Source: Acidimicrobiaceae bacterium (GTDB lineage: Bacteria > Actinomycetota > Acidimicrobiia > Actinomarinales > Actinomarinaceae). From it: a DNA stretch of 64,000 nt. Within the stretch, counting starts at the first letter, position 1. Every line of letters starts with the position of its first letter. The notes below the pieces were generated by a model. It did not search any database. It had not been told where the DNA came from and saw only the letters and a list, made by a program, of their open reading frames with translations. Below, one piece after another: positions 1 through 64,000 of this stretch. The stretch covers positions 552-64,551 of the forward strand of contig JAOOBM010000004.1 in the NCBI GenBank assembly GCA_028404505.1. The letters run 5' to 3'. Made by a program: the position numbers and the translations under genes.

Positions 1-167
1 GAATGCCTGGATTTGCAGGAAAACTTACTGAAGATGAGATTTACGCGGTTGTGGTTTTTGAGAGAGTTGTATTTGGTGGGGGAAACACTGACGAAGTACT
101 CGAAGACTGTGGACTTCTAGAAACAGATGAGGAAATCACTACAGAAGCTATTGAGCCAACTGATTAA
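1..167 (+). CDS. c-type cytochrome, C-terminal fragment (5' end outside window)
   Basis: Frame 3 is open from the window edge to TAA at 165-167. It translates to MPGFAGKLTEDEIYAVVVFERVVFGGGNTDEVLEDCGLLETDEEITTEAIEPTD. The MPxF...ExxxxVV pattern resembles the axial-Met region plus C-terminal helix of class I cytochromes c. The heme CxxCH site would lie upstream and is not visible. Confidence 0.45.
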   Translation, partial: MPGFAGKLTEDEIYAVVVFERVVFGGGNTDEVLEDCGLLETDEEITTEAIEPTD

Positions 168-295
168 ATAATCACAAAAAATCAAGTTGATTGTTATAAG
201 ATTCAAACTATTATTTTTTTATGTTACCTGCAATATATATTCATATATTTTTAATCGCTTTTAGCATTGTTCTCTTTTACGTTGTTTTATAAATT

Positions 296-742
296 ATGGC
301 GAAAAAGAAACGAGAGAAAAAAGTTGTTGGCTGGAAAGAACAAGTTGCTTTACCTGATTTAAAAATAAAAAGTGTGATTGCAAAAATTGATACAGGTGCA
401 AATGTTGCAACAATTGATGCTGCTGATATAAAATTTGTTACAAGAAAAGATGTGAAATATGTAAAATTCACAGTTAAAAAAAGAAACAACACTGTAAGAA
501 AAACTTCCGCTCCCCTGGCAGGATTTAAGAGAATAAAAAGTTCCAATGGAGATGTTGAAAGAAGACCTTATATAAAAACTGATATCTTAATGGATGGAAT
601 TACCAAAAATATTGAATTGACTCTTACTGATAGAGGCCCCATGGATTACACAATGTTAATTGGAAGAAAAGCTTTAGGAAGAAGGTGGATGGTAAATCCA
701 TCAATTAGCTTTATGACAAAACCCAAAGGAAGTAAAAAATGA
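296..742 (+). CDS. RimK-associated retropepsin-like protease (ATP-dependent zinc protease family)
   Basis: 148-aa ORF with an aspartic-protease-like [14 protein letters not shown] motif and LIGRKAL near the C-terminus. Its stop overlaps the rimK start (ATGA at 739-742), the usual gene pairing for this family. Confidence 0.7.
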
Positions 743-1641
743 AGATAGGAATCTTATCACAAGACATAAGGCTATATTCAACAAAACGCCTTTACGATAC
801 AGCAATTAAGAGAGGTCATGATACTGAGGTTGTAAGTTATTTAAGATGTTACATGAACATTGCAAAAGCCAAACCGAGAATATTCTCTGCTGGTCGTGAA
901 CTAAATTATGATTCTGTAATACCAAGAATTGCTGCAACGTGGACATTTTATGGTGCGGCCGTTGTAAGACAGTTTGAATTAATGGGTTCTGTTTCAGCTA
1001 ACTCATCAGCAGGAATAAGTAGATCTAGAGATAAATTAAGAGCTTTACAGCTAATTGGAAATACAGGTGTAGAGATGCCAGTAACCGGTTATGTTCATTT
1101 TTCAAGAGACGTTGAGGCTGTTTTAAAAAGTGTAGGGAAACCACCCTTTGTAATTAAGTTACTTGAAGGAACTCAAGGAAGAGGTGTTGTCCTTACTGAA
1201 ACAATGGATGCTGCAATAAGTGTGATTGAAACTATGAAAAAAATTGATGCAAACATTCTTGTACAAGAGTTTATCAGTGAATCTAAAGGTGAAGACATAA
1301 GAGCAATAGTTGTCGGAGATAAAGTTGTCGCCTCGATGAAACGAATTGCAAAACCTGGAGAATTTAGATCAAATGTGCACTTAGGTGGAAGGGTTGAGAA
1401 TTATGAAATATCTCCAGAAGAGGAAGATAGTGCAGTAAAAGCGGCGAAGATTCTTAAACTAGACGTTGCAGGAGTTGATCTTATTCAATCAAACAGAGGT
1501 CCGTTGGTACTTGAAGTAAATTCCTCTCCAGGATTAGAAGGAATCGAAACTGCAACAAGTGTTGATGTTGCAGATGAGATTATTTCATTCTTAGAAGATA
1601 AAGTAGAAAATACAGACAAATCAAAGCCAATAGATATTTAG
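739..1641 (+). CDS. rimK: ribosomal protein S6 glutamate ligase RimK (ATP-grasp)
   Basis: 300 aa with ATP-grasp motifs: [87 protein letters not shown]. Confidence 0.85.
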
Positions 1642-1645
1642 TCTT

Positions 1646-1903
1646 TTAAATATCGATATGTAATAGGATCTTAAGAATATTGTATTTTAGAAAATTTTTC
1701 ACAATATTAAATTGACTTAAGATACCCTCATCTAAAACTTTTTTACCATATAAAACAACGGGTACTCTCAATAATAATTCTTCATAACCATCTTGAATAT
1801 CAACTTTTTCAATATTAAAAAGATTGTTTAAAAAGCCTAAGCTTTTTAAACCTTTATCACATAATTCACAATTTTCGGTAACGACAATACGTAAAGTAGG
1901 CAT
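1646..1903 (-). CDS. glutaredoxin-like / thioredoxin-fold small protein
   Basis: 85 aa with an N-terminal beta strand followed by CELC (CxxC) and a later VPVV motif, typical of small glutaredoxin-like proteins. Convergent with rimK, 4 nt apart. Confidence 0.45.
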   Translation of the reverse strand: MPTLRIVVTENCELCDKGLKSLGFLNNLFNIEKVDIQDGYEELLLRVPVVLYGKKVLDEGILSQFNIVKNFLKYNILKILLHIDI

Positions 1904-1996
1904 ATCTCTAATATAGTCAAATGAGACCTTGGACTTTAATATTTATCGTTTTATTGGCTGTAATTATTTTTGTTTCAGGTGCAATTGTTTTGAATA

Positions 1997-2800
1997 TTAT
2001 TTCTTAATATCTATTTTTTCACCATCGACTACACCTATTATTTCTGAAGCGTTGTTGTTTTTAGCAAAGATTGAAATCATACCCCACGAGTCAGTAATCA
2101 AACCAACTTGGTTTACACCATCATTTTGATAGGTTTGAGACCAAGTCATTTTAATTTCCTGATTTTGTATGTTTACGCTTAAAACATCTCCAATATTTTT
2201 TCCAAGATCATTAAGTTCATCCGGTGAAATGTTAGTTTGACAGTTACCGTAATGATCTATCCACAAGATTTCACCCTTTACCTCATCATCCTTTTTTTCT
2301 GTTAATGGAATCAAATATTGTTGAAGATTCATCAAATCAACTTCCTCTCCACAATCTTTGATATCAAGCTGACCTGACGCTATACCTGCAGCAAAAGGAG
2401 AGAATATATCTCTAGCATGAAAAGTATTCCCATCACTAGGGATAATCCAATTTTCATTTTCAAGGAGATATGCTTTTTTGGCTCCACCTACAGTTGCACA
2501 TGCAAGATTTAATAATCCATTATCAGGTCCAATCATCACTCCCCAATCAGTTTCTATAGCAACAGGTTTTCTTTCTGTTCCTACACCTGGATCAACAACT
2601 GCTAGGAGAACACCTTGTGGAATATATTGAATAGCCCTCATGAGTAAGAGACTTCCATATTTGATATTTTGTGGTGGAATCCCATGAGAAATATCATTGA
2701 CTTTGATATTGGGGTCGATTCTACTAATTACACCTTTAACAATGCCAACTGAACCGTCTGAAATTCCAAAATCTGATGCAAATGATATTATCTTTGTCAT
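1997..2800 (-). CDS. SAM hydrolase / SAM-dependent halogenase family protein (former DUF62)
   Basis: 267 aa. N-terminal ISFASDFGISDGSVGIVKGVI and VVDPGVGTERKPVAIE match the conserved S-adenosyl-L-methionine hydroxide adenosyltransferase family motifs. Confidence 0.75.
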   Translation of the reverse strand: MTKIISFASDFGISDGSVGIVKGVISRIDPNIKVNDISHGIPPQNIKYGSLLLMRAIQYIPQGVLLAVVDPGVGTERKPVAIETDWGVMIGPDNGLLNLACATVGGAKKAYLLENENWIIPSDGNTFHARDIFSPFAAGIASGQLDIKDCGEEVDLMNLQQYLIPLTEKKDDEVKGEILWIDHYGNCQTNISPDELNDLGKNIGDVLSVNIQNQEIKMTWSQTYQNDGVNQVGLITDSWGMISIFAKNNNASEIIGVVDGEKIDIKK

Positions 2801-2851
2801 TAGACTAAGTATAAAAGTACTTGAAATCTTAATTAAATAAAAAGGGACAAG

Positions 2852-3793
2852 ATGAGAAAAATAATAATCGGAGTTTTATTTTTTGTAGTTATTGTATATT
2901 TTGGAATTGGTTTTTATGTTTATGGAGAATCAGTAGCTGTCCCCTGTTCAATTGTAGAATCTGAAAAGGATAATAGACCTGATAACTTCTCACTTGGAGA
3001 AAAAGCAGATTGGGATCCATCAAAATATTTTGTTCAAGATTATGAGACTGTTCTAATTAATACAAATGATGGTGTTGTTTTAAGTGGTTGGTGGATGGAA
3101 ACAGATAAAAACGCTCCAACAGTAATAGGTTTGCATGGTGTTACAAGTGGTAAGCATTCACCTGATGTTTTACTAGTAGGAGGCATGCTTGTTAGTGAAG
3201 GATTCAACTATTTAACATTTGACTTCAGAGATCATGGTGAAAGTACCTGTGAAGATGGTGTTCATTCTGCAGGACAAAAAGAAATTAATGATGTAAAGGC
3301 TGCAGTAGATTGGCTAATAAATGAAAAAAATATACCGTCTGACAAAATTGGTTTACACGGTTCATCCTTTGGTGCGATGGTTGCTTTGATGGCTCAATAC
3401 GCAAGCGATGATATAAATGCTCTTTCAATTGTTGATACACCATTCGATTTTGCAACTCTTGTTAGAGAAGAATTAATTTATCAAGGTTTTCCTCCATTTT
3501 TATATGAACCAGTAAATCATTATGCATTGCTTTTTGAAGGAATAGATATAACTGAAGTTAGCCCTGAAGATGGGGTTTCCAAAGGAAAAAATCCAATGAT
3601 TATTTTTAATGGAGTAAAAAGTGATAGAGTACTCTCACACCATACTGATGATTTGATTAATGCAGGAAACCAATACAATATTGAAATGTTAGTTAATAGA
3701 TATCCTGAACTCTCTCACACAGAAGTTATGTTTATGTATCCAGATGAATTCTTGAACAAAATAGTCCCATTTTTTAAAGAGAAATTAAATTGA
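2852..3793 (+). CDS. membrane-anchored alpha/beta hydrolase
   Basis: 313 aa with an N-terminal TM helix (IIIGVLFFVVIVYFGIGFYVY), nucleophile elbow GLHGSSFGA and HG oxyanion region (VIGLHGV). Confidence 0.6.
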   Translation: MRKIIIGVLFFVVIVYFGIGFYVYGESVAVPCSIVESEKDNRPDNFSLGEKADWDPSKYFVQDYETVLINTNDGVVLSGWWMETDKNAPTVIGLHGVTSGKHSPDVLLVGGMLVSEGFNYLTFDFRDHGESTCEDGVHSAGQKEINDVKAAVDWLINEKNIPSDKIGLHGSSFGAMVALMAQYASDDINALSIVDTPFDFATLVREELIYQGFPPFLYEPVNHYALLFEGIDITEVSPEDGVSKGKNPMIIFNGVKSDRVLSHHTDDLINAGNQYNIEMLVNRYPELSHTEVMFMYPDEFLNKIVPFFKEKLN

Positions 3794-5010
3794 TTAAAAA
3801 AATACTTATTGGGATAGGAGTATTGTTAATAGCTGTTCTTGTTGGTGCAGGCTGGTATTTTTCAGGATTGATTTACGAGATTGGATTTAATGTAAACAAT
3901 AGGGATAATCTAAATGCTGGTACTTCTGAAGATATAATATTTGTCGAAGAGATAAAAGAAGATAGTGTTGTTTTAAATGTTCAAAATGAAAGATGGGGAC
4001 CGTTATTAGAAAATGGTATATATGGTGTTATTGGAGATAATGGCTTCATAATCGTAAATGACATTATCAGCTCAAATGATGGAATTGTTGAAAGAAAAAT
4101 AGAGTATAAAGAGGGTTTAATTGAAAATGGGGAAGGTGTAAGTTATTCCCTTTCTTTGTATGAAAGAGCAGATGGTAACTTTGTTCCTGTAGGAATAACG
4201 GAGACCTCTGGACAAGTCAGTGAAGGTGTATTTACGCCAATGTCTGTATCCCAAATGGAATATGATGAAGTATTTTACGATTCAGATTTCAGTACTTACC
4301 CAGCATATATAACTGGTGAAGGTGATGAGGGGTGGGTAATTTTTATACATGGCTTTAGAGGTGATCACAGAAGACAAACTTTTGCCTTATTAAGAGCAAA
4401 AGAATTGGATGAGATAGGTTGGAAATCAATGATAATTGCGTACAGGAATGGAGATGGCATGAAGCAAGATCCATCTGGTATGTACCTTTACGGAGCTACT
4501 GAATGGGTAGATCTTGACGGAGCAATAGATTATGCAATAAAAAATGGAGCAAAGAAAGTTGTATTATTTGGTATCAGTGGTGGTGGTGGACCTGAAGCAA
4601 GTTGGATAATGAATACAAATGAACCAGAAAAAGTAGATGGGTTCATATATGAGGCTCCTACATTTAATTTTATTGAAAGCGTTAAAGTGAACGGCCAAGC
4701 AAGATTTCCCTGGCTTCCAGTAAGTTTATTTGATTACTTCATATGGCTCTCAGAAATAAGATTTGGAATAGATTTTGATTCTATGGATTATAGAGAAGCG
4801 GTTATAAACGATGATACTCCTATGCTTTTATTTCATGGAGATGATGACGAGTGGATACCAGTATCTTTATCAGATTATATTGCCGAGAAAAGGACAACAA
4901 ATATCCAATACTTAAGATACGAAAATGTTGGTCATGTTCAAGCTTGGAATGCTGATCCAATATTATATGAAAAAACTTTAAAAGACTTTTTAGAATCAAT
5001 CAGTGACTAA
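3790..5010 (+). CDS. membrane-anchored alpha/beta hydrolase (S9/dienelactone-hydrolase-like)
   Basis: 406 aa with a TTG start overlapping the previous stop (TTGA at 3790-3793). N-terminal TM helix, FIHGFRG, nucleophile elbow LFGISGGGG, LLFHGDDDEWIP and GH near the C-terminus. Confidence 0.6.
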   Translation: MIKKILIGIGVLLIAVLVGAGWYFSGLIYEIGFNVNNRDNLNAGTSEDIIFVEEIKEDSVVLNVQNERWGPLLENGIYGVIGDNGFIIVNDIISSNDGIVERKIEYKEGLIENGEGVSYSLSLYERADGNFVPVGITETSGQVSEGVFTPMSVSQMEYDEVFYDSDFSTYPAYITGEGDEGWVIFIHGFRGDHRRQTFALLRAKELDEIGWKSMIIAYRNGDGMKQDPSGMYLYGATEWVDLDGAIDYAIKNGAKKVVLFGISGGGGPEASWIMNTNEPEKVDGFIYEAPTFNFIESVKVNGQARFPWLPVSLFDYFIWLSEIRFGIDFDSMDYREAVINDDTPMLLFHGDDDEWIPVSLSDYIAEKRTTNIQYLRYENVGHVQAWNADPILYEKTLKDFLESISD

Positions 5011-6135
5011 TTCTTTATAAATATTTTCAATCATCTGAGAGGTATTTTCCCAATCATATTTTTTTGACTTTTCAATGCATGTTAAAGAAACCTCTTCAAA
5101 TTTTTTGTCTTCATTAAGTAAATTACTTACAAAATTGTTTACATCTTTATCTATTAAATTCTCTGATAAATACCCATTCTTATTGTTTTCAATAATTTCC
5201 ATTAATGATCCATTGTTTATGGTAAGTACAGGCACTCCCATAGTGTTAGCCTCGATCGCAACAAGTCCAAAAGTTTCAAATTGCGAAGTATGAATTAATA
5301 ATTTTGATTTATTAAGTAGTTCAATAATTTTAGTTTGTGGAAGGTTATCCAAAAACTCAACATGTTTCTCTAAATTAAAATCTTTAACAGTTCGTTTTAG
5401 CTCCAGTAAATATTCTTCTCCATACTTACCACTGGGACCCCCAATAAAAATACATTTGAAATCATTTTTAATTTTTCTAAAATTATTTAAAAATTCTAAT
5501 GTTTGAAGTTGTCCTTTCTGTTCTTGTATTCTGCCAATTGATAAAAAAATATTTTCTTTTTTAACGGACGGGTTTGGAGAAAAAATTTCTTTATCCACTC
5601 CTGGAGTAATTTTTTTAATTTTATTTTCTCCAACTTTGTATGTATCAACAATCAACATATTTTCAAATTCTGAAGAAGCAGTAATTATGTTAGCTGAGGT
5701 CATTACAATTTTTTCACAATCAACTCTTTCTTTGTTATAACCATCTAGAAAAACCCCTAAACTATGTGATGTAAAAACAAATGGTATGTCGAATTCATTT
5801 GATATCTCTTTTGCAATAAGACCTGACAACCAATAGTGTGCATGAATTACGTCAAAACTTTTTAGGTCTAAAGATTCTTCAAGCTTGTTTTTAAATTCTT
5901 GTAAGTACACTTCTTTATCTTCGACATTAAGATTGGATTCAAAAATGTTCAATGAAATAAATTCAAGATTGTTATCTTTAAAGCTTTCTGCTTTTTCACC
6001 TGTTACAACAGTTACATTGTGATTATCTGATAAATGTCTTGAAATTTGTTGAACATAAATACTCATACCTCCGCCATCATTCTTTCCTACTTCATTAAAA
6101 GGAGAGGTGTGAAATGCAAGCTGAAGAATATTCAT
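4996..6135 (-). CDS. GT4-family (GT-B) glycosyltransferase, MshA-like N-terminus
   Basis: 379 aa with IGRIQEQKG and ETFGLVAIEANTMGVPVL...NGYL (E-x7-E region). The N-terminal GGGMSIYVQQISRHL resembles the GGMNVYV motif of MshA/sucrose-phosphate-synthase-type GT4 enzymes. Confidence 0.75.
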   Translation of the reverse strand: MNILQLAFHTSPFNEVGKNDGGGMSIYVQQISRHLSDNHNVTVVTGEKAESFKDNNLEFISLNIFESNLNVEDKEVYLQEFKNKLEESLDLKSFDVIHAHYWLSGLIAKEISNEFDIPFVFTSHSLGVFLDGYNKERVDCEKIVMTSANIITASSEFENMLIVDTYKVGENKIKKITPGVDKEIFSPNPSVKKENIFLSIGRIQEQKGQLQTLEFLNNFRKIKNDFKCIFIGGPSGKYGEEYLLELKRTVKDFNLEKHVEFLDNLPQTKIIELLNKSKLLIHTSQFETFGLVAIEANTMGVPVLTINNGSLMEIIENNKNGYLSENLIDKDVNNFVSNLLNEDKKFEEVSLTCIEKSKKYDWENTSQMIENIYKELVTD

Positions 6136-6953
6136 ACTTTAATTTTTAGATCATATAATTGATGTACTTGACCGCCAAAATTAAATTTATATTTTTCCTC
6201 ACCCTTTAAATAATCAAAATATCTTTTTTTATTATTTATACTGTTTTGCAATAACTGATCATTTAAATAAGTCCCCGTATTAAATTCTTCTAAAGAATGA
6301 TCTCTGCATGAGTTATAAAGATAATCTACGATTTCTGACTCGTATACAAAAGCTGAGGAAATCATAGAATCTTTATAGTTAATATAATATATATACCAAT
6401 TTTCTTGTTCGATTAGTGATCTATAGAAATCCTCAACTGTTTCAGTCATATACTTCCCTTTTGCACCTGTGGACTTCTTGTGTAATCTGACAAATTCATC
6501 AAAAATATCACTATTTTTGCTTTTTTCAAAAGAGATATCTACAAATTTATCATTAAATATTCTTTTCTTTCTCTTTAGCTCATGTCTATTTTTTTTAGAT
6601 AGAGCACTTAGGTATATTTCATAACTTTCAGGAAGCTCAAGGTATACAGATATATCACTTTTGACAATTTCAATAGAATTAAAAGTGTTTTGGTTTAAGA
6701 ATTCAGAAATCTGAAAGTAACTAAGAGAATCAAATTGAAAGTATTTTATTTTCAAGTCCTTGATTTGGTCTTCAGAAAAGTACGGTGTAATTCGATAGTC
6801 AGTAAAATCTCTATCAATTTGAAATTCAAGAGTGTTTGACTCCAACTTGTAGTAATCAAAAATAGCTTCTGATTTTGAATTGTTTAATTTTGCACCAGAT
6901 TGTGTGAACCTGATGTCAATAAATGGAGAGTTTGCTACTAAGTCTTTAACCAC
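6132..6953 (-). CDS. CelD/BioF2-like (FemAB-type GNAT) acyltransferase
   Basis: 273 aa. The C-terminal FDYLKGEEKYKFNFGG matches the characteristic (D)(F/Y)L(R/K)G.E.YK..(W/F)G ending of CelD-like acetyltransferase domains. Its stop overlaps the start of the GT4 gene 4996..6135 that follows it on the minus strand (operon with that GT4). Confidence 0.45.
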   Translation of the reverse strand: MVKDLVANSPFIDIRFTQSGAKLNNSKSEAIFDYYKLESNTLEFQIDRDFTDYRITPYFSEDQIKDLKIKYFQFDSLSYFQISEFLNQNTFNSIEIVKSDISVYLELPESYEIYLSALSKKNRHELKRKKRIFNDKFVDISFEKSKNSDIFDEFVRLHKKSTGAKGKYMTETVEDFYRSLIEQENWYIYYINYKDSMISSAFVYESEIVDYLYNSCRDHSLEEFNTGTYLNDQLLQNSINNKKRYFDYLKGEEKYKFNFGGQVHQLYDLKIKV

Positions 6954-6958
6954 AGATT

Positions 6959-7702
6959 CTAGAATAATCCATTAATGAGATTTAATACATCAACAAAATA
7001 CAAAGCAAATAAGAAAGAAACTAAATAATCAAAAAGATAGATTTGGGTCGTTAGTGTTGAAAAATATTTATATTCTCTTCTATTTCTCTGAAAGAGAAAA
7101 TTCATAATCACTGTAAAAATTGATATTAATCCTGCAGCAATCAAAACGTATTGAATGGTAAAGCCAGAGAACAAACTGACTGTTGAAACAACAAAAAAAG
7201 ACGCGAAAAAATTAAAGAAATATTGATAATTACTAAATTGTATATTGAAAAAAGTTGCTAAAGTTTTTATGAAAAATAGTATAAGAAACAAAAATGTTAG
7301 ATAATCTAAATTTTCACTAAATGTTTTTGAAACAAAAAAAGAAACTAGAAAAAAAGAAATAAATGTCACTAAATAAGCATTTCCGAATGTAGAAATACTT
7401 ATATCTTTAAAAGTAAGATAAAAAATACCTATCAGTATCGAAATCAAAAAGATCATATTCTTTATTTCGCTGATTTCAAAAAATATTGTCATAACTGGTG
7501 AAAAAGAGGTTATGAGTAATAGAAGAATTAGTATAAATTCATTACTGGTTGTCCGTAATTCACATGCAAGTAGCTCTAATTGCCAAGCTAATATTAATCC
7601 AACAAAACAAGAGATAATTAAATTTTCGTTGTTTAAAAAAATTGTTATAAAAATTCCAAAAGTAAGAACTGTCTGGATGTATCTAAGTTGGGTTTGTAAC
7701 AT
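6959..7702 (-). CDS. polytopic membrane protein, function unknown
   Basis: 247 aa, about 7 hydrophobic segments rich in F/I/L, no recognisable catalytic motif. First gene of the minus-strand operon 7702->4996. Confidence 0.5.
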   Translation of the reverse strand: MLQTQLRYIQTVLTFGIFITIFLNNENLIISCFVGLILAWQLELLACELRTTSNEFILILLLLITSFSPVMTIFFEISEIKNMIFLISILIGIFYLTFKDISISTFGNAYLVTFISFFLVSFFVSKTFSENLDYLTFLFLILFFIKTLATFFNIQFSNYQYFFNFFASFFVVSTVSLFSGFTIQYVLIAAGLISIFTVIMNFLFQRNRREYKYFSTLTTQIYLFDYLVSFLFALYFVDVLNLINGLF

Positions 7703-7766
7703 TATCCTCGCGAAAATTTTACCTAGATATGCTTGAAAACTAAAGCGATTTGTATATAATTAAAAA

Positions 7767-7813
7767 ACACTACATTTAGTGTCAAAAACAGTGGCATATA
7801 CTACATTTAGTTA
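7767..7813 (+). promoter_or_regulatory. two tandem NrdR boxes upstream of nrdJ
   Basis: Box 1 is ACACTACATTTAGTGT (7767-7782, inverted-repeat arms ACACTA/TAGTGT). Box 2 is ATACTACATTTAGTTA (7798-7813). The start-to-start spacing is 31 bp. Both fit the 16-bp NrdR-box palindrome (roughly acaCwAtATaTwGtgt), which typically occurs as two boxes about 3 helical turns apart. AAGGAG RBS at 7818-7823. Confidence 0.65.
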
Positions 7814-7828
7814 TAAAAAGGAGATATT

Positions 7829-10800
7829 GTGGCAAAAAATACAGGGCTCAAGATAAATAGGAAATATACCTCACCTGGTGATCCTTACAAAGATATAGTT
7901 TGGGAAAAGAGAAGTTCGAAGATAACAAACCCAGATGGTTCAGTAGTTTTCGAAATGAATGATGTTGAGATCCCTTCAACCTGGTCTCAAGTAGCAACTG
8001 ACATAATGGTTTCAAAATATTTTAGAAAAGCTGGTGTCCCTCAGACAGATGAAAACGGAAATGAACTCAAAGATGACAATGGTGATGTTGTTCTAGGTCC
8101 TGAAACATCATCAAAGCAGGTATTCAACCGACTTGCAGAGACATGGCGACACTGGGGTGAAGAGACTGGATATTTTGCATCAACAGAAGACGCTCAGGCT
8201 TTTGAAGATGAATTAAAGTATATGCTTGCAACCCAGATGGCAGCTCCAAACAGTCCACAATGGTTTAACACAGGTTTAAATTACAAATATGGATTAACTG
8301 GGAAACCACAAGGATTTTGGTATGTTGATCCAAGTACAGGTGAATTAACGCCAGGACAAGACTCTTACTCTAGACCACAACCTCACGCTTGTTTCATTCA
8401 ATCTATTGATGATGATCTTGTCAACGAAGGTGGAATTATGGACCTTTGGGTAAAAGAAGCAAGATTATTTAAGTTTGGATCTGGAACAGGTACAAACTTT
8501 TCAAACCTGAGAGGTGAGGGAGAAAAACTTTCTGGTGGGGGTGTCTCCTCAGGTGTTATGTCATTTCTAAAAATTGGTGATAGAGCTGCAGGTGCAATCA
8601 AATCAGGTGGAACAACAAGAAGAGCTGCAAAAATGGTTATTCTTGATCTTGACCATCCAGATATTGAAGACTTTATTGAGTGGAAAGCAATTGAAGAAGA
8701 TAAGGCAAGAGCATTAATCAATGCTGGCTATCCATCAGACTATAACGGCGAAGCATACGCTACTGTGTCTGGTCAAAACTCAAATAACTCTGTAAGAGTA
8801 CCAAATGAATTTATAAAAGCACTCGAGACAGATGGAGATTGGGAACTAACAGCGAGAACTGATGGTTCAACAATGAAAACTGTAAAAGCAAGAGAATTAT
8901 GGAACAAAATTGCAGATGCTGCTTGGAGATGTGCAGACCCTGGTGTTCAATTCAACACAACCATTAATGAGTGGCACACTTCCCCAGCAGGTGGACAAAT
9001 TAGAGCATCAAATCCATGCTCTGAATACTTATTTTTAGATAACACTGCCTGTAATCTAGCAAGTTTGAACTTAGTTAAGTTTTATGATGATGATAACCAG
9101 GTATTTGATGTCGCATCATACAAGCATGCACTAAGAATCTGGACTGTAGTCCTTGAAATATCAGTTGAAATGGCCCAGTTCCCTTCAAAAGAAATTGCTC
9201 AGGGATCTTATGACTACAGAACACTTGGTTTGGGATATGCGAACCTTGGATCTCTTTTGATGAGAAAAGGTATTGCGTATGACTCAGAATTAGGTAGAGC
9301 TATTGCAGGTGCTTTGACAGCAATGTTAACTGGTGAGGCATATAAAGCCTCAGCAGAAATGGCAAGCATAGTGGGACCGTTTCCAAAATATTCAGAAAAC
9401 AAAGACAATATGCTTCGTGTTATGGGCAACCACAGAAAAGCAGCTTATGATTCTGGTGATTATGTTGGAATCAGTCATGATTTATTACCAATAGATCAAG
9501 ACTTGTGTCCTGATGATTTACTAAAAGGTGCACAGGAGTCATGGGATGGTGCCCTTGAACTTGGTGAGAAACATGGATATAGAAATGCGCAAGCTACCGT
9601 ACTAGCTCCAACCGGAACAATTGGCTTGCTCATGGATTGTGATACCACAGGTGTAGAACCAGACTTTGCTTTAATGAAATTTAAGAAATTAGCTGGTGGT
9701 GGTTATATGAAGATAGCAAACCAGTCAATTGGTCCAGCATTAAACGCACTCGGTTACAATAATCAACAAACTGAGGAAATAATTCAATATGTCATCGGAT
9801 CAATGTCACTAGATGGTGCTCCATTTGTTAATAAAGAAACACTAAAAGATAAAGGCTTGAATGATCAAGATATTGAAAATATTGAAAATTCATTACCTGG
9901 TGCATTTGAAATACAACATGCATTTAATGTCTTTGTTGTTGGTGAAGAAACAATGCAAAGGTTAGATATCCAAGAAGAAGAATATACATCTTTTGATTTC
10001 AATCTTTTAGAAAAATTAGGATTTACAAAGACTGAAATAGCAGAAGCAAACAAATTTATTTGTGGAACTCAAACAATCGAGGGAGCTCCCCATCTAAAAG
10101 ATGAGAATCTTAGCGTCTTTGATTGTGCTAACAAATGTGGAAAAGATGGTAAGAGATTTATTCACTACATGGGTCATGTAAGAATGATGGCAGCAGCACA
10201 ACCGTTTATTTCTGGTGCTATTTCAAAAACTGTTAATATGCCCAATGAAGCGACAATACAAGACATAGAAAACTGCTATTTCGAATCTGCAGGTCTAGGT
10301 ATTAAAGCAATAGCAATTTACAGAGATGGATCAAAAGCATCTCAACCATTGTCAGCATCCTCAGATGACGGTGAATCAGATGAAACTGATCCACAAGTCT
10401 CAGAAATCATTGAAAGCGAATCAATGTTAATGCATGGAAATTATCCTGCTGGAACAAGTCCAACAAAAGCCTATGCTGGAACAACAAGACCAAGGTTTTT
10501 ATTACCTGAAAGAAGAGAGGGGTGGACTCAAGAAGCAAAAATTGCAGGTCATAAAGTATATCTTAGAACTGGAGAATATCCTGACGGAACACTTGGTGAA
10601 GTTTTCATCGATATCGCAAAAGAGGGCGCAACACTCAAGGGTGTCCTTGGATGTTTTGCCATTGCTGTTTCTAAAGGTCTTCAATATGGTGTTCCTCTTG
10701 AAGAGTTTGTAGATACTTTTACTTTTCAAACATTTGAACCACGAGGAATGGTTGAAGGACATGAAAATATTAAAATGAGCAACTCAATTGTTGATTATGT

Positions 10801-11221
10801 CTTTAGAGCCCTTGGTTTAGAATATCTAAACAGAACTGATATCGTACAGAACCCACCTGAGGAATCACCTTCAGCACCTGTTCAAGAATCACCTTCAGCA
10901 CCTGTTCAAGAATCACCTTCAGCTTCAGTTGAGGAAATAACTGAACCAGTCGTTGAGATAAAAGAATCAGATCCTCCAAGTAGTTCTAAAACTTCAGAGG
11001 TTTCAAATGAAGTAAAAGAAGTGCAGTTTGTTACAAAAGTTAAAGAGGTTGATGCTTTAGACACAACTGAAGCTACTTCAAATTCAGTTACTACAGTGCA
11101 AGAAGTTCTTGGGGATATGATGGGAGACGCTCCTGCTTGTCCAGATTGTGGTCATATAACAATAAGGAATGGGTCTTGTTACAAGTGTTTGAACTGTGGA
11201 AACTCTTTAGGGTGTAGCTAA
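7829..11221 (+). CDS. nrdJ: adenosylcobalamin-dependent (class II) ribonucleotide reductase
   Basis: 1130 aa, GTG start 5 nt after AAGGAG. Class II RNR motifs: [90 protein letters not shown]. C-terminal Cys-rich zinc ribbon [21 protein letters not shown]. Confidence 0.92.
   Translation: [1130 protein letters not shown]
10862..10923 (+). repeat. in-frame 24-bp tandem repeat in the nrdJ C-terminal linker
   Basis: GAATCACCTTCAGCACCTGTTCAA occurs twice perfectly (10862-10885, 10886-10909), followed by a 14-nt partial third copy. It encodes [21 protein letters not shown]. Confidence 0.9.
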
Positions 11222-11271
11222 AAATAAATTAATATACCTAAAAAGAATTACTAGGACTTATATTATATATT

Positions 11272-12153
11272 ATGGATTACATTTTGTTTAATAAAGGTGT
11301 CTTGCCCGAATATTTAAATATTTGTATAAATTCAATCTTAAGTGTTGACAAAAATGCAATAATTCATTTGATTACTGATCAAAAAACTCAAAAACAGAAT
11401 ATTAATATCGTAAATACAAATGACTATGAAGAGTTAGAATTTATGAAAGATTTTGTGATTAATTTGAAAAACCATGATATGTTTGAAAATCCCCTTTGGT
11501 TAACATCTCTTGAGAGAATATTTTACATCGAAAATTATCTAAAAGACACAAACATTAATGAGTTTGTTCATTTTGATAATGATGTAGTATTGTTCGAATC
11601 ATTTGAAGCAATTAAGAATAATTCGACATTTAATGAACAAGGTTTTCATCTTACTCCCCTAAACATAGAAAATATGGTTTTTGGCTACTCATACATGAAT
11701 TCAAAACAAGATTTTTCTAAAGTTTCATTAAAAGCTAAAGAAATAATTAAAAACTATAAACATTATTCAAATAAATTTAATCAAAATAAACCATTGAATG
11801 AAATGAAAATTATGTCAATCATCAATCGTACTGATAAAGATTTAATTAAGTCTCTAGATATTCTCCCATATGGAGACAAAAAACTTATTTTTGACCCAGC
11901 ATCATATGGTCAGTATCTTGGTGGCACTCATAGAAAGCCAAAAACTTTTTTTAGAAACAATTTTGCAACACAAGCGCATTATGTTGGTGCAGAGTTGATA
12001 TCAAAGAGGATAAGCGTCAAATTTAAAAAAAATATTCCTATAGTAACATCCGAATTGGGAGATGTATCAAAGCTAATAAATCTCCACATCCATTCAAAAA
12101 ATTTAAAAAAATTCCTTCCAAACGTTTATAAAAATTATATTTCTACTTTCTAG
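11272..12153 (+). CDS. putative GT-A-fold glycosyltransferase (DxD-containing), family unclear
   Basis: 293 aa, soluble. N-terminal beta-alpha-beta (YILFNKG..NSILSVDKNAIIHLITD) and FVHFDNDVVLFE (DxD-like). No confident family assignment. Confidence 0.35.
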   Translation: MDYILFNKGVLPEYLNICINSILSVDKNAIIHLITDQKTQKQNINIVNTNDYEELEFMKDFVINLKNHDMFENPLWLTSLERIFYIENYLKDTNINEFVHFDNDVVLFESFEAIKNNSTFNEQGFHLTPLNIENMVFGYSYMNSKQDFSKVSLKAKEIIKNYKHYSNKFNQNKPLNEMKIMSIINRTDKDLIKSLDILPYGDKKLIFDPASYGQYLGGTHRKPKTFFRNNFATQAHYVGAELISKRISVKFKKNIPIVTSELGDVSKLINLHIHSKNLKKFLPNVYKNYISTF

Positions 12154-13006
12154 TTTTATGAATAAACCCTGTTAGTCCATAAATAGAGTCAACAATTAGA
12201 TAAAGCATTCGAATATAAATAAGTGATAGGATTTCTTCAGATATTAAATCTTCTGTTCCAAGTAAAAAAATAAAAATTGCCTCTCTTATTCCAATACCAG
12301 CAGGAATTCCAACAAATAAAAGACCTACATAACTTGCGATCAAGTAATAAATTCCTTGATTTAGAAAATTTTCGTAACCTAAATTGAAAAAAATAAAAAA
12401 TGTTAAAAAATTTGTTGATAAGATTGTAACAGTCAAATAATTTGAAAAATTTAAAATAGATATCTCTTTGATTTTTTTATTAAAGAAATAAATAAATTTA
12501 AATAAATAAACTACCCCAAATTGAAGTAGTACTAAACCAAAATAAATATAGTCTTTATCTAAGAACAACATTCCAATTAAAAGTACAGGCAATGACAAGA
12601 TTGGTACTAAAAATTGTTCTTCAAATAAACCAAAAAGTATTCTTTTAGATTTATCTTGATTGCCATCTTGATTAAGTCTTATTGTAATCAAACCTACACC
12701 ACCAGGAAAATATTTGCCTATATTTGAATATGCCCAATCAAAAAAAATGTTCTTTTTATTTTCTTGAGTATTCTTTGTTGAAAACTTTACCCATGTAAGC
12801 CCAACAATAAAATAAATTATCATAAGGAGAATTATTTCAAAAAAATTGATCACTGCAATGTTAGTAATTTCTTCTTTGCTTGAATTAAATAGTACGCCAA
12901 TATAGACAATTGAAATAACTGCAACAAATATATTAAATTTTTTAAGCCTTTTTTGAAATTTATCTTCATTTAAAAGTGAAAATAAATTGTCTAACTTATT
13001 CTTCAT
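12143..13006 (-). CDS. UPF0104 / LPG-synthase-TM-type flippase-like membrane protein
   Basis: 287 aa, polytopic. FPGGVGLITIR and the C-terminal GIPAGIGIREAIFIFLLG resemble the paired P-x-G-x-G-x-(R/E) motifs of this family. Its start overlaps the stop of the upstream GT2 gene. Confidence 0.5.
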   Translation of the reverse strand: MKNKLDNLFSLLNEDKFQKRLKKFNIFVAVISIVYIGVLFNSSKEEITNIAVINFFEIILLMIIYFIVGLTWVKFSTKNTQENKKNIFFDWAYSNIGKYFPGGVGLITIRLNQDGNQDKSKRILFGLFEEQFLVPILSLPVLLIGMLFLDKDYIYFGLVLLQFGVVYLFKFIYFFNKKIKEISILNFSNYLTVTILSTNFLTFFIFFNLGYENFLNQGIYYLIASYVGLLFVGIPAGIGIREAIFIFLLGTEDLISEEILSLIYIRMLYLIVDSIYGLTGFIHKTRK

Positions 13007-13955
13007 TTCTTATAAATTCATTTCTTATTGACTTCTCTTCTTTAAAAGACTCAACAAAAATAAAAATTGTAAAAAATGAAATTAATAAAAGAATTAATGC
13101 CCAGGAACCAACAAATGAAGTATTAAAAAACTGTATTGAGCTAAAAATGAGTACAAATCTTATAAAAATAAGAAGAGTTAAAAATAAAAATGTTAAAAAA
13201 AGAATATCGAGAAATGCTGAACGTTGATATTTTCCAATTAACATTTTGTTTTTGATTTTTAATATTAAGAAATGAAAAGTAAGTCTTATTAAAGTAAAAA
13301 ACATTTTAATTGAGCTCAAATTGCTTTTTTGATTTCCATAGGTGATCGTATTATTTATTTGAAAAATTTTAAAAAATGAAATTGCAGATAATGATGAAAA
13401 ATAAAATGGATAACCATATCTTTTTGGGTAAACATTTCTTTGTATATAATTTAAAACTTTTACATTTACACCAAATAAGCCATTCAGCGGGTCAAACAAT
13501 TTATTTGTTCCTGATACAAATTGCAAGATCATTGTTGCAAATAAATTCCCAAAATAACGCTTATTTGGAATTTTTCCTTCTATCCCTTTTTCCCAGAATC
13601 TATTTGATTTGATAAAATCGTAGTTATCTTCATTAAATAAACGAATCATTTTTTTTACATCATCTAATTTAAATTGGTTATCGCCATCTACTTTAATTAA
13701 GTATTCAAAACCATCGTCTTTAATTTTTTCAAGAAGCTTTAGTGTTGATGATCCAGCACCTTCATTTTTAATATTTTCAATAATTGTGAATTTTAAATCT
13801 TTATTTAAATTTTTTATAATACTTGGTGTTTTATCAGTACTAAAGTCATCCAATACATAAAAATCGACATTTAAAGAAGAGATATCTTTTATTACTTTTT
13901 TGATGTGTGATTCTTCATTATGTGCAAGAATTCCAATAGCTATTTTATTTTTCAT
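12996..13955 (-). CDS. GT2-family glycosyltransferase with C-terminal TM helices (polyprenyl-phosphate sugar synthase-like)
   Basis: 319 aa with IAIGILAHNEESHIKKVI, YVLDDFSTDKT, VDGDNQ (DxD) and two or three C-terminal hydrophobic helices as in GtrB/ArnC/DPM1-type enzymes. Confidence 0.75.
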   Translation of the reverse strand: MKNKIAIGILAHNEESHIKKVIKDISSLNVDFYVLDDFSTDKTPSIIKNLNKDLKFTIIENIKNEGAGSSTLKLLEKIKDDGFEYLIKVDGDNQFKLDDVKKMIRLFNEDNYDFIKSNRFWEKGIEGKIPNKRYFGNLFATMILQFVSGTNKLFDPLNGLFGVNVKVLNYIQRNVYPKRYGYPFYFSSLSAISFFKIFQINNTITYGNQKSNLSSIKMFFTLIRLTFHFLILKIKNKMLIGKYQRSAFLDILFLTFLFLTLLIFIRFVLIFSSIQFFNTSFVGSWALILLLISFFTIFIFVESFKEEKSIRNEFIRNEE

Positions 13956-15819
13956 TATTTTTTTCCCAATTTTTTACAATTGATTCCTTTTTAAAATTAT
14001 TTAGGTTGTCTATTACAAAATCATAATCAACATCTATTAGTTGACAATAATTTTTTATCAGGTCAAATCTTGGTTGATTCTCGTAGTGTATTCTATTTAA
14101 AGCTTCTTCTCTTGTGAGATGTCCTTCTCTTATTTGATTACTCCTATAAAAATCATTTTCAGTAAACCCTGCATAAATCCAGTAAATGTAATTATAAATC
14201 GGTGAAGTTCCATCGCCTATTCTCCAAGTAGTTGGAGTCGAGGGATCACATTCCCACATAAATTTTTCAAACAAATATTTATTAACTAAGTCTTCGTTGT
14301 ATTCTTTATATTCAAATAATGAAACAATGTTTCTGGTTTGAAAATAATACGAGAAAAACCCTTTAATTGTATCAAAAAAAGATGAATTAAAATATCTTGG
14401 ATTAAGAATAAAACTTTTTAAGTAAAAAATTCCTAATTTGAAAATCATATAATATCTGTCGACTTTACTAGAAATATTTTTACTTGAAAATACAGGTTTT
14501 ACACCAGCAAATCCATATTTAAAATATGTATGCTCAAATGGACTTTGAAATTGAACTACATAGTTTGTTTGTTTGTTGCTTGCAGCATTAAATAATTGTT
14601 TTTGCCATTCTTTGTCACCAGCCATAAGTAAAGGGACAAGTCCGATGTTTGGTTTTGAAAGCCATGCTAGAAAGTTTTTTTTAATATTTTTCCTTTTTTT
14701 ACTTATATTCGCTGAAACCCAAACATGCTCCACCCCTAAATTTCCAACTACTCTAGCTTGATTTCTTCTTGCTAAGTCAGTCACCATTCCCCAATCGTAA
14801 GATACAGCAACAAAATTTGAATCTAAACTATTCTTCAGGATACCTAGTCCATATGAACTATCTCTTCCTCCAGAAAATCCAACAACAATATTTTTCTCGT
14901 TTTTTAATATGTTTTTGAAAACTTCAAAGTTTTCCAATAATGGTTGTTTGTGTTGAGTACAATAGTTACAAATATCATTTTTATCAAACTCAATAAAGGG
15001 GACTGTTTGAGGTAAAATGCACTTTTTACATCTAGTCAAAACTGGTTTAATAATTTCCCTATTTTGATGTCTTTTTAATATGTCATCAAATTGCACAACA
15101 TTTTTCTCAATTCCTAAACATTGTTCCTTAAACTTATCAATTATTTCAAATTCAGAATTTATAATCAATCCAGTATTTGCTTGTAGCTTCTTAATCTCAC
15201 CTTTTATTGAATACTTTTCTTTTATTTTTTTGGTTATCCACTCTTCAGATGTAAAGAAGATAACTTTATTGTTTTCAATCACAAAATAAAGTGATCCAGT
15301 ATTGGTGTATAAAAAATAATTCTCCCCATTATTTATACTCCCTGCAATTGATATTTCTCCAGAAAAAGCTTTTATTGCTTCTGTTAATGAAATCAGTAGA
15401 TTATTTTTTTCTAAATGGTGACTTATCAATAATGGAATAACTTCAGAATCTAATTCGCTAACTACATTTAATTTATACTCTTCAACTAAATCAGAGTAGT
15501 TAACTAAAATCCCATTATGCACAACTGATATTTTATTTGAGATAACAGGTTGATTGTTTATCTCTAAACCCTCGTCACCATGGGTTTTTAATCTAGTATG
15601 ACCAATGAGTGTATTTCCATTTTTGTTTAATTGAGAACTAAGTATATTTTTCTTAACTAAATTATCCGAGAAAGGAAGAGGGAATTTTTGTACTTGTTGT
15701 TTACCTTGGTTTATATTTATATATCCGGATGCTTCTTTTCCTCTAGTCTCCGAATATTTTCCAATATCGTAAAATACCTCGGAATCATTTAAATTGAAAT
15801 AACCAAATATTCCACACAT
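13945..15819 (-). CDS. fusion of class II (Ntn) glutamine amidotransferase with WbpG-type N-acetyl-sugar amidotransferase (PP-loop ATPase)
   Basis: 624 aa. Residues 1 to about 225 carry MCGIFGYF (Cys2 nucleophile), GHTRLKTHG and VVHNGILVN. Then come a zinc ribbon (CKKC at 264-267 and CNYC at 284-287) and the PP-loop GFSGGRDSS (316-321), the layout of WbpG-like LPS amidotransferases. Confidence 0.65.
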   Translation of the reverse strand: MCGIFGYFNLNDSEVFYDIGKYSETRGKEASGYININQGKQQVQKFPLPFSDNLVKKNILSSQLNKNGNTLIGHTRLKTHGDEGLEINNQPVISNKISVVHNGILVNYSDLVEEYKLNVVSELDSEVIPLLISHHLEKNNLLISLTEAIKAFSGEISIAGSINNGENYFLYTNTGSLYFVIENNKVIFFTSEEWITKKIKEKYSIKGEIKKLQANTGLIINSEFEIIDKFKEQCLGIEKNVVQFDDILKRHQNREIIKPVLTRCKKCILPQTVPFIEFDKNDICNYCTQHKQPLLENFEVFKNILKNEKNIVVGFSGGRDSSYGLGILKNSLDSNFVAVSYDWGMVTDLARRNQARVVGNLGVEHVWVSANISKKRKNIKKNFLAWLSKPNIGLVPLLMAGDKEWQKQLFNAASNKQTNYVVQFQSPFEHTYFKYGFAGVKPVFSSKNISSKVDRYYMIFKLGIFYLKSFILNPRYFNSSFFDTIKGFFSYYFQTRNIVSLFEYKEYNEDLVNKYLFEKFMWECDPSTPTTWRIGDGTSPIYNYIYWIYAGFTENDFYRSNQIREGHLTREEALNRIHYENQPRFDLIKNYCQLIDVDYDFVIDNLNNFKKESIVKNWEKNNEK

Positions 15820-15863
15820 ATCTAATTAAGCTTAATATTAGAAATTGTTAAAAAAATTAAATT

Positions 15864-17444
15864 ATGATTAATAAAAAACAAATAATTTCATCAATTGTTT
15901 TATTTATAATTATCTCTTTATTTTTTCGAATAGATTTTAGGTTTAAAGATACAGTTGAATGTTGCTCCGATGATTTTGATTATTTTTCACATGCTGAGAC
16001 CATAGCAATTGATATGGATTTTGACTATTCAAACCAACTACCGCCCAATCATTCATTCATTTTTGAATACAATGGAAAAATTTCACCTGTTGGATTTCCT
16101 GGAACTGGAATTCTTGCGTCACCTTTTTTGTATTTCGGAAATATTATTGATAAAAATTTAAATTCTGGAAATGGAGATGAAGTTTTAAATTATAAACTTT
16201 TGTTGTATTCACTCTCGCCAATTTTTTATTTATTTATTGGATACATATTAGTTTTTAAATCGCTCATTACTCTTAATTTTGACGTAGATAAATATAAACT
16301 CTTAGTTTTAATTAGCGGTTCGGGAATTACTTACTTTGCTTTTGAAAGATTTAGTATGACTCATAGCTATGAGTTTTTTACATTATCTTTATTAATCTAT
16401 TCCACAATAATATTTTATAAAAATGGAAATAAATTACATGCATTCATAGTTCCAATTTCATTGATGGTTTCATTGCTAGTTAGGATGTCGAATTATTACA
16501 TATTTTTGCTTCCAATAATAGTTAAGTTGATTTACAGCAAAGAAAACCAAACAAAATTTAGTTTAATAAAAAATCGCACATTCATATTTTCTACTACATT
16601 AAGTATTTTTATCTACAACTTTTTGTCAAGAAGCATTTATGGAAAATTAGTTATTAATCCTCAGGAAGTATATGGTACAGATATATCTGTAACAAATGTT
16701 GTTCCAAACAACAAGGGTTATGTAGATTTCTTATTAAAAAGTATTTTAGATTCGTTTAGAGTTATTTTTGGAAACGAGTTTGGTATTTTTTGGTTATCAC
16801 CAATTATCTTTGCTGGTCTTGCTCTTTCAATATTAAATCTCAAAAATTATAAAAATTTTGGAAATATATTACTATTAATTTGTTTTGCTCAAAATTTTGC
16901 AATTTTAATTATTTGGCAATCTACTGGTGCATCATATGGGTTTAGGTATTTGTACTCTTTGGTCCCAATATGTGTAATTATTTTTTATTATTATAAAAAA
17001 ATATTTAAACAAAAAATATTTTTTAATTTCATATTTTTAATGTCAATATTTTCAAATTTATCAATTTTATTTTTTGAGACCACAGAACAAACACAACTTT
17101 CTATAGTTGAAATCATAAATTCATTCGGAGCACTAAGAAATTATTCAGAGCCAGCATATGTAACAGGGGTTGTAAGATCTTTAACTGAGATTAACAGTTA
17201 TTTGATAATTTTTACGACGAGCTTAGTTGGGGTCATTTTCTTTAAATTACTGTTAATTATGTTTGATGTATCTGTATTGATTAATTTCTTAAATACTCTT
17301 GGCCTTCCAACTGAAAATCAAGATTTTATATTATATTTAGAAAACCTTGAGATCATATCAGTCAATAAAATCTTATTAATCATTTTATTTCTCTTTTCAT
17401 TTTGTTATTACGTTGTCTTTAGGCTTAATGAACCAAAAAAATAA
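15864..17444 (+). CDS. large polytopic membrane protein, GT-C-like glycosyltransferase candidate
   Basis: 526 aa, more than 10 hydrophobic segments. An acidic motif sits in the first loop (CCSDDFDYFSHAE...DMDFDY), like the DxD/ExD of GT-C enzymes. A late motif GASYGFRYLYS is shared loosely with other membrane ORFs in the window. Confidence 0.4.
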   Translation: MINKKQIISSIVLFIIISLFFRIDFRFKDTVECCSDDFDYFSHAETIAIDMDFDYSNQLPPNHSFIFEYNGKISPVGFPGTGILASPFLYFGNIIDKNLNSGNGDEVLNYKLLLYSLSPIFYLFIGYILVFKSLITLNFDVDKYKLLVLISGSGITYFAFERFSMTHSYEFFTLSLLIYSTIIFYKNGNKLHAFIVPISLMVSLLVRMSNYYIFLLPIIVKLIYSKENQTKFSLIKNRTFIFSTTLSIFIYNFLSRSIYGKLVINPQEVYGTDISVTNVVPNNKGYVDFLLKSILDSFRVIFGNEFGIFWLSPIIFAGLALSILNLKNYKNFGNILLLICFAQNFAILIIWQSTGASYGFRYLYSLVPICVIIFYYYKKIFKQKIFFNFIFLMSIFSNLSILFFETTEQTQLSIVEIINSFGALRNYSEPAYVTGVVRSLTEINSYLIIFTTSLVGVIFFKLLLIMFDVSVLINFLNTLGLPTENQDFILYLENLEIISVNKILLIILFLFSFCYYVVFRLNEPKK

Positions 17445-17512
17445 TTGGGATAAGTTATTGTAAAAATTAAAAAAGTAAATAAATTATAAAGCTTTATATA
17501 CTTTAGAAATTA

Positions 17513-17586
17513 GGGCGCTTAGCTCAGTCCGGCAGAGCGCTTCCCTTACAAGGAAGAAGTCACAGGTTCAAATCCTGTAGCGCCCA
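17513..17586 (+). tRNA. tRNA-Val (anticodon UAC)
   Basis: 74-nt cloverleaf folded by hand: acceptor GGGCGCT/AGCGCCC, D arm GCTC-AGTCCGGCA-GAGC, anticodon arm CTTCC-CTTACAA-GGAAG (anticodon TAC), variable loop AAGTC, T arm ACAGG-TTCAAAT-CCTGT, discriminator A. CCA is not encoded. Confidence 0.92.
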
Positions 17587-17675
17587 CAAGGGTTTTTCAG
17601 AAATCTTTACATATATATGTGCCTCAACCCCACACCAACCCCACATTTTGCTTAAATTTTTGTAAACTTTAAATT

Positions 17676-17846
17676 ATGAAATACAAAAAAAACTTAGGTG
17701 CTTTATTAGTTTTTTTAGCTTTAACCGGGCAAGCATTTGGCTCTCTTAACTCTAGCTACACTCCAACTCAAGCAATCCTTGTTGTTCTGTTTGCGTATCT
17801 TGGACTTCAATTAACTTACTTCGTTTATTTTAAAAATAACAAATGA
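17676..17846 (+). CDS. small (56 aa) secreted/membrane protein, not in the supplied ORF track
   Basis: ATG at 17676. Translates to MKYKKNLGALLVFLALTGQAFGSLNSSYTPTQAILVVLFAYLGLQLTYFVYFKNNK, i.e. a signal-peptide-like helix plus a second TM helix. Its TGA (17844-17846) overlaps the ATG (17843) of the next gene, suggesting translational coupling. Confidence 0.45.
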   Translation: MKYKKNLGALLVFLALTGQAFGSLNSSYTPTQAILVVLFAYLGLQLTYFVYFKNNK

Positions 17847-19264
17847 AAATCAAATTAATTTTATTACTTGTTTTTCTCATTTCTTGTGGTTCAGAGACTT
17901 CTACTGAAAATCTTAATCAGGTTGAGAATGATGAAGATGAGTACCTGGAAGAAGAGTATGAAGAGGATTCAGATGAAGAAGAGTATGAAGAGGATTCAGA
18001 TGAAGAAGAGTATGAAGAGGATTCAGATGAAGAATCATTATATGATGAATACGGAGAATGGGATAAAGGTACAACGTATTTTGATACCTCATCATCAACA
18101 AGTACTGGATGGTATATGGGTCAAGGAACGGATCGTGAAGAACACGTCCATGAAGGTATGCAGACATTAGATGGAGGATTTATAGCTATTGGTCATCACT
18201 GGGAAAAAGAAGAAGACCCAACTGGATTTACAGATATGATCATTTTAAAAACCGATTCTAAAGGTAATGAGTTGTGGCAGACAATTATTGGAACTCCAGA
18301 CAAGTTTGATGTGGGATATGCAGTGAATGAATTATCCGATGGATATGTTGCCGGTGGAGGTCTTTATAAAGATGGATTTCAAAAAAGTGCAATTGTAAAA
18401 CTTGACTTTAATGGAAATATAGTTTGGCAGAAAATATTTACGCATAATGGTGTTGGTGGAATTAGAGGGATAGAAGTTATCGATAATGACGAAATCGTTG
18501 TTACTGGTTACAAAGAAGGAGATGAAGAAGGGTTTTTATTCATTTCTGATGGATCAAAAGGTTTTATAAAGAAAATGTCAACAGATGGTGAGGTAATTTG
18601 GGATAAAGACTTGTCTGCTATGCAAGGTACAAAAGTTAAGCAAACATCTAAAGGTGGATTCGTAGTCGGATCTGTTGAGTGGGTTGATGAAGGTTTAAAT
18701 GCATCAATGCATTATTTAGACCCAAATGGAAATACACTCTCAACTAAATTATTCGGAGGCAATAATAATGTGCAGTTGTTTGACATGGACATTACAAGCA
18801 ATGACTATGTTGTGTTTACAGGACATACAACGGGATACCAGACTGAAAATTGGGATTGCATTGTCATGTTAATTGATGATCAAGGAAATGAAGTTTGGAA
18901 AAATATCTTTGGTAATCCAAGAGGTTATGACCCAAAATTTATTCTTGATGAGTGTTATGGGGTAAGAGAGACCCTTGATGGAGGATTTGTAGTGACAGGT
19001 GGTACCGGTGATCATTCAGATTATTCTGGCACAGGGCATCCAAATGGTACATCTGATGATTGGAAAATATTATTATCTGAGTTTGATAAAGATGGCAATA
19101 TGACATCAATTAATGTTTTTGGTGGTGGTCTTGATAAAGGAAATGATGCTGGAGAATTTATTGATGTAACCTCTGATGGTGGATATATTATTTTTTCAGA
19201 CACCGATTCCAAGGGTTTAAAAGGACCAAATAATTTTGGTTTTTTATATATTAAAAACTCATAA
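17843..19264 (+). CDS. lipoprotein with acidic tandem-repeat linker and about 7-bladed beta-propeller-like repeat domain
   Basis: 473 aa with signal peptide and lipobox FLISC (Cys15) and (EEEYEEDSD)x3. Then about 55-aa repeats: DGGFIAIGH / DGYVAGGG / EIVVTGY / GGFVVGS / YVVFTGH / DGGFVVTGG / DGGYIIFS. Each is followed by a D..GN.(V/I)W-type strand (KGNELWQ, NGNIVWQK, DGEVIWDK, QGNEVWKN, DGNMTS). Confidence 0.7.
   Translation: MKIKLILLLVFLISCGSETSTENLNQVENDEDEYLEEEYEEDSDEEEYEEDSDEEEYEEDSDEESLYDEYGEWDKGTTYFDTSSSTSTGWYMGQGTDREEHVHEGMQTLDGGFIAIGHHWEKEEDPTGFTDMIILKTDSKGNELWQTIIGTPDKFDVGYAVNELSDGYVAGGGLYKDGFQKSAIVKLDFNGNIVWQKIFTHNGVGGIRGIEVIDNDEIVVTGYKEGDEEGFLFISDGSKGFIKKMSTDGEVIWDKDLSAMQGTKVKQTSKGGFVVGSVEWVDEGLNASMHYLDPNGNTLSTKLFGGNNNVQLFDMDITSNDYVVFTGHTTGYQTENWDCIVMLIDDQGNEVWKNIFGNPRGYDPKFILDECYGVRETLDGGFVVTGGTGDHSDYSGTGHPNGTSDDWKILLSEFDKDGNMTSINVFGGGLDKGNDAGEFIDVTSDGGYIIFSDTDSKGLKGPNNFGFLYIKNS
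17948..18028 (+). repeat. perfect 27-bp x3 in-frame tandem repeat (possible VNTR)
   Basis: GAAGAAGAGTATGAAGAGGATTCAGAT occurs three times without mismatch (17948-17974, 17975-18001, 18002-18028), followed by a partial GAAGAA. It also creates the spurious shadow ORFs 17868..18170(+) and 17913..18167(-). Confidence 0.95.
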
Positions 19265-19357
19265 GTAAATGTTCTTCTCCTGTTGACTAATCAATCTTCT
19301 GAATCAAATATGAATCTGACACGCATTCGAAACATTTTTTAAATAAAATGAAATTAT

Positions 19358-20794
19358 ATGAAGAAAGTTATAATTTTTTTTCTATTAATTTCTTTTTGTG
19401 GAGGCTCATCGGAATCTACGTCTACACAACTACAACAAGATCAGAAATTATCACAAGAAAAGGTAAGTGATGAAGGTTCTCAAGATTCCAAGCAGACTGA
19501 TTCTAATGAACAATCTAGCTCGTCATCCAATCAAGAATCTGGGAACCAGAGTCAAAGTAGCGGGTTGACAATACAAACACTTCCAGACATAAAAGAGTTT
19601 ATAACAAATAAAAGTGATAGATTTTTTGTTGATTTTGAAGACATTATTGCAGGACATCCTTATGTAGGTAAACGATCACCAAGACCACATAATGATGCGC
19701 AAGTTTATTTTTCAAATACAGATCCAAGATGGAGAGAGGCAACAAAACCATCGGATTTTCCACCACTCTACGCAGTAGCAGATGGAATTATTGAGCTGGC
19801 ACAAGGAAATGGGTCATATTATAACGTTGTGGACCATTCAGACTCAGACCCTCCCTGGTGGCACTCTGCTTACTTATTCAAATTAAAATTTGCACAAAAC
19901 GATGGCAATGTTGTGAGCTTTCTGTATCAGATGGAAGGATATGTTATTAAAGATGATGAAAACTTCTTCAGAGATTATATTTTAGTTGAAAATGGTCAAG
20001 TTGTTAAAAAAGGTGACATCTTGGGATATATGTATGTTCCAACACTAGAAGAGATGGTTGGAACCATGCAGGGCTCAAGCCATATTGCTTTTGCCCTTAT
20101 GGAGAAAAGAGGTACAAGTAAAGAACAAGAAATGGCACCAGCAATTTTTACTGAAGAAATCGTTGAACAGTTTTCGAATTTATACAGAAATCCAAAAGAA
20201 GGTTGGGAGAGTACAAGTTATGGTAACGACTGGGCGAGAGGAAGAGGACTCCCAAGTTCGATGGGTTGGTACATCGGACCAGAAGAACATCCATTTGGAG
20301 GAGAGTACCTGGATGTAGTCTTATATGGTGACGAAAGAGACGCTAGCCTGGATCCAAAACAAGAAATACTATCCACAGACCTTGGGTTTCAAACAGATAA
20401 TTATATATTTAACCAACATGGACATGGCAATGCAACACTTGATTTACCATTCTCTGATAACTCAAAAGTTGACTTTGTAGTTGTAACCAATGGGTCTCCT
20501 GTTAATTTAAAATTTATTTTTACAGAGAATAATGGAGACAAACGAGAGGCAGGTTTTATCAATAAACGAAAAGGTATGGGATATATGTATCAGTATTATG
20601 AAGGTTTTGGTGTTAACTCAAATACGAAATTAGTTATTGAAGATCCAGAAAACTGGGGATGGTCTGTTGCATTTGTTGATGCTGGAACATCTGTTATTAT
20701 TCCAGGTCAAACAAGAACCGTTCAGCCTAAATGTCCCCCAGGGTGTCCTCCCTCACCCAATCCTTATAAATTAAATCAATCAAAAGACAAATAA
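19358..20794 (+). CDS. lipoprotein with Ser/Gln-rich linker; possible degenerate LytM/M23-like barrel; function unknown
   Basis: 478 aa with signal peptide and LISFC (Cys14)-GGSSE, then a low-complexity S/Q/E linker to about aa 70. A central segment (YAVADGIIELAQ ... VENGQVVKKGDILGYMY ... GSSHIAFAL) loosely follows M23 peptidase topology but lacks clear HxxxD/HxH metal ligands. C-terminal CPPGCPPSPNP. Confidence 0.6.
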   Translation: MKKVIIFFLLISFCGGSSESTSTQLQQDQKLSQEKVSDEGSQDSKQTDSNEQSSSSSNQESGNQSQSSGLTIQTLPDIKEFITNKSDRFFVDFEDIIAGHPYVGKRSPRPHNDAQVYFSNTDPRWREATKPSDFPPLYAVADGIIELAQGNGSYYNVVDHSDSDPPWWHSAYLFKLKFAQNDGNVVSFLYQMEGYVIKDDENFFRDYILVENGQVVKKGDILGYMYVPTLEEMVGTMQGSSHIAFALMEKRGTSKEQEMAPAIFTEEIVEQFSNLYRNPKEGWESTSYGNDWARGRGLPSSMGWYIGPEEHPFGGEYLDVVLYGDERDASLDPKQEILSTDLGFQTDNYIFNQHGHGNATLDLPFSDNSKVDFVVVTNGSPVNLKFIFTENNGDKREAGFINKRKGMGYMYQYYEGFGVNSNTKLVIEDPENWGWSVAFVDAGTSVIIPGQTRTVQPKCPPGCPPSPNPYKLNQSKDK

Positions 20795-20806
20795 AATATA
20801 ATCTTT

Positions 20807-20873
20807 CTTCCCTTACAAGGAAGCAGTCACAGGTTCAAATCCTGTAGCGCCCACAAGGGTTTTTCAGAAATCT
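20807..20873 (+). repeat. direct repeat of tRNA-Val 3' half plus 20-nt flank (att-like)
   Basis: CTTCCCTTACAAGGAAGCAGTCACAGGTTCAAATCCTGTAGCGCCCACAAGGGTTTTTCAGAAATCT matches 17540-17606 with one mismatch (C at 20824 versus A at 17557). Confidence 0.92.
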
Positions 20874-20930
20874 AGGTAAAAAATACTTTTTCGCACACAC
20901 ATTGAACACACATTTTGAGATAATTTAATT

Positions 20931-22781
20931 ATGCGACGAATATTTGGAATAATTTTAATGTTTTTAATTTCATTTTGTGGCGGAAGTGAAGTTTCAAATA
21001 ATGATTCATTGGTATCATCTACTATTACAACTGTTGTAGATTCAACTATAACAACTCAAGAATCGTCCACTACTTCATCTACAACGACTACAAATATTTC
21101 TGATGCTACTTCCTCAGATAATAAAAATAAATACGAAAACATTAATTCAAAATTTATTTTTGATAAAGATAGTTATCCTAGTGTGGAATGGAGTCAAAGT
21201 TTTGAACTAATTGAGCTGGATAAAAGTTGTATCAATAATTCTACATTCAATCAAAATATTAATTTTTCTGTTGATACAAAAATTAACTTTGAAAAAATAT
21301 TTTCAAAGTCTTTTGATGAAATAATGCGTGATGATATTTTTGACATACAGAAATTAACTATTGATGAAAATATCCAAAGCTATGAAGGATTGGAGTATTT
21401 AACTTGCTTGCAATATCTTGATGCAGGACAAGGTTTTAAATTTTGGGGAAGAGATTATAGGTTTTTGTCGAACCTAACAGAGTTAAGATATTTAAATTGC
21501 AAATTTTGTACTCACTTAAGAGCTGAGCATTTATATCCTTTAGATAAGTTGGAATACCTTATTACTCCAGCTGGATTTAAAAATACAAGTATGCTCCACA
21601 AATTATCAAATTTAAAATACATTGATTCGCAAAGGAGTGAAGGTAGCTGTAACGATTACGACTCTTTAAATAATTTAGAAAACTTAAAAGAACTATATTT
21701 AGGAAACTCTGATCTTTCTTTTTACTTAAATAATGATTATGAAAACAGTAATGAAGATTTTGTATTCTCAAAAAGTCCTACAGGAAAATATATAGAACTT
21801 TTAATCAAAGATGGTTATGATTCGTTTTTTACTGATTTTTCTAATCCTGACTGGACAAGTAATCCAACCGGATTCTACAACAGAAACTATATGGCTAAAT
21901 TAATGAATGCTTTATATAAAGAAATTAGTGATGAATATGAAGTGGTAATTTTTGTTGGTAACAGATTAGACAGTATTCGATCATATAATGGAATGGCGCA
22001 GTATATTAGCAACAATGAACCAGGACTTAGTTTTCCTATTTACTCATCTGCAGAATGTTTTGGATCAAGTGGTAAATTAAGAGGAAATCTAATCTTTCCA
22101 TCATTAAATTCTTTTTTTAATTCAACCACTACAACATATGATTGGGGTGATTTTACATTTGTCAATGCTCCATTACTTCATGAGCTATTCCATCTTTGGG
22201 GTGGTGCTGATATTCTTCCGTATCATCAAGTTTATGTAGACGAACCAGGTGCAGGTACTGGACACTTTGGTTTTTCAACAGGAGGTATTTTAGGAGGATT
22301 TAACAATGAATCACTTAAAGAACTTGGAAATAACGATTACCAAGTAGATTATTTTTATACAGATGGAAATGGTGCAGATACCAAAATGGGTAACATTGAA
22401 AAATATATTATGGGGTTACTTCCTAGTAGTGAGCTGGGTGATCTATATGCATTTATAGGTAACCCTATTGTAGTTGATGAATATTGTGAAAAAACTTTAG
22501 GTAAAGAAGATGTGTTTTCGATATGTTTCAATGCAAATAAAAAAATTACGTATACTGTCGAAGATTTAGAACAATTATATGGAAAAGTAGAAATTAAAAA
22601 TACAAGAAGCGTATCGACATTAGTAGTTTTTGTAACTGATGAAAAAGCATCTGAAGAAGCTTGGTCAACACTTGATCAAAAAGTGTCTTGGTATATTGAA
22701 AATATTACAAATGATGATGGTGGATATAATATTTATGAAGCTTCTGATGGATTATTGGAATTAAATTTTCCAACTCCATAA
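20931..22781 (+). CDS. lipoprotein with Thr/Ser-rich linker, leucine-rich repeats and metzincin-type zinc-peptidase motif
   Basis: 616 aa with signal peptide and LISFC (Cys16)-GGSE and a T/S-rich linker (STITTVVDSTITTQESSTTSSTTTTN). LRR-like units: LEYLTCLQYLD, LSNLTELRYLNCKFC, LDKLEYLI, LSNLKYIDS, LENLKELYLGNSDL. HELFHLWGGAD (22179-22211) fits HExxHxxGxx(H/D). Confidence 0.65.
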   Translation: MRRIFGIILMFLISFCGGSEVSNNDSLVSSTITTVVDSTITTQESSTTSSTTTTNISDATSSDNKNKYENINSKFIFDKDSYPSVEWSQSFELIELDKSCINNSTFNQNINFSVDTKINFEKIFSKSFDEIMRDDIFDIQKLTIDENIQSYEGLEYLTCLQYLDAGQGFKFWGRDYRFLSNLTELRYLNCKFCTHLRAEHLYPLDKLEYLITPAGFKNTSMLHKLSNLKYIDSQRSEGSCNDYDSLNNLENLKELYLGNSDLSFYLNNDYENSNEDFVFSKSPTGKYIELLIKDGYDSFFTDFSNPDWTSNPTGFYNRNYMAKLMNALYKEISDEYEVVIFVGNRLDSIRSYNGMAQYISNNEPGLSFPIYSSAECFGSSGKLRGNLIFPSLNSFFNSTTTTYDWGDFTFVNAPLLHELFHLWGGADILPYHQVYVDEPGAGTGHFGFSTGGILGGFNNESLKELGNNDYQVDYFYTDGNGADTKMGNIEKYIMGLLPSSELGDLYAFIGNPIVVDEYCEKTLGKEDVFSICFNANKKITYTVEDLEQLYGKVEIKNTRSVSTLVVFVTDEKASEEAWSTLDQKVSWYIENITNDDGGYNIYEASDGLLELNFPTP

Positions 22782-22791
22782 AAAAACGACT

Positions 22792-22833
22792 CTTACCTTA
22801 CAAGGAAGACGTCACAGGTTCAAATCCTATAGC
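22792..22833 (+). repeat. decayed third copy of the tRNA-Val 3' half
   Basis: CTTACCTTACAAGGAAGACGTCACAGGTTCAAATCCTATAGC aligns to 17540-17581 with 3 mismatches (22795, 22810, 22829). Similarity is lost inside the acceptor-stem segment. Confidence 0.7.
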
Positions 22834-22900
22834 AAGCAGAATAATCATAAATTAATTTTTATAGATATTTAATCTAAAATCACCTCTGTAAGATTGTCTT

Positions 22901-23578
22901 ATGGAAAATAATAAAGATATCCATGCACTTGAATCAATTGATGAACTGGATAATTATAATAACTACATATATAGAAAAATATTAAGACACATACAAACTG
23001 GAACAAATTTAGATTTTGGATGTGGGTTTGGAAATTTTTTAAAATTTGTAAAGAGTGAGACTAATTTAAGTTTTGAAGGTTATGAAGTTAATAGTACTGC
23101 AATAGAAAAGCTTAGAAAAGAAAATATTCCATATGTCGAAAACATTAAGAATTCAAAAAAATATGACAATATTGTTTCTATAAATGTTTTAGAACACATC
23201 GAGAATGATACAAAGATTTTAAAAGAGTTAAGTAAGATTATAAAACCAGGTGGCAAGCTAATATTGTATTTGCCACACTCTATGATTCTTTGGACAAAGT
23301 TAGATAGTTTGGTTGACCACCATAGAAGATATACTAAAAAAGACTTGTTTGAAAAGCTTAAGAAAAGTAATTTTGAAATAGATTCTGTTGAGTATGTTGA
23401 TTTTATTGGTTCGTTAGTTCTTATAATTTTTAAAATTTTAAGAATCAATCCTAACTACAGTAAAAATCGTTTAATTTTTTATGATCGTTTAGTGTTTAAA
23501 ATTTTTAAATTTCTTGATATATTTACAAGAAAAATTTTTGGAAAAAATATTTTAGTTGTTGCAAATGCCAAAACGTAA
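22901..23578 (+). CDS. class I SAM-dependent methyltransferase
   Basis: 225 aa with motif I LDFGCGFGNF, VSINVLEHI and post-motif II KPGGKLILYLP. Confidence 0.75.
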   Translation: MENNKDIHALESIDELDNYNNYIYRKILRHIQTGTNLDFGCGFGNFLKFVKSETNLSFEGYEVNSTAIEKLRKENIPYVENIKNSKKYDNIVSINVLEHIENDTKILKELSKIIKPGGKLILYLPHSMILWTKLDSLVDHHRRYTKKDLFEKLKKSNFEIDSVEYVDFIGSLVLIIFKILRINPNYSKNRLIFYDRLVFKIFKFLDIFTRKIFGKNILVVANAKT

Positions 23579-24263
23579 AGACATAACACTCACAGCAATA
23601 GTGCCTGTATTTAATGAAGAATTATTTTTAAGAAAATCCATAAAAAGACTATTAAATGAGAATGTTGTTGATGAGATCTTTATTATAGATGACTGTTCGA
23701 CAGATGGATCGAATCAAATTATTGACGAACTAACTAAAGAATACAATTCAATAAAAAAATTTCAAACAAGTCATAACATGGGTAAGGGGGGTGCAATTAA
23801 AATGATTCAAAATTCAGTTAATACAAGTTACTCTATAATTCATGATGCAGATCTTGAATACTTTCCAAAAGATATTAAATATTTACTATCTGAAGTAGAT
23901 CAAGATAAGCCAACTTTTGTTATAGGGTCAAGATTTATTAATAATATTGAACCTCAAAATTATTACAGAACTTATTTTGCTAATAAATTTCTATCTTTTT
24001 TATTTTCATTTATACATAGAAGAAAAGTTACTGATATTGCCACATGTTACAAATTATTTCCAAATGAGTATTTTAGGAATACAATTTTAGAATCCAATGG
24101 TTTCGAAATTGAAGTTGAACTCGTTGCTAAATATTTAAAAAAATTCAAAAATATTAAAGAGGTAGGAATAGATTACGAATCAAGGACCTACGAGGAAGGT
24201 AAAAAAATCAAAACTCTTGATTTCTTTAGATATATATATGCAATATTGAAATATAGATTCTAA
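23556..24263 (+). CDS. GT2-family glycosyltransferase (short, soluble)
   Basis: 235 aa with LTAIVPVFNEELFLRKSI, IFIIDDCSTDGS and HDADLEY (DxD). Confidence 0.8.
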   Translation: MLQMPKRKDITLTAIVPVFNEELFLRKSIKRLLNENVVDEIFIIDDCSTDGSNQIIDELTKEYNSIKKFQTSHNMGKGGAIKMIQNSVNTSYSIIHDADLEYFPKDIKYLLSEVDQDKPTFVIGSRFINNIEPQNYYRTYFANKFLSFLFSFIHRRKVTDIATCYKLFPNEYFRNTILESNGFEIEVELVAKYLKKFKNIKEVGIDYESRTYEEGKKIKTLDFFRYIYAILKYRF

Positions 24264-24304
24264 GTTCGATTTAAAAATTTGATTAATACTTTTATACTTA
24301 TTTA

Positions 24305-25012
24305 ATGATTTCAAAAACAATTTATCAGACTTGGAGTACTCAAACTTTACCTGATAAGCTTGAAAAGCTTCATAACAAAATGAGACTTAAAAATTCTTCG
24401 TATGAGCATATAATTTATACGGACAGTCAAATGAATGACTATATAAATGCTAACGCTGATAAAGATATCAAAGATATTTATTGGAAAATGAAACATATTG
24501 TTGCAAGAGCTGATATTTGGCGATATACGATTTTATTCAATAATGGTGGTGTTTATCTTGATATAGATTCTCAGATAAATAATTCATTAGATGATTTGAT
24601 CCAAGATAACGATAGAGCAATTATCACACCAGAAATTCATGAAAACTTATTCATACAATGGGGGCTTATTTTTGAAAATAATCATATTATTCTTGAAAAA
24701 ACTCTTAACAATATTCTTGAAGATGTAAACAATGGTATAAATAGAAACGATCATCATGCTTTGACTGTTAAAAATTATGCAAAAGCTATTTTTGATGTTG
24801 CCAATGAAAACAATTTAGAATTTGAGTGGATTCATCCAGAAGAGCAGATAGATAAAACATATGAGTTTAAAAATTCTTCCTTCAAAATTGTTGGTAATGA
24901 TTACAACAGTCACTTCTCTTTTAAGCATAAATTTAATCATTTATTAAGAAACCGTCCAAAAGGTACTGTAGCTAGCACCCATTGGACACAACATGAAGGG
25001 TCAATTTACTAA
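24305..25012 (+). CDS. GT32-like glycosyltransferase (OCH1 / DXD sugar-binding region type)
   Basis: 235 aa. ISKTIYQTW at the N-terminus and RADIWRYTILFNNGGVYLDIDS match the conserved GT32 motifs. Confidence 0.6.
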   Translation: MISKTIYQTWSTQTLPDKLEKLHNKMRLKNSSYEHIIYTDSQMNDYINANADKDIKDIYWKMKHIVARADIWRYTILFNNGGVYLDIDSQINNSLDDLIQDNDRAIITPEIHENLFIQWGLIFENNHIILEKTLNNILEDVNNGINRNDHHALTVKNYAKAIFDVANENNLEFEWIHPEEQIDKTYEFKNSSFKIVGNDYNSHFSFKHKFNHLLRNRPKGTVASTHWTQHEGSIY

Positions 25013-25033
25013 TTTCAAACTTCCACCCTTAAA

Positions 25034-26395
25034 CTATTTTGCTGTCAGATGGTTTATTTTGTAAGCAAGATCAATAAAATAAATATTTATGAATGAGAAC
25101 AAATATCTATAAGCAGAGCCAAGTTCTACATTTTTCCAAATTGAAATATAAAGATAAAAAACTAATAAAGAGTTTAAAATAATAGTTGAATTTAGAATGT
25201 TGAAGTTTTTATAATATCCTTTGGTAAAAATAAAAATAAATAAATAAAAACATAAAAATAGTGTTAAAACTCTATCGATAAAGATTTGTTCTTTAAAAAT
25301 TAGAATTATATTCATAATGTTAAAATTGGTTAATTGACTAAAGTTTTCAAATAGAATTTGTAGATAAAAATTTTCTGATAAAAAATTATCTTCATTTTTA
25401 ATATTAAGTGATAACACACGACTATAAATGTTATTAATCATAAATCCAATTAAAGGTAGAAATACAATATACGGTTTTCTAAATTTATAAAATAAATAAA
25501 TTGGAACAATAAAAAATATAAATGAAGAAAAAGGTTTTAAAAAATATAAAAAGCCCAATATAAGAAAATATAATTTATTATTTATAATATTTTTATCTTG
25601 GAAAGCAATAATAAGAAAAACACTAAATAGATAATTTACAACTACCTCTCCCATTAATGAATTTATAAACAAATAACTCAACCAATCGCTATTCAAAATT
25701 ATTGGTAAATAGGTTAAAACTAATATTGATTTTGTAAAATTTGATATTTTTAGCTCTAACAATAATAATAAATTTAAATATAAAAATATATTTGGAATTG
25801 CCTGATTAAAAATAAACATATCACCGCTAAAAAATATAAAATGAATTTTTGCGTAAATAAAATTTATCATTAACGAATATCCAGGGATAATGTTATCTTT
25901 TGTGGCAATTGATAAGTTGGTATCATAGATTTTTTCAGTCATTGGCAGCCAGAACTCTGTTACATCGCTGTTGTACTGAATATAAGTTGGATTAAAGATA
26001 TCAATGTTCATCAAAATTAATCTGATTACTATCAATGACGTTAGGAAAATTAAAATATTTTTATAATTTCTACCTTTGATGAATAAGATAAATAATAAGC
26101 AAATGTTGTAAACCAGAGTTGTTTCTTTAAAATTTAACAATGATCCTAAAACTGGAAGTACAGCAAAATTAATTATGAAAGCCCCCATAAAATAATAAGT
26201 TATTGCCAACGAAATTGAATTTAGATTAAAAACTGAGCTAATTTCTTTACCTAGAAGATAAATAAAAATAAAGCATAAAAATGATACAAATAAACTATCT
26301 AAATTTAGATGTTTCAGATTCATTACATTCAAAAAAAAGTTTATTAAAAATGGAATAGGAATTAGGAAAAAATAAATTTTAGAAATTTTAATCAT
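25034..26395 (-). CDS. large polytopic membrane protein, GT-C-like candidate
   Basis: 453 aa, more than 10 TM segments. Its start overlaps the stop of the upstream GT2 gene by 8 nt. Late motif GSAYRYLFSF. Confidence 0.4.
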   Translation of the reverse strand: MIKISKIYFFLIPIPFLINFFLNVMNLKHLNLDSLFVSFLCFIFIYLLGKEISSVFNLNSISLAITYYFMGAFIINFAVLPVLGSLLNFKETTLVYNICLLFILFIKGRNYKNILIFLTSLIVIRLILMNIDIFNPTYIQYNSDVTEFWLPMTEKIYDTNLSIATKDNIIPGYSLMINFIYAKIHFIFFSGDMFIFNQAIPNIFLYLNLLLLLELKISNFTKSILVLTYLPIILNSDWLSYLFINSLMGEVVVNYLFSVFLIIAFQDKNIINNKLYFLILGFLYFLKPFSSFIFFIVPIYLFYKFRKPYIVFLPLIGFMINNIYSRVLSLNIKNEDNFLSENFYLQILFENFSQLTNFNIMNIILIFKEQIFIDRVLTLFLCFYLFIFIFTKGYYKNFNILNSTIILNSLLVFYLYISIWKNVELGSAYRYLFSFINIYFIDLAYKINHLTAK

Positions 26396-27239
26396 TTAGA
26401 AAATTAATTACTTCAATTAATCCATATAAAACAACACAGATAATTATATAATTTAAATCAATTAAATCATTATTTAATATTTTGATAAATGTCAAAATAT
26501 TTAACAATAAGAATATCAGGCTCCCCATAGAAAGATTGTGACGTGTATTTAAATAATTTTTAAGATATAAAAGTTTTAAAAAAACTGGAATTAATTTTAT
26601 TGAACCTATAAAAATTGGTATGCTGCTTTTTTCTTCACCATAAATTGTTTTGATGGGTACTTCAGAAATTTTGAATTTAAATATAACTAAGTTAAGAAGT
26701 AACGAATTCTCAAAAAAATAATCATTCCTAAGATATTTGAATTGAATACGGTCAAAAATACTTGCTTTGAATGCAATAAATCCGTTGTTTGGATCTGAAA
26801 CACTAAAATTTCCTGTTACGATTTTTTGTAAATTGGTAGATATAAGATTACCAAGAATTTTAACTGCTGGCATTTGAGAAATTGACGACTTAAATCTATT
26901 TCCTTTTATAAAGTCATAATTTTCTTTTTCAATCAAATTTATAAACTCAGGAATATCATTTGAGGAATGCTGTCCATCCCCGTCAAATTTTATAATAATT
27001 TCTGCACCAATTTCTAAAGCTTTTTTGATACCAACTTTTGTTGCACCTCCAATTCCTAAGTTTTTTTCATTTGTCACAATTATTAAATTATCATTATTTA
27101 TTGACTCTAAAATTTCTTTTGATCCATCGGTTGAACAATCATTAACTACGATTATTTTGTCACAGTGATTAAATACTTTATTAATTATGTCAAAAATTGA
27201 TTTTTCTTCATTAAAAACTGGTATTACAACAACTTTCAC
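26388..27239 (-). CDS. GT2-family glycosyltransferase with C-terminal TM helices (polyprenyl-phosphate sugar synthase-like)
   Basis: 283 aa with VVVIPVFNEEKSI, IIVVNDCSTDGS, FDGDGQH and two C-terminal hydrophobic helices. Confidence 0.8.
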   Translation of the reverse strand: MKVVVIPVFNEEKSIFDIINKVFNHCDKIIVVNDCSTDGSKEILESINNDNLIIVTNEKNLGIGGATKVGIKKALEIGAEIIIKFDGDGQHSSNDIPEFINLIEKENYDFIKGNRFKSSISQMPAVKILGNLISTNLQKIVTGNFSVSDPNNGFIAFKASIFDRIQFKYLRNDYFFENSLLLNLVIFKFKISEVPIKTIYGEEKSSIPIFIGSIKLIPVFLKLLYLKNYLNTRHNLSMGSLIFLLLNILTFIKILNNDLIDLNYIIICVVLYGLIEVINFLND

Positions 27240-27273
27240 AACCTAATTATAAGTAAATATCAAGTTTTAAAAT

Positions 27274-28623
27274 TCAATTATCTTTTTTTTGGAAATTAGT
27301 TGTGGATTGTTTGAATACAAACATTAGAAAAGTTAAAAAAGATATTACAGTTAGGACATTTATTTGGGGGCTATCTAGTGCTGTGTTGTAAGGTTCAAGG
27401 TAATATATTGAAAAGTTGTAAAATAAAAGTGAAAATATAAGAGTTATATCTTTTCTAAAAGTAAATACATATACAATACAAGAAAAGAAGAAGAAATAGC
27501 CAATACTATAATTTACAAACCTAAATGGCTCATACAAACCCTGCAAAGACCAAAATATGAATATAACAAAATTTATGTATAGTGATAATTTAATTATTTT
27601 TGGAATGTCTATCTTTAAGTAGTTTATAAGGACTGTCATACAGAAAAAGTAAAAAATTAAAATTGAAAAATATCCAATATAGCTAAAAGTAACAACATTA
27701 TTGCATTTTAAAAATGTCGATAAAGTTTGACAATTGGCTGAATTTTCAGGATCAAATGCTGAAAGTATCCAATAAAATTGATTATAAACATCGCGATTCC
27801 AATCAAAATAATCATACGGACTAAGGTAAATAATAAATCTATAAAAACTTTGAAAACCTAGAAGAAATATTAAATTAAGAAATACATCTTTGAACTGAAT
27901 CTTTTTTTGATTTATAAATATGTAAAATAATATTATCAATCCGTAAATTATCGATGAAAGATGAGCAAGAGAAAATAATCCATAAAGTAAAAAAATATTG
28001 GTTGTATCTTTTTTTTGAAAATTACCTCTCATTAAATAATCTAAAGAGATTAAAAATAATAAAAAAGGTAAATTTCCAACAGAAGCAAGAAAAATGTTCC
28101 ATCTTAAGCTTGGTATGCTAATTAATAATAAAATTAATAAATATTCTCTATTATCAAAAGACTTAATTTTCATAAGAGAGATAAAGATTTTTATAATCAA
28201 AAAAATAATTGACACTTGGACAATAAGCATTGATAGCTTATAAATCTCATAGCTTGAAAGGTTTAAAAAATTAACAAAGCTAAATAGATTATTGAATGAT
28301 GATAAGATCAAAATGAATAAAGGCCTACCTTGATAAGGGTTTGTTTCATTAAAAAAGTTGTCGATTGAAGTTATGGCAAATTGATATGGTCCTTCATCAC
28401 AATGTATTGGTAAACGAATGTTATTTAGGTTGTATATTTTAAAATCTTTAATAATTTCAACACACCAGAACTGTTGGTTATAGTAATTTTCAAGAAAATA
28501 AAAGTCTATAAAATACACAACTACAATTGAGAAAAATGTAATCGTTAATACTTTTAAATTATTTTTCATAATAAGAGGTATATGTAGATTATAACCTACA
28601 ATGTTATTGAACAATAAAAGCAA
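27274..28623 (-). CDS. large polytopic membrane protein, paralogue of 57108..58463 (GT-C-like candidate)
   Basis: 449 aa from TTG at 28623; the ATG at 28569 (MKNNLKVLTI...) is the more likely start. Motifs shared with 57108..58463: CDEGPY, YQGRPLF, NCQTLSTFLKC, SLQGLYEPFRFVNYSIG. Confidence 0.45.
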   Translation of the reverse strand: MLLLFNNIVGYNLHIPLIMKNNLKVLTITFFSIVVVYFIDFYFLENYYNQQFWCVEIIKDFKIYNLNNIRLPIHCDEGPYQFAITSIDNFFNETNPYQGRPLFILILSSFNNLFSFVNFLNLSSYEIYKLSMLIVQVSIIFLIIKIFISLMKIKSFDNREYLLILLLISIPSLRWNIFLASVGNLPFLLFLISLDYLMRGNFQKKDTTNIFLLYGLFSLAHLSSIIYGLIILFYIFINQKKIQFKDVFLNLIFLLGFQSFYRFIIYLSPYDYFDWNRDVYNQFYWILSAFDPENSANCQTLSTFLKCNNVVTFSYIGYFSILIFYFFCMTVLINYLKIDIPKIIKLSLYINFVIFIFWSLQGLYEPFRFVNYSIGYFFFFSCIVYVFTFRKDITLIFSLLFYNFSIYYLEPYNTALDSPQINVLTVISFLTFLMFVFKQSTTNFQKKDN

Positions 28624-28703
28624 ATTTATACAAATTCATAATTTAATTTCTAGATAATTCAACAAGGTTTGGAATTGATACGAAGTTAGACTGTTAGAAG
28701 TAT

Positions 28704-30371
28704 ATGAAAAAAATAATTACAAGATTGATACAAAGCCCTTTTGATATTATTTATAGGTTAATTTTTTATTTTATTTTTTATTTTTCTTCTATTGTTATTA
28801 CATTAACTTACAGTGTTATTAATTCTCCAGATTTTGCAAAGTATTACAGATATTTTGAATTTTACTCTGGAAATATAGACAATCTAAATTTAGAGCAGGG
28901 TCATTTTTACTTTTTCATAAATTATTTATTAGTATTAGTTTTTTCAAACTCTATGGAGTATTTAACTTTAAATGAGATTGTCAATTTTTCTGTTCATCTA
29001 GGTAACTCTTTTATATTTCTAGTTGGCTGCTTAGGAATGAAAAAGTACCTATCAAGATATTTCAATTTAAATAATATCTATCTCGTTTTGTCACTTTTGT
29101 GCTTGCTTCCAACATCTTTTGAGTTAAGAGTTACTCTCAAACCTGAGATATTAGCTTTTTCATGCATAGGTTGGTTGCTATATTATCTTGATGAAATATC
29201 AGATGAAAATAGTACTGGAATCAACATAATTAAATTCTCTATTATCTTTAGTATTTTGGTTACTTCAAAAATTTCAATAGGGTTTATGGTTGGTTTATTT
29301 ATTTTGTTAGAAATTTTTTATAACAAAAGGGGTTTAATAAAAAAAATTAACACAAAAAGGGTTTTAATTGTTTTAGGGTTAATCGTAATTTTATTAACAG
29401 AAAATTTTGCTTTAAATAACAGATTTATAACTCAGGTCGAACATGAAGAAAAATATAATAATCAAGCAGATGTTGAATTTTTTGTAAATTTTCCGACAAA
29501 AGATTTAAGAGACAATCCAAATAAGTATTTTTTTTCTGAGTCATTTCTTGGCATAACATTGTTCGATTCATTCAATGATTTTTTTGGTTTTTATGGAAAT
29601 TCTGAACATACATTTCTGAATAAAGATAGAAAAAAATTTTTTAAGGTTGTTTTTGCAAATAGTGAAATATTTCCAGTCAAATTAAGATTTGATAAAGTAC
29701 AAAAAGAATTTACATTTTCTGGACCTTACGATAGGGGCTGGAACGAGAGTAATTATATAGATGAGACAAGAATGCTTTTTAGTTTTGCTTTTTCCTCAAT
29801 CTTTTATTTTTTACTTTTATTATTTATCTTATTCAAACGAAAACTAAGAATTATAATGTTTACACCGTTTCTAGGAATCTTAATTATCTCTATTTCTGCA
29901 CTTGGTTTTCTTGGAACAAATAATTTTGATCCAAATACGGGAGATAGTTTTAAGTCTTTTTATTATAGTTTTTTCATTCTGTTAGCATTTGTAATTCTTT
30001 TTTTAGAAATATTTAAATACAATATTTTTAAGAAAACGCTGTCAATATTTTTAGGTATATTGTTTCTATTTTTCTTAGGTTTTCCCTTTGCATTCGATCA
30101 GGCAAACCAAGAATTCTTAGTTTATTGGAACTCATATTTTCCAACATGTGAACTTAATAGATTTGCTACTGATTTTCTTTTAAATATAAATTTAGAAGCA
30201 TATTGTGATACTAGTTTTGAGAGTAAAAACTTAATTAGTTCAGAATCTGAAATAGGAAATCTAGATTTTAGTCTCTATAAAGTTCCTTATTTTAATATTT
30301 TGTTTATGTTTTCATTTTTTGCATTGCTTGTACCTAAAGTTAAAAGCATTATTGAAGAAAAAATAATATGA
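28704..30371 (+). CDS. large polytopic membrane protein (GT-C-like candidate)
   Basis: 555 aa with many TM segments and a central soluble loop of about 110 aa. First gene of a three-gene operon with ATGA overlaps at 30368 and 30706. Confidence 0.4.
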   Translation: MKKIITRLIQSPFDIIYRLIFYFIFYFSSIVITLTYSVINSPDFAKYYRYFEFYSGNIDNLNLEQGHFYFFINYLLVLVFSNSMEYLTLNEIVNFSVHLGNSFIFLVGCLGMKKYLSRYFNLNNIYLVLSLLCLLPTSFELRVTLKPEILAFSCIGWLLYYLDEISDENSTGINIIKFSIIFSILVTSKISIGFMVGLFILLEIFYNKRGLIKKINTKRVLIVLGLIVILLTENFALNNRFITQVEHEEKYNNQADVEFFVNFPTKDLRDNPNKYFFSESFLGITLFDSFNDFFGFYGNSEHTFLNKDRKKFFKVVFANSEIFPVKLRFDKVQKEFTFSGPYDRGWNESNYIDETRMLFSFAFSSIFYFLLLLFILFKRKLRIIMFTPFLGILIISISALGFLGTNNFDPNTGDSFKSFYYSFFILLAFVILFLEIFKYNIFKKTLSIFLGILFLFFLGFPFAFDQANQEFLVYWNSYFPTCELNRFATDFLLNINLEAYCDTSFESKNLISSESEIGNLDFSLYKVPYFNILFMFSFFALLVPKVKSIIEEKII

Positions 30372-30709
30372 CGAAAAAGAATCTTAATCAAATTTCTGAT
30401 GATGAAATCATAAATATATGTGGAGAATACCCCGATGGTTTTGTAGTAGCCGATATTTTGAGTGATCCAAACTTTGTTTTTACAGTGGATGAAAATTATG
30501 AAACTGTTAAATTGTTTGATGTCGATGGAAATTCAGTTTTTGTAAATTCATTTACTGAATGCCATCATTATGTAAATGGTGGGTGGAATTTTACCTCTAC
30601 AGAATTAAATGAAAGTACACTTCATAATTATTTATCAATTTTTTCAATTTTGTTATTTTCAGTTGGCTACCTCTTTATAAAAAAATTTTTTATTGGAACT
30701 GAAAAATGA
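30368..30709 (+). CDS. small tail-anchored protein, unknown function
   Basis: 113 aa with an acidic soluble N-terminal domain and a single C-terminal TM helix (LSIFSILLFSVGYLFI). Start and stop both overlap neighbours as ATGA. Confidence 0.55.
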   Translation: MTKKNLNQISDDEIINICGEYPDGFVVADILSDPNFVFTVDENYETVKLFDVDGNSVFVNSFTECHHYVNGGWNFTSTELNESTLHNYLSIFSILLFSVGYLFIKKFFIGTEK

Positions 30710-32646
30710 CAAGAACAAACTTATATTTAAAAATCATCCTTTTTTTTCTAATTATATTTATACCTTTTTCATTTTCAGATTATCGTGACAACATAACCCC
30801 AGAAAAAATAACATCAGATTTGAGGTTTTATGAGATTAATACTTGTAGTATTTCACTTTCAGAATTTTTGATTCACAATCCTAATGTTATTTATCAAGAT
30901 CATTATAAAATAAGGTATAACAATTACTCTTCCTTAAGGTGTTTTGGTCAAATAACAGGAGTTGATCAAATTGACCATACTTTTTATATTTCTATAGGTA
31001 CAAATACGTTTGTTAATATTTTTTTACAATCCATATTTTGGTTATTTCTAATTACTTTAATTCCAGTAGATAAATTTAAAAACTTAAAGATCAGTAACTA
31101 TATTTCTATTCTCTTAACATCATTACTGATTTGTTTGTTAATTTACTCAGAACAGAGATTTTATAATAATGTTTTTTTTGAATTAGATTTTTTGAATAAA
31201 AGATCTTTGCTGCATATATTTGTATATATATCTACAATAAACTTTTTTAGTTTTCATATTATTAACAGTAGATCTAAAGAATTGATTAATTTTTTGCCCT
31301 TTTTATATATATTTATGGGTGTTTATAGCGGAATGAATATTTATTTTTTGAGTTTATTTCTTTGCTTAATTGGAATAAACAAAGTAATAAATGATAGAAA
31401 AATTAGAAAAACATTTAATATTCTAAATTTATTAATTATCTTTTGGTCTTACAACGCATCAGGTCTTTTTTATTATTTAAAACCAGATAAAATCCGTGGC
31501 CTTTCGCATGGTGATTACAACTTTCTATCAGTTTTAACCTGGAGTTATTTTTCTATATTTTGCTTAATCGGAATATATTATTTTATAAGTGATAGAAAAT
31601 CCAATTTAAATTTTAAAGTTTTAACTAGAAATTTTCTTTTTGCAAGTGTTGCTATCATGTCCATTGGTTATTTAAGTTCATCGATGCCTTTTATAAACTT
31701 TATGAGTTACTATTACTTTGGATTAACAAAGTATGGAACAGATAATCAAAATTTATTTGGTGTTGATATTTGGGGAACAACCGAAGCTTGGAGAGGTTTA
31801 TTTCCAAGTGCCGAAAGTATTGGTGAATTCTTTGCCTTAGGGCTATTGGTAATTTTTCTATATAAAAAAGAGAAATTAGAAAAAATAGAATATCTACTTA
31901 TTCCAGTTTCAATTTTAGGATTGCTCTTATCAAACAACAAAGCTTCATTTGTCTTATTAATATTTTGTATTGTATTAAAACTAAATTTTGAGAAAAATTT
32001 CAAAACTCAAACAAAAATATTGGTATTTATTCCCGTTATATTTCTACTTTTATATTTCATAAGGATTGAAAATTTATTTTATTCTTTGGACTTTTCCGCA
32101 TACAAGTTCATTGGTATGGGACAAAGTTACAGTCTGGATTCAAATATATCATCTTCTATTCAGTACTTATCTGATTTGAGTAATAAGAATTTCATTATAA
32201 GATTCTTAATTGTAGCATTTGGTTTGGTGGCGTTTTTAATAAATAGATCTGAGTTGTGGGGGATATTTTTTGCAAGATATAATCCTACAGTAAGTGAATT
32301 TTTCTTTGGAAGTGGGCCATTCATTCTATCGAATCACTATGGTGAAATCGATATTTTTAATAAGAGAGTTTTTACAGGGACTGAACTTGGATTCCTTTTA
32401 CCTCACTCATCACTATTGTTAATACAATTATTTTTTGGTTTAACAGGGGTCATAATTTTAACTGTATATGTAGTAAACTCGCTGAAAAAAATAAAAAGTG
32501 TAAATTATGACCTGTACTTAATCGGTATTTTTATCTCAATTAATCTTATTAAAAGTGATTCCTTGCTTTATTTACCATCATTACTTCTCTACGGAATGTT
32601 TTTTGTATTAATTAATAATAAAGAACATATAAATCTCAAGAAATAG
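30706..32646 (+). CDS. O-antigen ligase/polymerase-like (Wzy_C-type) polytopic membrane protein
   Basis: 646 aa. FPSAESIGEFFALGLL...LLLSNNKASFVLLIF and a later LLPHSSLLLIQLFFGLTG follow the Wzy_C / O-antigen ligase domain pattern. The N-terminal Cys-containing periplasmic-type loop resembles that of the partial ORF at 63323. Confidence 0.5.
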   Translation: MTRTNLYLKIILFFLIIFIPFSFSDYRDNITPEKITSDLRFYEINTCSISLSEFLIHNPNVIYQDHYKIRYNNYSSLRCFGQITGVDQIDHTFYISIGTNTFVNIFLQSIFWLFLITLIPVDKFKNLKISNYISILLTSLLICLLIYSEQRFYNNVFFELDFLNKRSLLHIFVYISTINFFSFHIINSRSKELINFLPFLYIFMGVYSGMNIYFLSLFLCLIGINKVINDRKIRKTFNILNLLIIFWSYNASGLFYYLKPDKIRGLSHGDYNFLSVLTWSYFSIFCLIGIYYFISDRKSNLNFKVLTRNFLFASVAIMSIGYLSSSMPFINFMSYYYFGLTKYGTDNQNLFGVDIWGTTEAWRGLFPSAESIGEFFALGLLVIFLYKKEKLEKIEYLLIPVSILGLLLSNNKASFVLLIFCIVLKLNFEKNFKTQTKILVFIPVIFLLLYFIRIENLFYSLDFSAYKFIGMGQSYSLDSNISSSIQYLSDLSNKNFIIRFLIVAFGLVAFLINRSELWGIFFARYNPTVSEFFFGSGPFILSNHYGEIDIFNKRVFTGTELGFLLPHSSLLLIQLFFGLTGVIILTVYVVNSLKKIKSVNYDLYLIGIFISINLIKSDSLLYLPSLLLYGMFFVLINNKEHINLKK

Positions 32647-32650
32647 GTTA

Positions 32651-35194
32651 TTACTTTAATTTTATAAATTTACTATTTTTGAAGTTAGACTTATTACTTT
32701 TCACAATTGAATCAAAAAAATTCCAAGCTAAAACAAGTATGTACTCATAGTTATTAACATTTATACTGTCTTTGGATTTAATTTGTATATTAGTTTCAGG
32801 TATAAATTTATTATGTTTTATTTCACTATCGTCTAAAACATACTTGAAATGCTTATCGCTAATTCCAAAGTAATTAAGTACTGTTGTTGCTTTTGCAGGG
32901 GCTCCGTAACCAATAATATTTTTTTCCTCAGATAAAATTTTATTTATTTTATTTAATGAATAAACCTTTATTTGTTCAACATCTTTTGCAAACTTATAAT
33001 AAGTTTCAACTTTATCAAGTTTTTTTCTTTTTTCAATTTCAATAAATTCTCCAACACTTTTATGAAGTCTTTTTTTCTTGTCCTTACTAGCATATATCCT
33101 TAATGAACCTCCATGAGTGTCTACTTCTTTAACTTTGTAGACCTTCAATTCTGAATTTTCAAAAAACTTTAAAACAGAGAGAACACACCAATAATTTACG
33201 TGTTCATGATAAACATTATCAAATGTAAGATCTTCAATAGTTCTTAATATATATTGAACCTCAAATATAAATTCTCCACTGTCGCTTAAAAGCTCTTCAA
33301 TATTATCCAATATCTCCCTTAATCGATCATTGTGGGCAAATACATTAAATGCTGTAACAACATCTGCTTTACCATACTTTTTTTTAATTTTATTTACAGT
33401 TTTGTTATCAAAAAATTCAGGCAAAGTAGTAAGGTTTTTTGAATTTGCAATTTTTGCCACATTTTTTGCTGGCTCTACTCCTATCGCATTAATTCCCAAT
33501 TCTTTAATTGGTTTTAAAAATATTCCATCGTTACTACCGATATCAACTACTAATGAATCATTTTTCAAATTCAACTTAGTTTTTATTTCTTTTGAAAAAT
33601 CAATAAAATGTTTCTGGAATTGTTGAGAAGTTGAAGATAAATATAAGTAGTTGTTAAACATTTTTTCTGGTGGCACAACAACACTAAGTTGTGAATTTGA
33701 ACATTGTTGACAAAAATTTAAATCAAGAGGATAAAGATCATTAGATTCATTTTTTTTACTATTGAGATTATTTGCAAGTGGAGAAAGGCCGAGGGATAAA
33801 TAATGAACAAATCCACCACCGCAGACTCTACAACTTGTTTTATAGTTGTCTATTAAGTTTTGAGATAGATTATCGTCCACAAGTTCATAGGGAATTGTAT
33901 GTGTAATTCCAAAATTTTTATGTTCCCTTTCACCAGTCACAAGATTCAAAAGAACTGAGTCTTCCAAGAATATCATCGTATGAGCAACGTTTGGAGGGAT
34001 TACAGATAACTCACCTGAATTTATTAATCTAGTTTCAGTAATAGCATTATCTTTATTTAAGTCTTTAGAAACACTTATATAGCTTCCAGAAATTAGTAAA
34101 CACTTTTGTGTTTGTATAGGATGGAAGTGATTCCCTCTAATGCTGCCTTTAATTGATTCAACTGCACCAATCATATTTATAGGTTCATCAAAATAATAGT
34201 TTGAGATAATCCCACGTCTATCTTCATAATTATCCTTACCCTTGATAATTACCTCATTTTGAAGCTGGATAGGTTTATTTTTCCAATCTTCATACATTTC
34301 AGAAATTGAATTTGGTAAATTATATAAATATTTAAAACCCATATTTTTTATTTTTTTACTCGAGAGTCCGTAGCCTAAATTTGGAATCTCATCATCAGTC
34401 AATTTTATTGTTATATTATTATTGACCCTCTTACATATATCAGCTACTTGCTTAACGGTAAAAGTCTCATTGGAAATATGAAAAATTTCTTTTTCTACTT
34501 TTTCATTATCACCTACAAATTGCATTGCTCTTGCAACATCAACAACATTTACAAGACTTTTAAGTTGCTTACCGCCCCCAAAGAGACTTAATTCACCATC
34601 AATAGCTGTAATTTTTGCAAATAAATTAGGCATTATATTTAATCTTGTTGAGTCATCAGATTTTCCATAAACTGAACCTAATCTTAAAATAATGTAATTT
34701 TTTCCAGATTCCATCAAATCAATTTCAGATTGATATTTTGTTTTTGAATATTCTAAAACTGGTTGAGGAATATCATTCTCATCAATACTTTTTTTGACAG
34801 ACGTTAATCCTTCAAATACCACATGGGTTGATGGAAAAATAATTTTACAGTTTGGATTTGAAAAATTAATAATATTTTTTGTTCCTAAAACACCAACTTC
34901 GTTTATCTCTTTATTTGCTGAATTGTTAGACTCAGAACTAACTCTTGGAACTTCTGTTATTCCAGCTAGATGATAAATTATATCAAAATCATATATAAAT
35001 TTTTTCAATTCGCTTTTGTTTAAAATGTCTAGTTGTTTGTAATCTATTCCCCAATTTTTTAAATTTTTAATACGAGATGAATAAAAAGCTTTATCAATTA
35101 CCGTAATTTTATGTTGACGAGAGTAACCAGATAAGATTTTTGCAAGTTCTGTACCTATGTAACCAAGACCACCAGTGATAAGTATTTTTTTCAT
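32651..35194 (-). CDS. trifunctional fusion: NAD-dependent sugar epimerase/reductase (SDR) + WxcM/FdtA-like cupin + zinc-ribbon sugar C-methyltransferase
   Basis: 847 aa. Residues 1 to about 305 carry ILITGGLGYIGTEL and Y149-x3-K153 (EYSKTKY). Residues about 313-425 form a cupin (RGNHFHP...IPPNVAHT). CRVC (455-458) and CQQC (495-498) zinc ribbon, then VVDIGSNDG SAM motif and a YHEHVNYW...THGGSLRIY C-methyltransferase-type C-terminal domain. Confidence 0.65.
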   Translation of the reverse strand: MKKILITGGLGYIGTELAKILSGYSRQHKITVIDKAFYSSRIKNLKNWGIDYKQLDILNKSELKKFIYDFDIIYHLAGITEVPRVSSESNNSANKEINEVGVLGTKNIINFSNPNCKIIFPSTHVVFEGLTSVKKSIDENDIPQPVLEYSKTKYQSEIDLMESGKNYIILRLGSVYGKSDDSTRLNIMPNLFAKITAIDGELSLFGGGKQLKSLVNVVDVARAMQFVGDNEKVEKEIFHISNETFTVKQVADICKRVNNNITIKLTDDEIPNLGYGLSSKKIKNMGFKYLYNLPNSISEMYEDWKNKPIQLQNEVIIKGKDNYEDRRGIISNYYFDEPINMIGAVESIKGSIRGNHFHPIQTQKCLLISGSYISVSKDLNKDNAITETRLINSGELSVIPPNVAHTMIFLEDSVLLNLVTGEREHKNFGITHTIPYELVDDNLSQNLIDNYKTSCRVCGGGFVHYLSLGLSPLANNLNSKKNESNDLYPLDLNFCQQCSNSQLSVVVPPEKMFNNYLYLSSTSQQFQKHFIDFSKEIKTKLNLKNDSLVVDIGSNDGIFLKPIKELGINAIGVEPAKNVAKIANSKNLTTLPEFFDNKTVNKIKKKYGKADVVTAFNVFAHNDRLREILDNIEELLSDSGEFIFEVQYILRTIEDLTFDNVYHEHVNYWCVLSVLKFFENSELKVYKVKEVDTHGGSLRIYASKDKKKRLHKSVGEFIEIEKRKKLDKVETYYKFAKDVEQIKVYSLNKINKILSEEKNIIGYGAPAKATTVLNYFGISDKHFKYVLDDSEIKHNKFIPETNIQIKSKDSINVNNYEYILVLAWNFFDSIVKSNKSNFKNSKFIKLK

Positions 35195-35225
35195 ATTAAT
35201 TTAAAATATTTCATAACAAAAAACT

Positions 35226-36254
35226 TTATAACTTTAATTTATAAGAATAACTTCCAGAATAGCCGTACTCATCAAACCAGTTTATGAATTCTGAAAGAAA
35301 ATTTTCATACTTATCAAAATATGAAGCACTTTGTATTTTCTTTAAACCAATCTTGCTTGATACATGATGGTTAAATTGTTTATTAAGATTATTGTATTCA
35401 ATAAAGTAGGTGTCGTCGTGGAGAATAAAGTTTTCAAAAAATGAATTAACTTCTTTTTGTAACTTTACTGGGTAATTGACCATGGTAAGTCTTGGTTTTT
35501 CTTCTATGTTAGGAAAAAATGGAAGACAATTATTTTTTAGAATTTCGTAATGCCTTAAGCAATCCCAACCTCCTTTTCTTGTTGTAGTTGCAAAAAGTGA
35601 TCTAGAGTATTGTTCGTAATATTTTTTCTCATCTTCATAAATGTAGCTATTTGCGAATCTTGGATCATTAGGTGCCAAAATATTATACTTTTTAGTATTT
35701 TTAGAATCAAAGATATTGTCTTTCAATACATTAGGTTCTTTAGTATCAATTATTGGTGAATAGTAACTTGGAAAGGAAAAAGATATTGGCTCACAATAAT
35801 TTTTATACTTTTCTATAAGTTCACGTTTAAAATATCTAACCTTTTTTGCAAGTTTCACATTTACATCTTGATGATCATGGCCGTCTATAATTAATATTTC
35901 ATCTTTCTTATAAACACGTTCTAATTTGCTAAAAAAATAAAGTTCATCGTTTGAAAGTAATTTTTTCGCATCAGGATTTAAATAAACTATAAAGTCAAAA
36001 TATTTGTCAGAAATTCTCGCTTCAATTTCATTATCCTCTAGCAATTTAATGTTCTTTTTGAATCGATCGTCTAATTTGAAATAAACTGTGTGCCCTGCTC
36101 CATATGCAAGATAATTTTCTTTATTATTTTTAAAAAAATTATTAGGGAATTTGTTTGTATAGAGCTCATGTTTATTATCAAAAATATATTGGTTAAGTAC
36201 TAAAGATGACAAAATATCATGGTTTTTTAAATCGTAATGGAAGTAAATTTTCAT
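35226..36254 (-). CDS. hypothetical protein, possible exostosin-like glycosyltransferase
   Basis: 342 aa, soluble. The only recognisable element is LFATTTRKGGWDCLRHYEILKNNCLPFF, which resembles the C-terminal motif of exostosin-type GTs and of ORF 54014..54898. Confidence 0.3.
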   Translation of the reverse strand: MKIYFHYDLKNHDILSSLVLNQYIFDNKHELYTNKFPNNFFKNNKENYLAYGAGHTVYFKLDDRFKKNIKLLEDNEIEARISDKYFDFIVYLNPDAKKLLSNDELYFFSKLERVYKKDEILIIDGHDHQDVNVKLAKKVRYFKRELIEKYKNYCEPISFSFPSYYSPIIDTKEPNVLKDNIFDSKNTKKYNILAPNDPRFANSYIYEDEKKYYEQYSRSLFATTTRKGGWDCLRHYEILKNNCLPFFPNIEEKPRLTMVNYPVKLQKEVNSFFENFILHDDTYFIEYNNLNKQFNHHVSSKIGLKKIQSASYFDKYENFLSEFINWFDEYGYSGSYSYKLKL

Positions 36255-37012
36255 AGACCTAACCTAAAATTTATAAATTTAGAATTAATAATATATCTAA
36301 TATCTTTAAAGTAATTTAAGTTTGTTGAGGTTTTGTGATTTTTTTCAGTCGTTATAAATGTTGGTTCGGCCCAAAAAGAATTTATATTTAATTTTCTAAA
36401 TAAGTCATTCATCCACATATCAGGTGCATGATTAAATGGTAAGTAATTTTGATATAACTTCTCAGCAGTTTCATAATTTAAATAATAAAACTGTGCTGAA
36501 CGTGATCCCCCGTGAAGAAGAATGTATCCATTTTTATCATACGTTACTTCATTATTTTTTTTGTAAATTAATTTACTACTTTTGACGGTTTCTTCGCCTG
36601 TATAGTCAAAATTCAAATATTTTTGATCTGATTCAAATACAATATTCCAATCATCAGGAAGTTCGTTATGATACTGTTCTATTCTTTTATAAATATTACC
36701 TTTTATATGACCAACATTATCTTCCATTATTATGGCGTGAGAATATTTATTTTTTACAATATCTTCTAGTGCAAGATAATGTTTGTATGATACCGCAATC
36801 CATCCGTCTTTAATTACTTTGTTGTTGATTCTAATTTTTTTTTGCACAGCAACTTTTTTTATATCATATGTAAGTTCGTTTTTATTAGGATGATTTATGA
36901 ATTCTATATCACTTGTTGGTACTTTACTATTTCCAAGTTGATTTAGTATATTTTTTTTTCTTTTTTGCTCAAGGTTATGAATGATATAAAATTTTTTTGG
37001 ATACATAGTCAA
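36251..37012 (-). CDS. GT25-like glycosyltransferase
   Basis: 253 aa. FYIIHNLEQKRKKNI at the N-terminus, GWIAVSYKHYLALEDIV and AIIMEDNV follow GT25 (LPS beta-glycosyltransferase) motif order. Confidence 0.5.
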   Translation of the reverse strand: MTMYPKKFYIIHNLEQKRKKNILNQLGNSKVPTSDIEFINHPNKNELTYDIKKVAVQKKIRINNKVIKDGWIAVSYKHYLALEDIVKNKYSHAIIMEDNVGHIKGNIYKRIEQYHNELPDDWNIVFESDQKYLNFDYTGEETVKSSKLIYKKNNEVTYDKNGYILLHGGSRSAQFYYLNYETAEKLYQNYLPFNHAPDMWMNDLFRKLNINSFWAEPTFITTEKNHKTSTNLNYFKDIRYIINSKFINFRLGL

Positions 37013-37936
37013 TTAAAATATATGATTCATAGTAGTTTTAATGGCACCATAAAAAAATTTCAACTTATTAATTAAATTGATATCTTTAGATTTAATGATA
37101 TTAATTATTTGTGGTATCTCGTGTTTTTTAAATTTTAAAGTTACATGGTACGAATTTTTAAATAAATTTTTATAAGCTTTTTGATAGTTATTTGAAATTT
37201 TATTGAAAACAAATCCTAGATACCATGGTTTTTTGCTTCCTGCGTAATGAAGAAAATAAATCTTCTCATTGGTTAAATTAATACCATCAGAAGATGTGTA
37301 GTTTAAGCTACGTGGAATCTCCAAATACTTTCCGTCGAAATACATGTTCATTACATCTTGGTCCCAATATTTTATATTTTCATAATTAACTTTCATAAGA
37401 TCAATTAACTTTTCTCCGGTATTTTCACTTAACCATTTTTGATAATCTATCACTATCATTCCAGCATTAAAATATCTTTCGCCCTTTAATGACAGAGTTT
37501 CAAATAAAGTTGAAGTTGTTCTTGTTCCTTCAGTTAATCCAGCTAATGGGAGCTCATTACTTTGTAATTCTTTAAAGATTAAATCTAATTCATCTTCTGG
37601 ATTTTCTAAGCAAATAATGTCAGCATCTACATAAACAAGAAAATCTAAATTTTCAGGAAGATAATTATCTATGAACATTCTAAAGTAGGTAGCATATGTG
37701 ACATGGGAATCATTTAAATTTGGAAAGTCATATTCGGTATTATCAAATCTATAAATATTCAAACTGTTCAAATTTTTCTTATTTTTCAATTTTTCTTCAA
37801 ATTTTTTAAATGAAGAAGGGTTGTCATGAACTATATAGATATTTATATCATTATTAAATTTTTCTAAAATCGAATGTATTGATACAGCTGCCTGAACATT
37901 GTAATTACTATCAAAGCAGTAAAGAATATTAATCAT
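37013..37936 (-). CDS. GT8-family glycosyltransferase
   Basis: 307 aa with INILYCFDSNYNVQAAVSIHSI, FLVYVDADIICL (DxD), YFNAGMIVIDYQKW, WDQDVMN and HYAGSKKPW. Confidence 0.85.
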   Translation of the reverse strand: MINILYCFDSNYNVQAAVSIHSILEKFNNDINIYIVHDNPSSFKKFEEKLKNKKNLNSLNIYRFDNTEYDFPNLNDSHVTYATYFRMFIDNYLPENLDFLVYVDADIICLENPEDELDLIFKELQSNELPLAGLTEGTRTTSTLFETLSLKGERYFNAGMIVIDYQKWLSENTGEKLIDLMKVNYENIKYWDQDVMNMYFDGKYLEIPRSLNYTSSDGINLTNEKIYFLHYAGSKKPWYLGFVFNKISNNYQKAYKNLFKNSYHVTLKFKKHEIPQIINIIKSKDINLINKLKFFYGAIKTTMNHIF

Positions 37937-37957
37937 ATTAAATTAACCTTAGTATTT

Positions 37958-39043
37958 TTATATTTCTAATATCTTCATTAGATTTTGATTAAATAATTTT
38001 GTGTTGTAATGATTTAAAATTTTAGCTTTTGCATTTTTTGCAGTCGCATTTAATTCTTTTTTTGTTTCTAGTAAATTATTAATTTTTACAATCCATTCAT
38101 TTAAGTCTGAGGGAAGCAAATAAAGTTCCGAACCATCTTTAAAATTGTTTGGATTCCAGAATCCTTCTGTATCAGTAATTATTACAGGGGTTCCACATGC
38201 CATGGATTGAAGACATACACTTTGACCAGATGGTTGAATTGTATTTTTTAGTGGAATAATTGTTAAGGAAGAGGAGTTATAAAATTCTCTGATCTTTGTA
38301 TCTGGAACCAGATTAGAGTGCCAATCTCCGTTAAAAATTTCAACATTATCAAAATTTAATTCCTCATTTGTAATTCTTTTTGAAACAACTTTGAAATTCA
38401 AATTTGGTAAAGCTATAACTAGTTGTATTAAAAAAGAATAATCTCTATTTAAATCATTACCAACAAATAATAAGCTCTTATTGTCATCTTTAGTGTCTTT
38501 CAAATCACTCCAAAAATCTATATCAACCCCAAACGGAATATAAAACAATAATTTTGTTTTATCTGGATACCTTTTAATTGCAGTTTCGTACTCTACTTCG
38601 CTAATAAAAATAATTCTTTTTGTGAATTGAAATAAGTACTTCATTACTAATCCATAAATGAAATTATTTTTCCCACTCAGTAATCCCATTGCAAATACAT
38701 TTATATTTATATTTTTATTTTTTAATTTTGGAAGTAAATACAAGAAACTTAATAATATTTGTTGGTTTCCAAAAAATAATTCCTGACTATCAAAAATTCT
38801 CTTCCTTCCTGAATTTGAAAATTCATTTACGAAATGAATACCGAGTCCTGAAAACTTAGTAAAGATTTTTGAAAGAAATAATCTAAATTTATTTTCTATT
38901 CTTTGAACTTCAATTAATTCTGTGTCATACGATTTTTTTAATTCAAAATATCCATAATACATTTCTTCTGCAAATGTCTGATTGTCAGTAATTTTACTTA
39001 ATCTTCCATCTCCAAATATATATGTAATTTTTGTATCTTTCAT
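37958..39043 (-). CDS. GT4/GT1-type (GT-B) glycosyltransferase
   Basis: 361 aa with LFVGNDLNRDY and QPSGQSVCLQSMACGTPVIITD. Confidence 0.7.
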   Translation of the reverse strand: MKDTKITYIFGDGRLSKITDNQTFAEEMYYGYFELKKSYDTELIEVQRIENKFRLFLSKIFTKFSGLGIHFVNEFSNSGRKRIFDSQELFFGNQQILLSFLYLLPKLKNKNININVFAMGLLSGKNNFIYGLVMKYLFQFTKRIIFISEVEYETAIKRYPDKTKLLFYIPFGVDIDFWSDLKDTKDDNKSLLFVGNDLNRDYSFLIQLVIALPNLNFKVVSKRITNEELNFDNVEIFNGDWHSNLVPDTKIREFYNSSSLTIIPLKNTIQPSGQSVCLQSMACGTPVIITDTEGFWNPNNFKDGSELYLLPSDLNEWIVKINNLLETKKELNATAKNAKAKILNHYNTKLFNQNLMKILEI

Positions 39044-39045
39044 TT

Positions 39046-39906
39046 TTAAATATTCATATTTTTAAACAAAGTAATCTCCCTAAATCCAGAAGATATTAAT
39101 GGTTTGAAACCAATATTGATTAAAAATGAATACACTTCAGGTGTAGTTCTTGCATTGTCAATACCTTTTTCTGCACCATGATCAACAGATACATATTGCG
39201 TATCTAAAAGAGTTTTTTCAGCTCCTCTCAATATTTTTTCCTCATGTCCTTCTCCATCAATTTTAATTAATTTTACGTTTTGAAAATTAAACTGATCAAG
39301 CCTTTTTGTTTTTATCAAATAAGAATTTTGTGAATTATTATCCTCAAGCGAAGTATCTGCACCAACTGAATCAATGTATAATTCTTTATCCTCTTCATTG
39401 TCAGACAATGCAACGCAGTGTTTACTACCATTTGCAAATTTATGATTTTTTTCTAGTGCAGAAAAAATTTCCTGATCTGGTTCAAATGCTACATAGTTTA
39501 TTAAGGGGAATTTTTTTATAAAGTATGGACATAGTTCTCCAACATTTGAGCCACAGTCGATTATGGTGTCTTCATTTTTAAAATCTAAATCTTCCAATAC
39601 GTATTCTTTAGCTAATTTCTTTGATGCATTTAATATACCACCAAGCATTCTTGTAAATCTATGATTTGTATAATAAAACTCACCAAAATCATCTTTTACT
39701 ATAAAAAAATTGTCTTCATAACTAACTTTTACTTTTACAAAACTCAATTTATTAACAAAAAAACAAAACTTTTTTGGACTTAGAATTTTTTCTAAAAATA
39801 CAAAAAGTAAACCAATAAATAGATAATATAACTTTTTTGATTTACTTAAAGATGAAATATCTAAATTGTTAAGAATATAGGTTGGTGTATTGATTAAAGC
39901 TGGCAT
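39046..39906 (-). CDS. FkbM-family methyltransferase
   Basis: 286 aa with IIDCGSNVGE, VAFEPDQEIFSALEKN and LIKIDGEGHEEKILRGAEKTL. Confidence 0.7.
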   Translation of the reverse strand: MPALINTPTYILNNLDISSLSKSKKLYYLFIGLLFVFLEKILSPKKFCFFVNKLSFVKVKVSYEDNFFIVKDDFGEFYYTNHRFTRMLGGILNASKKLAKEYVLEDLDFKNEDTIIDCGSNVGELCPYFIKKFPLINYVAFEPDQEIFSALEKNHKFANGSKHCVALSDNEEDKELYIDSVGADTSLEDNNSQNSYLIKTKRLDQFNFQNVKLIKIDGEGHEEKILRGAEKTLLDTQYVSVDHGAEKGIDNARTTPEVYSFLINIGFKPLISSGFREITLFKNMNI

Positions 39907-39984
39907 AATTCATTCAATTATAACTGTAACCCAACAATTCAATTAAAGACTATAAAATAAATTTGATAAATATAATATATAGCT

Positions 39985-41103
39985 GTGAAGGTATTGCTCA
40001 TATTTACCTATGAATATTCTTTAAAAACATGGGAAGATTCTGGAACTCTTAGTAGAGAATTATCAATCTATAAAGAATTAGAAAATACTTATGGTCACAG
40101 CTTTACTTTTTTGACCTATGGGGATGAAACTGACTTGGACTGCAATCTTGAAGGAACAAACATAAATGTTGTCCCGATTTATAAATACATTAAAAAATCA
40201 AAAATAAAATTTATTAATTTTATAAAAACTTTTTATTTTGCATTTACTTATAGGAAAAAATTTAAAGATATAGATCTAATAAAACAAAATCAGCTTTTAG
40301 GATCTTGGGTTTCAATTATTCTAAAAGTTTTAAATAAAATTCCACTGTTTACAAGGACTGGATATGACATGTATAAATTTAGTCTCGAACAAAATAACAA
40401 AAAACTAATTCATTTTCTTTATCTTTGTCTAACAAAATTTACAATAAAATATTCAGATCTTTACTCACTTTCAAATGCCGAAGATTTAAATTTCTATAAA
40501 AAACAATACTCACTAGATAAATTCATCCTCAGACAAAATTGGGTTTTATCTGTGGAAACGAGTGATTTCGAAGATCGTAAAAAAAATAAAATATTGTCAG
40601 TTGGAAGGTTAGAAAAACAAAAAAATTTATTCTATACCCTTAATGAGTTGTCAAAGTTTGACTTTGAAGTAGATATTGTAGGTGAAGGTAATGATTTAGA
40701 TGAATTAATAAAAGAATCAAAAAAATTAGATATAAAGGTAAATTTTTTAGGAAAAATTTCAAATGAAAATCTTATAAACTTATATTCAAATTACAAATAT
40801 TTTATATCATCTTCTCTTTATGAAGGCCACCCTAAAACAGTAATTGAGGCTATGTCATCAGGATGTATAGTTTTTTTATCTAACATACCAAATCATGTTG
40901 AACTCGTTGATGATGGGGTGAATGGATTTATTTTTGATCTTGAAACAAATAAATTAAGCAACAAAATTAAAACCGTTTTAGATAACAATTATGATTTAAA
41001 ACAAATATCTAATAATGCAATAAATTCAACACGTGAAAAATTTAATCTTCAAAAAATATCTAATCAAGAAAATGAAGATTATAAATTTCTTAAAAAATTA
41101 TAA
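39985..41103 (+). CDS. GT4-family glycosyltransferase
   Basis: 372 aa, GTG start, with VGRLEKQKN and LYEGHPKTVIEAMSSGCIVFLSNIPNHVELVDDGVNGFIF. Confidence 0.8.
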   Translation: MKVLLIFTYEYSLKTWEDSGTLSRELSIYKELENTYGHSFTFLTYGDETDLDCNLEGTNINVVPIYKYIKKSKIKFINFIKTFYFAFTYRKKFKDIDLIKQNQLLGSWVSIILKVLNKIPLFTRTGYDMYKFSLEQNNKKLIHFLYLCLTKFTIKYSDLYSLSNAEDLNFYKKQYSLDKFILRQNWVLSVETSDFEDRKKNKILSVGRLEKQKNLFYTLNELSKFDFEVDIVGEGNDLDELIKESKKLDIKVNFLGKISNENLINLYSNYKYFISSSLYEGHPKTVIEAMSSGCIVFLSNIPNHVELVDDGVNGFIFDLETNKLSNKIKTVLDNNYDLKQISNNAINSTREKFNLQKISNQENEDYKFLKKL

Positions 41104-41110
41104 ATAGCTT

Positions 41111-42916
41111 TTATTTTACAGAATTTAAGTAGCATTGTAATACAAACATTTTCCAGTATCTTAATGAATTTATCCTTGATTTATACTTATATAAATTGTT
41201 AATTTTATCTTTTTTGTCTTTAAACAAATCAATCCCTTCAAATATTGTTTCTTGAAAAATATTTAAATTATTTTTTATATAATTTTCTACATTGAATACA
41301 AAACCCATTTTTTTTCTACCTAAAAATTCATCATTAAAATCATCACTTAATAAATTTTTTAAAATTTGTTTTCGTCCTTTACCTATATAATCTTTTTCAT
41401 CTGTTGAAAATATATATTCAATTAATCTATGATCAACAAATGGTGACCTTACTTCAAGAGAGTTGGCCATAGAGGTTCTATCTACTTTCATCATCATTTG
41501 TTCTGACAAATAAAAACTATACTCAGTATGCATTAAGTTTTTATAATCGGTGAAGTCCTTAGAAATAAATTTTGAAGAAAAATTTAAAGAATTTTCAATA
41601 CCTAATATATTTAACAATTTTACATCTTCAAAGAAAGATGCATAAGCAAAAGATTTATTTGATGAGTTTTTTGCAATGTTTGCACCTGTTCCTAGATATC
41701 CCGGGTAAAGAGAAAAAATTAAATTAGTTATATTCTTATTTAGGTTTAAAGAATTCATTACCTGATCAGTTCTTACATAACCAAAAGATAACTCATCTCC
41801 GCCATCCCCCGAAATTGCAACTTTGTATTTTTCAGAAATTAGTTTGGATATAGTAAATGAAGGAACTACTGATGGATCTGCATATGGCTCATCAAAAGCG
41901 TCTAATGAATCTAAAACAAGGTTATTTAATTCATTTTCATGAATATTTTTTAGGAAATGATTAGTTGAATATTTTTTTGAAACAACATTTGCCCAGATAG
42001 ATTCATCGTATTTTTTATCATCATATCCTACTGTAAAAGTATTCGTCTTACCCTCAATTAATGACTGTAATTTAACAATTAGGGTGGAATCAATACCGCC
42101 CGAAAGAAAATTCGCAACAGGGACATCTGAGATATTTCTTAAACGAACAGAATCAATTAATAATTCTTTAAACTTATTTTGGTTAAATTTATCATTTCCA
42201 TAACTATCATTTAAAGACCAGTAAAAATTTTCACTTTTTTGGAAAGAATTTGAGAGATCAAAAGTGATTACTTGACCAGGTTCGACCTTGAAATAATTTT
42301 CAAAGATTGTATTTGGTGAGGTAACAACACCCAAATTTAAATATTCAAAAATTGCTTTTTCACTAATAGAGTCTTTTTGGATCAACTTATTTAATGATTT
42401 TAAATTTGAGCTAAATGCAAAAGTTTCATTATCTTTGTAATAAAACAATGGTTTTTGTCCTAATCTATCACGTATTAAATAAGCTTTATGATTCCTTGAA
42501 TCAAGAAAGAATATTGAAAATTGACCTACAATTTTATCCAAAAAACTTAAACCTTGGTCTGATAATCCATTAAGCACAACTTCTGTGTCCGAGTGGTCTG
42601 TAGTGAAGGTTATATTTTTTAGCTCTAGGCTCTTTCTTAATGAAGCATGGTTAAAAACTTCACCATTGAACATAATTAAATTTCCAAAATGGTTTGATAA
42701 CATTGGTTGATTGGCTAAATCTGATAAATCAATAATTGAAAGTCTATTAAAAATAAACGAAAAATTTAAATCTAAATTCATATTTAATTGTTCACGGGTA
42801 GTGCCTTGAAAATTTGTTTTTTGATCTGGACCTCTACAAATAAGGCAATGGTTTGCTTCGTCTATTAAATCAGGATCAATGTTTAATTTTGAAAAACTAC
42901 CAATAAATCCACACAC
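41111..42916 (-). CDS. asnB: asparagine synthase (glutamine-hydrolysing) family amidotransferase
   Basis: 601 aa with MCGFIGSF (Cys2 nucleophile), FNGEVFNH and PP-loop FLSGGIDST. Its location in a glycan cluster suggests uronamide or other sugar amidation rather than Asn supply. Confidence 0.8.
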   Translation of the reverse strand: MCGFIGSFSKLNIDPDLIDEANHCLICRGPDQKTNFQGTTREQLNMNLDLNFSFIFNRLSIIDLSDLANQPMLSNHFGNLIMFNGEVFNHASLRKSLELKNITFTTDHSDTEVVLNGLSDQGLSFLDKIVGQFSIFFLDSRNHKAYLIRDRLGQKPLFYYKDNETFAFSSNLKSLNKLIQKDSISEKAIFEYLNLGVVTSPNTIFENYFKVEPGQVITFDLSNSFQKSENFYWSLNDSYGNDKFNQNKFKELLIDSVRLRNISDVPVANFLSGGIDSTLIVKLQSLIEGKTNTFTVGYDDKKYDESIWANVVSKKYSTNHFLKNIHENELNNLVLDSLDAFDEPYADPSVVPSFTISKLISEKYKVAISGDGGDELSFGYVRTDQVMNSLNLNKNITNLIFSLYPGYLGTGANIAKNSSNKSFAYASFFEDVKLLNILGIENSLNFSSKFISKDFTDYKNLMHTEYSFYLSEQMMMKVDRTSMANSLEVRSPFVDHRLIEYIFSTDEKDYIGKGRKQILKNLLSDDFNDEFLGRKKMGFVFNVENYIKNNLNIFQETIFEGIDLFKDKKDKINNLYKYKSRINSLRYWKMFVLQCYLNSVK

Positions 42917-43027
42917 AATTAAATGTTAATTTGATTTAAATGTAAAAACTAAATTTTATTTTTTAATTTTGTAATTAAAAATTTTATAATTAAATAGTTT
43001 TATAACTTAAAATTAAAATGAGCGTAT

Positions 43028-43954
43028 ATGAAAAAAATTCTCATTTTAGGCAGCAATGGAATGGTAGGAAAGTCCGTTGTTAATTCTTTTGAAAATAGTA
43101 CACACTTTCAAGTAATAAAATCAAACAGAGATGATACTGATTTATTTAATTTTGAAGAAACAAATAAATTAATATCTGAAACAAATCCGGATATATTGGT
43201 TAATGCTGCAGCAAAAGTCGGTGGCATTGTTGCAAACAACCAACAAAGAACAGAATTTTTAATCGAAAATTTAAAGATTAATATCAATATTTTAGAATCT
43301 TGTATCCCATTTAATAACATAAAAATAATTAATTTAGGAAGTAGCTGTATTTATCCATTAAACGCAAATAATCCAATCTCTGAAACTGAATTTATGAATG
43401 GAAAGCTAGAACCAACTAATTCACCTTATGCAATGGCAAAATTAACTTCGATAGAGCTTGGTGATGCAATGCATAAACAATACGGTCACGAAGTTATAAA
43501 TTTAATGCCAACAAACTTGTATGGGCCAAATGATAATTTTTCAGAAGTAGATAGCCATGTAATCCCCGGTCTTATGTTCAGAATGGAAAAAGCTAAGAAA
43601 GAAAATAATCCTACTTTTAGTATTTGGGGAAGTGGAGAACCGTTGAGAGAGTTTTTACATGTTGATGACTTATCAAACGCTATAAAATTTATTGTTGAAA
43701 ATGAAATTAACGATAATTTAATAAATATTGGAAGTGGTGATGAAGTCAGTATTAAATCAATTGCTGAAACAATAAAAAAAGTATCTGATTACAAGGGGAA
43801 TTTAAGTTTTGATATTACGAAACCAGATGGAAATCCAAGAAAACTTCTTGATTCATCAAAAATTTTAAAGTTAGGATGGAAACCAGAAATATCTTTAAAT
43901 GATGGTTTAGAAACTACCTACAAATGGTTTAAAGAAAATATAGTAATTATTTAG
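43028..43954 (+). CDS. fcl: GDP-L-fucose synthase (GDP-4-keto-6-deoxymannose 3,5-epimerase/4-reductase)
   Basis: 308 aa with ILILGSNGMVGKS, AAAKVGGIVANN, LGSSCIYP, LEPTNSPYAMAKL and MPTNLYGPNDNF..DSHVIPGL, closely paralleling E. coli Fcl. Confidence 0.88.
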   Translation: MKKILILGSNGMVGKSVVNSFENSTHFQVIKSNRDDTDLFNFEETNKLISETNPDILVNAAAKVGGIVANNQQRTEFLIENLKININILESCIPFNNIKIINLGSSCIYPLNANNPISETEFMNGKLEPTNSPYAMAKLTSIELGDAMHKQYGHEVINLMPTNLYGPNDNFSEVDSHVIPGLMFRMEKAKKENNPTFSIWGSGEPLREFLHVDDLSNAIKFIVENEINDNLINIGSGDEVSIKSIAETIKKVSDYKGNLSFDITKPDGNPRKLLDSSKILKLGWKPEISLNDGLETTYKWFKENIVII

Positions 43955-44978
43955 TAGGACTTTCCCAAGTTGGAGAGATTAAATTGTTTTCTAGTAATAC
44001 TTTCTCCTGTTTTGCAAGTTCAATATCAGAATCAACCATCATCTCAACTAAATCAGAAAAACTTGTTTTTATCTTCCAATTAAGTTCTCTTTGAGCTTTA
44101 GAACTGTCCCCAAGTAAAAATCCTACTTCATTGGGTCTATAATACTTTTCATCACTAACTACATAATCTTCCCAATTGAGATTGACTTTTTCAAATGACA
44201 ATTTTAAAAACTCTTTTACAGTATGTGACTCTCCAGTAGCGAGAACCCAGTCATCTGGTAAATCATGTTGCATCATTAGCCACATTCCTTCAACATAATC
44301 ACCAGCAAATCCCCAATCTCGAGAAGCTGACAAATTTCCTAAAGTAAGTTTACTTTGAAGACCACAACTTATTCTTCCCACTGCTCTTGAAATCTTTCTT
44401 GTGACAAAAGTTTCTCCTCGATGTGGTGATTCATGATTAAATAGGATTCCATTCACAGCAAATAATTCATAGGATTCTCTGTATACTTTTGTCATTTCAT
44501 GAGCAAATACTTTTCCAACCGCATAGGGACTTTTAGGTATGAATTTTGATTCCTCGTCAAGCTTATTTTGATCAACACCGCCGTACATTTCAGATGATGA
44601 AGCTTGATAATATTTGATTTGTTTATCAGAGTTTTTAATTGCTTCAAGTAATGCAACCGGTCCCACTGTGCTAGTTTGAGATGTGTAAAGAGGGTTCTTA
44701 AATGATACTGCAACATGAGATTGTGCTGCCAAATTATAAATCTCATCAGGTTGAATATTGTTTATCAGATTAGTTAACGAGGTTGAATCTAACAAGTCTG
44801 AATAATGTAAGGATAATTTCTCTTCTTTTACATATTGGGATATTAAATTATCAATTCTTGAAGTATTTATTGAAGATGATCTCCTAATTGTTCCATGGAC
44901 CTCGTAGCCTTTTTCCAGAAGTAGTTTAGATAAATAGTATCCATCTTGACCAGTTATTCCAGTTATAAATGCTTTCAT
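43947..44978 (-). CDS. gmd: GDP-mannose 4,6-dehydratase
   Basis: 343 aa with AFITGITGQDGYYLSKLLLEKGYEVHGTIRRSSS, YQASSSEMYG, SPYAVGKV, GILFNHESPHRGETFVTRKI and GNLSASRDWGFAGDYVEGMW. Confidence 0.9.
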   Translation of the reverse strand: MKAFITGITGQDGYYLSKLLLEKGYEVHGTIRRSSSINTSRIDNLISQYVKEEKLSLHYSDLLDSTSLTNLINNIQPDEIYNLAAQSHVAVSFKNPLYTSQTSTVGPVALLEAIKNSDKQIKYYQASSSEMYGGVDQNKLDEESKFIPKSPYAVGKVFAHEMTKVYRESYELFAVNGILFNHESPHRGETFVTRKISRAVGRISCGLQSKLTLGNLSASRDWGFAGDYVEGMWLMMQHDLPDDWVLATGESHTVKEFLKLSFEKVNLNWEDYVVSDEKYYRPNEVGFLLGDSSKAQRELNWKIKTSFSDLVEMMVDSDIELAKQEKVLLENNLISPTWESPTK

Positions 44979-44997
44979 ATACTCACTCTAATTAATC

Positions 44998-46335
44998 TTA
45001 AACTCTATTATTAAAGAAATTATCTTTATGAGAAATCATGCCAATAAAGAAATAAAAGATTAAAGGGAAGTGAGCATTTTCCATAGACGCATCAAAAAAG
45101 GAAGCAAGAAGTATCGGAAAAACTATACTCATAAATGAATAATTTTTATAGGTTGCTTTGAGAAAACTGATTATTGATAAAATTAGAAAAAAGTAAATTG
45201 TAAAGTGAAAAATGCCACCTCTTGCAAAAACATTTAAAAGAAAATTATGAATATTTTCGTTGAGACCATCATCACCAGCTCGTAGAGGATCATTCATTGC
45301 TGGAATTTTTTCGTTAAATCCGTATCCACTTAAGAAAAAATTTTGATTATTCATGTCAAATATTACATCTTGCCAAATTTGGAACCTCCAATTTAAATTC
45401 GAGTCAGAAGAGTATATTCTTCCATCGGAAATAAATATTGGAATGAACTCAGCTTCTTTATCAGGTATTCGATAAGTCGCTAATTCTGTAACTGTGCTTC
45501 CAACCTGGTCAATTTGAACCTCGTTTTCTGTAACAATAAAGCTTGAAATTAAAAATATAATTACTGAGACAAAAATGATTGCAAAATTTCCTAACCAAGG
45601 TTTTTTAAAACTTTTCCTTAGTCTAAATATTTCAATTACAAAAAAAATCGAAAAAGCTATAAACGCGCCTCTACTTTTATAAAGTAGTAATGGTAAAAAT
45701 AAAGAAGATGCAATAAGACAATAAATTAGGCTATACCTTCTATTTTCAAAGAAGCGATTAATAAAAAACAGCAAAACTATAGTCATTATTAAAATGTCTG
45801 AGCCTTTATGAGGCTCATACTTATCAGAAATAGAAAGAAAAAAATCCATAATTCCTTGAGGAAAATCTAATACTGCGTAAGTGTAGAGATATATTAAATA
45901 AAAACCTACAAATAGAGGTAGAAGTTTACTTACAGACATATCCTTGCAAATAAGAATCCCTAAATATAAAAATCCAATTGACCAAATATATGAACTAGAT
46001 TTAAAAGTATAAGTCGATGTAAATGAACCATTATTTAAGAAAGTTAAAATAATAAAAGAGAAAATTAATAAAATGTTTGTGTAAAGTAAACTTTTAGGTA
46101 CGAAGCTCTCATTTTTATCTTTTCTCCAACTTAAAAGTATAAAAAATAACATTGTAAACATTGAAAATACCATTGATAATTCACCAACTCTAAATCCGAA
46201 AAATGATATTCCTACAAATGATCTGGAAAATAGAAATACAAAAATAAAGAAAGAAAATATTCCATAAGTTAATATTTTCATAAAATATTTACTAAGTTCA
46301 TCTATAGATTTAAGGTTTAATAATTTGTTTTTCAT
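44998..46335 (-). CDS. O-antigen ligase/polymerase-like (Wzy_C-type) membrane protein
   Basis: 445 aa, polytopic, with LLLYKSRGAFIAFSIFFV and NIHNFLLNVFARGGIFHF. Alternative start M19 at 46281. Confidence 0.55.
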   Translation of the reverse strand: MKNKLLNLKSIDELSKYFMKILTYGIFSFFIFVFLFSRSFVGISFFGFRVGELSMVFSMFTMLFFILLSWRKDKNESFVPKSLLYTNILLIFSFIILTFLNNGSFTSTYTFKSSSYIWSIGFLYLGILICKDMSVSKLLPLFVGFYLIYLYTYAVLDFPQGIMDFFLSISDKYEPHKGSDILIMTIVLLFFINRFFENRRYSLIYCLIASSLFLPLLLYKSRGAFIAFSIFFVIEIFRLRKSFKKPWLGNFAIIFVSVIIFLISSFIVTENEVQIDQVGSTVTELATYRIPDKEAEFIPIFISDGRIYSSDSNLNWRFQIWQDVIFDMNNQNFFLSGYGFNEKIPAMNDPLRAGDDGLNENIHNFLLNVFARGGIFHFTIYFFLILSIISFLKATYKNYSFMSIVFPILLASFFDASMENAHFPLIFYFFIGMISHKDNFFNNRV

Positions 46336-47428
46336 TATCTAATTCACCTAAATTATCTAATATCATATTTAGTGCCCATAAACATAATAGTGTTCCATGT
46401 AAATCTGGAGTTTTTAAAGAATTTGTAATCTTAATTCCATAATAATGTGATTGTGACTTGTCCTGAAAGTATGAAAATCCACCTTCGTCTTTATATCTTA
46501 ATCTAATAATATCAACAAGAATTTCATTTAAAATTTTGTTTATTTCTTTCTTTTTATAATCAACTTGTTGTGAACATTTGTAAATTGTATAAACATAGTC
46601 AACTATGTCACATCCTTCAAGGATTGGACGATTTTGAATACAATAATCGATTAGTTTTTCAGGGTAATGGATTTCCTCTTCTAACCAATCAAGACCAGTA
46701 ATAACTTTCATTGCACCATTAATTATTTGTCTTGTTGTTGTTGGTTTTTTGTCAAAATAGGAACCTGTGTTTCTGTCAACTTTTTTATTAATAAAGTTCA
46801 CTAGATTTTCATTTATATCAAAATTTTGAGTTACAGAATAAACACAAAACGAAGAGTATTGGGCACCTGCATCCCAAGGAAAAGACCAATCAAGGCTATT
46901 AAGATAATATTCTAAATTTTCAAATTTCTCAAACTGATTTTCTACTAGATTTTTATTTGGTAGATTTACTTGATAAAGAGTTGAAATTGCTTGTTTTGTT
47001 TCTGCGTTTATAGTTTTCTTGAATTTTATTTCATTTGTCTCATATTTTTGCAGTTTCATAGGTGTGTATAAAATGTTTAAAAATGATTTAAGTGACTCCT
47101 TGAATAATAATTTCATATCAATATTCTCATAGCCTTCTTTTAAATATGGATCAATATATGAATTATTTGGTAATCCAGATTCATTTCTTTGAAATGAATT
47201 CAAATAATCTGCCCATTTACTTATTTCATTTAAATTTTTATTAGTATTTCCCAACATAAAATTTATTTTTAAAGCATAGCAACTAAACCCTAAAGATAAA
47301 TTTTTACCTTCTTCAGTTAACCCTTCTAATGCTGGGAAAAAAGAGAATTCACTATTAGGTTTTTTTAAATTGTTTAAAAAATAATGAATCCCGCTATAAA
47401 TATCTTCGATTTCTTTATTTAATTTCAT
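46310..47428 (-). CDS. hypothetical soluble protein, possible alpha/alpha-toroid fold
   Basis: 372 aa with no TM segment. DEGGFSYF...DLHGTLLCLWAL and AGAQYSSFCVY resemble the repeat signatures of prenyltransferase/terpene-cyclase-like or glycoside-hydrolase-like alpha/alpha barrels. No confident family. Confidence 0.3.
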   Translation of the reverse strand: MKLNKEIEDIYSGIHYFLNNLKKPNSEFSFFPALEGLTEEGKNLSLGFSCYALKINFMLGNTNKNLNEISKWADYLNSFQRNESGLPNNSYIDPYLKEGYENIDMKLLFKESLKSFLNILYTPMKLQKYETNEIKFKKTINAETKQAISTLYQVNLPNKNLVENQFEKFENLEYYLNSLDWSFPWDAGAQYSSFCVYSVTQNFDINENLVNFINKKVDRNTGSYFDKKPTTTRQIINGAMKVITGLDWLEEEIHYPEKLIDYCIQNRPILEGCDIVDYVYTIYKCSQQVDYKKKEINKILNEILVDIIRLRYKDEGGFSYFQDKSQSHYYGIKITNSLKTPDLHGTLLCLWALNMILDNLGELDNEKQIIKP

Positions 47429-48549
47429 TTCTTAACTTTATTTTTTATTATATTTTTAAATTTTGATAAAATATCTCGCCTCATAAATTTATTTAGTTTG
47501 TTTCTGAATAAAAACAAATAAGATATAACACCTAGATTGTTTGATGGTTTATCGTTCTTATGTTTTACTAAATTCGAAAATATAGTAAAAAATTCTTCAC
47601 ACATTTTTTCTGAATTAAATGGGTAATCTTTCATTTTTTCTTTGTAAATATCAAAATCATCAATAATAAGTTTTAATTTTTCCTCGAAGTTTTCATTAAA
47701 TCCAACTCCGAAACCATAACAATATTCTGGTATTCCCCCACTTTCTAAATACAAAATAGGCAAACCACATTGAGCTGCTTCTATATGGTGATTTCCTGAG
47801 GGTTCGTTGATTGAAGCCGTAATGTATATGTGATGTTTTTTCAGCTCTTCAGCTAACTCTTTACCTGCTAACGGTGGAATTATTGTTGTATTGTTTAATT
47901 TATAATCTTCTGAGGTATTGCCAATATAGGTAAATTCAATAAGATTTTTCCATGAATTTTGTATTAGCATTTCATCTAATTTTTTATATATTTTAAATCC
48001 TTTATTTTCGTGAGAACTCCAATGATGGGTGACGATTTTTACTTTTTTATTTTTATCAAAAATATTAGAATTTTCGTCATTAAAAATATCTACATTGCTT
48101 CCTGCAAGTACGACTGAAGTTTTGCTTTTTTTCATTCCAATATTCAAATACAAATCTCTCAACCAGGAACTAACGAATATTACGTGATCTGCTGTATCAC
48201 TAGCTTCAAGATATATTTGATTGGTACCTTTTGTATTTTTTCTTTCATCACACTCATTAATTCTTTGTACAACAGCGACATCTTTGTTTATATATTTTTT
48301 ATAACTCTGAATATCCTGATGATTGAAAGTAGATGAAGATTCTTTTCTGCTCCTTGGATCGGTTAAAAGAATAAGGTCTATATCTTTATCTCCTAAATCA
48401 TATATAACTTCGTGGCCATTTGATAACAGAAAATTACTTAAATTCTTAACAAAAAGATTACCTCCCCCCCAAGGTCCATTTACAATTTTGGATCCAATAC
48501 TAACTTTCATGAAGATACTCAAACATTTCTCTAAATTTTTCCATTCCAC
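47425..48549 (-). CDS. GT4-like (GT-B) glycosyltransferase
   Basis: 374 aa with NEPSGNHHIEAAQCGLPILYLESGGIPEY. The likely true start is M14 (48510, MKVSIGSKIV...), leaving an 11-nt overlap with the upstream gene. Confidence 0.7.
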   Translation of the reverse strand: MEWKNLEKCLSIFMKVSIGSKIVNGPWGGGNLFVKNLSNFLLSNGHEVIYDLGDKDIDLILLTDPRSRKESSSTFNHQDIQSYKKYINKDVAVVQRINECDERKNTKGTNQIYLEASDTADHVIFVSSWLRDLYLNIGMKKSKTSVVLAGSNVDIFNDENSNIFDKNKKVKIVTHHWSSHENKGFKIYKKLDEMLIQNSWKNLIEFTYIGNTSEDYKLNNTTIIPPLAGKELAEELKKHHIYITASINEPSGNHHIEAAQCGLPILYLESGGIPEYCYGFGVGFNENFEEKLKLIIDDFDIYKEKMKDYPFNSEKMCEEFFTIFSNLVKHKNDKPSNNLGVISYLFLFRNKLNKFMRRDILSKFKNIIKNKVKK

Positions 48550-49435
48550 TAGGTATTTTAAATTCTATGCTCTTTTTATATGCATATTCAACCATTGGTT
48601 TTGCATTTTCAAAATTCTCAAGTGTATATATTGAGTCACTATGAAGAATCTCGCTAGCTACTCCTACATCAGTTGAGATAATAGGCGTTTTTGTAGTTGC
48701 ACATTCAATTATTGCTTGAGGACCACCCTCTAATCTTGAAGATACTATGTACAAATCTAAAATATTGTAAAGCTCATTTAATGTATTAATGTTTACCATT
48801 TCGTAATATTTATAACTTATTCCTAGCTTTTCGAGATTGCTGATAATATATTGCCTTCTAGTTCCGGCAAGTAATACTTTTAAATTTTTTGACTCATTTA
48901 AATTTTGAACTACCTCTAAAAATATATCCGGACCTTTAATTAGCTTTGGGCTTACTAAATCACTTCCTTCGGTATCCCTTTGAAAACTTCCTACTATGAA
49001 GTCATTTTCTATATAATCATACTTTTTTCGTAAAGCTGATTTCTCTTCAATATAGAAGAGGTTTTCTTGATTAATCCAAAATGGAATTGAAAAAACTTCT
49101 TTGTTAGTTAATTGTTCCAATTGTTCCTTAGTTTTTTTAGAAATAACATGATAAAAATCTACGTATTGATCCATCTTTTTAAAATTTTGTTCTTCTTTTT
49201 TATCAAACTTATCAAAATCAATATGGTAAATGGATGCAACTACCTTATTTTTTTTTAAATATTTTTTTGGAATTTTTTCCCATGTCCAATTTGAAATAAT
49301 CCAAACTATGTTCGATTCTTTTATTTTATCAGTGGATATATCTTTATTATTTTCTTTCCATTCAGAAATTACTCTATCTATAATCCAGGATTCATTTATT
49401 TGATTAGTATAAATTTTCATAACAATTAAATTCAA
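48500..49435 (-). CDS. GT-B-fold glycosyltransferase (GT4-like C-terminal domain)
   Basis: 311 aa with SRLEGGPQAIIECATTKTPIISTDVGVASEIL. Confidence 0.6.
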   Translation of the reverse strand: MNLIVMKIYTNQINESWIIDRVISEWKENNKDISTDKIKESNIVWIISNWTWEKIPKKYLKKNKVVASIYHIDFDKFDKKEEQNFKKMDQYVDFYHVISKKTKEQLEQLTNKEVFSIPFWINQENLFYIEEKSALRKKYDYIENDFIVGSFQRDTEGSDLVSPKLIKGPDIFLEVVQNLNESKNLKVLLAGTRRQYIISNLEKLGISYKYYEMVNINTLNELYNILDLYIVSSRLEGGPQAIIECATTKTPIISTDVGVASEILHSDSIYTLENFENAKPMVEYAYKKSIEFKIPSGMEKFREMFEYLHES

Positions 49436-49474
49436 CTATAAAATAATGATATATATCCATTTAAACTAGCTTAT

Positions 49475-50449
49475 ATGGAAAATATTCTTATTACTGGAAT
49501 AACTGGACAAGATGGAATTTTTTTAACAAAAAATTTATTAGAACAAAATCAAGACTGTGTCATACATGGAACTTCTAGGAATAAAGATATTAGCTCTTTT
49601 CAAAAAAATCTATCGAGCCTAGGTGTTACTAATTTTGACAACATTAAAATTTATAACTTAAATTTAGAAGAAAAACAAAAAGTTGAAAATTTGATAACTA
49701 GTGTAAGCCCCGATATAGTTTTTAATTTAGCAGGACCTAGTTCTGTATATGAGTCATTTTCTAATCCTAAAAAAACTATTGATCTTATAACAAATATTTT
49801 CAATAATTTAACTGGAGCCCTTATATCCCAAAATATATTTTGTAATTTTTTCCAAGCTTCATCCTCAGAAATGTTTAACTCTAAAGTTAATGAAATAATT
49901 AATGAAGATAGCCCTATCAAATCTAATTCACCTTATGCAGAGGCAAAAATAATAAACCACAATAAGGCTAAAAATTTAATAAAAACATATGACTGGAATA
50001 TTACTTCTGGAATTATGTTTAATCATGAATCGGAGTTTAGAGATGCTGGTTATCTTACTTCAAAAATCATTAAAAATGTATATGAAATATACAACAAAAG
50101 GGAGCAGAAGATAGTTGTTGGGAGTTTAGATTATGTTAGAGATTGGAGCTTTGCTGGAGACATAATGAATGGTGCTTTGTTACTTTCGCTGAATGACGCT
50201 AGGGGCTCTTACATTATGGGTTCAGGAATTGGTACAAGTATAAAAGAATTAATTCAAATTGTTTTTAATTATTTTGATTTAAATTGGGAAAAATACACGG
50301 ATGTTGATGAATCACTTTTAAGAAAGGGTGATCCAAAAATAAAAATTTCTGATCCAACAAAAATATCCAATGAGTTTGGGTGGAAAACAGAGTTATCATT
50401 TGAAGACTTAATTATCAGATGTATTGAAAAAAAGATAAATATTAATTAA
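49475..50449 (+). CDS. Gmd-family SDR paralogue (GDP-sugar dehydratase or 4-reductase, Rmd-like)
   Basis: 324 aa with ILITGITGQDGIFLTKNLLEQ, FQASSSEMF, SPYAEAK, GIMFNHESEFR and GSLDYVRDWSFAGD. Same motif order as Gmd but divergent and shorter. Confidence 0.65.
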   Translation: MENILITGITGQDGIFLTKNLLEQNQDCVIHGTSRNKDISSFQKNLSSLGVTNFDNIKIYNLNLEEKQKVENLITSVSPDIVFNLAGPSSVYESFSNPKKTIDLITNIFNNLTGALISQNIFCNFFQASSSEMFNSKVNEIINEDSPIKSNSPYAEAKIINHNKAKNLIKTYDWNITSGIMFNHESEFRDAGYLTSKIIKNVYEIYNKREQKIVVGSLDYVRDWSFAGDIMNGALLLSLNDARGSYIMGSGIGTSIKELIQIVFNYFDLNWEKYTDVDESLLRKGDPKIKISDPTKISNEFGWKTELSFEDLIIRCIEKKININ

Positions 50450-51185
50450 AAATCCTGTTTGGAGTAATATTTCCTCTTGCACACTTAAAGTAATAATCTT
50501 GTGCTTCTTTATTTTTTTCACTTATATTATTTTCCATATTCAACTCATATAAAACTTTGTTGATAATTGAAATACTATAGCCCGCTTTGTAACAATCTTT
50601 ATATAATTTGTAATCTTGAGAAAAATAAAAATTTTCATCATACCCTCCTATGTTTTCAATTACTGATCTCTCCATCATAAGAGTCCCATGAATGAAAGGG
50701 TTTTTATACTTCATAACAAACCTATTAGGTAAAAGGTATGAATATCTTGGTATTTTCTTGTTTGAATTTTTAATTATTGCTCTGGCAGTAACAATTTTTA
50801 CTTTAGTTTTCTTAATATATTCCAGTTGGTAACTAAATCTATTAGGTAAACTTATGTCATCGGCGTCCTGTCTTCCAATAAAACTTCCTTTTGCAACTTT
50901 TAAAAGTTTATTTAAAGACCTGGTTAGTCCAATATTTTCATTATTTTTATATATTTTTATTCTGTTATCCTCAGAAGCACACTCTTCAATAATTTTATGT
51001 GTTTGATCAGTTGAGCAGTCATCAATAATTAATAATTCAAAATTTGAATAATTTTGTTTGAGTATGCTTTTTATACTATTTCTAATAGTTTTTTCAGAGT
51101 TATAAGAAGACAGTAAGATGGAGATTAAATCGTTACTAGTTTTCATAAATAACCTGATCGAATTCCTCGATAATATTATTTTCAT
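50442..51185 (-). CDS. GT2-family glycosyltransferase
   Basis: 247 aa with ISILLSSYNSEKTIRNSIKSIL, LLIIDDCSTDQT and RQDADDIS. Likely start M14 (51146). Confidence 0.8.
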   Translation of the reverse strand: MKIILSRNSIRLFMKTSNDLISILLSSYNSEKTIRNSIKSILKQNYSNFELLIIDDCSTDQTHKIIEECASEDNRIKIYKNNENIGLTRSLNKLLKVAKGSFIGRQDADDISLPNRFSYQLEYIKKTKVKIVTARAIIKNSNKKIPRYSYLLPNRFVMKYKNPFIHGTLMMERSVIENIGGYDENFYFSQDYKLYKDCYKAGYSISIINKVLYELNMENNISEKNKEAQDYYFKCARGNITPNRIFN

Positions 51186-52278
51186 CTAGCTTAGATAAGA
51201 TAAATTCTTTGGCTTTTTTTGAATTCTTTTCTCGTAAGAGATCATCGTTTAAAAGATTTAGCTTATTAATTAAATCTTTGTAGTTGAATTGATCAAAAAC
51301 AAATTCATAATCTTTTGGAAGAAACTCTGTAATCCCTCCTGAATTTGGGAAAAGTGAAGCTTTACCACATAACGAAGCCTCACAAAGTAAAGTTGGCTGG
51401 CCCTCATAAAGTTTTGTAGCAGATAAAACTCCTTTTGACTTTTTAATTAACTTAATTGTTTCCATGTTTGAAGTTTGTCCCAAAAATTCTACATTTTGTT
51501 CATTATATTTCTCCTTTATCTCTTTTAGATGAGGTCCGTCGCCCACTATTTTTAAAATATTACTTTTTAAATTAGAATCGAGAAAAGAATCGATTAATGT
51601 GTTGAGCCCTTTTTCTTTTGAGATCCTACCTGCATATATAAAATAATTTTCTTCTAATTCCTCATTAACATTTTTATTTAAAAAGTTTGGAATTACCAAA
51701 ACATTTTTTTTGCGAGAATAATTTTCTTCAAGAAACTTTTTATGGAAATTAGTTAATACTGCCAAATAAATATTTGTATCTTTAATTATTTTTAAATACT
51801 TCTTTCCGAAAAATATAGCATAAACCGATTTAATCAAAGATTCTCTATAGTACTTGTTAAATAATTTACTTTCTGATTTATTGAATCCACATGCAGGACA
51901 AAAATCTTTATTTTCTAAGTGAACTTTAGCTCTAAAACTTTTTGTACAATGATATCTAAAGTTATGTAACTTTATTAATGTTTTGATATTTTTTTTTCGA
52001 AGCTTTTTAAAAATACCTAGAGAAACTTTAAACCAATTATTATGAAAATATACTATGTCAGGCTGAAATTCATCAATAATATTTAAAATTTTTTTATTAG
52101 AAGTTCTATTGTTTAATGTAAAAAAAGAAATAAGATCATTAAAACTTTTTATTCTATTTTCAAAAAAAATTGATTTAACTTGATATTTTTTTTCTAAAAG
52201 TTTTAGTTCATTTTTTACTGCAATATCTTCTCCGCCTTGAAGTCTATAATTATTATGAACTAACAAAATTTTTTTCAT
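51136..52278 (-). CDS. GT4-family glycosyltransferase
   Basis: 380 aa with KILLVHNNYRLQGGEDI, AGRISKEKG and LYEGQPTLLCEASLCGKASLFPNSGGITEF. Confidence 0.8.
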   Translation of the reverse strand: MKKILLVHNNYRLQGGEDIAVKNELKLLEKKYQVKSIFFENRIKSFNDLISFFTLNNRTSNKKILNIIDEFQPDIVYFHNNWFKVSLGIFKKLRKKNIKTLIKLHNFRYHCTKSFRAKVHLENKDFCPACGFNKSESKLFNKYYRESLIKSVYAIFFGKKYLKIIKDTNIYLAVLTNFHKKFLEENYSRKKNVLVIPNFLNKNVNEELEENYFIYAGRISKEKGLNTLIDSFLDSNLKSNILKIVGDGPHLKEIKEKYNEQNVEFLGQTSNMETIKLIKKSKGVLSATKLYEGQPTLLCEASLCGKASLFPNSGGITEFLPKDYEFVFDQFNYKDLINKLNLLNDDLLREKNSKKAKEFILSKLDENNIIEEFDQVIYEN

Positions 52279-53897
52279 TTTAGGTTTTTAAAAGAAATTT
52301 TTCTTTTCTCGTTTTTTACATTTATTTTTAAAATACCATCAGCATTTGGAAATTTTGATTGATCGTGTGTTGAGTTAATTATTGTTACATTTTTTTTGTT
52401 TAAAAGTTCAAATATTTTTTTGCTAGATGCATCATCTAAATTTGCAGTAGATTCATCAAGTAATAAAATTTCAATATTAGATAATAATGCTCTGATGAAT
52501 GCAATTTTTTGCATTTGACCTGAGGACAGAGTTTTATTTGTTATTTCTCTTTTTAAATCATAACTTTTTTCCTCTTTAAAAGTATCCAAGTCTTTAAGAT
52601 ACTTAATTACTAAATCTTCATCTAATTTGATATCATTTCCATATTCAATATTAGAAATAAGCGAACCATCAAAAATCAGAGGATTAGGTCCTATAAATCC
52701 AAACTTTTCAGAAAACACTTCTACTTTTCCCTTTGATGGAAAATAAATACCTGAAATTAATCCAAGTAAAGTACTCTTACCAGAACCATTAGGACCCATA
52801 ATCAATGTATGAGAATTCTTTATAATTTCTAAATTTATATTTTCAAAAATCGACTCTTCTGAATTAAAATATGTAAACGTTACATTTTCTAATTTAATTT
52901 TTTCTGAATTTTCAAATACTTTAAAGTTGCTACTAAACATTATATTTTTGTTATTTTCCATTTCATAAAATTTCTCAATATGAACATGTGAATTTATGAT
53001 TTGATTTAGTGCTGTTGAAAGAGTACTGACGGATTGAAAAAGCCTTAGAGCAACTCCTATGAAATCTATAGTTAAGAATTTTACAAATCTACTAAAGCTT
53101 GCAACGATGGCTAAAGAAAATAATGTAAAAAAACCAGGTAAAAATGAATTCAAAATATTATATCTGAAGTTCTTCAAATCGTTTTCGAAAAATTTTTGCA
53201 AAGTGAAACTAAAATTACTTATCTCTTGTTTTTCTTTTTTAAGAATTTTTATTAAGAATAAATTGTCGACTACTCTTTGTATCTCCTTGTTTGAAGTTTG
53301 ACCTGCTTCATATACCTCATGCATTGCAGATCTAGCTTTAAGAAGAAGCTGTTTAGCTGGATAATATAGAATTAATACTCCCACTAACAAAACGAGAACA
53401 GAGCGCGAATCAGAGATAATTAGATAAGCCAGGTAAACGACAATCTGCAAAAAACTGTTTAAAAAATTTGCAAAACTTGAGTAAAAAAAAGATATATGTG
53501 TTGTCAAAATATTTAAGTAGAAATAAGAATCTGCAGTCGAATAGTTTTTTTGTTCCAGTAATTCACCTAAAATATGAATTTTTAAATTTTTATTTACATT
53601 TATTTCTATATTTTTTAAAATCATTTTTTGTAAATATTGAAATACAAATCGAAAAATAACTAGTAGAGGAAGTAAGTAAATATTATTGACAAATAATTCA
53701 ATTAAATCATTTAATAATTTAATACCAGTATATTGGTCTACTATTATTGCTGAAAATATTACTATTATTCCAATATCTGTGTATGCAGCTACTTGAGTTA
53801 AGATTACCGAAGCAAAAATAAGAAGCTTCTTGTTTTGGGTTTTCGATATCTTTGAAACGTATAAAATATCCCTAAGTATATTTCTAAAATTTGACAT
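52275..53897 (-). CDS. ABC exporter, fused permease + ATPase (MsbA/PglK-like half-transporter)
   Basis: 540 aa with an N-terminal region of about 6 TM segments, Walker A GPNGSGKST, signature LSSGQMQK and Walker B LLLDESTANLD. Confidence 0.85.
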   Translation of the reverse strand: MSNFRNILRDILYVSKISKTQNKKLLIFASVILTQVAAYTDIGIIVIFSAIIVDQYTGIKLLNDLIELFVNNIYLLPLLVIFRFVFQYLQKMILKNIEINVNKNLKIHILGELLEQKNYSTADSYFYLNILTTHISFFYSSFANFLNSFLQIVVYLAYLIISDSRSVLVLLVGVLILYYPAKQLLLKARSAMHEVYEAGQTSNKEIQRVVDNLFLIKILKKEKQEISNFSFTLQKFFENDLKNFRYNILNSFLPGFFTLFSLAIVASFSRFVKFLTIDFIGVALRLFQSVSTLSTALNQIINSHVHIEKFYEMENNKNIMFSSNFKVFENSEKIKLENVTFTYFNSEESIFENINLEIIKNSHTLIMGPNGSGKSTLLGLISGIYFPSKGKVEVFSEKFGFIGPNPLIFDGSLISNIEYGNDIKLDEDLVIKYLKDLDTFKEEKSYDLKREITNKTLSSGQMQKIAFIRALLSNIEILLLDESTANLDDASSKKIFELLNKKNVTIINSTHDQSKFPNADGILKINVKNEKRKISFKNLK

Positions 53898-54013
53898 TCA
53901 TTAGCTATTATAAATTTCATTGAATTCTTAATGGTGAATTAATTAATAAAGTAGAGTTAAATATTTTTATTAATTTTCTTAAGAAAGATATTCTTTATTA
54001 CTATACATAAATA

Positions 54014-54898
54014 GTGGTAGTAAATAATATTAAAAACAAAATAAGAATTCTAACGATTGATAGATACCCGAATTTATTTAGACCTTCAAGTTATCCTTTT
54101 TTATCGGGAGACTCACTTCGAAAAATAGCTGATTTTATATTTGATGAATCAACATCTTTTAATCCAGAAAAAGTCCAAAAAAATGATATTGTCTTTTTAA
54201 AAACTGACCTCTTGGAGATCTTTTTTACTTTCTATCATCCTTACATAAATGAAAAATATATTCTTATTACACATAACTCTGATAAATCTCTTAACGAGGA
54301 AGATCTAAATTATTTTGATAATAAAATAATTCACTGGTTTGCAGCTAAGCTGAATGCACCATCAACAAGCAGAATAACTGCAGTTTCCTACGGATTAGAA
54401 AATAGGAGATATTTAAAAAACGGAAGGACAGGTCTTTACAAAAAAATAATCAAAAACACAAAAAATAATCAAAAACTTGAAAGAGTTCTTTGTTCATTTA
54501 ATCCTTCTACAAATCCTACACAAAGGGAGCCTTTACTTGAAATTGCAAAATCTAGAAAAAATTTTATTGATATTAATAATTTTTCAAAAAGTAAAGACTA
54601 TCTTCAGACATTGTCAACATATTTATTTAATCTGTGTCCTGAAGGTAACAATTTTGAATCTCACAGGATTTGGGAAAGTTTATTATTTAATTGCACACCA
54701 ATTGTTGAAAAAAATAATGTAAATGATAATTTTTACAATATGGGTGTTCCACTTATTATGCTTGATAAATGGAAAGATCTTGAATCATTAGAGATTAAAG
54801 ACTTAAATTCATTGAACCAACATAACAAAAATAAAAATTATGAAACATTTAGCAGCTTAAATTTTTGGATTGATCAAATTAATAATGCAAAACGATAA
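54014..54898 (+). CDS. exostosin-like (GT47-type motif) putative glycosyltransferase
   Basis: 294 aa, GTG start. YLFNLCPEGNNFESHRIWESLLFNCTPIV follows the F-C-L-x-P-x-G...R-x-x-E-x-x-x-x-G-C-I-P-V pattern of exostosin-family C-terminal domains. Confidence 0.4.
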   Translation: MVVNNIKNKIRILTIDRYPNLFRPSSYPFLSGDSLRKIADFIFDESTSFNPEKVQKNDIVFLKTDLLEIFFTFYHPYINEKYILITHNSDKSLNEEDLNYFDNKIIHWFAAKLNAPSTSRITAVSYGLENRRYLKNGRTGLYKKIIKNTKNNQKLERVLCSFNPSTNPTQREPLLEIAKSRKNFIDINNFSKSKDYLQTLSTYLFNLCPEGNNFESHRIWESLLFNCTPIVEKNNVNDNFYNMGVPLIMLDKWKDLESLEIKDLNSLNQHNKNKNYETFSSLNFWIDQINNAKR

Positions 54899-55967
54899 AC
54901 AGATAGCCTATATTTTAGGTACTAAAGCACAATTTATTAAATCTAAATTCATTCTCAAATATTTAATTGACGAGGGTTATGAATTGACAGTTTTAGACAC
55001 GGGTCAACATAGACTGATTACAAAAAAAGAACTTGAATTGTTTAATAAAAAATATTCGTATTTTAACCTTATTGAAAACAATAAAAATATATCTTCTATT
55101 TCAGCAATGATAGTATGGTTTTTTAAAATCATTTTTTTTAAAAATGTGAGTTTTAAAAACAAGGATATAAAATATTGTCTTGTTCATGGTGATACTGTGA
55201 GTACACTACTTGGTTTAATCATTGCCAAAAGAAACAGATTAAATATTATTCACATAGAAGCAGGATATAGATCGAATAATTGGTTTAAACCATTTCCTGA
55301 GGAAATTATAAGATCAATTGTTTCTAAATATTCAAATATAGTTTCAGTAGATAATGAGCAATGCTTTAAAAACATAAGAAATAAAAAAGACAAAAAATTT
55401 ATTCGTTTACAAAAAAATACAATATATGACGCAGTGTTAAATAGTTTAGAAAAGGTAGTTTTGGATAAAAAAAATACACTTACTGTAACTGTGCATAGAA
55501 CAGAGAATATATATGATAAAAAGCAATTAAAAAAGTTTGTAGATTTACTTATTTCAATTTCAGATCTAAATCTATTTGAATCAATAAATTGGTATTGTCA
55601 TGATATTACTAAAAGTGCAATAGAAAAATATAATTATGAAAAAAAGTTAATCGAAAATAAAATAAATTTGAATGCTTTAATTCCTCACAGCGAATTTGTA
55701 AATGTATTAATAAATTCAAAATGTGTAATAACAGATGGAGGTTCGATTGCCGAAGAATGTTCAATAATGAACCAAAATACAATTATATGGAGAGACGTTA
55801 TTGAGAATTTTAATTATTTAAATGATCGTGTACTCCTGTCAAAATATAATAAAGAAAACATAATTAATTTTCTTAAAAATTTAGACACTTCATATCCAAA
55901 TCTAAATAATGATTACAGTCCATCAAAAGATTTTGTAAATCAATTAATGGAAATTGATAAAGCTTGA
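54870..55967 (+). CDS. divergent UDP-N-acetylglucosamine 2-epimerase-family protein
   Basis: 365 aa from TTG at 54870; the ATG at 54885 (MQNDKQIAYILGTK...) is the more likely start. LVHGDTVSTLLGLIIAKRNRLNIIHIEAGYRS and TDGGSIAEE match the Epimerase_2 family core. Confidence 0.6.
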   Translation: MIKLIMQNDKQIAYILGTKAQFIKSKFILKYLIDEGYELTVLDTGQHRLITKKELELFNKKYSYFNLIENNKNISSISAMIVWFFKIIFFKNVSFKNKDIKYCLVHGDTVSTLLGLIIAKRNRLNIIHIEAGYRSNNWFKPFPEEIIRSIVSKYSNIVSVDNEQCFKNIRNKKDKKFIRLQKNTIYDAVLNSLEKVVLDKKNTLTVTVHRTENIYDKKQLKKFVDLLISISDLNLFESINWYCHDITKSAIEKYNYEKKLIENKINLNALIPHSEFVNVLINSKCVITDGGSIAEECSIMNQNTIIWRDVIENFNYLNDRVLLSKYNKENIINFLKNLDTSYPNLNNDYSPSKDFVNQLMEIDKA

Positions 55968-56018
55968 TAGTTAAAAATGTACATTTAACCTTTTTATCTT
56001 TTTGATTTAAAATACAGT

Positions 56019-57107
56019 ATGAAAGTTTCTCTTTTTGACACAAAAGTAAATGAAAGTGAAGAAATTACAAAGCTATTCAAAAAGTTATTGAAAAACGGTC
56101 AATATGTTCTTGGTAATAATGTAAGCAGCTTCGAATCAAGTCTTGGATCCTACTTAAACAGTAAGTATGTAGTCGGTGTAAATTCTGGAACTGATGCAAT
56201 TGAATTATCACTCAAAGCTCTTGGGATCAAAAAAGGAGATTATGTAATTACTTCTGGATTCACATATTTTGCAACAATTGAGGCTGTGCATAATGTAGGC
56301 GCAATACCTCACATCGTTGATATTGATATAGAAACGCTACAAATTAATTTAGACTCTATTGAGAAAAAATTCTTAAATAAAGCGAAATTTATAATTCCAG
56401 TTCATTTGTTTGGTGGATACGCTGATATTCCAAAATTAATGGAACTTTCGAAAAATTATGAACTAAAAATAATAGAGGATGTAGCTCAGTCTTTTGGTAC
56501 AAAATATAAAGATAAACACCTTGGTACTTTTGGTGATGCAGGAGCATTTTCATTTTATCCAACTAAAACCTTAGGATCAATTGGTGATGCTGGAGCAATA
56601 ACAACAAATAACAAATCTGTTTATGAGGATCTCTTGATGCTAAGAAATCATGGTCATATAGATAGAGATAACTTTAAATTTGCTGGAAGAAATTCGCGTT
56701 TAGATGAAATTCAAGCAATGTTCTTAAACCTTAGACTTAAAAATATAGATGAAGAAATTAAAAAAAGAGTTGAGATTGCAAACATTTATATGAATTCTTT
56801 AGACAGTATTAGCAATATCACTTTTTACAATTCAGTCTTAGAAACATTCAATTATTTCCCTATCACTGTGCAAAATCTTAAAGAGAGAGACGATTTAGTA
56901 AATCATTTAAATTCAAGAGATATAGACACTGCTATTTATTACAGAAAACCATTAAGTGATTTAACGTTTGATTGGATAAGTAAAAGTTCGAATTTTACAA
57001 ACATTAACTTTGTAAAAGATAGAATTTTATGTCTTCCATTATATCCATCATTAAAAATGAATAAATTAAAATATACGATAAATACAATTAAGTCATTTTA
57101 TAAATAA
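56019..57107 (+). CDS. DegT/DnrJ/EryC1/StrS-family PLP-dependent sugar aminotransferase
   Basis: 362 aa with NSGTDAIELSLKALG, IIPVHLFGG, IIEDVAQSFG, FSFYPTKTLGSIGDAGAITT (PLP Lys) and LRNHG. Confidence 0.85.
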   Translation: MKVSLFDTKVNESEEITKLFKKLLKNGQYVLGNNVSSFESSLGSYLNSKYVVGVNSGTDAIELSLKALGIKKGDYVITSGFTYFATIEAVHNVGAIPHIVDIDIETLQINLDSIEKKFLNKAKFIIPVHLFGGYADIPKLMELSKNYELKIIEDVAQSFGTKYKDKHLGTFGDAGAFSFYPTKTLGSIGDAGAITTNNKSVYEDLLMLRNHGHIDRDNFKFAGRNSRLDEIQAMFLNLRLKNIDEEIKKRVEIANIYMNSLDSISNITFYNSVLETFNYFPITVQNLKERDDLVNHLNSRDIDTAIYYRKPLSDLTFDWISKSSNFTNINFVKDRILCLPLYPSLKMNKLKYTINTIKSFYK

Positions 57108-58463
57108 TCAATTATCGACAGTATATTTATTTCTTTTCGTAAAAAAATCGTAGATGAATATACAAATAATTGTAATTATTAGTAACGAATCAATTAAATT
57201 TAAATCTAACGTATATTCTTGGAAATTATTTCTTGAAAGTGTATAGGTTGCAGTAGCAATAACAGACAATATAGAAAGTAATTCTGAATCGATTTTTACA
57301 AGAAAAAGACAAGTTAATAAAATTACACCGAAACCGATACTGTAGTACACAAATCTGTATACATAAAAACCTTGTAAAGAGATGAAAATATAATTGAAAA
57401 TTGTGAAGCTTAATATGATGGAAAAACTTCTATAGTTAAATTTCTTTAGTCTTATCAAAGTAAAAAAGAAAAGTAATAGACATAAAGAAATATAAAATAA
57501 AGAAATAGAAAAATATGTAAGAGTTATATCAAAATAACATGGAATAAACTCTGTCAAAGTATGACAATTTTGAAATGGCTCATAGGATCTATTAAACAAT
57601 GTTTGAATAAACCAAACGAATTGTTGATACTCTTCTGCTTCTGCTGCGTGTATATACTTTACACCATATTCTTTACCTTGGAAAAACCCTAATAGAACTC
57701 TTATCAATTCAAAACCTATATACGGTATTAAAAATAAAATTATGTTTTTGATTATTGTTTTAACACTTTTTTTTCGTTTATATATCGTAGTTAATAATTC
57801 ATACAAAAATCCAATTATTCCATACGCTGAAATTGTAAATAACAAACCATACATAAAACCACTTAATTTTTTATTTTTTATGGAGTAAATTGAAAATGCA
57901 AATATTAATAAATAGGTTGTTGAATTTGTTGGTAAGAATAAATAAAGCCGATATTCAAAACTAAAAATGACAAGCAATAAAAATATAAGAAAATAGAATC
58001 TATCAAAATTTGCTTTTAGTGTCTTACAAATTACATATGCAATTAGATTGACGATTATTATTTGTAAAATTAATGAAGATAGTAATAACAGCGAAATTGG
58101 TTCAATTAGAAACCCAAACAATAAAGAAAAGATAAAGAAGAATCTGTAGATTATAAAACCAATACCTAAATATAAAGGCCTGTCTTGGTAAACATAACCA
58201 TTCTCATAAATGTGATTAATCCATTGAAATCCATGAAAATAGAAAGATTCATCACACATTTCTGGGTATGGAATGGAAATAAAATTATTAAATAAATTAA
58301 AATCTCTAAATACCACATTCGTACAGCCTTCATAGTTAAATAAATTTTTATAACTCAAATAAACTGCAATTATTTCGAAAATTAAAATAAGAAAAATATA
58401 AAATTTAAAATTTATATTGTTTAAAAATGATTGAAATGACAGTTTGTTTGTTTTCGTAAACAT
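57108..58463 (-). CDS. large polytopic membrane protein, paralogue of 27274..28623 (GT-C-like candidate)
   Basis: 451 aa with CDESFY, YQDRPLY, NCHTLTEFIPC and SLQGFYVYRFVYYSIG, in the same order and spacing as in 27274..28623. Confidence 0.45.
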   Translation of the reverse strand: MFTKTNKLSFQSFLNNINFKFYIFLILIFEIIAVYLSYKNLFNYEGCTNVVFRDFNLFNNFISIPYPEMCDESFYFHGFQWINHIYENGYVYQDRPLYLGIGFIIYRFFFIFSLLFGFLIEPISLLLLSSLILQIIIVNLIAYVICKTLKANFDRFYFLIFLLLVIFSFEYRLYLFLPTNSTTYLLIFAFSIYSIKNKKLSGFMYGLLFTISAYGIIGFLYELLTTIYKRKKSVKTIIKNIILFLIPYIGFELIRVLLGFFQGKEYGVKYIHAAEAEEYQQFVWFIQTLFNRSYEPFQNCHTLTEFIPCYFDITLTYFSISLFYISLCLLLFFFTLIRLKKFNYRSFSIILSFTIFNYIFISLQGFYVYRFVYYSIGFGVILLTCLFLVKIDSELLSILSVIATATYTLSRNNFQEYTLDLNLIDSLLIITIICIFIYDFFTKRNKYTVDN

Positions 58464-58488
58464 AAATTAGTTGTTATCTTATGTTGAA

Positions 58489-58974
58489 TTACTTTCTATA
58501 GTCTTTCGACTTTACTTGTGCTGGATTGCCATAAACTAATGAATTAGGTTGAACATCTTTTGTAACAACACTTCCAGCTCCTACAAGTGAATACTCACCA
58601 ATTATTATGCCAGGTAGAATTGTTGAATTAGCTCCGAGTGAAACATGATCTTCAATTTCTGTTTTTAAAACCATATCGTCTGACCATTTTTCAGAAATCG
58701 GATACATATCATTTGTAAAAACAACACTAGGACCAACAAATACATTTCTTCCTATCTTTACACCTTTGTATAAAGAAACATTGTTTTGAATTTTGGTGTT
58801 ATCACCAATTACAACACCTTCATCTATATATACATTTTGACCAATGGTTACATTTTCTCCTATTTCAACGTTTTCTCTAATATGAGAAAAATGCCATATT
58901 TTTGTTCCACTTTTTATCGTACAAGAGTCAGAAACTTCAGAACTTTTATGAATAAAGACAGATTCATCAATCAT
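58489..58974 (-). CDS. left-handed beta-helix (hexapeptide) sugar N-acetyltransferase, WbpD/QdtC-like
   Basis: 161 aa with IHKSSEVSDSCTIKSGTKIWHFSHIRENVEIGENVTIGQNVYI hexapeptide repeats and a GANSTILPG..IGEYSLVGAGSVV tail. Confidence 0.8.
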   Translation of the reverse strand: MIDESVFIHKSSEVSDSCTIKSGTKIWHFSHIRENVEIGENVTIGQNVYIDEGVVIGDNTKIQNNVSLYKGVKIGRNVFVGPSVVFTNDMYPISEKWSDDMVLKTEIEDHVSLGANSTILPGIIIGEYSLVGAGSVVTKDVQPNSLVYGNPAQVKSKDYRK

Positions 58975-59029
58975 TAAACTGATTTTACCCTAGAACAAAT
59001 TGTATTTTACTGGAAAAAGGCCTTATTTA

Positions 59030-60499
59030 TTATGATTTTTGTATTGGTGCTGTCCTGCCTGTTGATGCTTCTTCGTGGTAATCTTCTTCTACATTAATTG
59101 TCCAAATATCATTTTTTTCATTCAATATAATATTTCTTACACTTTTTACTGCTGTCATCATTGAATGATCTTGGTTGTTATATCTGTGCATGCCGTTTCT
59201 TCCAATCGGAAAAATATTTGGATGATCTTGATTTATCCATTCAGATATATTGTTGACATTTTCTGAATAATTTAAATCATAAACAGGGTAAGCTTTTGGC
59301 ATTCTTACAACATAGCCTTCATAAACAGAATCTTTGTTGATTAAAGATAGTTTCTCTAATTCATTTTTTGCAAGTTTAATTAATTCTTCGTCTTCCATTG
59401 TCCAAAGTCTATCGCCGATATTTACAAAATATTCGAGACCAAGACATGTCTTTCCTTCTTTAACCATATAAGGAGACCAACTTCCATAATTTTGAACCCT
59501 ACCAACTTCGACATCAGGCTCATGAATATAAATCCAATTATCTGGAAAGGCGTTTTTTTCATCAATTACTAGAGCAACTGATAAAAAATCTCTAAAAGCT
59601 AAGTCAGATCCAGATTTGTTTACTTCTTGATTAGGTTCAGGTTTTATTGTCGAAGGTAAATGTGCCAAAGGCATACTACTTAAAATATTTTTTGCATAAA
59701 AGCTTTCTCCGTTTTTGGTAGTTACTTTATAAATATCATCTTCTTTAATAATTTCAGAAACTCTACAATTGAAATATATATTATGACCTTTATCAATGAG
59801 TTTTTTTGAGGCAGTTTCCCACATCATTCCAGGCCCAAACTTAGGATATTTAAATTCGTTAATAAGAGTAGTTATTATTTCTCCAGATTTATTTAGTTTA
59901 AGTGAATCTAGAATAGCTTTTAACAATGATAAGTTTTTTATCCTTTGGGCAGCCCAGTCAGCACCAATATCTTTTGCATCTATTCCCCATACTTTTTCAG
60001 TATAAGTCTTAAAAAAGATGTTGTACAAACGCCATCCAAACCTTGCGGCAACCCAGTTTTCAAAATTGCTTTGATCCTTTGGGGGTTTGATTCTAACGTA
60101 AAAATATGAAATTACACATCGAATAGCCTCAAAAATACCAAGGTTTAATAGTGCGTTAGATGCCTTTAGCGGATAATCGTAAAATTTTTTATTATAGTAA
60201 ATTCTGCTCATTCTAGGCCTTAATAAAAAATCATCCTCGCCTAATATTTCATCCCATATTTCGTATACCTCTTCTACCTTGGTAAAAAAGCGGTGACCTC
60301 CAATGTCAAATTTCCAACCATTACGTTCAACTGTTCTACTTATGCCACCAACAACCTTGTCACCCTCAAGAATTGTTGTTTTTATTCCGTGTTTGTCTGC
60401 TTCCCATGCTGCAGTAAGTCCTGCTGGACCTGCTCCAATAATAAGTATTTCTTCAATTTTCATTTTTTTTGAATATATTTGATTCGTTTGTAATTTCAT
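59030..60499 (-). CDS. FAD-dependent oxidoreductase (amine-oxidase / protoporphyrinogen-oxidase-like fold) of polysaccharide clusters
   Basis: 489 aa with dinucleotide motif ILIIGAGPAGLTAAWEADKHGIKTTILEGDKVVGG. Likely start M13 (60463, MKIEEILIIG). Confidence 0.65.
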   Translation of the reverse strand: MKLQTNQIYSKKMKIEEILIIGAGPAGLTAAWEADKHGIKTTILEGDKVVGGISRTVERNGWKFDIGGHRFFTKVEEVYEIWDEILGEDDFLLRPRMSRIYYNKKFYDYPLKASNALLNLGIFEAIRCVISYFYVRIKPPKDQSNFENWVAARFGWRLYNIFFKTYTEKVWGIDAKDIGADWAAQRIKNLSLLKAILDSLKLNKSGEIITTLINEFKYPKFGPGMMWETASKKLIDKGHNIYFNCRVSEIIKEDDIYKVTTKNGESFYAKNILSSMPLAHLPSTIKPEPNQEVNKSGSDLAFRDFLSVALVIDEKNAFPDNWIYIHEPDVEVGRVQNYGSWSPYMVKEGKTCLGLEYFVNIGDRLWTMEDEELIKLAKNELEKLSLINKDSVYEGYVVRMPKAYPVYDLNYSENVNNISEWINQDHPNIFPIGRNGMHRYNNQDHSMMTAVKSVRNIILNEKNDIWTINVEEDYHEEASTGRTAPIQKS

Positions 60500-60618
60500 T
60501 TTACATTAATCATGATTAAGGATAAAACGTAGTTCCAGACAAAAAAGTGACAATTAAATTTATTTCAATAAATAACACTATTCTTATATATACTTTTAAT
60601 GAGAACTTTTCATATTAA

Positions 60619-61509
60619 ATGAATTTAAAAATTGCCATAATCGCGTTAACAAGGGGTTACCCCAATAACAAATCAAAATACGATACCTTAATTAAAAGAA
60701 ATCATGGAATTTATGAAAGAATAAATAAACTTCGAGATATTCCAGCTGATTTAATACTCTTCCATGAAGATGACTTATCAATAGAAGATCAAAAATATAT
60801 TCAAGAAAATAGTCCTGAAAAAATTAAATATATAAACGTATCAAAATATTTCAAATATGAAACTCTTAAATTAGAAGGTGAGGAAAAATTTAATCTTGGC
60901 TATAGACAAATGTGCCGATTTCATATGTTTCATATATGGAATGAAGTAAATAATTATGACTACATATTAAGAGTTGATGAAGATATTGAAATATCAGATT
61001 TTGATCCTTATATCTTTGAGTTAATGAATTTAAAAAAAATTACATATTTAACTGGAAGATTCACAAAAGACACGCATAGACTTACTAACCAAACTTTACC
61101 TCCTTTTTTAATTGAAAACACAAATTTAAATGTAAAACTTATATACAACCACAGGAATCCTTACACAAATTTATATGCTTCATCAGTCGATTTTTGGAGA
61201 CAAGAAGATATTCAGTATTTAATAAAGAAAATTGCAAAATCTGACCTTCAACTTATCAATCGATGGGGCGACCACACTGTTCAAGGAATTATATTAAATC
61301 ATAAGAAAGAAAGAATTAGACTTTTTCCTAAATTAGAATATAGACATATTTCCCATAGCCTTGTAATTAAAAATAACTTTCTAAGAAATATGACAATAAA
61401 CTCAAGACTTAATCCAGTATCTGTATCTGGTGGGGTGTTGAATCGGATAAAACAAAGAATTAAAGGTAGTTTAAAAAATAAAAATAAATTTGATTTTGAT
61501 AGAAACTAA
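60619..61509 (+). CDS. GT15-like (Kre2/Mnt1-type) putative glycosyltransferase
   Basis: 296 aa, no TM segment. KIAIIALTRG..., LILFHEDDLSIEDQ and GYRQMCRFHMFHIWNEVNNYDYILRVDEDIEISDFDP parallel, as recalled from memory, the fungal alpha-1,2-mannosyltransferase motifs (LVRN / FLND.pF / YRHMCRF...YD.YWRVEPD). Confidence 0.45.
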   Translation: MNLKIAIIALTRGYPNNKSKYDTLIKRNHGIYERINKLRDIPADLILFHEDDLSIEDQKYIQENSPEKIKYINVSKYFKYETLKLEGEEKFNLGYRQMCRFHMFHIWNEVNNYDYILRVDEDIEISDFDPYIFELMNLKKITYLTGRFTKDTHRLTNQTLPPFLIENTNLNVKLIYNHRNPYTNLYASSVDFWRQEDIQYLIKKIAKSDLQLINRWGDHTVQGIILNHKKERIRLFPKLEYRHISHSLVIKNNFLRNMTINSRLNPVSVSGGVLNRIKQRIKGSLKNKNKFDFDRN

Positions 61510-61520
61510 ATAATAAATAT

Positions 61521-62555
61521 TTAAGAAATTATATTCTGTACAATACTTGTTACTACCTCATCTTTGCCATATAAGAGGTCCGAATTTTTTATGTTTGAAA
61601 TTAATTTTGATTCACCATTTATTAATTTAATTGATTCATCCGTTACATTCTTAGGCGTTGGAGTGAGTAAATTAAATTTTTCAAGCATTTCAGGTCTCTC
61701 CGTATAGTTTCTTGGGATTAATAGAGGTTTTCTTAATATTGAGGCTTCTTCTTGAACACCCCCTGAGTCTGAAATAATAAATTTAGAATGATTTATTAAG
61801 TTTAAAAAACTTTCATAATCTTGAGGATCAATAAATGAGATATTTTCATAATTATTTTCTTCTGAGTTAATCATTTTTTTTGTTCTTGGATGGATCGGGA
61901 ATATCGTAAAAAAATTAAGAGAATTAATAGCTTCCATAAGTGAATTTAATCTATCTTTATCATCTACATTTTCAGGTCTATGAAGTGTTAAAAGAATATA
62001 TTCTTTATCGTTAATTTTTTCTTTATCTAAATCTATCTGCATGACCGATGAATATACTGTACTTCCAGTAACAATAATTTTTTGGGGGTTTATATTTTCT
62101 TTGATTAAGTTGTCCTTGTTTAGATTATGGTTACAAAAATTTATATCAGCAAGATGAGATACTATTACCCGATTGTATTCTTCTATCTGTCCAACATCAT
62201 ATGACCTCATTCCAGACTCGATATAATAAAGAAATTTATTTTGCAATTTAGAAGCAACTGCTCCAGCTAAGGTCGTGTTTGTATCTCCTTGTACAACTAC
62301 TTTTTCGATAACTGTTTCTTTCAATACTGATTGAATTTTTTTTGACATATCTTTTGTATGATCAAAAATTCCCTTCTGGTCAAAATTTAAATTTATAAAC
62401 TCGTCACATTTAATCAAATTAAAAAAATCATCCGACATATTTTTGTCGTAATGCTGTCCTGTGAAAATTACAACAGCATTCATTGAATTAATAACTGGTG
62501 CGAGTTTTATTAATTCTGGCCTTGTGCCTGCAACAAATGCAATTCTATCTTGCAT
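61521..62555 (-). CDS. UDP-N-acetylglucosamine 2-epimerase family protein
   Basis: 344 aa with IAFVAGTRPELIKLAPVI, VVQGDTNTTLAGAVAS, ESGMRSYD, LTLHRPENVD and ISDSGGVQEEASILRKPLL. Confidence 0.8.
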   Translation of the reverse strand: MQDRIAFVAGTRPELIKLAPVINSMNAVVIFTGQHYDKNMSDDFFNLIKCDEFINLNFDQKGIFDHTKDMSKKIQSVLKETVIEKVVVQGDTNTTLAGAVASKLQNKFLYYIESGMRSYDVGQIEEYNRVIVSHLADINFCNHNLNKDNLIKENINPQKIIVTGSTVYSSVMQIDLDKEKINDKEYILLTLHRPENVDDKDRLNSLMEAINSLNFFTIFPIHPRTKKMINSEENNYENISFIDPQDYESFLNLINHSKFIISDSGGVQEEASILRKPLLIPRNYTERPEMLEKFNLLTPTPKNVTDESIKLINGESKLISNIKNSDLLYGKDEVVTSIVQNIIS

Positions 62556-63261
62556 ACTTATATGCTACAAAGTGAAATATATATTTGATATGATCAATTA
62601 TATTGCTATAAATATCAAGTTTTGACACTCCATAAAGCCTTGTTGATAATGTACATGGAAAATCTATTCCATTGTTGGTGATTAACATACATTTAGTGAA
62701 TAATTCAGTAACTGCAATAAAATTTTTTCTGGTAATTGGAATTTTCTTTATTATTTCTGTTTTGTAAATTTTACATATTGAGCTAGTTGTGTAAAAATCT
62801 TTTCCCGAAATAATTCTATACACACGATTTACAGATTTACTCAGAAAAAGTCTTATCTTTCCTACTCCTACAACTATTCCTTTCGGATGATACGGTGAAG
62901 CGTTTACAACTGAAAAACCATCCATTGATAAATCATACATTTCATTTAAAAGGGTTGGATTGTAGGTACAGTCACTATCAAGAAATGCTATAAAATCTCT
63001 TTGGCAATCTTTAATTGAGGTCTTAAGAAATCCCCCAAGATTTTTATTTTCAGAATGAGAAATTACTCTGTAAAGTTTTTTATTAAATTTTTTGTTCAGT
63101 AACTCTAATGTATTATCTTTACTTCCATCGTCAATAAGAATTATTTCATAATTGCATTTGTCTTTCAGCAGTAATTCCAGCTTTGCTAATTCTGACTCTA
63201 AATGGTCAATACCTTCTTCTTCATTATAAAGAGGTATGTAGATTCCAAGAGAATTTTTCAT
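62545..63261 (-). CDS. GT2-family glycosyltransferase (short)
   Basis: 238 aa with LGIYIPLYNEEEGI, IILIDDGSKDNT and FLDSDCT. Confidence 0.8.
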   Translation of the reverse strand: MKNSLGIYIPLYNEEEGIDHLESELAKLELLLKDKCNYEIILIDDGSKDNTLELLNKKFNKKLYRVISHSENKNLGGFLKTSIKDCQRDFIAFLDSDCTYNPTLLNEMYDLSMDGFSVVNASPYHPKGIVVGVGKIRLFLSKSVNRVYRIISGKDFYTTSSICKIYKTEIIKKIPITRKNFIAVTELFTKCMLITNNGIDFPCTLSTRLYGVSKLDIYSNIIDHIKYIFHFVAYKYAR

Positions 63262-63322
63262 TCTTAAATATTATAGATGATACATGTAAGTTTGATTGCT
63301 ACTATTTAAATGTGATGTACAA

Positions 63323-64000
63323 GTGAAGACCTTTCAAAGAGTTAATACTTTTTTTCAAGGTTTTACTGCAAAATATTTGTACCTAATAAATGTTGGGTTA
63401 ATTATATTTCTATTATCACCATTATTTTTATTTTTAAATAACCAACTTTCTCAAGATCAAATTTTTATAGAGAATACTTCTATAGATGTCATTGTTGAAG
63501 GTTGTGGGATTAATTTACCTCAAAATGAAATCTATAGTATTGAAGAGACCTTATTTCCAAGAGATATTTATGTTTTTCCACAAATTAGTAACCTAGAGTG
63601 CCTAGGAGTTCCAAATAAAATAATTTATTCAACGGATGGTGATAAATTATCTGCAAATCTTGAAGTAGGTTCAAACTATAAATTATTTAAATATATAAAT
63701 TTAGTTGGAAATTATATTTTGATTTTTCTTGTAATAATAAATTTAAGAAAATACATTCCTCACATAATTTTGCTTTATTTGTTATTTAATTTTGGAATTT
63801 ACAAGTTGCTTATACCGATAGAACCAATAAGTGAGATAATTCTTCCAATTGCTCCATTTGAAATAGGTGATCAATATGTGAGGTTTTTTGTAAATAATTT
63901 ATTTTTAATAGTGCTTTCTTTAAAGGTAAACAAAAATAATATCTATTTACTTCTTTTTATTTATTTTGTATTTATTTCAATTGACTATCTTGGGATATTT
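63323..64000 (+). CDS. polytopic membrane protein, N-terminal part (3' end outside window)
   Basis: The frame is open from the TGA at 63293-63295 to the window end, with GTG at 63323 (or TTG at 63296) as the only candidate starts. It encodes VKTFQRVNTFFQGFTAKYLYLINVGLIIFLLSPLFLF..., i.e. a TM helix, a Cys-containing loop of about 100 aa, then more TM helices. The layout resembles ORF 30706..32646. Confidence 0.5.
   Translation, partial: MKTFQRVNTFFQGFTAKYLYLINVGLIIFLLSPLFLFLNNQLSQDQIFIENTSIDVIVEGCGINLPQNEIYSIEETLFPRDIYVFPQISNLECLGVPNKIIYSTDGDKLSANLEVGSNYKLFKYINLVGNYILIFLVIINLRKYIPHIILLYLLFNFGIYKLLIPIEPISEIILPIAPFEIGDQYVRFFVNNLFLIVLSLKVNKNNIYLLLFIYFVFISIDYLGIF

Follow-up and report, generated by a model that had tools for sequence, protein, structure and literature searches.

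An attachment-site array at tRNA-Val(TAC) inside an Actinomarinales glycan island and its probable origin by serial integration

The tRNA-Val locus and its partial copies

How does a single tRNA gene within a glycan island come to be followed by further copies of its own 3' half, with genes for exported lipoproteins between them? The window, i.e., the whole 64-kb stretch of DNA analyzed here, contains one tRNA gene, tRNA-Val(TAC) on the plus strand. A first-pass annotation had described two extra copies of its 3' half and interpreted them as tandem accretion of surface-protein cassettes whose recombinase was lost or is supplied in trans. The copies are confirmed: a search with the 42-nt core allowing up to 3 mismatches recovers exactly three sites in the window, compared to 0.00 expected (100 shuffles), and no fourth tRNA-Val fragment is found in the 64 kb even at up to 10 mismatches. 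The locus is organized as follows.

11272-17444 (no strand assigned): glycan genes left of the tRNA, coding for a GT-like protein, a membrane protein, a GT2, an AsnB-like amidotransferase and a 526-aa membrane protein (ORF list, Pfam)
17513-17587 (+): intact tRNA-Val, anticodon TAC (ARAGORN)
17540-17606 (+): att copy 1, a 47-nt core (17540-17586) and a conserved 20-nt flank, CAAGGGTTTTTCAGAAATCT (17587-17606) (repeat finder)
17625-17646 (+): left-arm (P') tandem 11-nt repeat of cassette 1, CAACCCCACAC/CAACCCCACAT, detected as a tandem at +43 from the core (sequence)
17676-17846 (+): 56-aa membrane mini-protein, first gene of cassette 1 (ORF list)
17843-19264 (+): 473-aa lipoprotein, cargo, its N-terminus formed of acidic tandem repeats, with recurring DGGF/DGGY motifs (ORF list, Pfam search, repeats)
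19358-20794 (+): 478-aa lipoprotein, cargo, named M23-family metallopeptidase by NCBI, with a weak Pfam match (ORF list, Pfam)
20807-20873 (+): att copy 2, the 47-nt core with 1 mismatch and the exact 20-nt flank (66/67 to copy 1), at the junction of cassettes 1 and 2
20893-20914 (+): left-arm tandem 11-nt repeat of cassette 2, GCACACACATT/GAACACACATT (sequence)
20931-22781 (+): 616-aa lipoprotein, cargo of cassette 2, containing leucine-rich repeats as well as a zinc-protease motif, HELFH (HExxH) (ORF list, Pfam search)
22792-22833 (+): att copy 3, a 42-nt partial core (39/42), CTTACC variant (repeat finder and core search)
22901-25012 (+): first genes right of the array, coding for a SAM methyltransferase, a GT2 and a DXD glycosyltransferase (ORF list, Pfam)

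The core begins with the 5' strand of the anticodon stem and ends at the discriminator base, and the tRNA gene is functionally attL, with a host-derived 5' part and a 3' part regenerated by the adjacent element. In relatives, the 20-nt flank follows 75 of 107 copies with at most 3 mismatches. The repeat finder joins the three copies of the window in one family (D2: 17540-17606; 20807-20873, 99%; 22792-22858, 75% over 67 nt), the match of the third being confined to its first 42 nt. Copy 3, without the final 5 tRNA nucleotides and without the 20-nt flank, is the terminal, attR-like scar abutting the methyltransferase flank.

Because glycan genes are present upstream of the tRNA too, the array lies inside the glycan island and not at its start, which had initially been placed right after the third repeat; it is the large right-hand cluster that begins there, at 22901-25012. 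The further suggestion that the 40-kb island itself entered at this tRNA is unsupported, given the glycan genes on both sides and the lack of a distal fragment in the window. Glycosyltransferase-type genes on both sides fit fGI1, the cell-envelope glycosylation island of Ca. Actinomarina, and Ca. Actinomarina SAGs contain identical flanking proteins together with att matches. In many relatives, the tRNA directly follows the ribonucleotide reductase gene instead.

As originally described, the two intervals between att copies hold only plus-strand ORFs (56, 473, 478 and 616 aa), i.e., lipoprotein genes and one mini membrane protein, without an integrase, excisionase or transposase in or beside them. 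The lipoproteins carry lipobox signal peptides (LISC in the 473-aa, ISFC in the 478-aa and 616-aa proteins), and the 90%-identity cluster of the 473-aa protein has 402 members. The stop codon of the 478-aa gene lies 12 nt 5' of the next core with no conserved right arm there, and this right junction recurs in L006, QCMT01000002 and CACMHQ010000003. No recombinase was detected by Pfam search in the cassettes or neighboring genes, nor an integrase in the window by tblastn with 24 integrase-family members (best E 0.54).

Cassette polymorphism among relatives

The repeats delimit presence/absence polymorphism, as expected under the accretion interpretation. In L006 (SAG assembly GCA_902580845.1), a near-identical relative with flanks 99.7% and 98.5% identical to the window, the order is tRNA, GmrSD, copy, 173-aa gene, copy, genes for 56, 464 and 478 aa, truncated copy, methyltransferase; the 616-aa gene is missing, and two other cassettes (GmrSD and 173-aa) are present instead. 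The tRNA gene of L006 scores 73.8 bits against the Rfam tRNA model. Homology to the window ends at 17618, spans 17540-20848 and restarts at 22791, so that all breakpoints fall exactly at the repeats. The 478-aa gene is joined straight to the terminal copy in 5 further contigs, and the 616-aa cassette is missing from L006, L007, L009-L011 and L015. Between copy 3 and the empty-site copy there are 3 differences. The sequences are reproduced exactly neither by a simple insertion nor by a simple deletion, and the 616-aa polymorphism may reflect either gain or loss of the cassette.

Such arrays occur on ~65 Ca. Actinomarina contigs with highly diverse cargo. The full tRNA is present on 40 contigs, in 23 of which at least one partial copy lies within the fetched tile. 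Arrays contain up to 4 copies and 57 protein clusters, mostly singletons, and their genes are mostly co-oriented (50 on the plus strand vs 18 on the minus strand). An integrase-less cassette of 741 nt, encoding the 173-aa protein, is 96.6-99.1% identical in 7 genomes, 6 of which are GTDB species representatives, and occupies array position 1 or 2 with differing neighboring cassettes. The cargo of the arrays consists of anti-phage defence genes and exported proteases/lipoproteins.

The att copies always start at the same tRNA position. At core positions 2-4, partial copies read CTTTCC, CTTACC or CATTCC, compared to CTTCCC in the tRNA; in L091, a T-stem variant, AGAGG/CCTCT, distinguishes the live tRNA and is shared with the L109 attP, and the displaced copy combines CATTCC with the standard T stem. 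Taken together, the markers at core positions 2-4 and those in the T stem point to a fixed crossover zone, which, judging from these variants, most likely lies in the anticodon-loop region.

Arm repeats and attP architecture

The CA-rich motif CACATTTTG, noticed in the first-pass annotation after the first two copies, is real and corresponds to the 3' end of the left-arm tandem 11-nt repeat; in cassette 1, it consists of the end of the repeat plus TTTTG. The tandem is a candidate arm-type integrase site. The repeat type of cassette 1 also occurs on both arms of a stand-alone mini-cassette in CACKFQ010000019.1 (L028), where the 56-aa gene alone, with matching arm repeats, makes up a complete unit of 426 nt between two cores. 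Downstream of the cassette 2 repeat, at 20916-20924, lies TGAGATAAT, similar to an extended -10 element and located 7 nt before the ATG at 20931. A related CACACAC-type repeat is present on both sides of an att copy in the metagenome contig L180, which terminates in a 35-aa integrase fragment.

The same layout is found after most att copies in relatives: tandem 11-nt repeats sit at +40..45 and -134..-139, and the 3' end of the cassette is conserved over ~150 nt with GATAC repeats. In 71 of 77 cases, the two arms of an element carry agreeing repeats; 1000 shuffled pairings gave 16.7 such matches on average and 29 at most. Repeats flanking one single core copy differ from each other. The integrase-bearing elements AG-891-I09, L109, L121, L229 and L245 display this arm design as well. 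Cassettes and satellites have one attP architecture in common, in which each arm carries tandem 11-nt repeats specific to the element.

The window cassettes retain intact left arms but no recognizable right arms; therefore, they are probably immobilized cargo that could now be lost only via homologous recombination between repeats. Beyond the repeats, they show no mobility signatures of their own.

Integrase-bearing elements with the same attachment site

A recombinase that could have acted at this site is found in related elements. The 366-aa protein adjoining the tRNA in AG-891-I09 matches PF00589 (5e-19), and its family comprises 24 clusters (42-100% identity) from marine metagenomes. These tyrosine integrases are carried by elements of 5.5-7.8 kb that encode the integrase, a co-transcribed protein of 233-301 aa, HTH regulators (HTH_3), a DUF3631 protein (2.5e-17) and a small terminase subunit (phrog_4102; 7.5e-18 and 2.4e-21). 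Small size, an integrase, regulators, a replication module and terS without structural phage genes make up the profile of phage satellites; these integrase-bearing elements have it, and the window cassettes do not. An element-encoded tyrosine recombinase occurs only in related elements elsewhere (AG-891-I09, L109-L123, L229 and L245), not in the window cassettes or elsewhere in the 64 kb. The integrase is also missing from most arrays.

At least two members of the family are closed circles, of 6.2 and 7.2 kb. L109 and L110 represent the same 6242-nt circle opened at different points (1 mismatch, 127-nt terminal overlap each), and this circle carries an attP. L121, L122 and L123 contain the joined P arm, core and P' arm, in which the 47-nt core and the 20-nt flank are both exact. 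In L120, this element is found integrated at tRNA-Val, with two more copies and further cassettes behind it. Hence the integrated form and the joined attP share an identical segment of 47+20 nt, and the check suggested at the outset, for integrase-bearing elements with this att, comes out in favor of the interpretation; given these elements, the notion of a recombinase lost or supplied in trans is reasonable. L121 and L122 are not exact rotations, each lacking a different 305-nt stretch. The exact core is present also in L229 and L245, with variants of the flank (2-4 mismatches), and the arm-repeat types of L121, L229 and L245 (TGACCCACATT, AAAAGACACAA) are those of integrase-less cassettes; L229 even has the cassette-type GATAC right arm. 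AG-891-I09 and L109 carry a different flank (CCAATG...), and the same-family circles L115-L119, L244 and L248 have no tRNA-Val core. The one hint of packaging by a helper phage is the assembly of circles from Tara runs of PRJEB4419 and PRJEB1788, some of which, judging by the project codes, may be virus-size fractions; a viral-contig scan found no att copy in viral contigs.

Origin of the array

These observations make it probable that the locus is an attachment-site array produced by serial integration of tyrosine-integrase satellites specific for tRNA-Val(TAC) and of non-autonomous cassettes. Under this scenario, integrases of small (~5.5-7.8 kb) phage-satellite-like elements would target the 3' part of the tRNA, from the anticodon stem to the 3' end. 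Because each incoming element would restore the tRNA with the copy it carries and displace the earlier 3' part downstream, successive events would leave the tRNA followed by cassettes and partial copies in alternation. The integrase-less cassettes of 0.4-5 kb would most likely be non-autonomous relatives of the satellites, moved in trans by satellite integrases or co-excised with a neighboring satellite, and a helper phage might package the elements. Accretion is borne out by repeat-bounded polymorphism and by integrase elements with the same att; we infer that the integrase catalyzes the reaction at this site and, from the common arms, that cassettes can be mobilized in trans. Trans-mobilization itself is unobserved, because no free circle of an integrase-less cassette was seen (0 of 120 metagenome contigs circular) and no junction in which a single core had matching arm repeats to its left and right.

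An unlikely alternative is that old tRNA scars now act simply as portable homology patches of 47-80 nt, with RecA-dependent double crossover after DNA uptake swapping, deleting or adding cassettes and the integrase playing no part in current turnover. The lack of an integrase in most array genomes, the near absence of mobile elements reported for the order (López-Pérez et al., 2020, PMC7771536), the missing right arms of the window cassettes and the 66/67 identity of copies 1 and 2, sufficient for deletion by recombination, are all compatible with it. However, homology patches need no arms, let alone arms whose repeats match within elements, whereas a non-coding right arm of ~150 nt and a left arm of ~70 nt are conserved across unrelated cassettes; the fixed crossover zone and the integrase elements, whose identical att sites are found both integrated and as joined attP, speak against it, too.

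It is improbable, moreover, that another recombinase, such as that of a temperate phage using tRNA-Val, built the array and that the satellite family merely has the site in common. A 24-kb prophage does reside in tRNA-Val of AH-324-A03 (López-Pérez et al., 2020, PMC7771536), and the deviant flanks of AG-891-I09 and L109, along with the circles devoid of the core, could be taken in this sense, but the exact core of L121, L229 and L245, the exact flank of L121, and the arm-repeat types and GATAC arm shared with integrase-less cassettes tie the satellites to the array. Finally, the partial copies in L006 barely pass the Rfam tRNA threshold (32.4 vs 29 bits), as tRNA pseudogenes spread by local segmental duplication might. 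Nevertheless, such an origin has virtually no likelihood, as it is refuted by the polymorphism bounded by the repeats; furthermore, the sequences between copies are mutually unrelated, the copies invariably start at the same position, and only one copy folds as a tRNA (ARAGORN). Serial integration by satellites and their non-autonomous relatives is the reading that we retain.

Relation to known systems

The array resembles integrons in its short, mostly co-oriented cassettes of 1-3 genes, which accumulate at a single place in the chromosome, every junction holding a recombination site. The integron identity was rejected: no integrase, and hence no resident IntI, lies in or beside the array, attI and the common Pc promoter are missing, and in place of attC hairpin sites, the junctions are tRNA 3' parts with direct, not inverted, repeats and lambda- or L5-like arms (the only Rfam family matched is tRNA). 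In the accretion-mobilization of streptococcal integrative elements, CIMEs are integrase-less, att-flanked units in tandem with an integrase-bearing element that shares their site, and they can be mobilized in cis upon recombination of the outer att sites. CIMEs derive from conjugative elements, whereas here there are no conjugation genes and no composite excision product was observed.

Like PICIs and VEIMEs, the satellites are small and combine an integrase, regulators, a replication-associated gene and terS with the absence of capsid genes; their helper dependence and encapsidation are putative. VEIMEs are integrated in marine bacterioplankton, with monomers from <5 kb to 16.8 kb, and the main text describing them does not name Actinomarina among the hosts (Eppley et al., 2022, PNAS, PMC9618062). 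Tycheposons of Prochlorococcus are tyrosine-recombinase elements at island-associated tRNAs, with tandem elements parted by partial tRNA copies, degenerate remnants, and PICI-like and cargo types (Hackl et al., bioRxiv 10.1101/2020.12.28.424599). By that description, they share with the present system integration at island tRNAs, tandem arrays with partial tRNAs and the reshaping of islands in a streamlined marine bacterium, albeit in another host phylum and with nutrient-uptake genes as cargo in contrast to defence genes and exported hydrolases; in addition, most units here are very small and integrase-less yet keep the full conserved attP-like architecture. Tycheposons, PICIs and VEIMEs are close analogues.

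The phenomenon as such, the accretion of cassettes at a tRNA within the glycan island of Actinomarinales, is already known from the additive flexible genomic island fGI1 of 'Ca. Actinomarinales' (López-Pérez et al., 2020, mSystems, PMC7771536), i.e., from the same organism group and island; in both cases, direct repeats of partial tRNA bound cassettes whose content varies among close relatives. That study termed the elements inserted in a tRNA of AG-891-I09 IS elements, and the word "integrase" is absent from its main text. To that description, the present analysis adds the att anatomy, the 20-nt flank, the arm repeats and the circular satellites.

A tRNA-Val array inside the glycan island

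The window is AT-rich (22-39% GC), and an assembly of a marine 'Acidimicrobiaceae bacterium' (locus tag OAY10) contains proteins identical to those it encodes; the same att sequence and flanking genes are found in many 'Candidatus Actinomarina' single-cell genomes. The att sequence (a core comprising the last 47 nt of tRNA-Val, followed by a 20-nt flank) begins precisely at the 5' strand of the anticodon stem and is present in three copies, as reported in the first-pass annotation; no such matches were found in 100 shuffles, so that the chance expectation is nil. In the third copy, the match is confined to the first 42 nt (22792-22833, 39/42), and the last 5 tRNA nt and the flank are absent. 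There is no fourth tRNA-Val fragment within the 64-kb window.

Features of the tRNA-Val array in the window
17513-17587, tRNA-Val(TAC), the sole tRNA in the window (ARAGORN)
17540-17606, att repeat, first copy (repeat finder)
20807-20873, att repeat, second copy, 66/67 (repeat finder)
22792-22858, att repeat, third copy (repeat finder)
First interval, + strand, 473-aa lipoprotein with acidic tandem repeats
First interval, + strand, 478-aa lipoprotein, M23 metallopeptidase by NCBI name, weak Pfam match
Second interval, + strand, 616-aa lipoprotein with leucine-rich repeats and an HELFH zinc-protease motif

The intervals between the copies contain only plus-strand ORFs, namely one for a membrane mini-protein of 56 aa and three for proteins in which the signal peptide includes a lipobox. 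The lack of a recombinase inside or beside these intervals, already noticed in the first pass, extends to the entire 64-kb window. The 473-aa lipoprotein contains, near its N-terminus, a 27-nt (9-codon) acidic tandem repeat, EEEYEEDSD (17916-18049); its homolog in a near-identical single-cell genome is 464 aa long, and the length variation may reside in this repeat. The 56-aa protein (17676-17846) belongs to a 90%-identity cluster that is represented by a 365-aa protein and includes 423-aa JGI 'trehalose synthase' proteins, apparently because of an artefact in clustering or a fused gene call.

Glycosylation genes are also encoded upstream of the tRNA (11272-17444), and therefore the array is internal to the glycan island, the start of which had been placed at the third repeat; we found no support for the accompanying proposal that this site was the entry point of the island itself. 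In many relatives, tRNA-Val is located directly 3' of the gene for the B12-dependent ribonucleotide reductase; in the window, the two are separated by 6 kb of glycan genes. The reductase itself (7829-11221) contains, in its C-terminal part, a low-complexity insert in which ESPSAPVQ is repeated, followed by the final zinc-ribbon-like CxxC motifs.

Presence and absence of cassettes at the repeats

An exact look-up of the methyltransferase downstream of the array identified the near-identical single-cell genome GCA_902580845.1 (L006), with 99.7% identity to the window in the left flank and 98.5% in the right flank. This locus contains four copies, in the order tRNA, GmrSD restriction gene, copy, 173-aa gene, copy, genes for 56-, 464- and 478-aa proteins, truncated copy and methyltransferase, and lacks the 616-aa gene. 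The homology blocks between the two loci end at 17618, span 17540-20848 and resume at 22791, i.e., at the repeats, and in five more contigs (L007, L009-L011 and L015) the 3' end of the 478-aa gene is joined directly to the terminal truncated copy. Thus, the presence-absence breakpoints coincide with the repeats, as anticipated in the first pass for serial insertion. With respect to gain or loss of the 616-aa cassette, the three mismatches in the third copy match neither simple model.

The junction upstream of the methyltransferase (22901 in the window) varies among relatives: two contigs, L013 (positions 1-141) and L008, have a differently truncated core, in which CCTGTA is followed by AAGATAACAG, and a third, L012 (1-160), contains no tRNA fragment before the methyltransferase, with a Thr-rich ORF reaching the conserved TCTAAAATCACCTCTG.

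Integrase-bearing satellite-like elements

A 6-kb insert located directly 3' of the tRNA in the single-cell genome AG-891-I09 encodes a tyrosine integrase.

Proteins encoded in the AG-891-I09 insert
366-aa tyrosine integrase (PF00589, 5e-19)
HTH_3 protein
DUF3631 protein (2.5e-17)
196-aa protein with a weak Sf6 small-terminase-like match (8e-4)

Homologs of this integrase form 24 clusters (42-100% identity) on marine metagenome contigs of 5.5-8 kb. Two of these contigs, from different Tara runs (L109 and L110), are rotations of one 6242-nt circle with a single mismatch and a 127-nt terminal overlap each, and another pair (L115 and L116) represent a 7224-nt circle in two rotations. Elements with the same 47+20 nt att as the window, the search for which had been suggested in the first pass, were found as well: L121, L122 and L123 contain a joined right end, core and left end, with the exact 47-nt core and the exact 20-nt flank CAAGGGTTTTTCAGAAATCT, and in L120 the same element is integrated at tRNA-Val and followed by two more partial copies. 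L121 and L122 are not exact rotations, each lacking a different 305-nt stretch, and their joined attP is taken here as evidence of the excised form, not of closure. A 7.8-kb integrase-bearing element with extra cargo (L229) sits between two partial copies, indicating that secondary copies can be targets too.

Apart from the integrase, the elements encode regulators, DUF3631 proteins and 146-aa and 205-aa proteins that match the small terminase subunit phrog_4102 (PHROGs, 7.5e-18 and 2.4e-21), and lack capsid genes; judging by this gene set, they look like PICI-type phage satellites. The 42-nt att pattern has no matches among the IMG/VR viral contigs, so this database lacks these elements. Neither the tRNA-Val core nor a tRNA-like Rfam match is present in the circular or circle-sized elements of the same family L115-L119 (including the 7224-nt circle), L244 and L248, which must use another attachment site, perhaps another island tRNA.

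Anatomy of the junctions

An alignment of all copies shows that the core is followed, at the 5' end of a cassette, by the 20-nt flank (at most three mismatches at 75 of the 107 copies), 12-16 variable nt, two tandem 11-nt repeats and, often, TTTTG. The 3' end of a cassette, upstream of a partial copy, is a conserved module of ~150 nt that consists of two tandem 11-nt repeats, TCTAAAACTGTA, three GATAC-like repeats with a 10-nt period, a ~35-nt spacer and TTGATACTCTCTGATACTACCTAGTATTTAATGGTT, immediately followed by the core. The tRNA is the sole Rfam family detected at the L006 junctions and in the circles, and hence this conserved right arm does not belong to any known RNA family.

The 11-nt repeats match at both ends of the same cassette and differ between cassettes as well as across a single core copy. 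Tandems are present on both arms in 77 of the 97 cassettes bounded by two copies, and in 71 of these 77 the two arms have a common 8-mer, compared to a mean of 16.7 and a maximum of 29 in shuffled pairings. The integrase-bearing elements and the cassettes have one common arm design, and two of the repeat types of the former (those of L229 and L245) also border integrase-less cassettes.

Arm repeat types of integrase-bearing elements
AG-891-I09, TTTCCCCCACT
L109, TCCCCCCAATA
L121, AGACCCTTA
L229, TGACCCACATT (also borders integrase-less cassettes)
L245, AAAAGACACAA (also borders integrase-less cassettes)

Such pairing of tandem repeats on the two arms, at ~40-140 nt from the core, is reminiscent of the arm-type integrase sites of lambda- or L5-like attP. 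By this analogy, we consider the 11-nt repeats to be candidate arm-type integrase sites.

The CA-rich motif CACATTTTG, which had been noticed after the first two copies, indeed recurs there; it turns out to be the end of the left-arm tandem repeat (17625-17646 followed by TTTTG, and 20893-20914 followed by TGAGATAAT). TGAGATAAT is located 7 nt before the ATG of the 616-aa gene. A promoter role of this region is possible, and TGAGATAAT might direct a leaderless start of this gene. A scan of 17400-23000 for sigma-70 consensus promoters and terminators yielded 14 promoter-like sites, fewer than in shuffles (25.5).

The position of the crossover can be approached through variation within the core. 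Most of the partial copies have CTTTCC, CTTACC or CATTCC where the tRNA has CTTCCC, and each of these variants is associated with a particular right-arm family. In one array (L091), the T stem of the live tRNA carries a compensated change, AGAGG/CCTCT, shared with the attP of the 6242-nt circle, and the displaced copy combines CATTCC with the standard T stem. Both patterns fit strand exchange between core positions 5 and ~23. This segment is the anticodon loop region, in which a 7-nt spacer separates the stem arms, a 5-bp inverted repeat.

Probable mobility of the integrase-less cassettes

Mobilization of the integrase-less cassettes, in trans or in cis, by the satellite integrases appears likely. 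These cassettes have long non-coding arms that are conserved and matched, and the 741-nt cassette with the 173-aa gene is 96.6-99.1% identical in seven genomes, six of which are GTDB species representatives, i.e., by the GTDB definition, below ~95% ANI to each other, and occupies array position 1 or 2, behind differing neighbor cassettes. Furthermore, there are 'empty' units of ~390-430 nt (L091, 2024-2466; L019, 7324-7753; L028, 426 nt between cores) that carry little or no cargo and consist only of the two arms, with matched 11-nt repeats. Counted against mobility is that no free circle of an integrase-less cassette was seen, with none of the 120 listed metagenome contigs showing a terminal overlap. 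Among the junctions listed, none has an identical arm repeat on both sides of one core; six apparent cases were rejected as overlaps between similar motifs. One unit of ~390-430 nt holds just the 56-aa gene that heads the first cassette of the window.

We tentatively suggest, while giving this possibility somewhat less credence than its converse, that the integrase-less cassettes, instead of being dead scars, comprise a distinct class of non-autonomous mobile cassettes with a complete bipartite attP, in which the tRNA core and the 20-nt flank are bordered by the ~150-nt GATAC right arm and, on either side, by tandem 11-nt arm sites specific to the element. The arm sites would be 'keyed' to particular satellite integrase variants acting in trans, in an integron-like exchange at the tRNA gene. 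If so, phage satellites would run a tRNA-anchored cassette exchange that moves defense genes and exported hydrolases between species.

The two cassettes of the window have intact left arms but no recognizable right arm, with 12 and 10 nt left between the end of the ORF and the next core; four genomes share the right junction of the 478-aa gene. Both cassettes are probably fixed cargo. The proteins they encode belong to 90%-identity clusters with 402-670 members, compared to 25-42 for the neighboring glycan genes, which suggests that they persist across many glycotype backgrounds.

Arrays and cargo across Ca. Actinomarina

A scan with the att pattern, one genome per species, matched ~65 Ca. Actinomarina contigs. 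The full tRNA is present in 40 of these, 23 of which have at least one partial copy inside the fetched 8-16 kb, with a maximum of four copies. The array genes form 57 clusters, mostly singletons, and are encoded predominantly on the tRNA strand (50 vs 18 on the opposite strand). Two themes are apparent in the cargo, anti-phage or nucleic acid-related proteins (GmrSD, ResIII/HSDR_N helicase, C5 methylase, HNH, Hsp70-like ATPase, NucS_C and T5orf172) and exported proteins (subtilase with fn3, trypsin-PDZ, M10-like and mucin-like lipoproteins); the lipoproteins of the window fall within the latter.

On two long contigs, a partial copy lies ~370 kb from the full tRNA, in the opposite orientation.

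Distant partial and full tRNA-Val copies
CACPPU010000001.1, 24-32 kb (L035) and 392-400 kb (L076)
JAYQJM010000005.1, 496-504 kb (L066) and 864-872 kb (L106)

Such distant copies retain five additional tRNA nt (GAGCG) at the left, and a conserved pair of 124-aa and 136-aa genes adjoins them in CACPPU010000001.1 and several other contigs. An att-mediated inversion splitting an array is one possibility for their origin. Very degenerate partial copies (at least six mismatches) only ~230 nt apart are found in L138 (902-1128) and L064 (CACIJJ010000002.1, copies at 5441 and 5718 in oriented coordinates) adjacent to an integrase-like fragment of only 32 aa (E 5e-6), probably the remnants of a decayed satellite. 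In L006, partial copies together with the right-arm end (5883-5939 and 6671-6727) exceed the gathering threshold of the Rfam tRNA model (32.4 vs 29 bits). The number of tRNA-Val genes in automated annotations may be inflated by fragments of this kind; the reported figure is 3.7 Val tRNAs per genome ('Actinomarina, resolved', 2026 preprint).

Relation to known systems

Taken together, the data confirm the first-pass observation and support the interpretation of the locus as a tandem series of tRNA-targeted cassettes. Ca. Actinomarina are among the smallest, most streamlined and most abundant bacteria of the surface ocean, with genomes described as nearly free of mobile elements, and their only order-wide flexible island turns over quickly despite this near absence. 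The tRNA-Val arrays, a hotspot that trades anti-phage systems and secreted or lipoprotein hydrolases, can now be linked to a specific integrase family encoded by small satellite-like elements whose attP is defined; this opens the mechanism to heterologous recombination assays.

The phenomenon itself is already published for Ca. Actinomarinales: tRNAs within the fGI1 island have been identified as insertion targets for gene cassettes, and a tRNA-Val prophage as well as insertions into an AG-891-I09 tRNA have been noted, in a main text in which the word integrase does not appear (López-Pérez et al., 2020, PMC7771536). Subsequently, the tRNA-bounded hypervariable region has been confirmed, with the integration mechanism stated as still to be identified ('Actinomarina, resolved', 2026 preprint). 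What the present analysis contributes is the satellites that encode the integrase, together with the exact attP and its architecture of matched arms. For the window itself, the result is mostly confirmatory, its locus being an unexceptional and partly decayed example of the published system. The tRNA-Val system is not an integron because IntI, attI and attC are absent. Its closest mechanistic analogs are tycheposons and marine virion-encapsidated satellites, a likeness drawn from their published descriptions.

Follow-up and report, generated by a model that had tools for sequence, protein, structure and literature searches.

The stretch of DNA analysed here (the window; 64,000 nucleotides, ORFs named below by their first coordinate) is almost fully coding and derives from Candidatus Actinomarina, a marine actinobacterium, streamlined and abundant, which probably has no outer membrane. 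It harbors a class II (B12) ribonucleotide reductase (RNR; 7829..11221, plus strand; Pfam Ribonuc_red_lgC 1e-130) with 96-98% identity to those of Ca. Actinomarina SAGs. This core gene marks the left border of an island: synteny with other Actinomarina genomes ends right after it, gene content differs there in all relatives, and a low-GC region (22-31% GC) starts straight after it, at ~11.25 kb. A preliminary description had proposed a flexible glycosylation island of ~40 kb starting at 22.9 kb. Its flexible nature is borne out, as content varies among genomes whose RNRs are 96-98% identical; the start at 22.9 kb was rejected, since low GC and the synteny break place it at ~11.25 kb. The island probably also extends several kb beyond the window: L085, a syntenic contig, has the conserved HhH-GPD marker ~5.5 kb after the point where the ortholog of 63323 starts. 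Genes alternate between strands in 15 blocks from 22.9 to 64 kb, where at least 10 had been reported. The span is most of fGI1, the strain-variable "glycotype" island of Ca. Actinomarina (López-Pérez et al. 2020, PMC7771536). As far as the available part of that article goes, there is no difference in kind: organism group and chromosomal place are identical, low GC is common to both (about 25-28%), the published size of 43-79 kb compares with 50-80 kb from the RNR to the initiating phosphoglycosyltransferase (PGT) in relatives, and the insertion signature, a tRNA gene plus a direct repeat of its 3' part marking an inserted cassette, is shared.

That signature, as given in the same part of PMC7771536, fits a tRNA-Val(TAC) insertion hot spot (17513..17587, plus strand; ARAGORN; Rfam 73.8 bits). 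A 67-nt direct repeat of the tRNA 3' part (17540-17606 and 20807-20873, one mismatch, zero matches expected by chance) delimits a plus-strand cassette at 17540..20873, which contains two lipoprotein genes (17843-19264 and 19358-20794) with acidic or S/T-rich linkers; both occupy different places in other genomes. A third lipoprotein (20931..22781, plus strand) shows a lipobox, an SSTTSSTTTT linker in its translation and weak LRR Pfam matches, and judging from this sequence it is a possible glycosylation acceptor. The S/T-linker lipoproteins previously reported beside the island genes are hence present.

Pfam and NCBIfam were used to survey the window ORFs, with absence statements covering those of at least 100 aa. 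From 22.9 kb to the window end nearly all ORFs are glycan-related, as had been stated, and nearly all former glycosyltransferase (GT) calls are confirmed by Pfam: GT2 at 23556, 26388, 50442, 62545 and 12996, Glycos_transf_1 (GT4-like) at 37958, 39985, 47425, 48500, 51136 and 4996, GT8 at 37013, GT25 at 36251, Gly_transf_sug (GT32-like) at 24305 and, weakly (1e-6), GT15 at 60619. Concerning the two exostosin-like ORFs formerly listed, one (54014) has an RXYLT1_C/Exostosin match; the second is probably 35226, with no Pfam match and a similar C-terminal motif by eye only. Sugar-modifying functions surround these transferases. A GATase-like (glutamine amidotransferase-like) enzyme lies at 13945..15819 (minus strand; Pfam GATase_7 7e-8, with an SGGRDSS PP-loop motif in its sequence). 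Cytoplasmic sugar-nucleotide and transferase genes assigned by Pfam fill 32651..44978, comprising an epimerase/C-methyltransferase fusion, 35226, GT25, GT8, GT4, an FkbM methyltransferase, another GT4, AsnB, a GDP-fucose synthase-like enzyme and GDP-mannose 4,6-dehydratase. An RXYLT1/GT47-like transferase, a UDP-GlcNAc 2-epimerase-like enzyme and a DegT aminotransferase (54014..57107, plus strand; Pfam) are syntenic in L085, and a GT15-like transferase (the weak match) with a UDP-GlcNAc 2-epimerase occupies 60619..62555 (Pfam). A hexapeptide acyltransferase (Pfam) and a PRK07208-family FAD oxidoreductase (NCBIfam NF005548, 721 bits) are encoded at 58489..60499 (minus strand), upstream of 57108, which shares their orientation; the FAD enzyme, conserved at 78-87%, adjoins polytopic genes in L082, L083, L085 and L137.

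Four small GT2s (12996, 23556, 26388 and 62545) resemble polyprenyl-phosphate sugar synthases (PpgS, AglJ, ArnC, GtrB, DPMS) in sequence, with all NCBIfam matches far below equivalog cut-offs, while 50442 resembles EpsE, TuaG and WcaA instead. The first, 12996..13955 (minus strand; Pfam GT2 1e-18), has two C-terminal TM helices, PpgS (6e-9) and AglJ as best NCBIfam matches, and 39% identity to the GT2 directly upstream of a 15864-like gene in L137. The small soluble 23556..24263 (plus strand) is polyprenyl/dolichyl-phosphate hexose synthase-like (NCBIfam AglJ 2.7e-28 over residues 13-221; best PDB match ArnC, 8e-6). The architecture of 26388..27239 (minus strand), with C-terminal TM helices, is that of GtrB/ArnC/PpgS (NCBIfam PpgS 1e-24 over its full length, then DPhHxTase, AglJ and ArnC; PDB ArnC 1.6e-6). 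Finally, 62545..63261 (minus strand), divergent from 63323, is GtrB/DPMS/ArnC-like (PDB GtrB 5ekp, 3e-13, aligned 5-124, and DPMS 5mlz, 3.7e-13, aligned 5-233; NCBIfam PgfS and ArnC). The pairing of such GT2s with polytopic genes recurs across Actinomarina islands: they adjoin them in 13 of 24 cases versus 37 of 332 for other ORFs (odds ratio 9.4, from related, non-independent loci). There is a precedent (PMC8035078) for genomes that carry several GT-A/GT-C pairs and encode the flippase at another place.

The seven polytopic proteins formerly listed and an eighth at 15864 have ~9-13 hydrophobic (TM) segments each, and in six of the eight TM1 is followed by a loop of 58-85 aa; a ninth, 12143, had been overlooked. 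Structural modelling of one protein and the homology of its paralog assign a predicted GT-C fold to two of the eight. The first, 27274..28623 (minus strand), represents a new Pfam-orphan family, with no Pfam domain in any of its 104 homolog clusters. Its AlphaFold (AF2) model (pLDDT 87.5, pTM 0.90) retrieves with Foldseek a best 12 matches that are all of GT-C fold, including ALG12, PglB, ArnT, ALG3, AglB, AftB, ALG6, PimE and PIGU, at weak E-values of 7e-3 to 0.3 and TM of 0.36-0.48. Loop 1 of the family is marked by invariant C57 D58 (E59) Y62 ... Y79 Q80 x R82 P83, and the paralog 57108..58463 (minus strand; BLASTP 1.6e-9, 28% over 349 aa) has the invariant motif CDE..Y...YQxRPL in common with it. 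The third protein, 25034..26395 (minus strand), encoded with an 8-nt overlap with the upstream GT2 26388, a pairing kept in L083, belongs to an orphan family (82 homolog clusters without Pfam domains). Its AF2 model (pLDDT 87.8) appears only weakly GT-C-like: the best four Foldseek matches are STT3 (E 1.8-3, prob 0.23-0.35, TM 0.34-0.38), followed by ALG3 and ALG9.

Of the remaining proteins, 15864, 28704 and 63323 have no detectable sequence similarity to any GT-C. The orphan family of 15864..17444 (plus strand; at least 230 homolog clusters, all lacking Pfam domains) has no sequence link to the PDB or to the 27274 family, and carries D36 D37 xx Y40 just past TM1, invariant in 40 sequences, and in 15864 itself a first loop of 85 aa. 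Genes of this type adjoin a GT2 in L002, L015 and L137, and 15864 is a candidate GT-C of a three-component unit. The ninth polytopic protein, 12143..13006 (minus strand, ~7 TM segments), is tentatively MprF-type flippase-like (LPG_synthase_TM/TIGR00374), its Pfam LPG_synthase_TM match (E=0.028) and that of its L015 ortholog (1.3e-4) both being below the cut-off. In L137 the same gene unit includes a bona fide TIGR00374/PF03706 protein, encoded immediately downstream of the 15864-like gene; pairwise BLAST between it and 12143 is not significant. Taken together, 12996, 12143 and 15864 have the appearance of a complete three-component unit whose flippase-like member is of MprF type. The orphan 28704..30371 (plus strand) shows ~11 TM segments, a 58-aa first loop and a 118-aa central loop, and 63323..64000 (plus strand) is the N-terminal 226 aa of a 657-aa orphan protein with ~10 TM segments and an 82-aa first loop; neither has a Pfam or NCBIfam match. 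Full-length orthologs of 63323, in L084 (97%) and L085 (65%), are always divergent from a 62545-type GT2.

It is possible, though on balance unlikely, that the polytopic ORFs other than 27274, 57108 and the two Wzy_C proteins described below are not glycosyltransferases but membrane proteins of other kinds, such as transporters or acyltransferases, the island then being a common type of polysaccharide locus that includes one or two units for side-chain modification. The marginal matches of 25034 and the lack of detectable homology of 15864, 28704 and 63323 to anything annotated are consistent with this. The layout of TM1 plus long loop and the invariant DD motif of 15864 argue against it, as does the consistent vicinity of these families to PpgS/GtrB-like GT2s and once to a flippase-like gene; besides, matches of 25034 outside the GT-C class reach TM of only ~0.1-0.2.

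The island pairs recall known multi-component transmembrane glycosylation systems (GtrA-GtrB-Gtr*, CsbB-GtcA-YfhO, Lactococcus CsdAB/CD/EF; PMC8035078, PMC11127046), which likewise place a C55-P-sugar-synthase-like GT2 beside a polytopic GT-C, with several pairs per genome and GT-Cs almost without mutual sequence similarity. They differ in that the window contains no GtrA-, SMR-, MATE- or Wzx-type flippase, with one unit possibly using an MprF-type flippase-like protein instead, in that three island GT2s are short, soluble and free of TM helices, in that neither Pfam nor NCBIfam covers the GT-C families, and in the gathering of 4-5 units in one hypervariable island of a ~1.1 Mb genome. Mycobacterial PpgS (Rv3631) with GT-C Rv3779, and Ppm1 with PMT/PimE/Emb/Aft, are actinobacterial cases in which a polyprenyl-P-sugar synthase feeds a GT-C, and PpgS is the best NCBIfam match of 26388, with AftB and PimE among the structural matches of 27274. 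Yet island scores fall far below equivalog cut-offs, the window has no Emb, Aft, PMT or GT87 domains, and the available part of PMC7771536 gives no mycolic-acid or arabinogalactan context for Actinomarina.

Two proteins of the island point to another donor type. A Wzy_C domain is found above the cut-off (Pfam 2.5e-13) in 44998..46335 (minus strand), which has a 101-aa late loop and by sequence may be a polymerase or ligase acting on a lipid-PP-linked glycan. Family alignment and Pfam identify 30706..32646 (plus strand) as a divergent Wzy_C protein (O-antigen ligase/polymerase-like, GT-C_B type): its family of 271 representatives conserves the motifs WRG..PSAE, NRSELWG and LFGxGP...LLPHSS, with Pfam Wzy_C matches in 14 of 40 aligned members (best 1.8e-6). 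A 113-aa single-TM protein (30368..30709, plus strand) always precedes the 30706-type gene; this pair is kept in L083, L087, L090 and L119, and the triad 28704-30368-30706 in L083 at 49-58%. As GT-C_A enzymes use lipid-P-monosaccharide donors and WaaL/Wzy types lipid-PP-oligosaccharides (PMC10920833), the two Wzy_C-family proteins imply donors of the latter kind.

The sole exporter in the window is, as formerly described, a fused ABC half-transporter (52275-53897; CydD/MsbA/HepA/PglK-like by NCBIfam). It belongs to a conserved minus-strand block (46310..53897; Pfam, NCBIfam) with the order ABC, GT4, GT2 (EpsE/TuaG/WcaA-like), a plus-strand Gmd-like gene (49475-50449), GT4, GT4 and a 372-aa protein; the ABC-GT4-GT2-GT4-GT4 order is also found in L138 at 37-57% identity. 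In agreement with the preliminary description, window ORFs of at least 100 aa show no PGT (PF02397 or PF00953), Polysacc_synt (Wzx) or Wzz domain, and there is no small GtrA-like ORF, since the window is almost fully coding. Its authors had regarded a canonical PGT/Wzx/Wzz set just outside the window as evidence against their reading. A conserved Bac_transf initiating PGT, seen in relatives only, marks the right border of the island in every Actinomarina contig examined and lies 50-80 kb from the RNR on all five contigs carrying both genes, so that by analogy it is expected ~6-13 kb beyond the window, and the PGT part of that contrary evidence thus probably exists; Wzx and Wzz were seen neither in the window nor in the relatives' contigs examined.

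With Wzx/Wzy-dependent O-antigen/capsule loci the island has in common Wzy_C, many soluble GTs, sugar-nucleotide genes and, in Actinomarina relatives, a WbaP-type PGT at the border; it differs by an MsbA/PglK-type ABC half-transporter filling the exporter slot instead of Wzx, the lack of Wzz/PCP and a host that is probably monoderm, without LPS. Campylobacter pgl (PglC PGT, PglK ABC flippase) shares the combination of PGT, soluble GTs and fused type-I ABC exporter. The island exporter could flip a lipid-PP-oligosaccharide (PglK NCBIfam match 1e-25), but CydD, MsbA and HepA outscore PglK, and with no STT3/PglB domain in the island transfer would be by Wzy_C-type enzymes.

The main product could be O-glycosylated protein, with the S/T-rich island lipoproteins modified instead of a wall polysaccharide, Wzy_C proteins acting as PglL/PilO-like oligosaccharyltransferases and the GT-Cs being PMT-like. 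In actinobacteria, Ppm1 and PMT O-mannosylate S/T-linker lipoproteins of such kind, and PglL-type O-OTases contain Wzy_C. These precedents, the three island lipoproteins with lipobox and acidic or S/T-rich linkers and a PMT_2 protein in one relative's island favour this reading. We consider it rather improbable, as the window has no PMT or PMT_2 match, the acceptor is not readable from sequence, and the lipoproteins are loosely linked to the island, since two of their genes sit in a separate tRNA-flanked cassette placed differently elsewhere. That the island holds only parallel modules of polyprenyl-P-monosaccharide synthases and GT-Cs, with no PGT-initiated, Wzy-type lipid-PP line, as the preliminary description strictly has it, accords with the many GT2/polytopic pairs, the GT-C fold of one family and a window devoid of PGT, Wzx and Wzz domains, and is nonetheless very unlikely given the lipid-PP-oligosaccharide donors implied by two Wzy_C-family proteins, ~10 soluble GTs and an ABC exporter operon suited to cytoplasmic assembly, and the Bac_transf PGT flanking the island in all relatives examined.

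The earlier interpretation is hence partly supported: the GT2/GT-C modules stand through their recurrent pairing and the predicted fold of 27274 and 57108, with 25034 weak and 44998 and 30706 of Wzy_C type, whereas their opposition to a classical pathway does not hold in view of the Wzy_C proteins, the conserved ABC-GT operon and the flanking PGT in relatives. From the observed folds and families, gene linkage, island variability and borders, we consider it fairly probable that the island is a two-layered, composite factory for envelope glycans, for which we infer substrates, flipping, acceptors and division of labour as follows. The first layer would be a lipid-PP-linked pathway, in which the WbaP-type PGT at the right border, outside the window, would prime polyprenyl phosphate; soluble GT4, GT2 (EpsE-like), GT8, GT25, GT32 and GT47-like enzymes would assemble the repeat unit, with GDP- and UDP-sugars supplied by the island itself; outward movement of the lipid-linked glycan would fall to the MsbA/PglK-like ABC half-transporter, and not to Wzx, and its polymerisation or its ligation to an acceptor to 44998 and 30706. 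The second layer would consist of several parallel multi-component transmembrane glycosylation units. Here 12996, 23556, 26388 and 62545 would make polyprenyl-P-monosaccharides, and polytopic GT-Cs (27274 and 57108, with the predicted fold; probably 15864, 25034 and 63323; perhaps 28704) would act on the outer face, where the polymer or S/T-rich lipoproteins would receive the sugars, the unit of 12996, 12143 and 15864 seemingly holding its own MprF-type flippase-like protein.

The island fGI1 itself has already been described. In the available part of PMC7771536 its annotation is given as KEGG categories, with no treatment of polytopic proteins, GT-C/GT2 pairing, Wzy_C proteins or the flanking PGT. 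What is new for Ca. Actinomarina is that several unannotated membrane proteins of its glycotype island look like outside-facing sugar transferases paired with small enzymes that load the lipid carrier.

The glycan genes of the window belong to an island that starts at ca. 11.25 kb, and not at ca. 22.9 kb as the preliminary description had it, because synteny with Actinomarina genomes ends right after the class II ribonucleotide reductase gene (RNR, 7829-11221 (+)); a GC break falls at the same place, from 33-39% over the first 11 kb to 22-31% beyond. The RNR shows 96-98% identity to Candidatus Actinomarina single-cell genomes (OCS155 marine actinobacteria), all close loci of the window are from the genus Actinomarina, and upstream of RNR the genes are kept across its genomes (67-98%). 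Downstream of RNR the content is unrelated in the relatives' loci L001-L003, L013, L015 and L051, even where RNR is 96-98% identical, which is the outcome of the comparison among relatives that had been proposed. The window holds ca. 57 ORFs of at least 100 aa (named here by their start position) with almost no non-coding DNA, and between 22.9 and 64 kb its genes form 15 alternating-strand blocks, where at least 10 had been counted.

Two genes flank the RNR. An 8-TM protein of 247 aa (6959-7702 (-)), with no Pfam or NCBIfam match, is kept in most of the Actinomarina genomes examined (55-98%, against 40% in MAG L013, which is more divergent). Its neighbours are always the RNR gene on one side and a FemAB-like GNAT plus GT4 on the other, and it may be a core envelope gene. 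Directly after RNR lies a soluble protein of 293 aa (11272-12153 (+)), with no Pfam match, at a place where most relatives carry a 230-aa AglJ-like GT2.

Host, place, variable content, low GC and tRNA repeats all agree that the window is part of the published flexible genomic island fGI1, the 'glycotype' island of Candidatus Actinomarinales. In the account of fGI1 by López-Pérez et al. (2020, PMC7771536), the island sits at one place throughout the order, measures 43-79 kb at ca. 28% GC, varies in gene content even within species and has tRNA genes as insertion hot spots, which leave partial tRNA direct repeats; its role is given there as decorating the envelope with sugars, and the authors describe the cell wall of the order as unknown and an outer membrane as unlikely. 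In the window, the 3' part of the tRNA-Val gene (17513-17587) together with 19 nt of its downstream flank is copied as a 67-nt direct repeat (17540-17606 and 20807-20873, one mismatch, 3.27 kb apart). The repeat brackets a 3.2-kb cassette, free of any integrase, that coincides with a higher-GC patch (33-36%, at 17-21 kb) inside the low-GC island and encodes a 56-aa membrane ORF and two lipoproteins, whose orthologs (90-94% identity) occupy other positions in L002, L003 and L051. In each of the three lipoproteins at 17.8-22.8 kb, a linker that is acidic or S/T-rich comes after a lipobox.

Pfam searches confirm the soluble enzymes seen by the preliminary description almost one for one. They assign GT2 domains to 23556, 26388, 50442, 62545 and 12996, Glycos_transf_1 domains to 37958, 39985, 47425, 48500, 51136 and 4996, and further recover GT8, GT25, a GT32-type DXD domain and a weak GT15 match; from the two exostosin-like ORFs only 54014 stands (RXYLT1/exostosin-like), the second, probably 35226, being left without Pfam support. 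Sugar-synthesis and modifying genes comprise GDP-mannose dehydratase and fucose-synthase-like enzymes, two UDP-GlcNAc 2-epimerases, DegT, AsnB, methyltransferases and an acyltransferase. Three further products deserve a word. Between GT2 12996 and the polytopic ORF 15864, a 624-aa protein (13945-15819 (-)) joins an N-terminal glutamine amidotransferase domain to a SGGRDSS PP-loop motif and may be a sugar amidotransferase. At 32651-35194 (-), an NAD-dependent epimerase/dehydratase is fused through a middle region to a zinc-ribbon SAM C-methyltransferase (Methyltransf_13/14); the product of 847 aa probably serves to make a C-methylated deoxysugar, and L081 has a copy with 67% identity beside RNR. 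The FAD oxidoreductase at 59030-60499 (-), of the PRK07208 family (721 bits, above cut-off) and with weak similarity to UDP-galactopyranose mutase, is 78-87% conserved, unusual for an island gene, and might act on a sugar or lipid-linked sugar donor, since it adjoins polytopic or GT-C genes (GT-C being a polytopic transferase fold) in L082, L083, L085 and L137.

Four of the GT2s resemble synthases of lipid-linked monosaccharides, the best matches of 12996, 23556, 26388 and 62545 being PpgS, AglJ, ArnC, GtrB and DPMS, with all GT2 scores at family level and below the NCBIfam equivalog cut-offs. ORF 26388, with C-terminal TM helices as in GtrB and ArnC, aligns along its whole length with PpgS, the polyprenyl-P-GalNAc synthase of mycobacteria (NCBIfam, 1e-24); 23556 matches AglJ (NCBIfam, 2.7e-28); among solved structures, GtrB and dolichyl-P-mannose synthase come closest to 62545 (3e-13, DPMS over residues 5-233 and GtrB over 5-124); and 12996 shows weak NCBIfam matches to PpgS and AglJ and two C-terminal TM helices. 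The GT2 50442 differs, matching EpsE, TuaG and WcaA (NCBIfam), which are ordinary cytoplasmic GT2s.

These synthase-like GT2s are linked to polytopic genes. ORFs 27274, 26388 and 25034 lie in a single run on the minus strand, with an 8-nt overlap between 26388 and 25034; both the 26388-25034 pair and the triad 28704-30368-30706 recur in the single-cell genome AG-422-C10 at 37-58% identity. AG-470-F09 has a 23556-like GT2 gene that overlaps a 27274-like GT-C gene at its start. ORF 62545 is divergent from 63323, an arrangement kept in L084 and L085; GT2-polytopic pairs are also conserved in L081, L083, L085 and L137. In 23 Actinomarina loci, a polytopic gene is the immediate neighbour of 13 of the 24 PpgS/GtrB-like GT2s and of 37 of the other 332 ORFs (odds ratio 9.4, Fisher p = 1.4e-6), a test in which independence is overstated given that the loci are related.

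In L137 the order runs from a GT2 (39% identity to 12996) through a 15864-type protein (44%) to a 313-aa protein that carries PF03706 and passes the TIGR00374 "flippase-like domain" cut-off. Its window equivalent is probably 12143, whose match to PF03706 is weak (0.028; 1.3e-4 for the L015 ortholog) and which gives no significant BLASTP alignment with the L137 protein. This LPG_synthase_TM-like ORF is the only flippase candidate of the window, which has no GtrA-, SMR-, Wzx- or MATE-type domain and no small polytopic ORF. The order GT2, polytopic, flippase-like is the layout of known glycosylation systems of the three-component, or multi-component transmembrane, type; their mechanism is textbook knowledge in the case of Gram-positive wall polymers and of O-antigen seroconversion. 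The flippase of known multi-component systems is often encoded elsewhere (PMC8035078), as in Lactococcus and Bacillus, with three GT-A/GT-C pairs per genome (PMC8035078; PMC11127046).

All eight large polytopic ORFs counted earlier indeed show ca. 9-13 hydrophobic segments, with TM1 followed by a loop of 58-85 aa in six of them, and a ninth (12143-13006, ca. 7 TM) had been missed. Of the eight, only 44998 matches Pfam (E <= 10) or NCBIfam, and neither PMT nor PMT_2 (GT39) is detected anywhere in the window at this permissive threshold. Profiles of four families (27274, 15864, 25034 and 30706) retrieved nothing meaningful from PDB sequences, and hhalign among nine polytopic families gave no pair above 31% probability, so that by sequence the families can be neither merged nor classified. 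The AlphaFold model of 27274 (pLDDT 87.5, pTM 0.90) retrieves with Foldseek twelve best PDB matches that all have the GT-C fold (ALG12, PglB, ArnT, ALG3, AglB, AftB, ALG6, PimE and PIG-U among them), with probabilities mostly of 0.8-1.0 (0.47 for the twelfth), TM-scores of 0.29-0.48 and weak E-values of 7e-3 and worse, and with no transporter near the top of the ranking; we accept the 27274 family as a new GT-C family at the level of the predicted fold. Its 104 clusters at 90% identity come all from marine metagenomes or single-cell genomes, none has a Pfam domain, and in species-representative genomes the family is restricted to Actinomarina. ORF 57108 is a paralog (28% identity over 349 aa) and by homology is assigned the same fold. 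For 25034 the model is equally good (pLDDT 87.8) and the match marginal: the top four Foldseek hits are STT3 (probability 0.23-0.35, TM 0.34-0.38), followed by ALG3 and ALG9, with non-GT-C matches at TM of ca. 0.1-0.2, which is suggestive only.

Within the 27274 family, loop 1 has invariant C57, D58, Y62, Y79, Q80, R82 and P83 (the last four as YQxRP) and an E59 conserved in at least 90%. The orphan 15864 family counts 230 or more clusters at 90% identity and has invariant D36, D37 and Y40 just after TM1. Acidic residues in the first extracytoplasmic loop are thus present in both families (D58 and E59; D36 and D37) and are putative catalytic residues. For 63323 no relative occurs in species-representative genomes; the metagenome contigs L084-L086 supplied relatives, and L084 and L085 give its full length, 657 aa. 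That most of the orphan polytopic ORFs, leaving aside 27274, 57108 and the Wzy_C proteins, are not glycosyltransferases at all is in our view a doubtful reading, which has on its side the marginal match of 25034 and the lack of homology of 15864, 28704 and 63323 to annotated proteins, and against it the layout of TM1 plus long loop, the invariant D36 and D37 of 15864, the low TM of the non-GT-C matches of 25034 and the proximity of these genes to the GT2s.

Other polytopic families occur in relatives. L137 has, beside the conserved FAD oxidoreductase, two adjacent ca. 550-aa polytopic proteins with Pfam DUF8201 (17467-20906) that show no BLAST similarity to window proteins and represent a further polytopic family of this island type. 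L087 carries a genuine PMT_2 (GT-C) protein downstream of a GT2 (19985-21305), so recognised GT-C families circulate in this island type as well.

The second type of polytopic protein points to a lipid-PP pathway. ORF 44998 matches Wzy_C, the O-antigen ligase/polymerase family (2.5e-13), and 30706 is assigned as a divergent Wzy_C protein on the basis of its family (271 representatives at 50% identity), in which 14 of 40 aligned members match Wzy_C (best 1.8e-6) and ligase-like motifs are conserved; polymerase, ligase or O-OTase are candidate functions equally compatible with these sequences. Wzy_C-type enzymes use lipid-PP-oligosaccharide donors, while GT-C_A enzymes use lipid-P-monosaccharides (PMC10920833), hence the two Wzy_C proteins imply a pathway started by an initiating phosphoglycosyltransferase (PGT). 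A single-TM protein of ca. 110 aa (30368-30709 (+)) always directly precedes the divergent Wzy_C-type gene (30706-32646 (+)), in the window as in L083, L087, L090 and L119, and in several genomes this pair lies just outside the island, beside the PGT and MPAB genes.

Domain scanning of window ORFs of at least 100 aa with Pfam bears out the reported absence of PGT, Wzx and Wzz, and finds no small GtrA-like ORF; Wzz is also absent from the Pfam-annotated relatives, and Wzx from L087, L137 and L138. The PGT is found in relatives, at the other border of the island. A 77-kb scaffold with a 27274 homolog carries at the island edge a 480-aa PF02397 (Bac_transf) protein, conserved in ca. 35 genomes of Actinomarina (51-64% identical to the query). 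On the five contigs with both genes it lies ca. 50, 58, 60.6, 60.7 and 80 kb from RNR, preceded by an HhH-GPD gene and followed by an MPAB-domain gene, both conserved; HhH-GPD, PGT and MPAB are the conserved genes of the right border. Formyl_trans_N, present in L085 and L087, was rejected as a core border marker, being absent at the PGT loci of five single-cell genomes, and may be a sugar formyltransferase. L085 is syntenic with the window over 52-64 kb at 65-99% identity and has HhH-GPD ca. 5.5 kb beyond the start of its 63323 ortholog; since HhH-GPD precedes PGT in relatives, the PGT of the source genome is expected ca. 6-13 kb beyond the window end. An Actinomarina-type PGT also occurs in contigs filed as Candidatus Pelagibacter, Gammaproteobacteria and Alphaproteobacteria MAGs (L094, L104, L105 and L108), at 56-61% identity to the query, a range shared with genuine Actinomarina genomes, and is probably binning contamination there.

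As reported before, the only exporter is one ABC half-transporter, the sole ABC protein of the window, of the fused ABC_membrane plus ABC_tran kind (MsbA/CydD/HepA/PglK type, NCBIfam); an ABC-2 type permease with a separate ATPase (Wzm/Wzt, TagGH) is absent from the window. The half-transporter heads a conserved block, ABC - GT4 - GT2 - GT4 - GT4 - a 372-aa protein, that ends beside Wzy_C 44998 and is kept in L138.

Taken together, we consider it reasonably likely that the island encodes a two-layer system, a lipid-PP backbone plus GT2/GT-C units, which builds on the folds, families, linkage and borders found here and for which we infer substrates, flipping and acceptors as follows. In the first layer, the border PGT would prime polyprenyl phosphate, soluble transferases would build a unit from nucleotide sugars made by the island, the ABC exporter, not Wzx, would take it outside, and the Wzy_C proteins would polymerise it or attach it to an acceptor. 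In the second, the four synthase-like GT2s would make polyprenyl-P-monosaccharides, and GT-C enzymes (27274 and 57108 by predicted fold, probably also 15864, 25034 and 63323) would, on the outer side, transfer the sugars to the polymer, to the S/T-rich lipoproteins or to both. The lipoproteins, encoded in the island itself, would suit a system devoted mainly to protein O-glycosylation, a reading compatible with the two layers and in that stronger form unlikely. A pure GT-C battery instead of a classical pathway, as the preliminary description favoured, has in its favour the lack of PGT, Wzx and Wzz domains in the window, the GT2-polytopic pairs and the GT-C fold of one family, but is quite improbable given two polytopic Wzy_C proteins, about ten soluble transferases and an ABC exporter block that fit cytoplasmic assembly, and a conserved border PGT in relatives.

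Both the island and the three-component mechanism are on record already. New, and modest, are a GT-C family that had no annotation, several large polytopic orphan families with links to GT2s, within such a unit a possible flippase of the MprF type, and an island framed by RNR and a conserved PGT; none of these additions is surprising in kind. The analysis adds a concrete, testable model, in which a lipid-PP backbone primed by the conserved border PGT is joined by several GT2/GT-C decoration units. It also points to at least one new GT-C family (27274/57108, ca. 100 clusters), and to large orphan membrane-protein families such as 15864 (at least 230 clusters) and 30706 (271 representatives) as candidates for CAZy-type classification.

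More tentatively, the island may diversify mainly through the exchange of cassettes that pair a lipid-P-sugar synthase with an extracytoplasmic transferase, with at least five mutually unrelated polytopic families (15864, 25034, 28704, 63323 and others in relatives) being new GT-C families outside Pfam and NCBIfam, or a new class of lipid-linked-sugar transferases, and one type relying on an MprF-like flippase. Few actinobacteria of the surface ocean are as abundant as the uncultured Candidatus Actinomarina. If the cassette-swapping reading is true, such exchange would be the main way in which this monoderm varies its surface.
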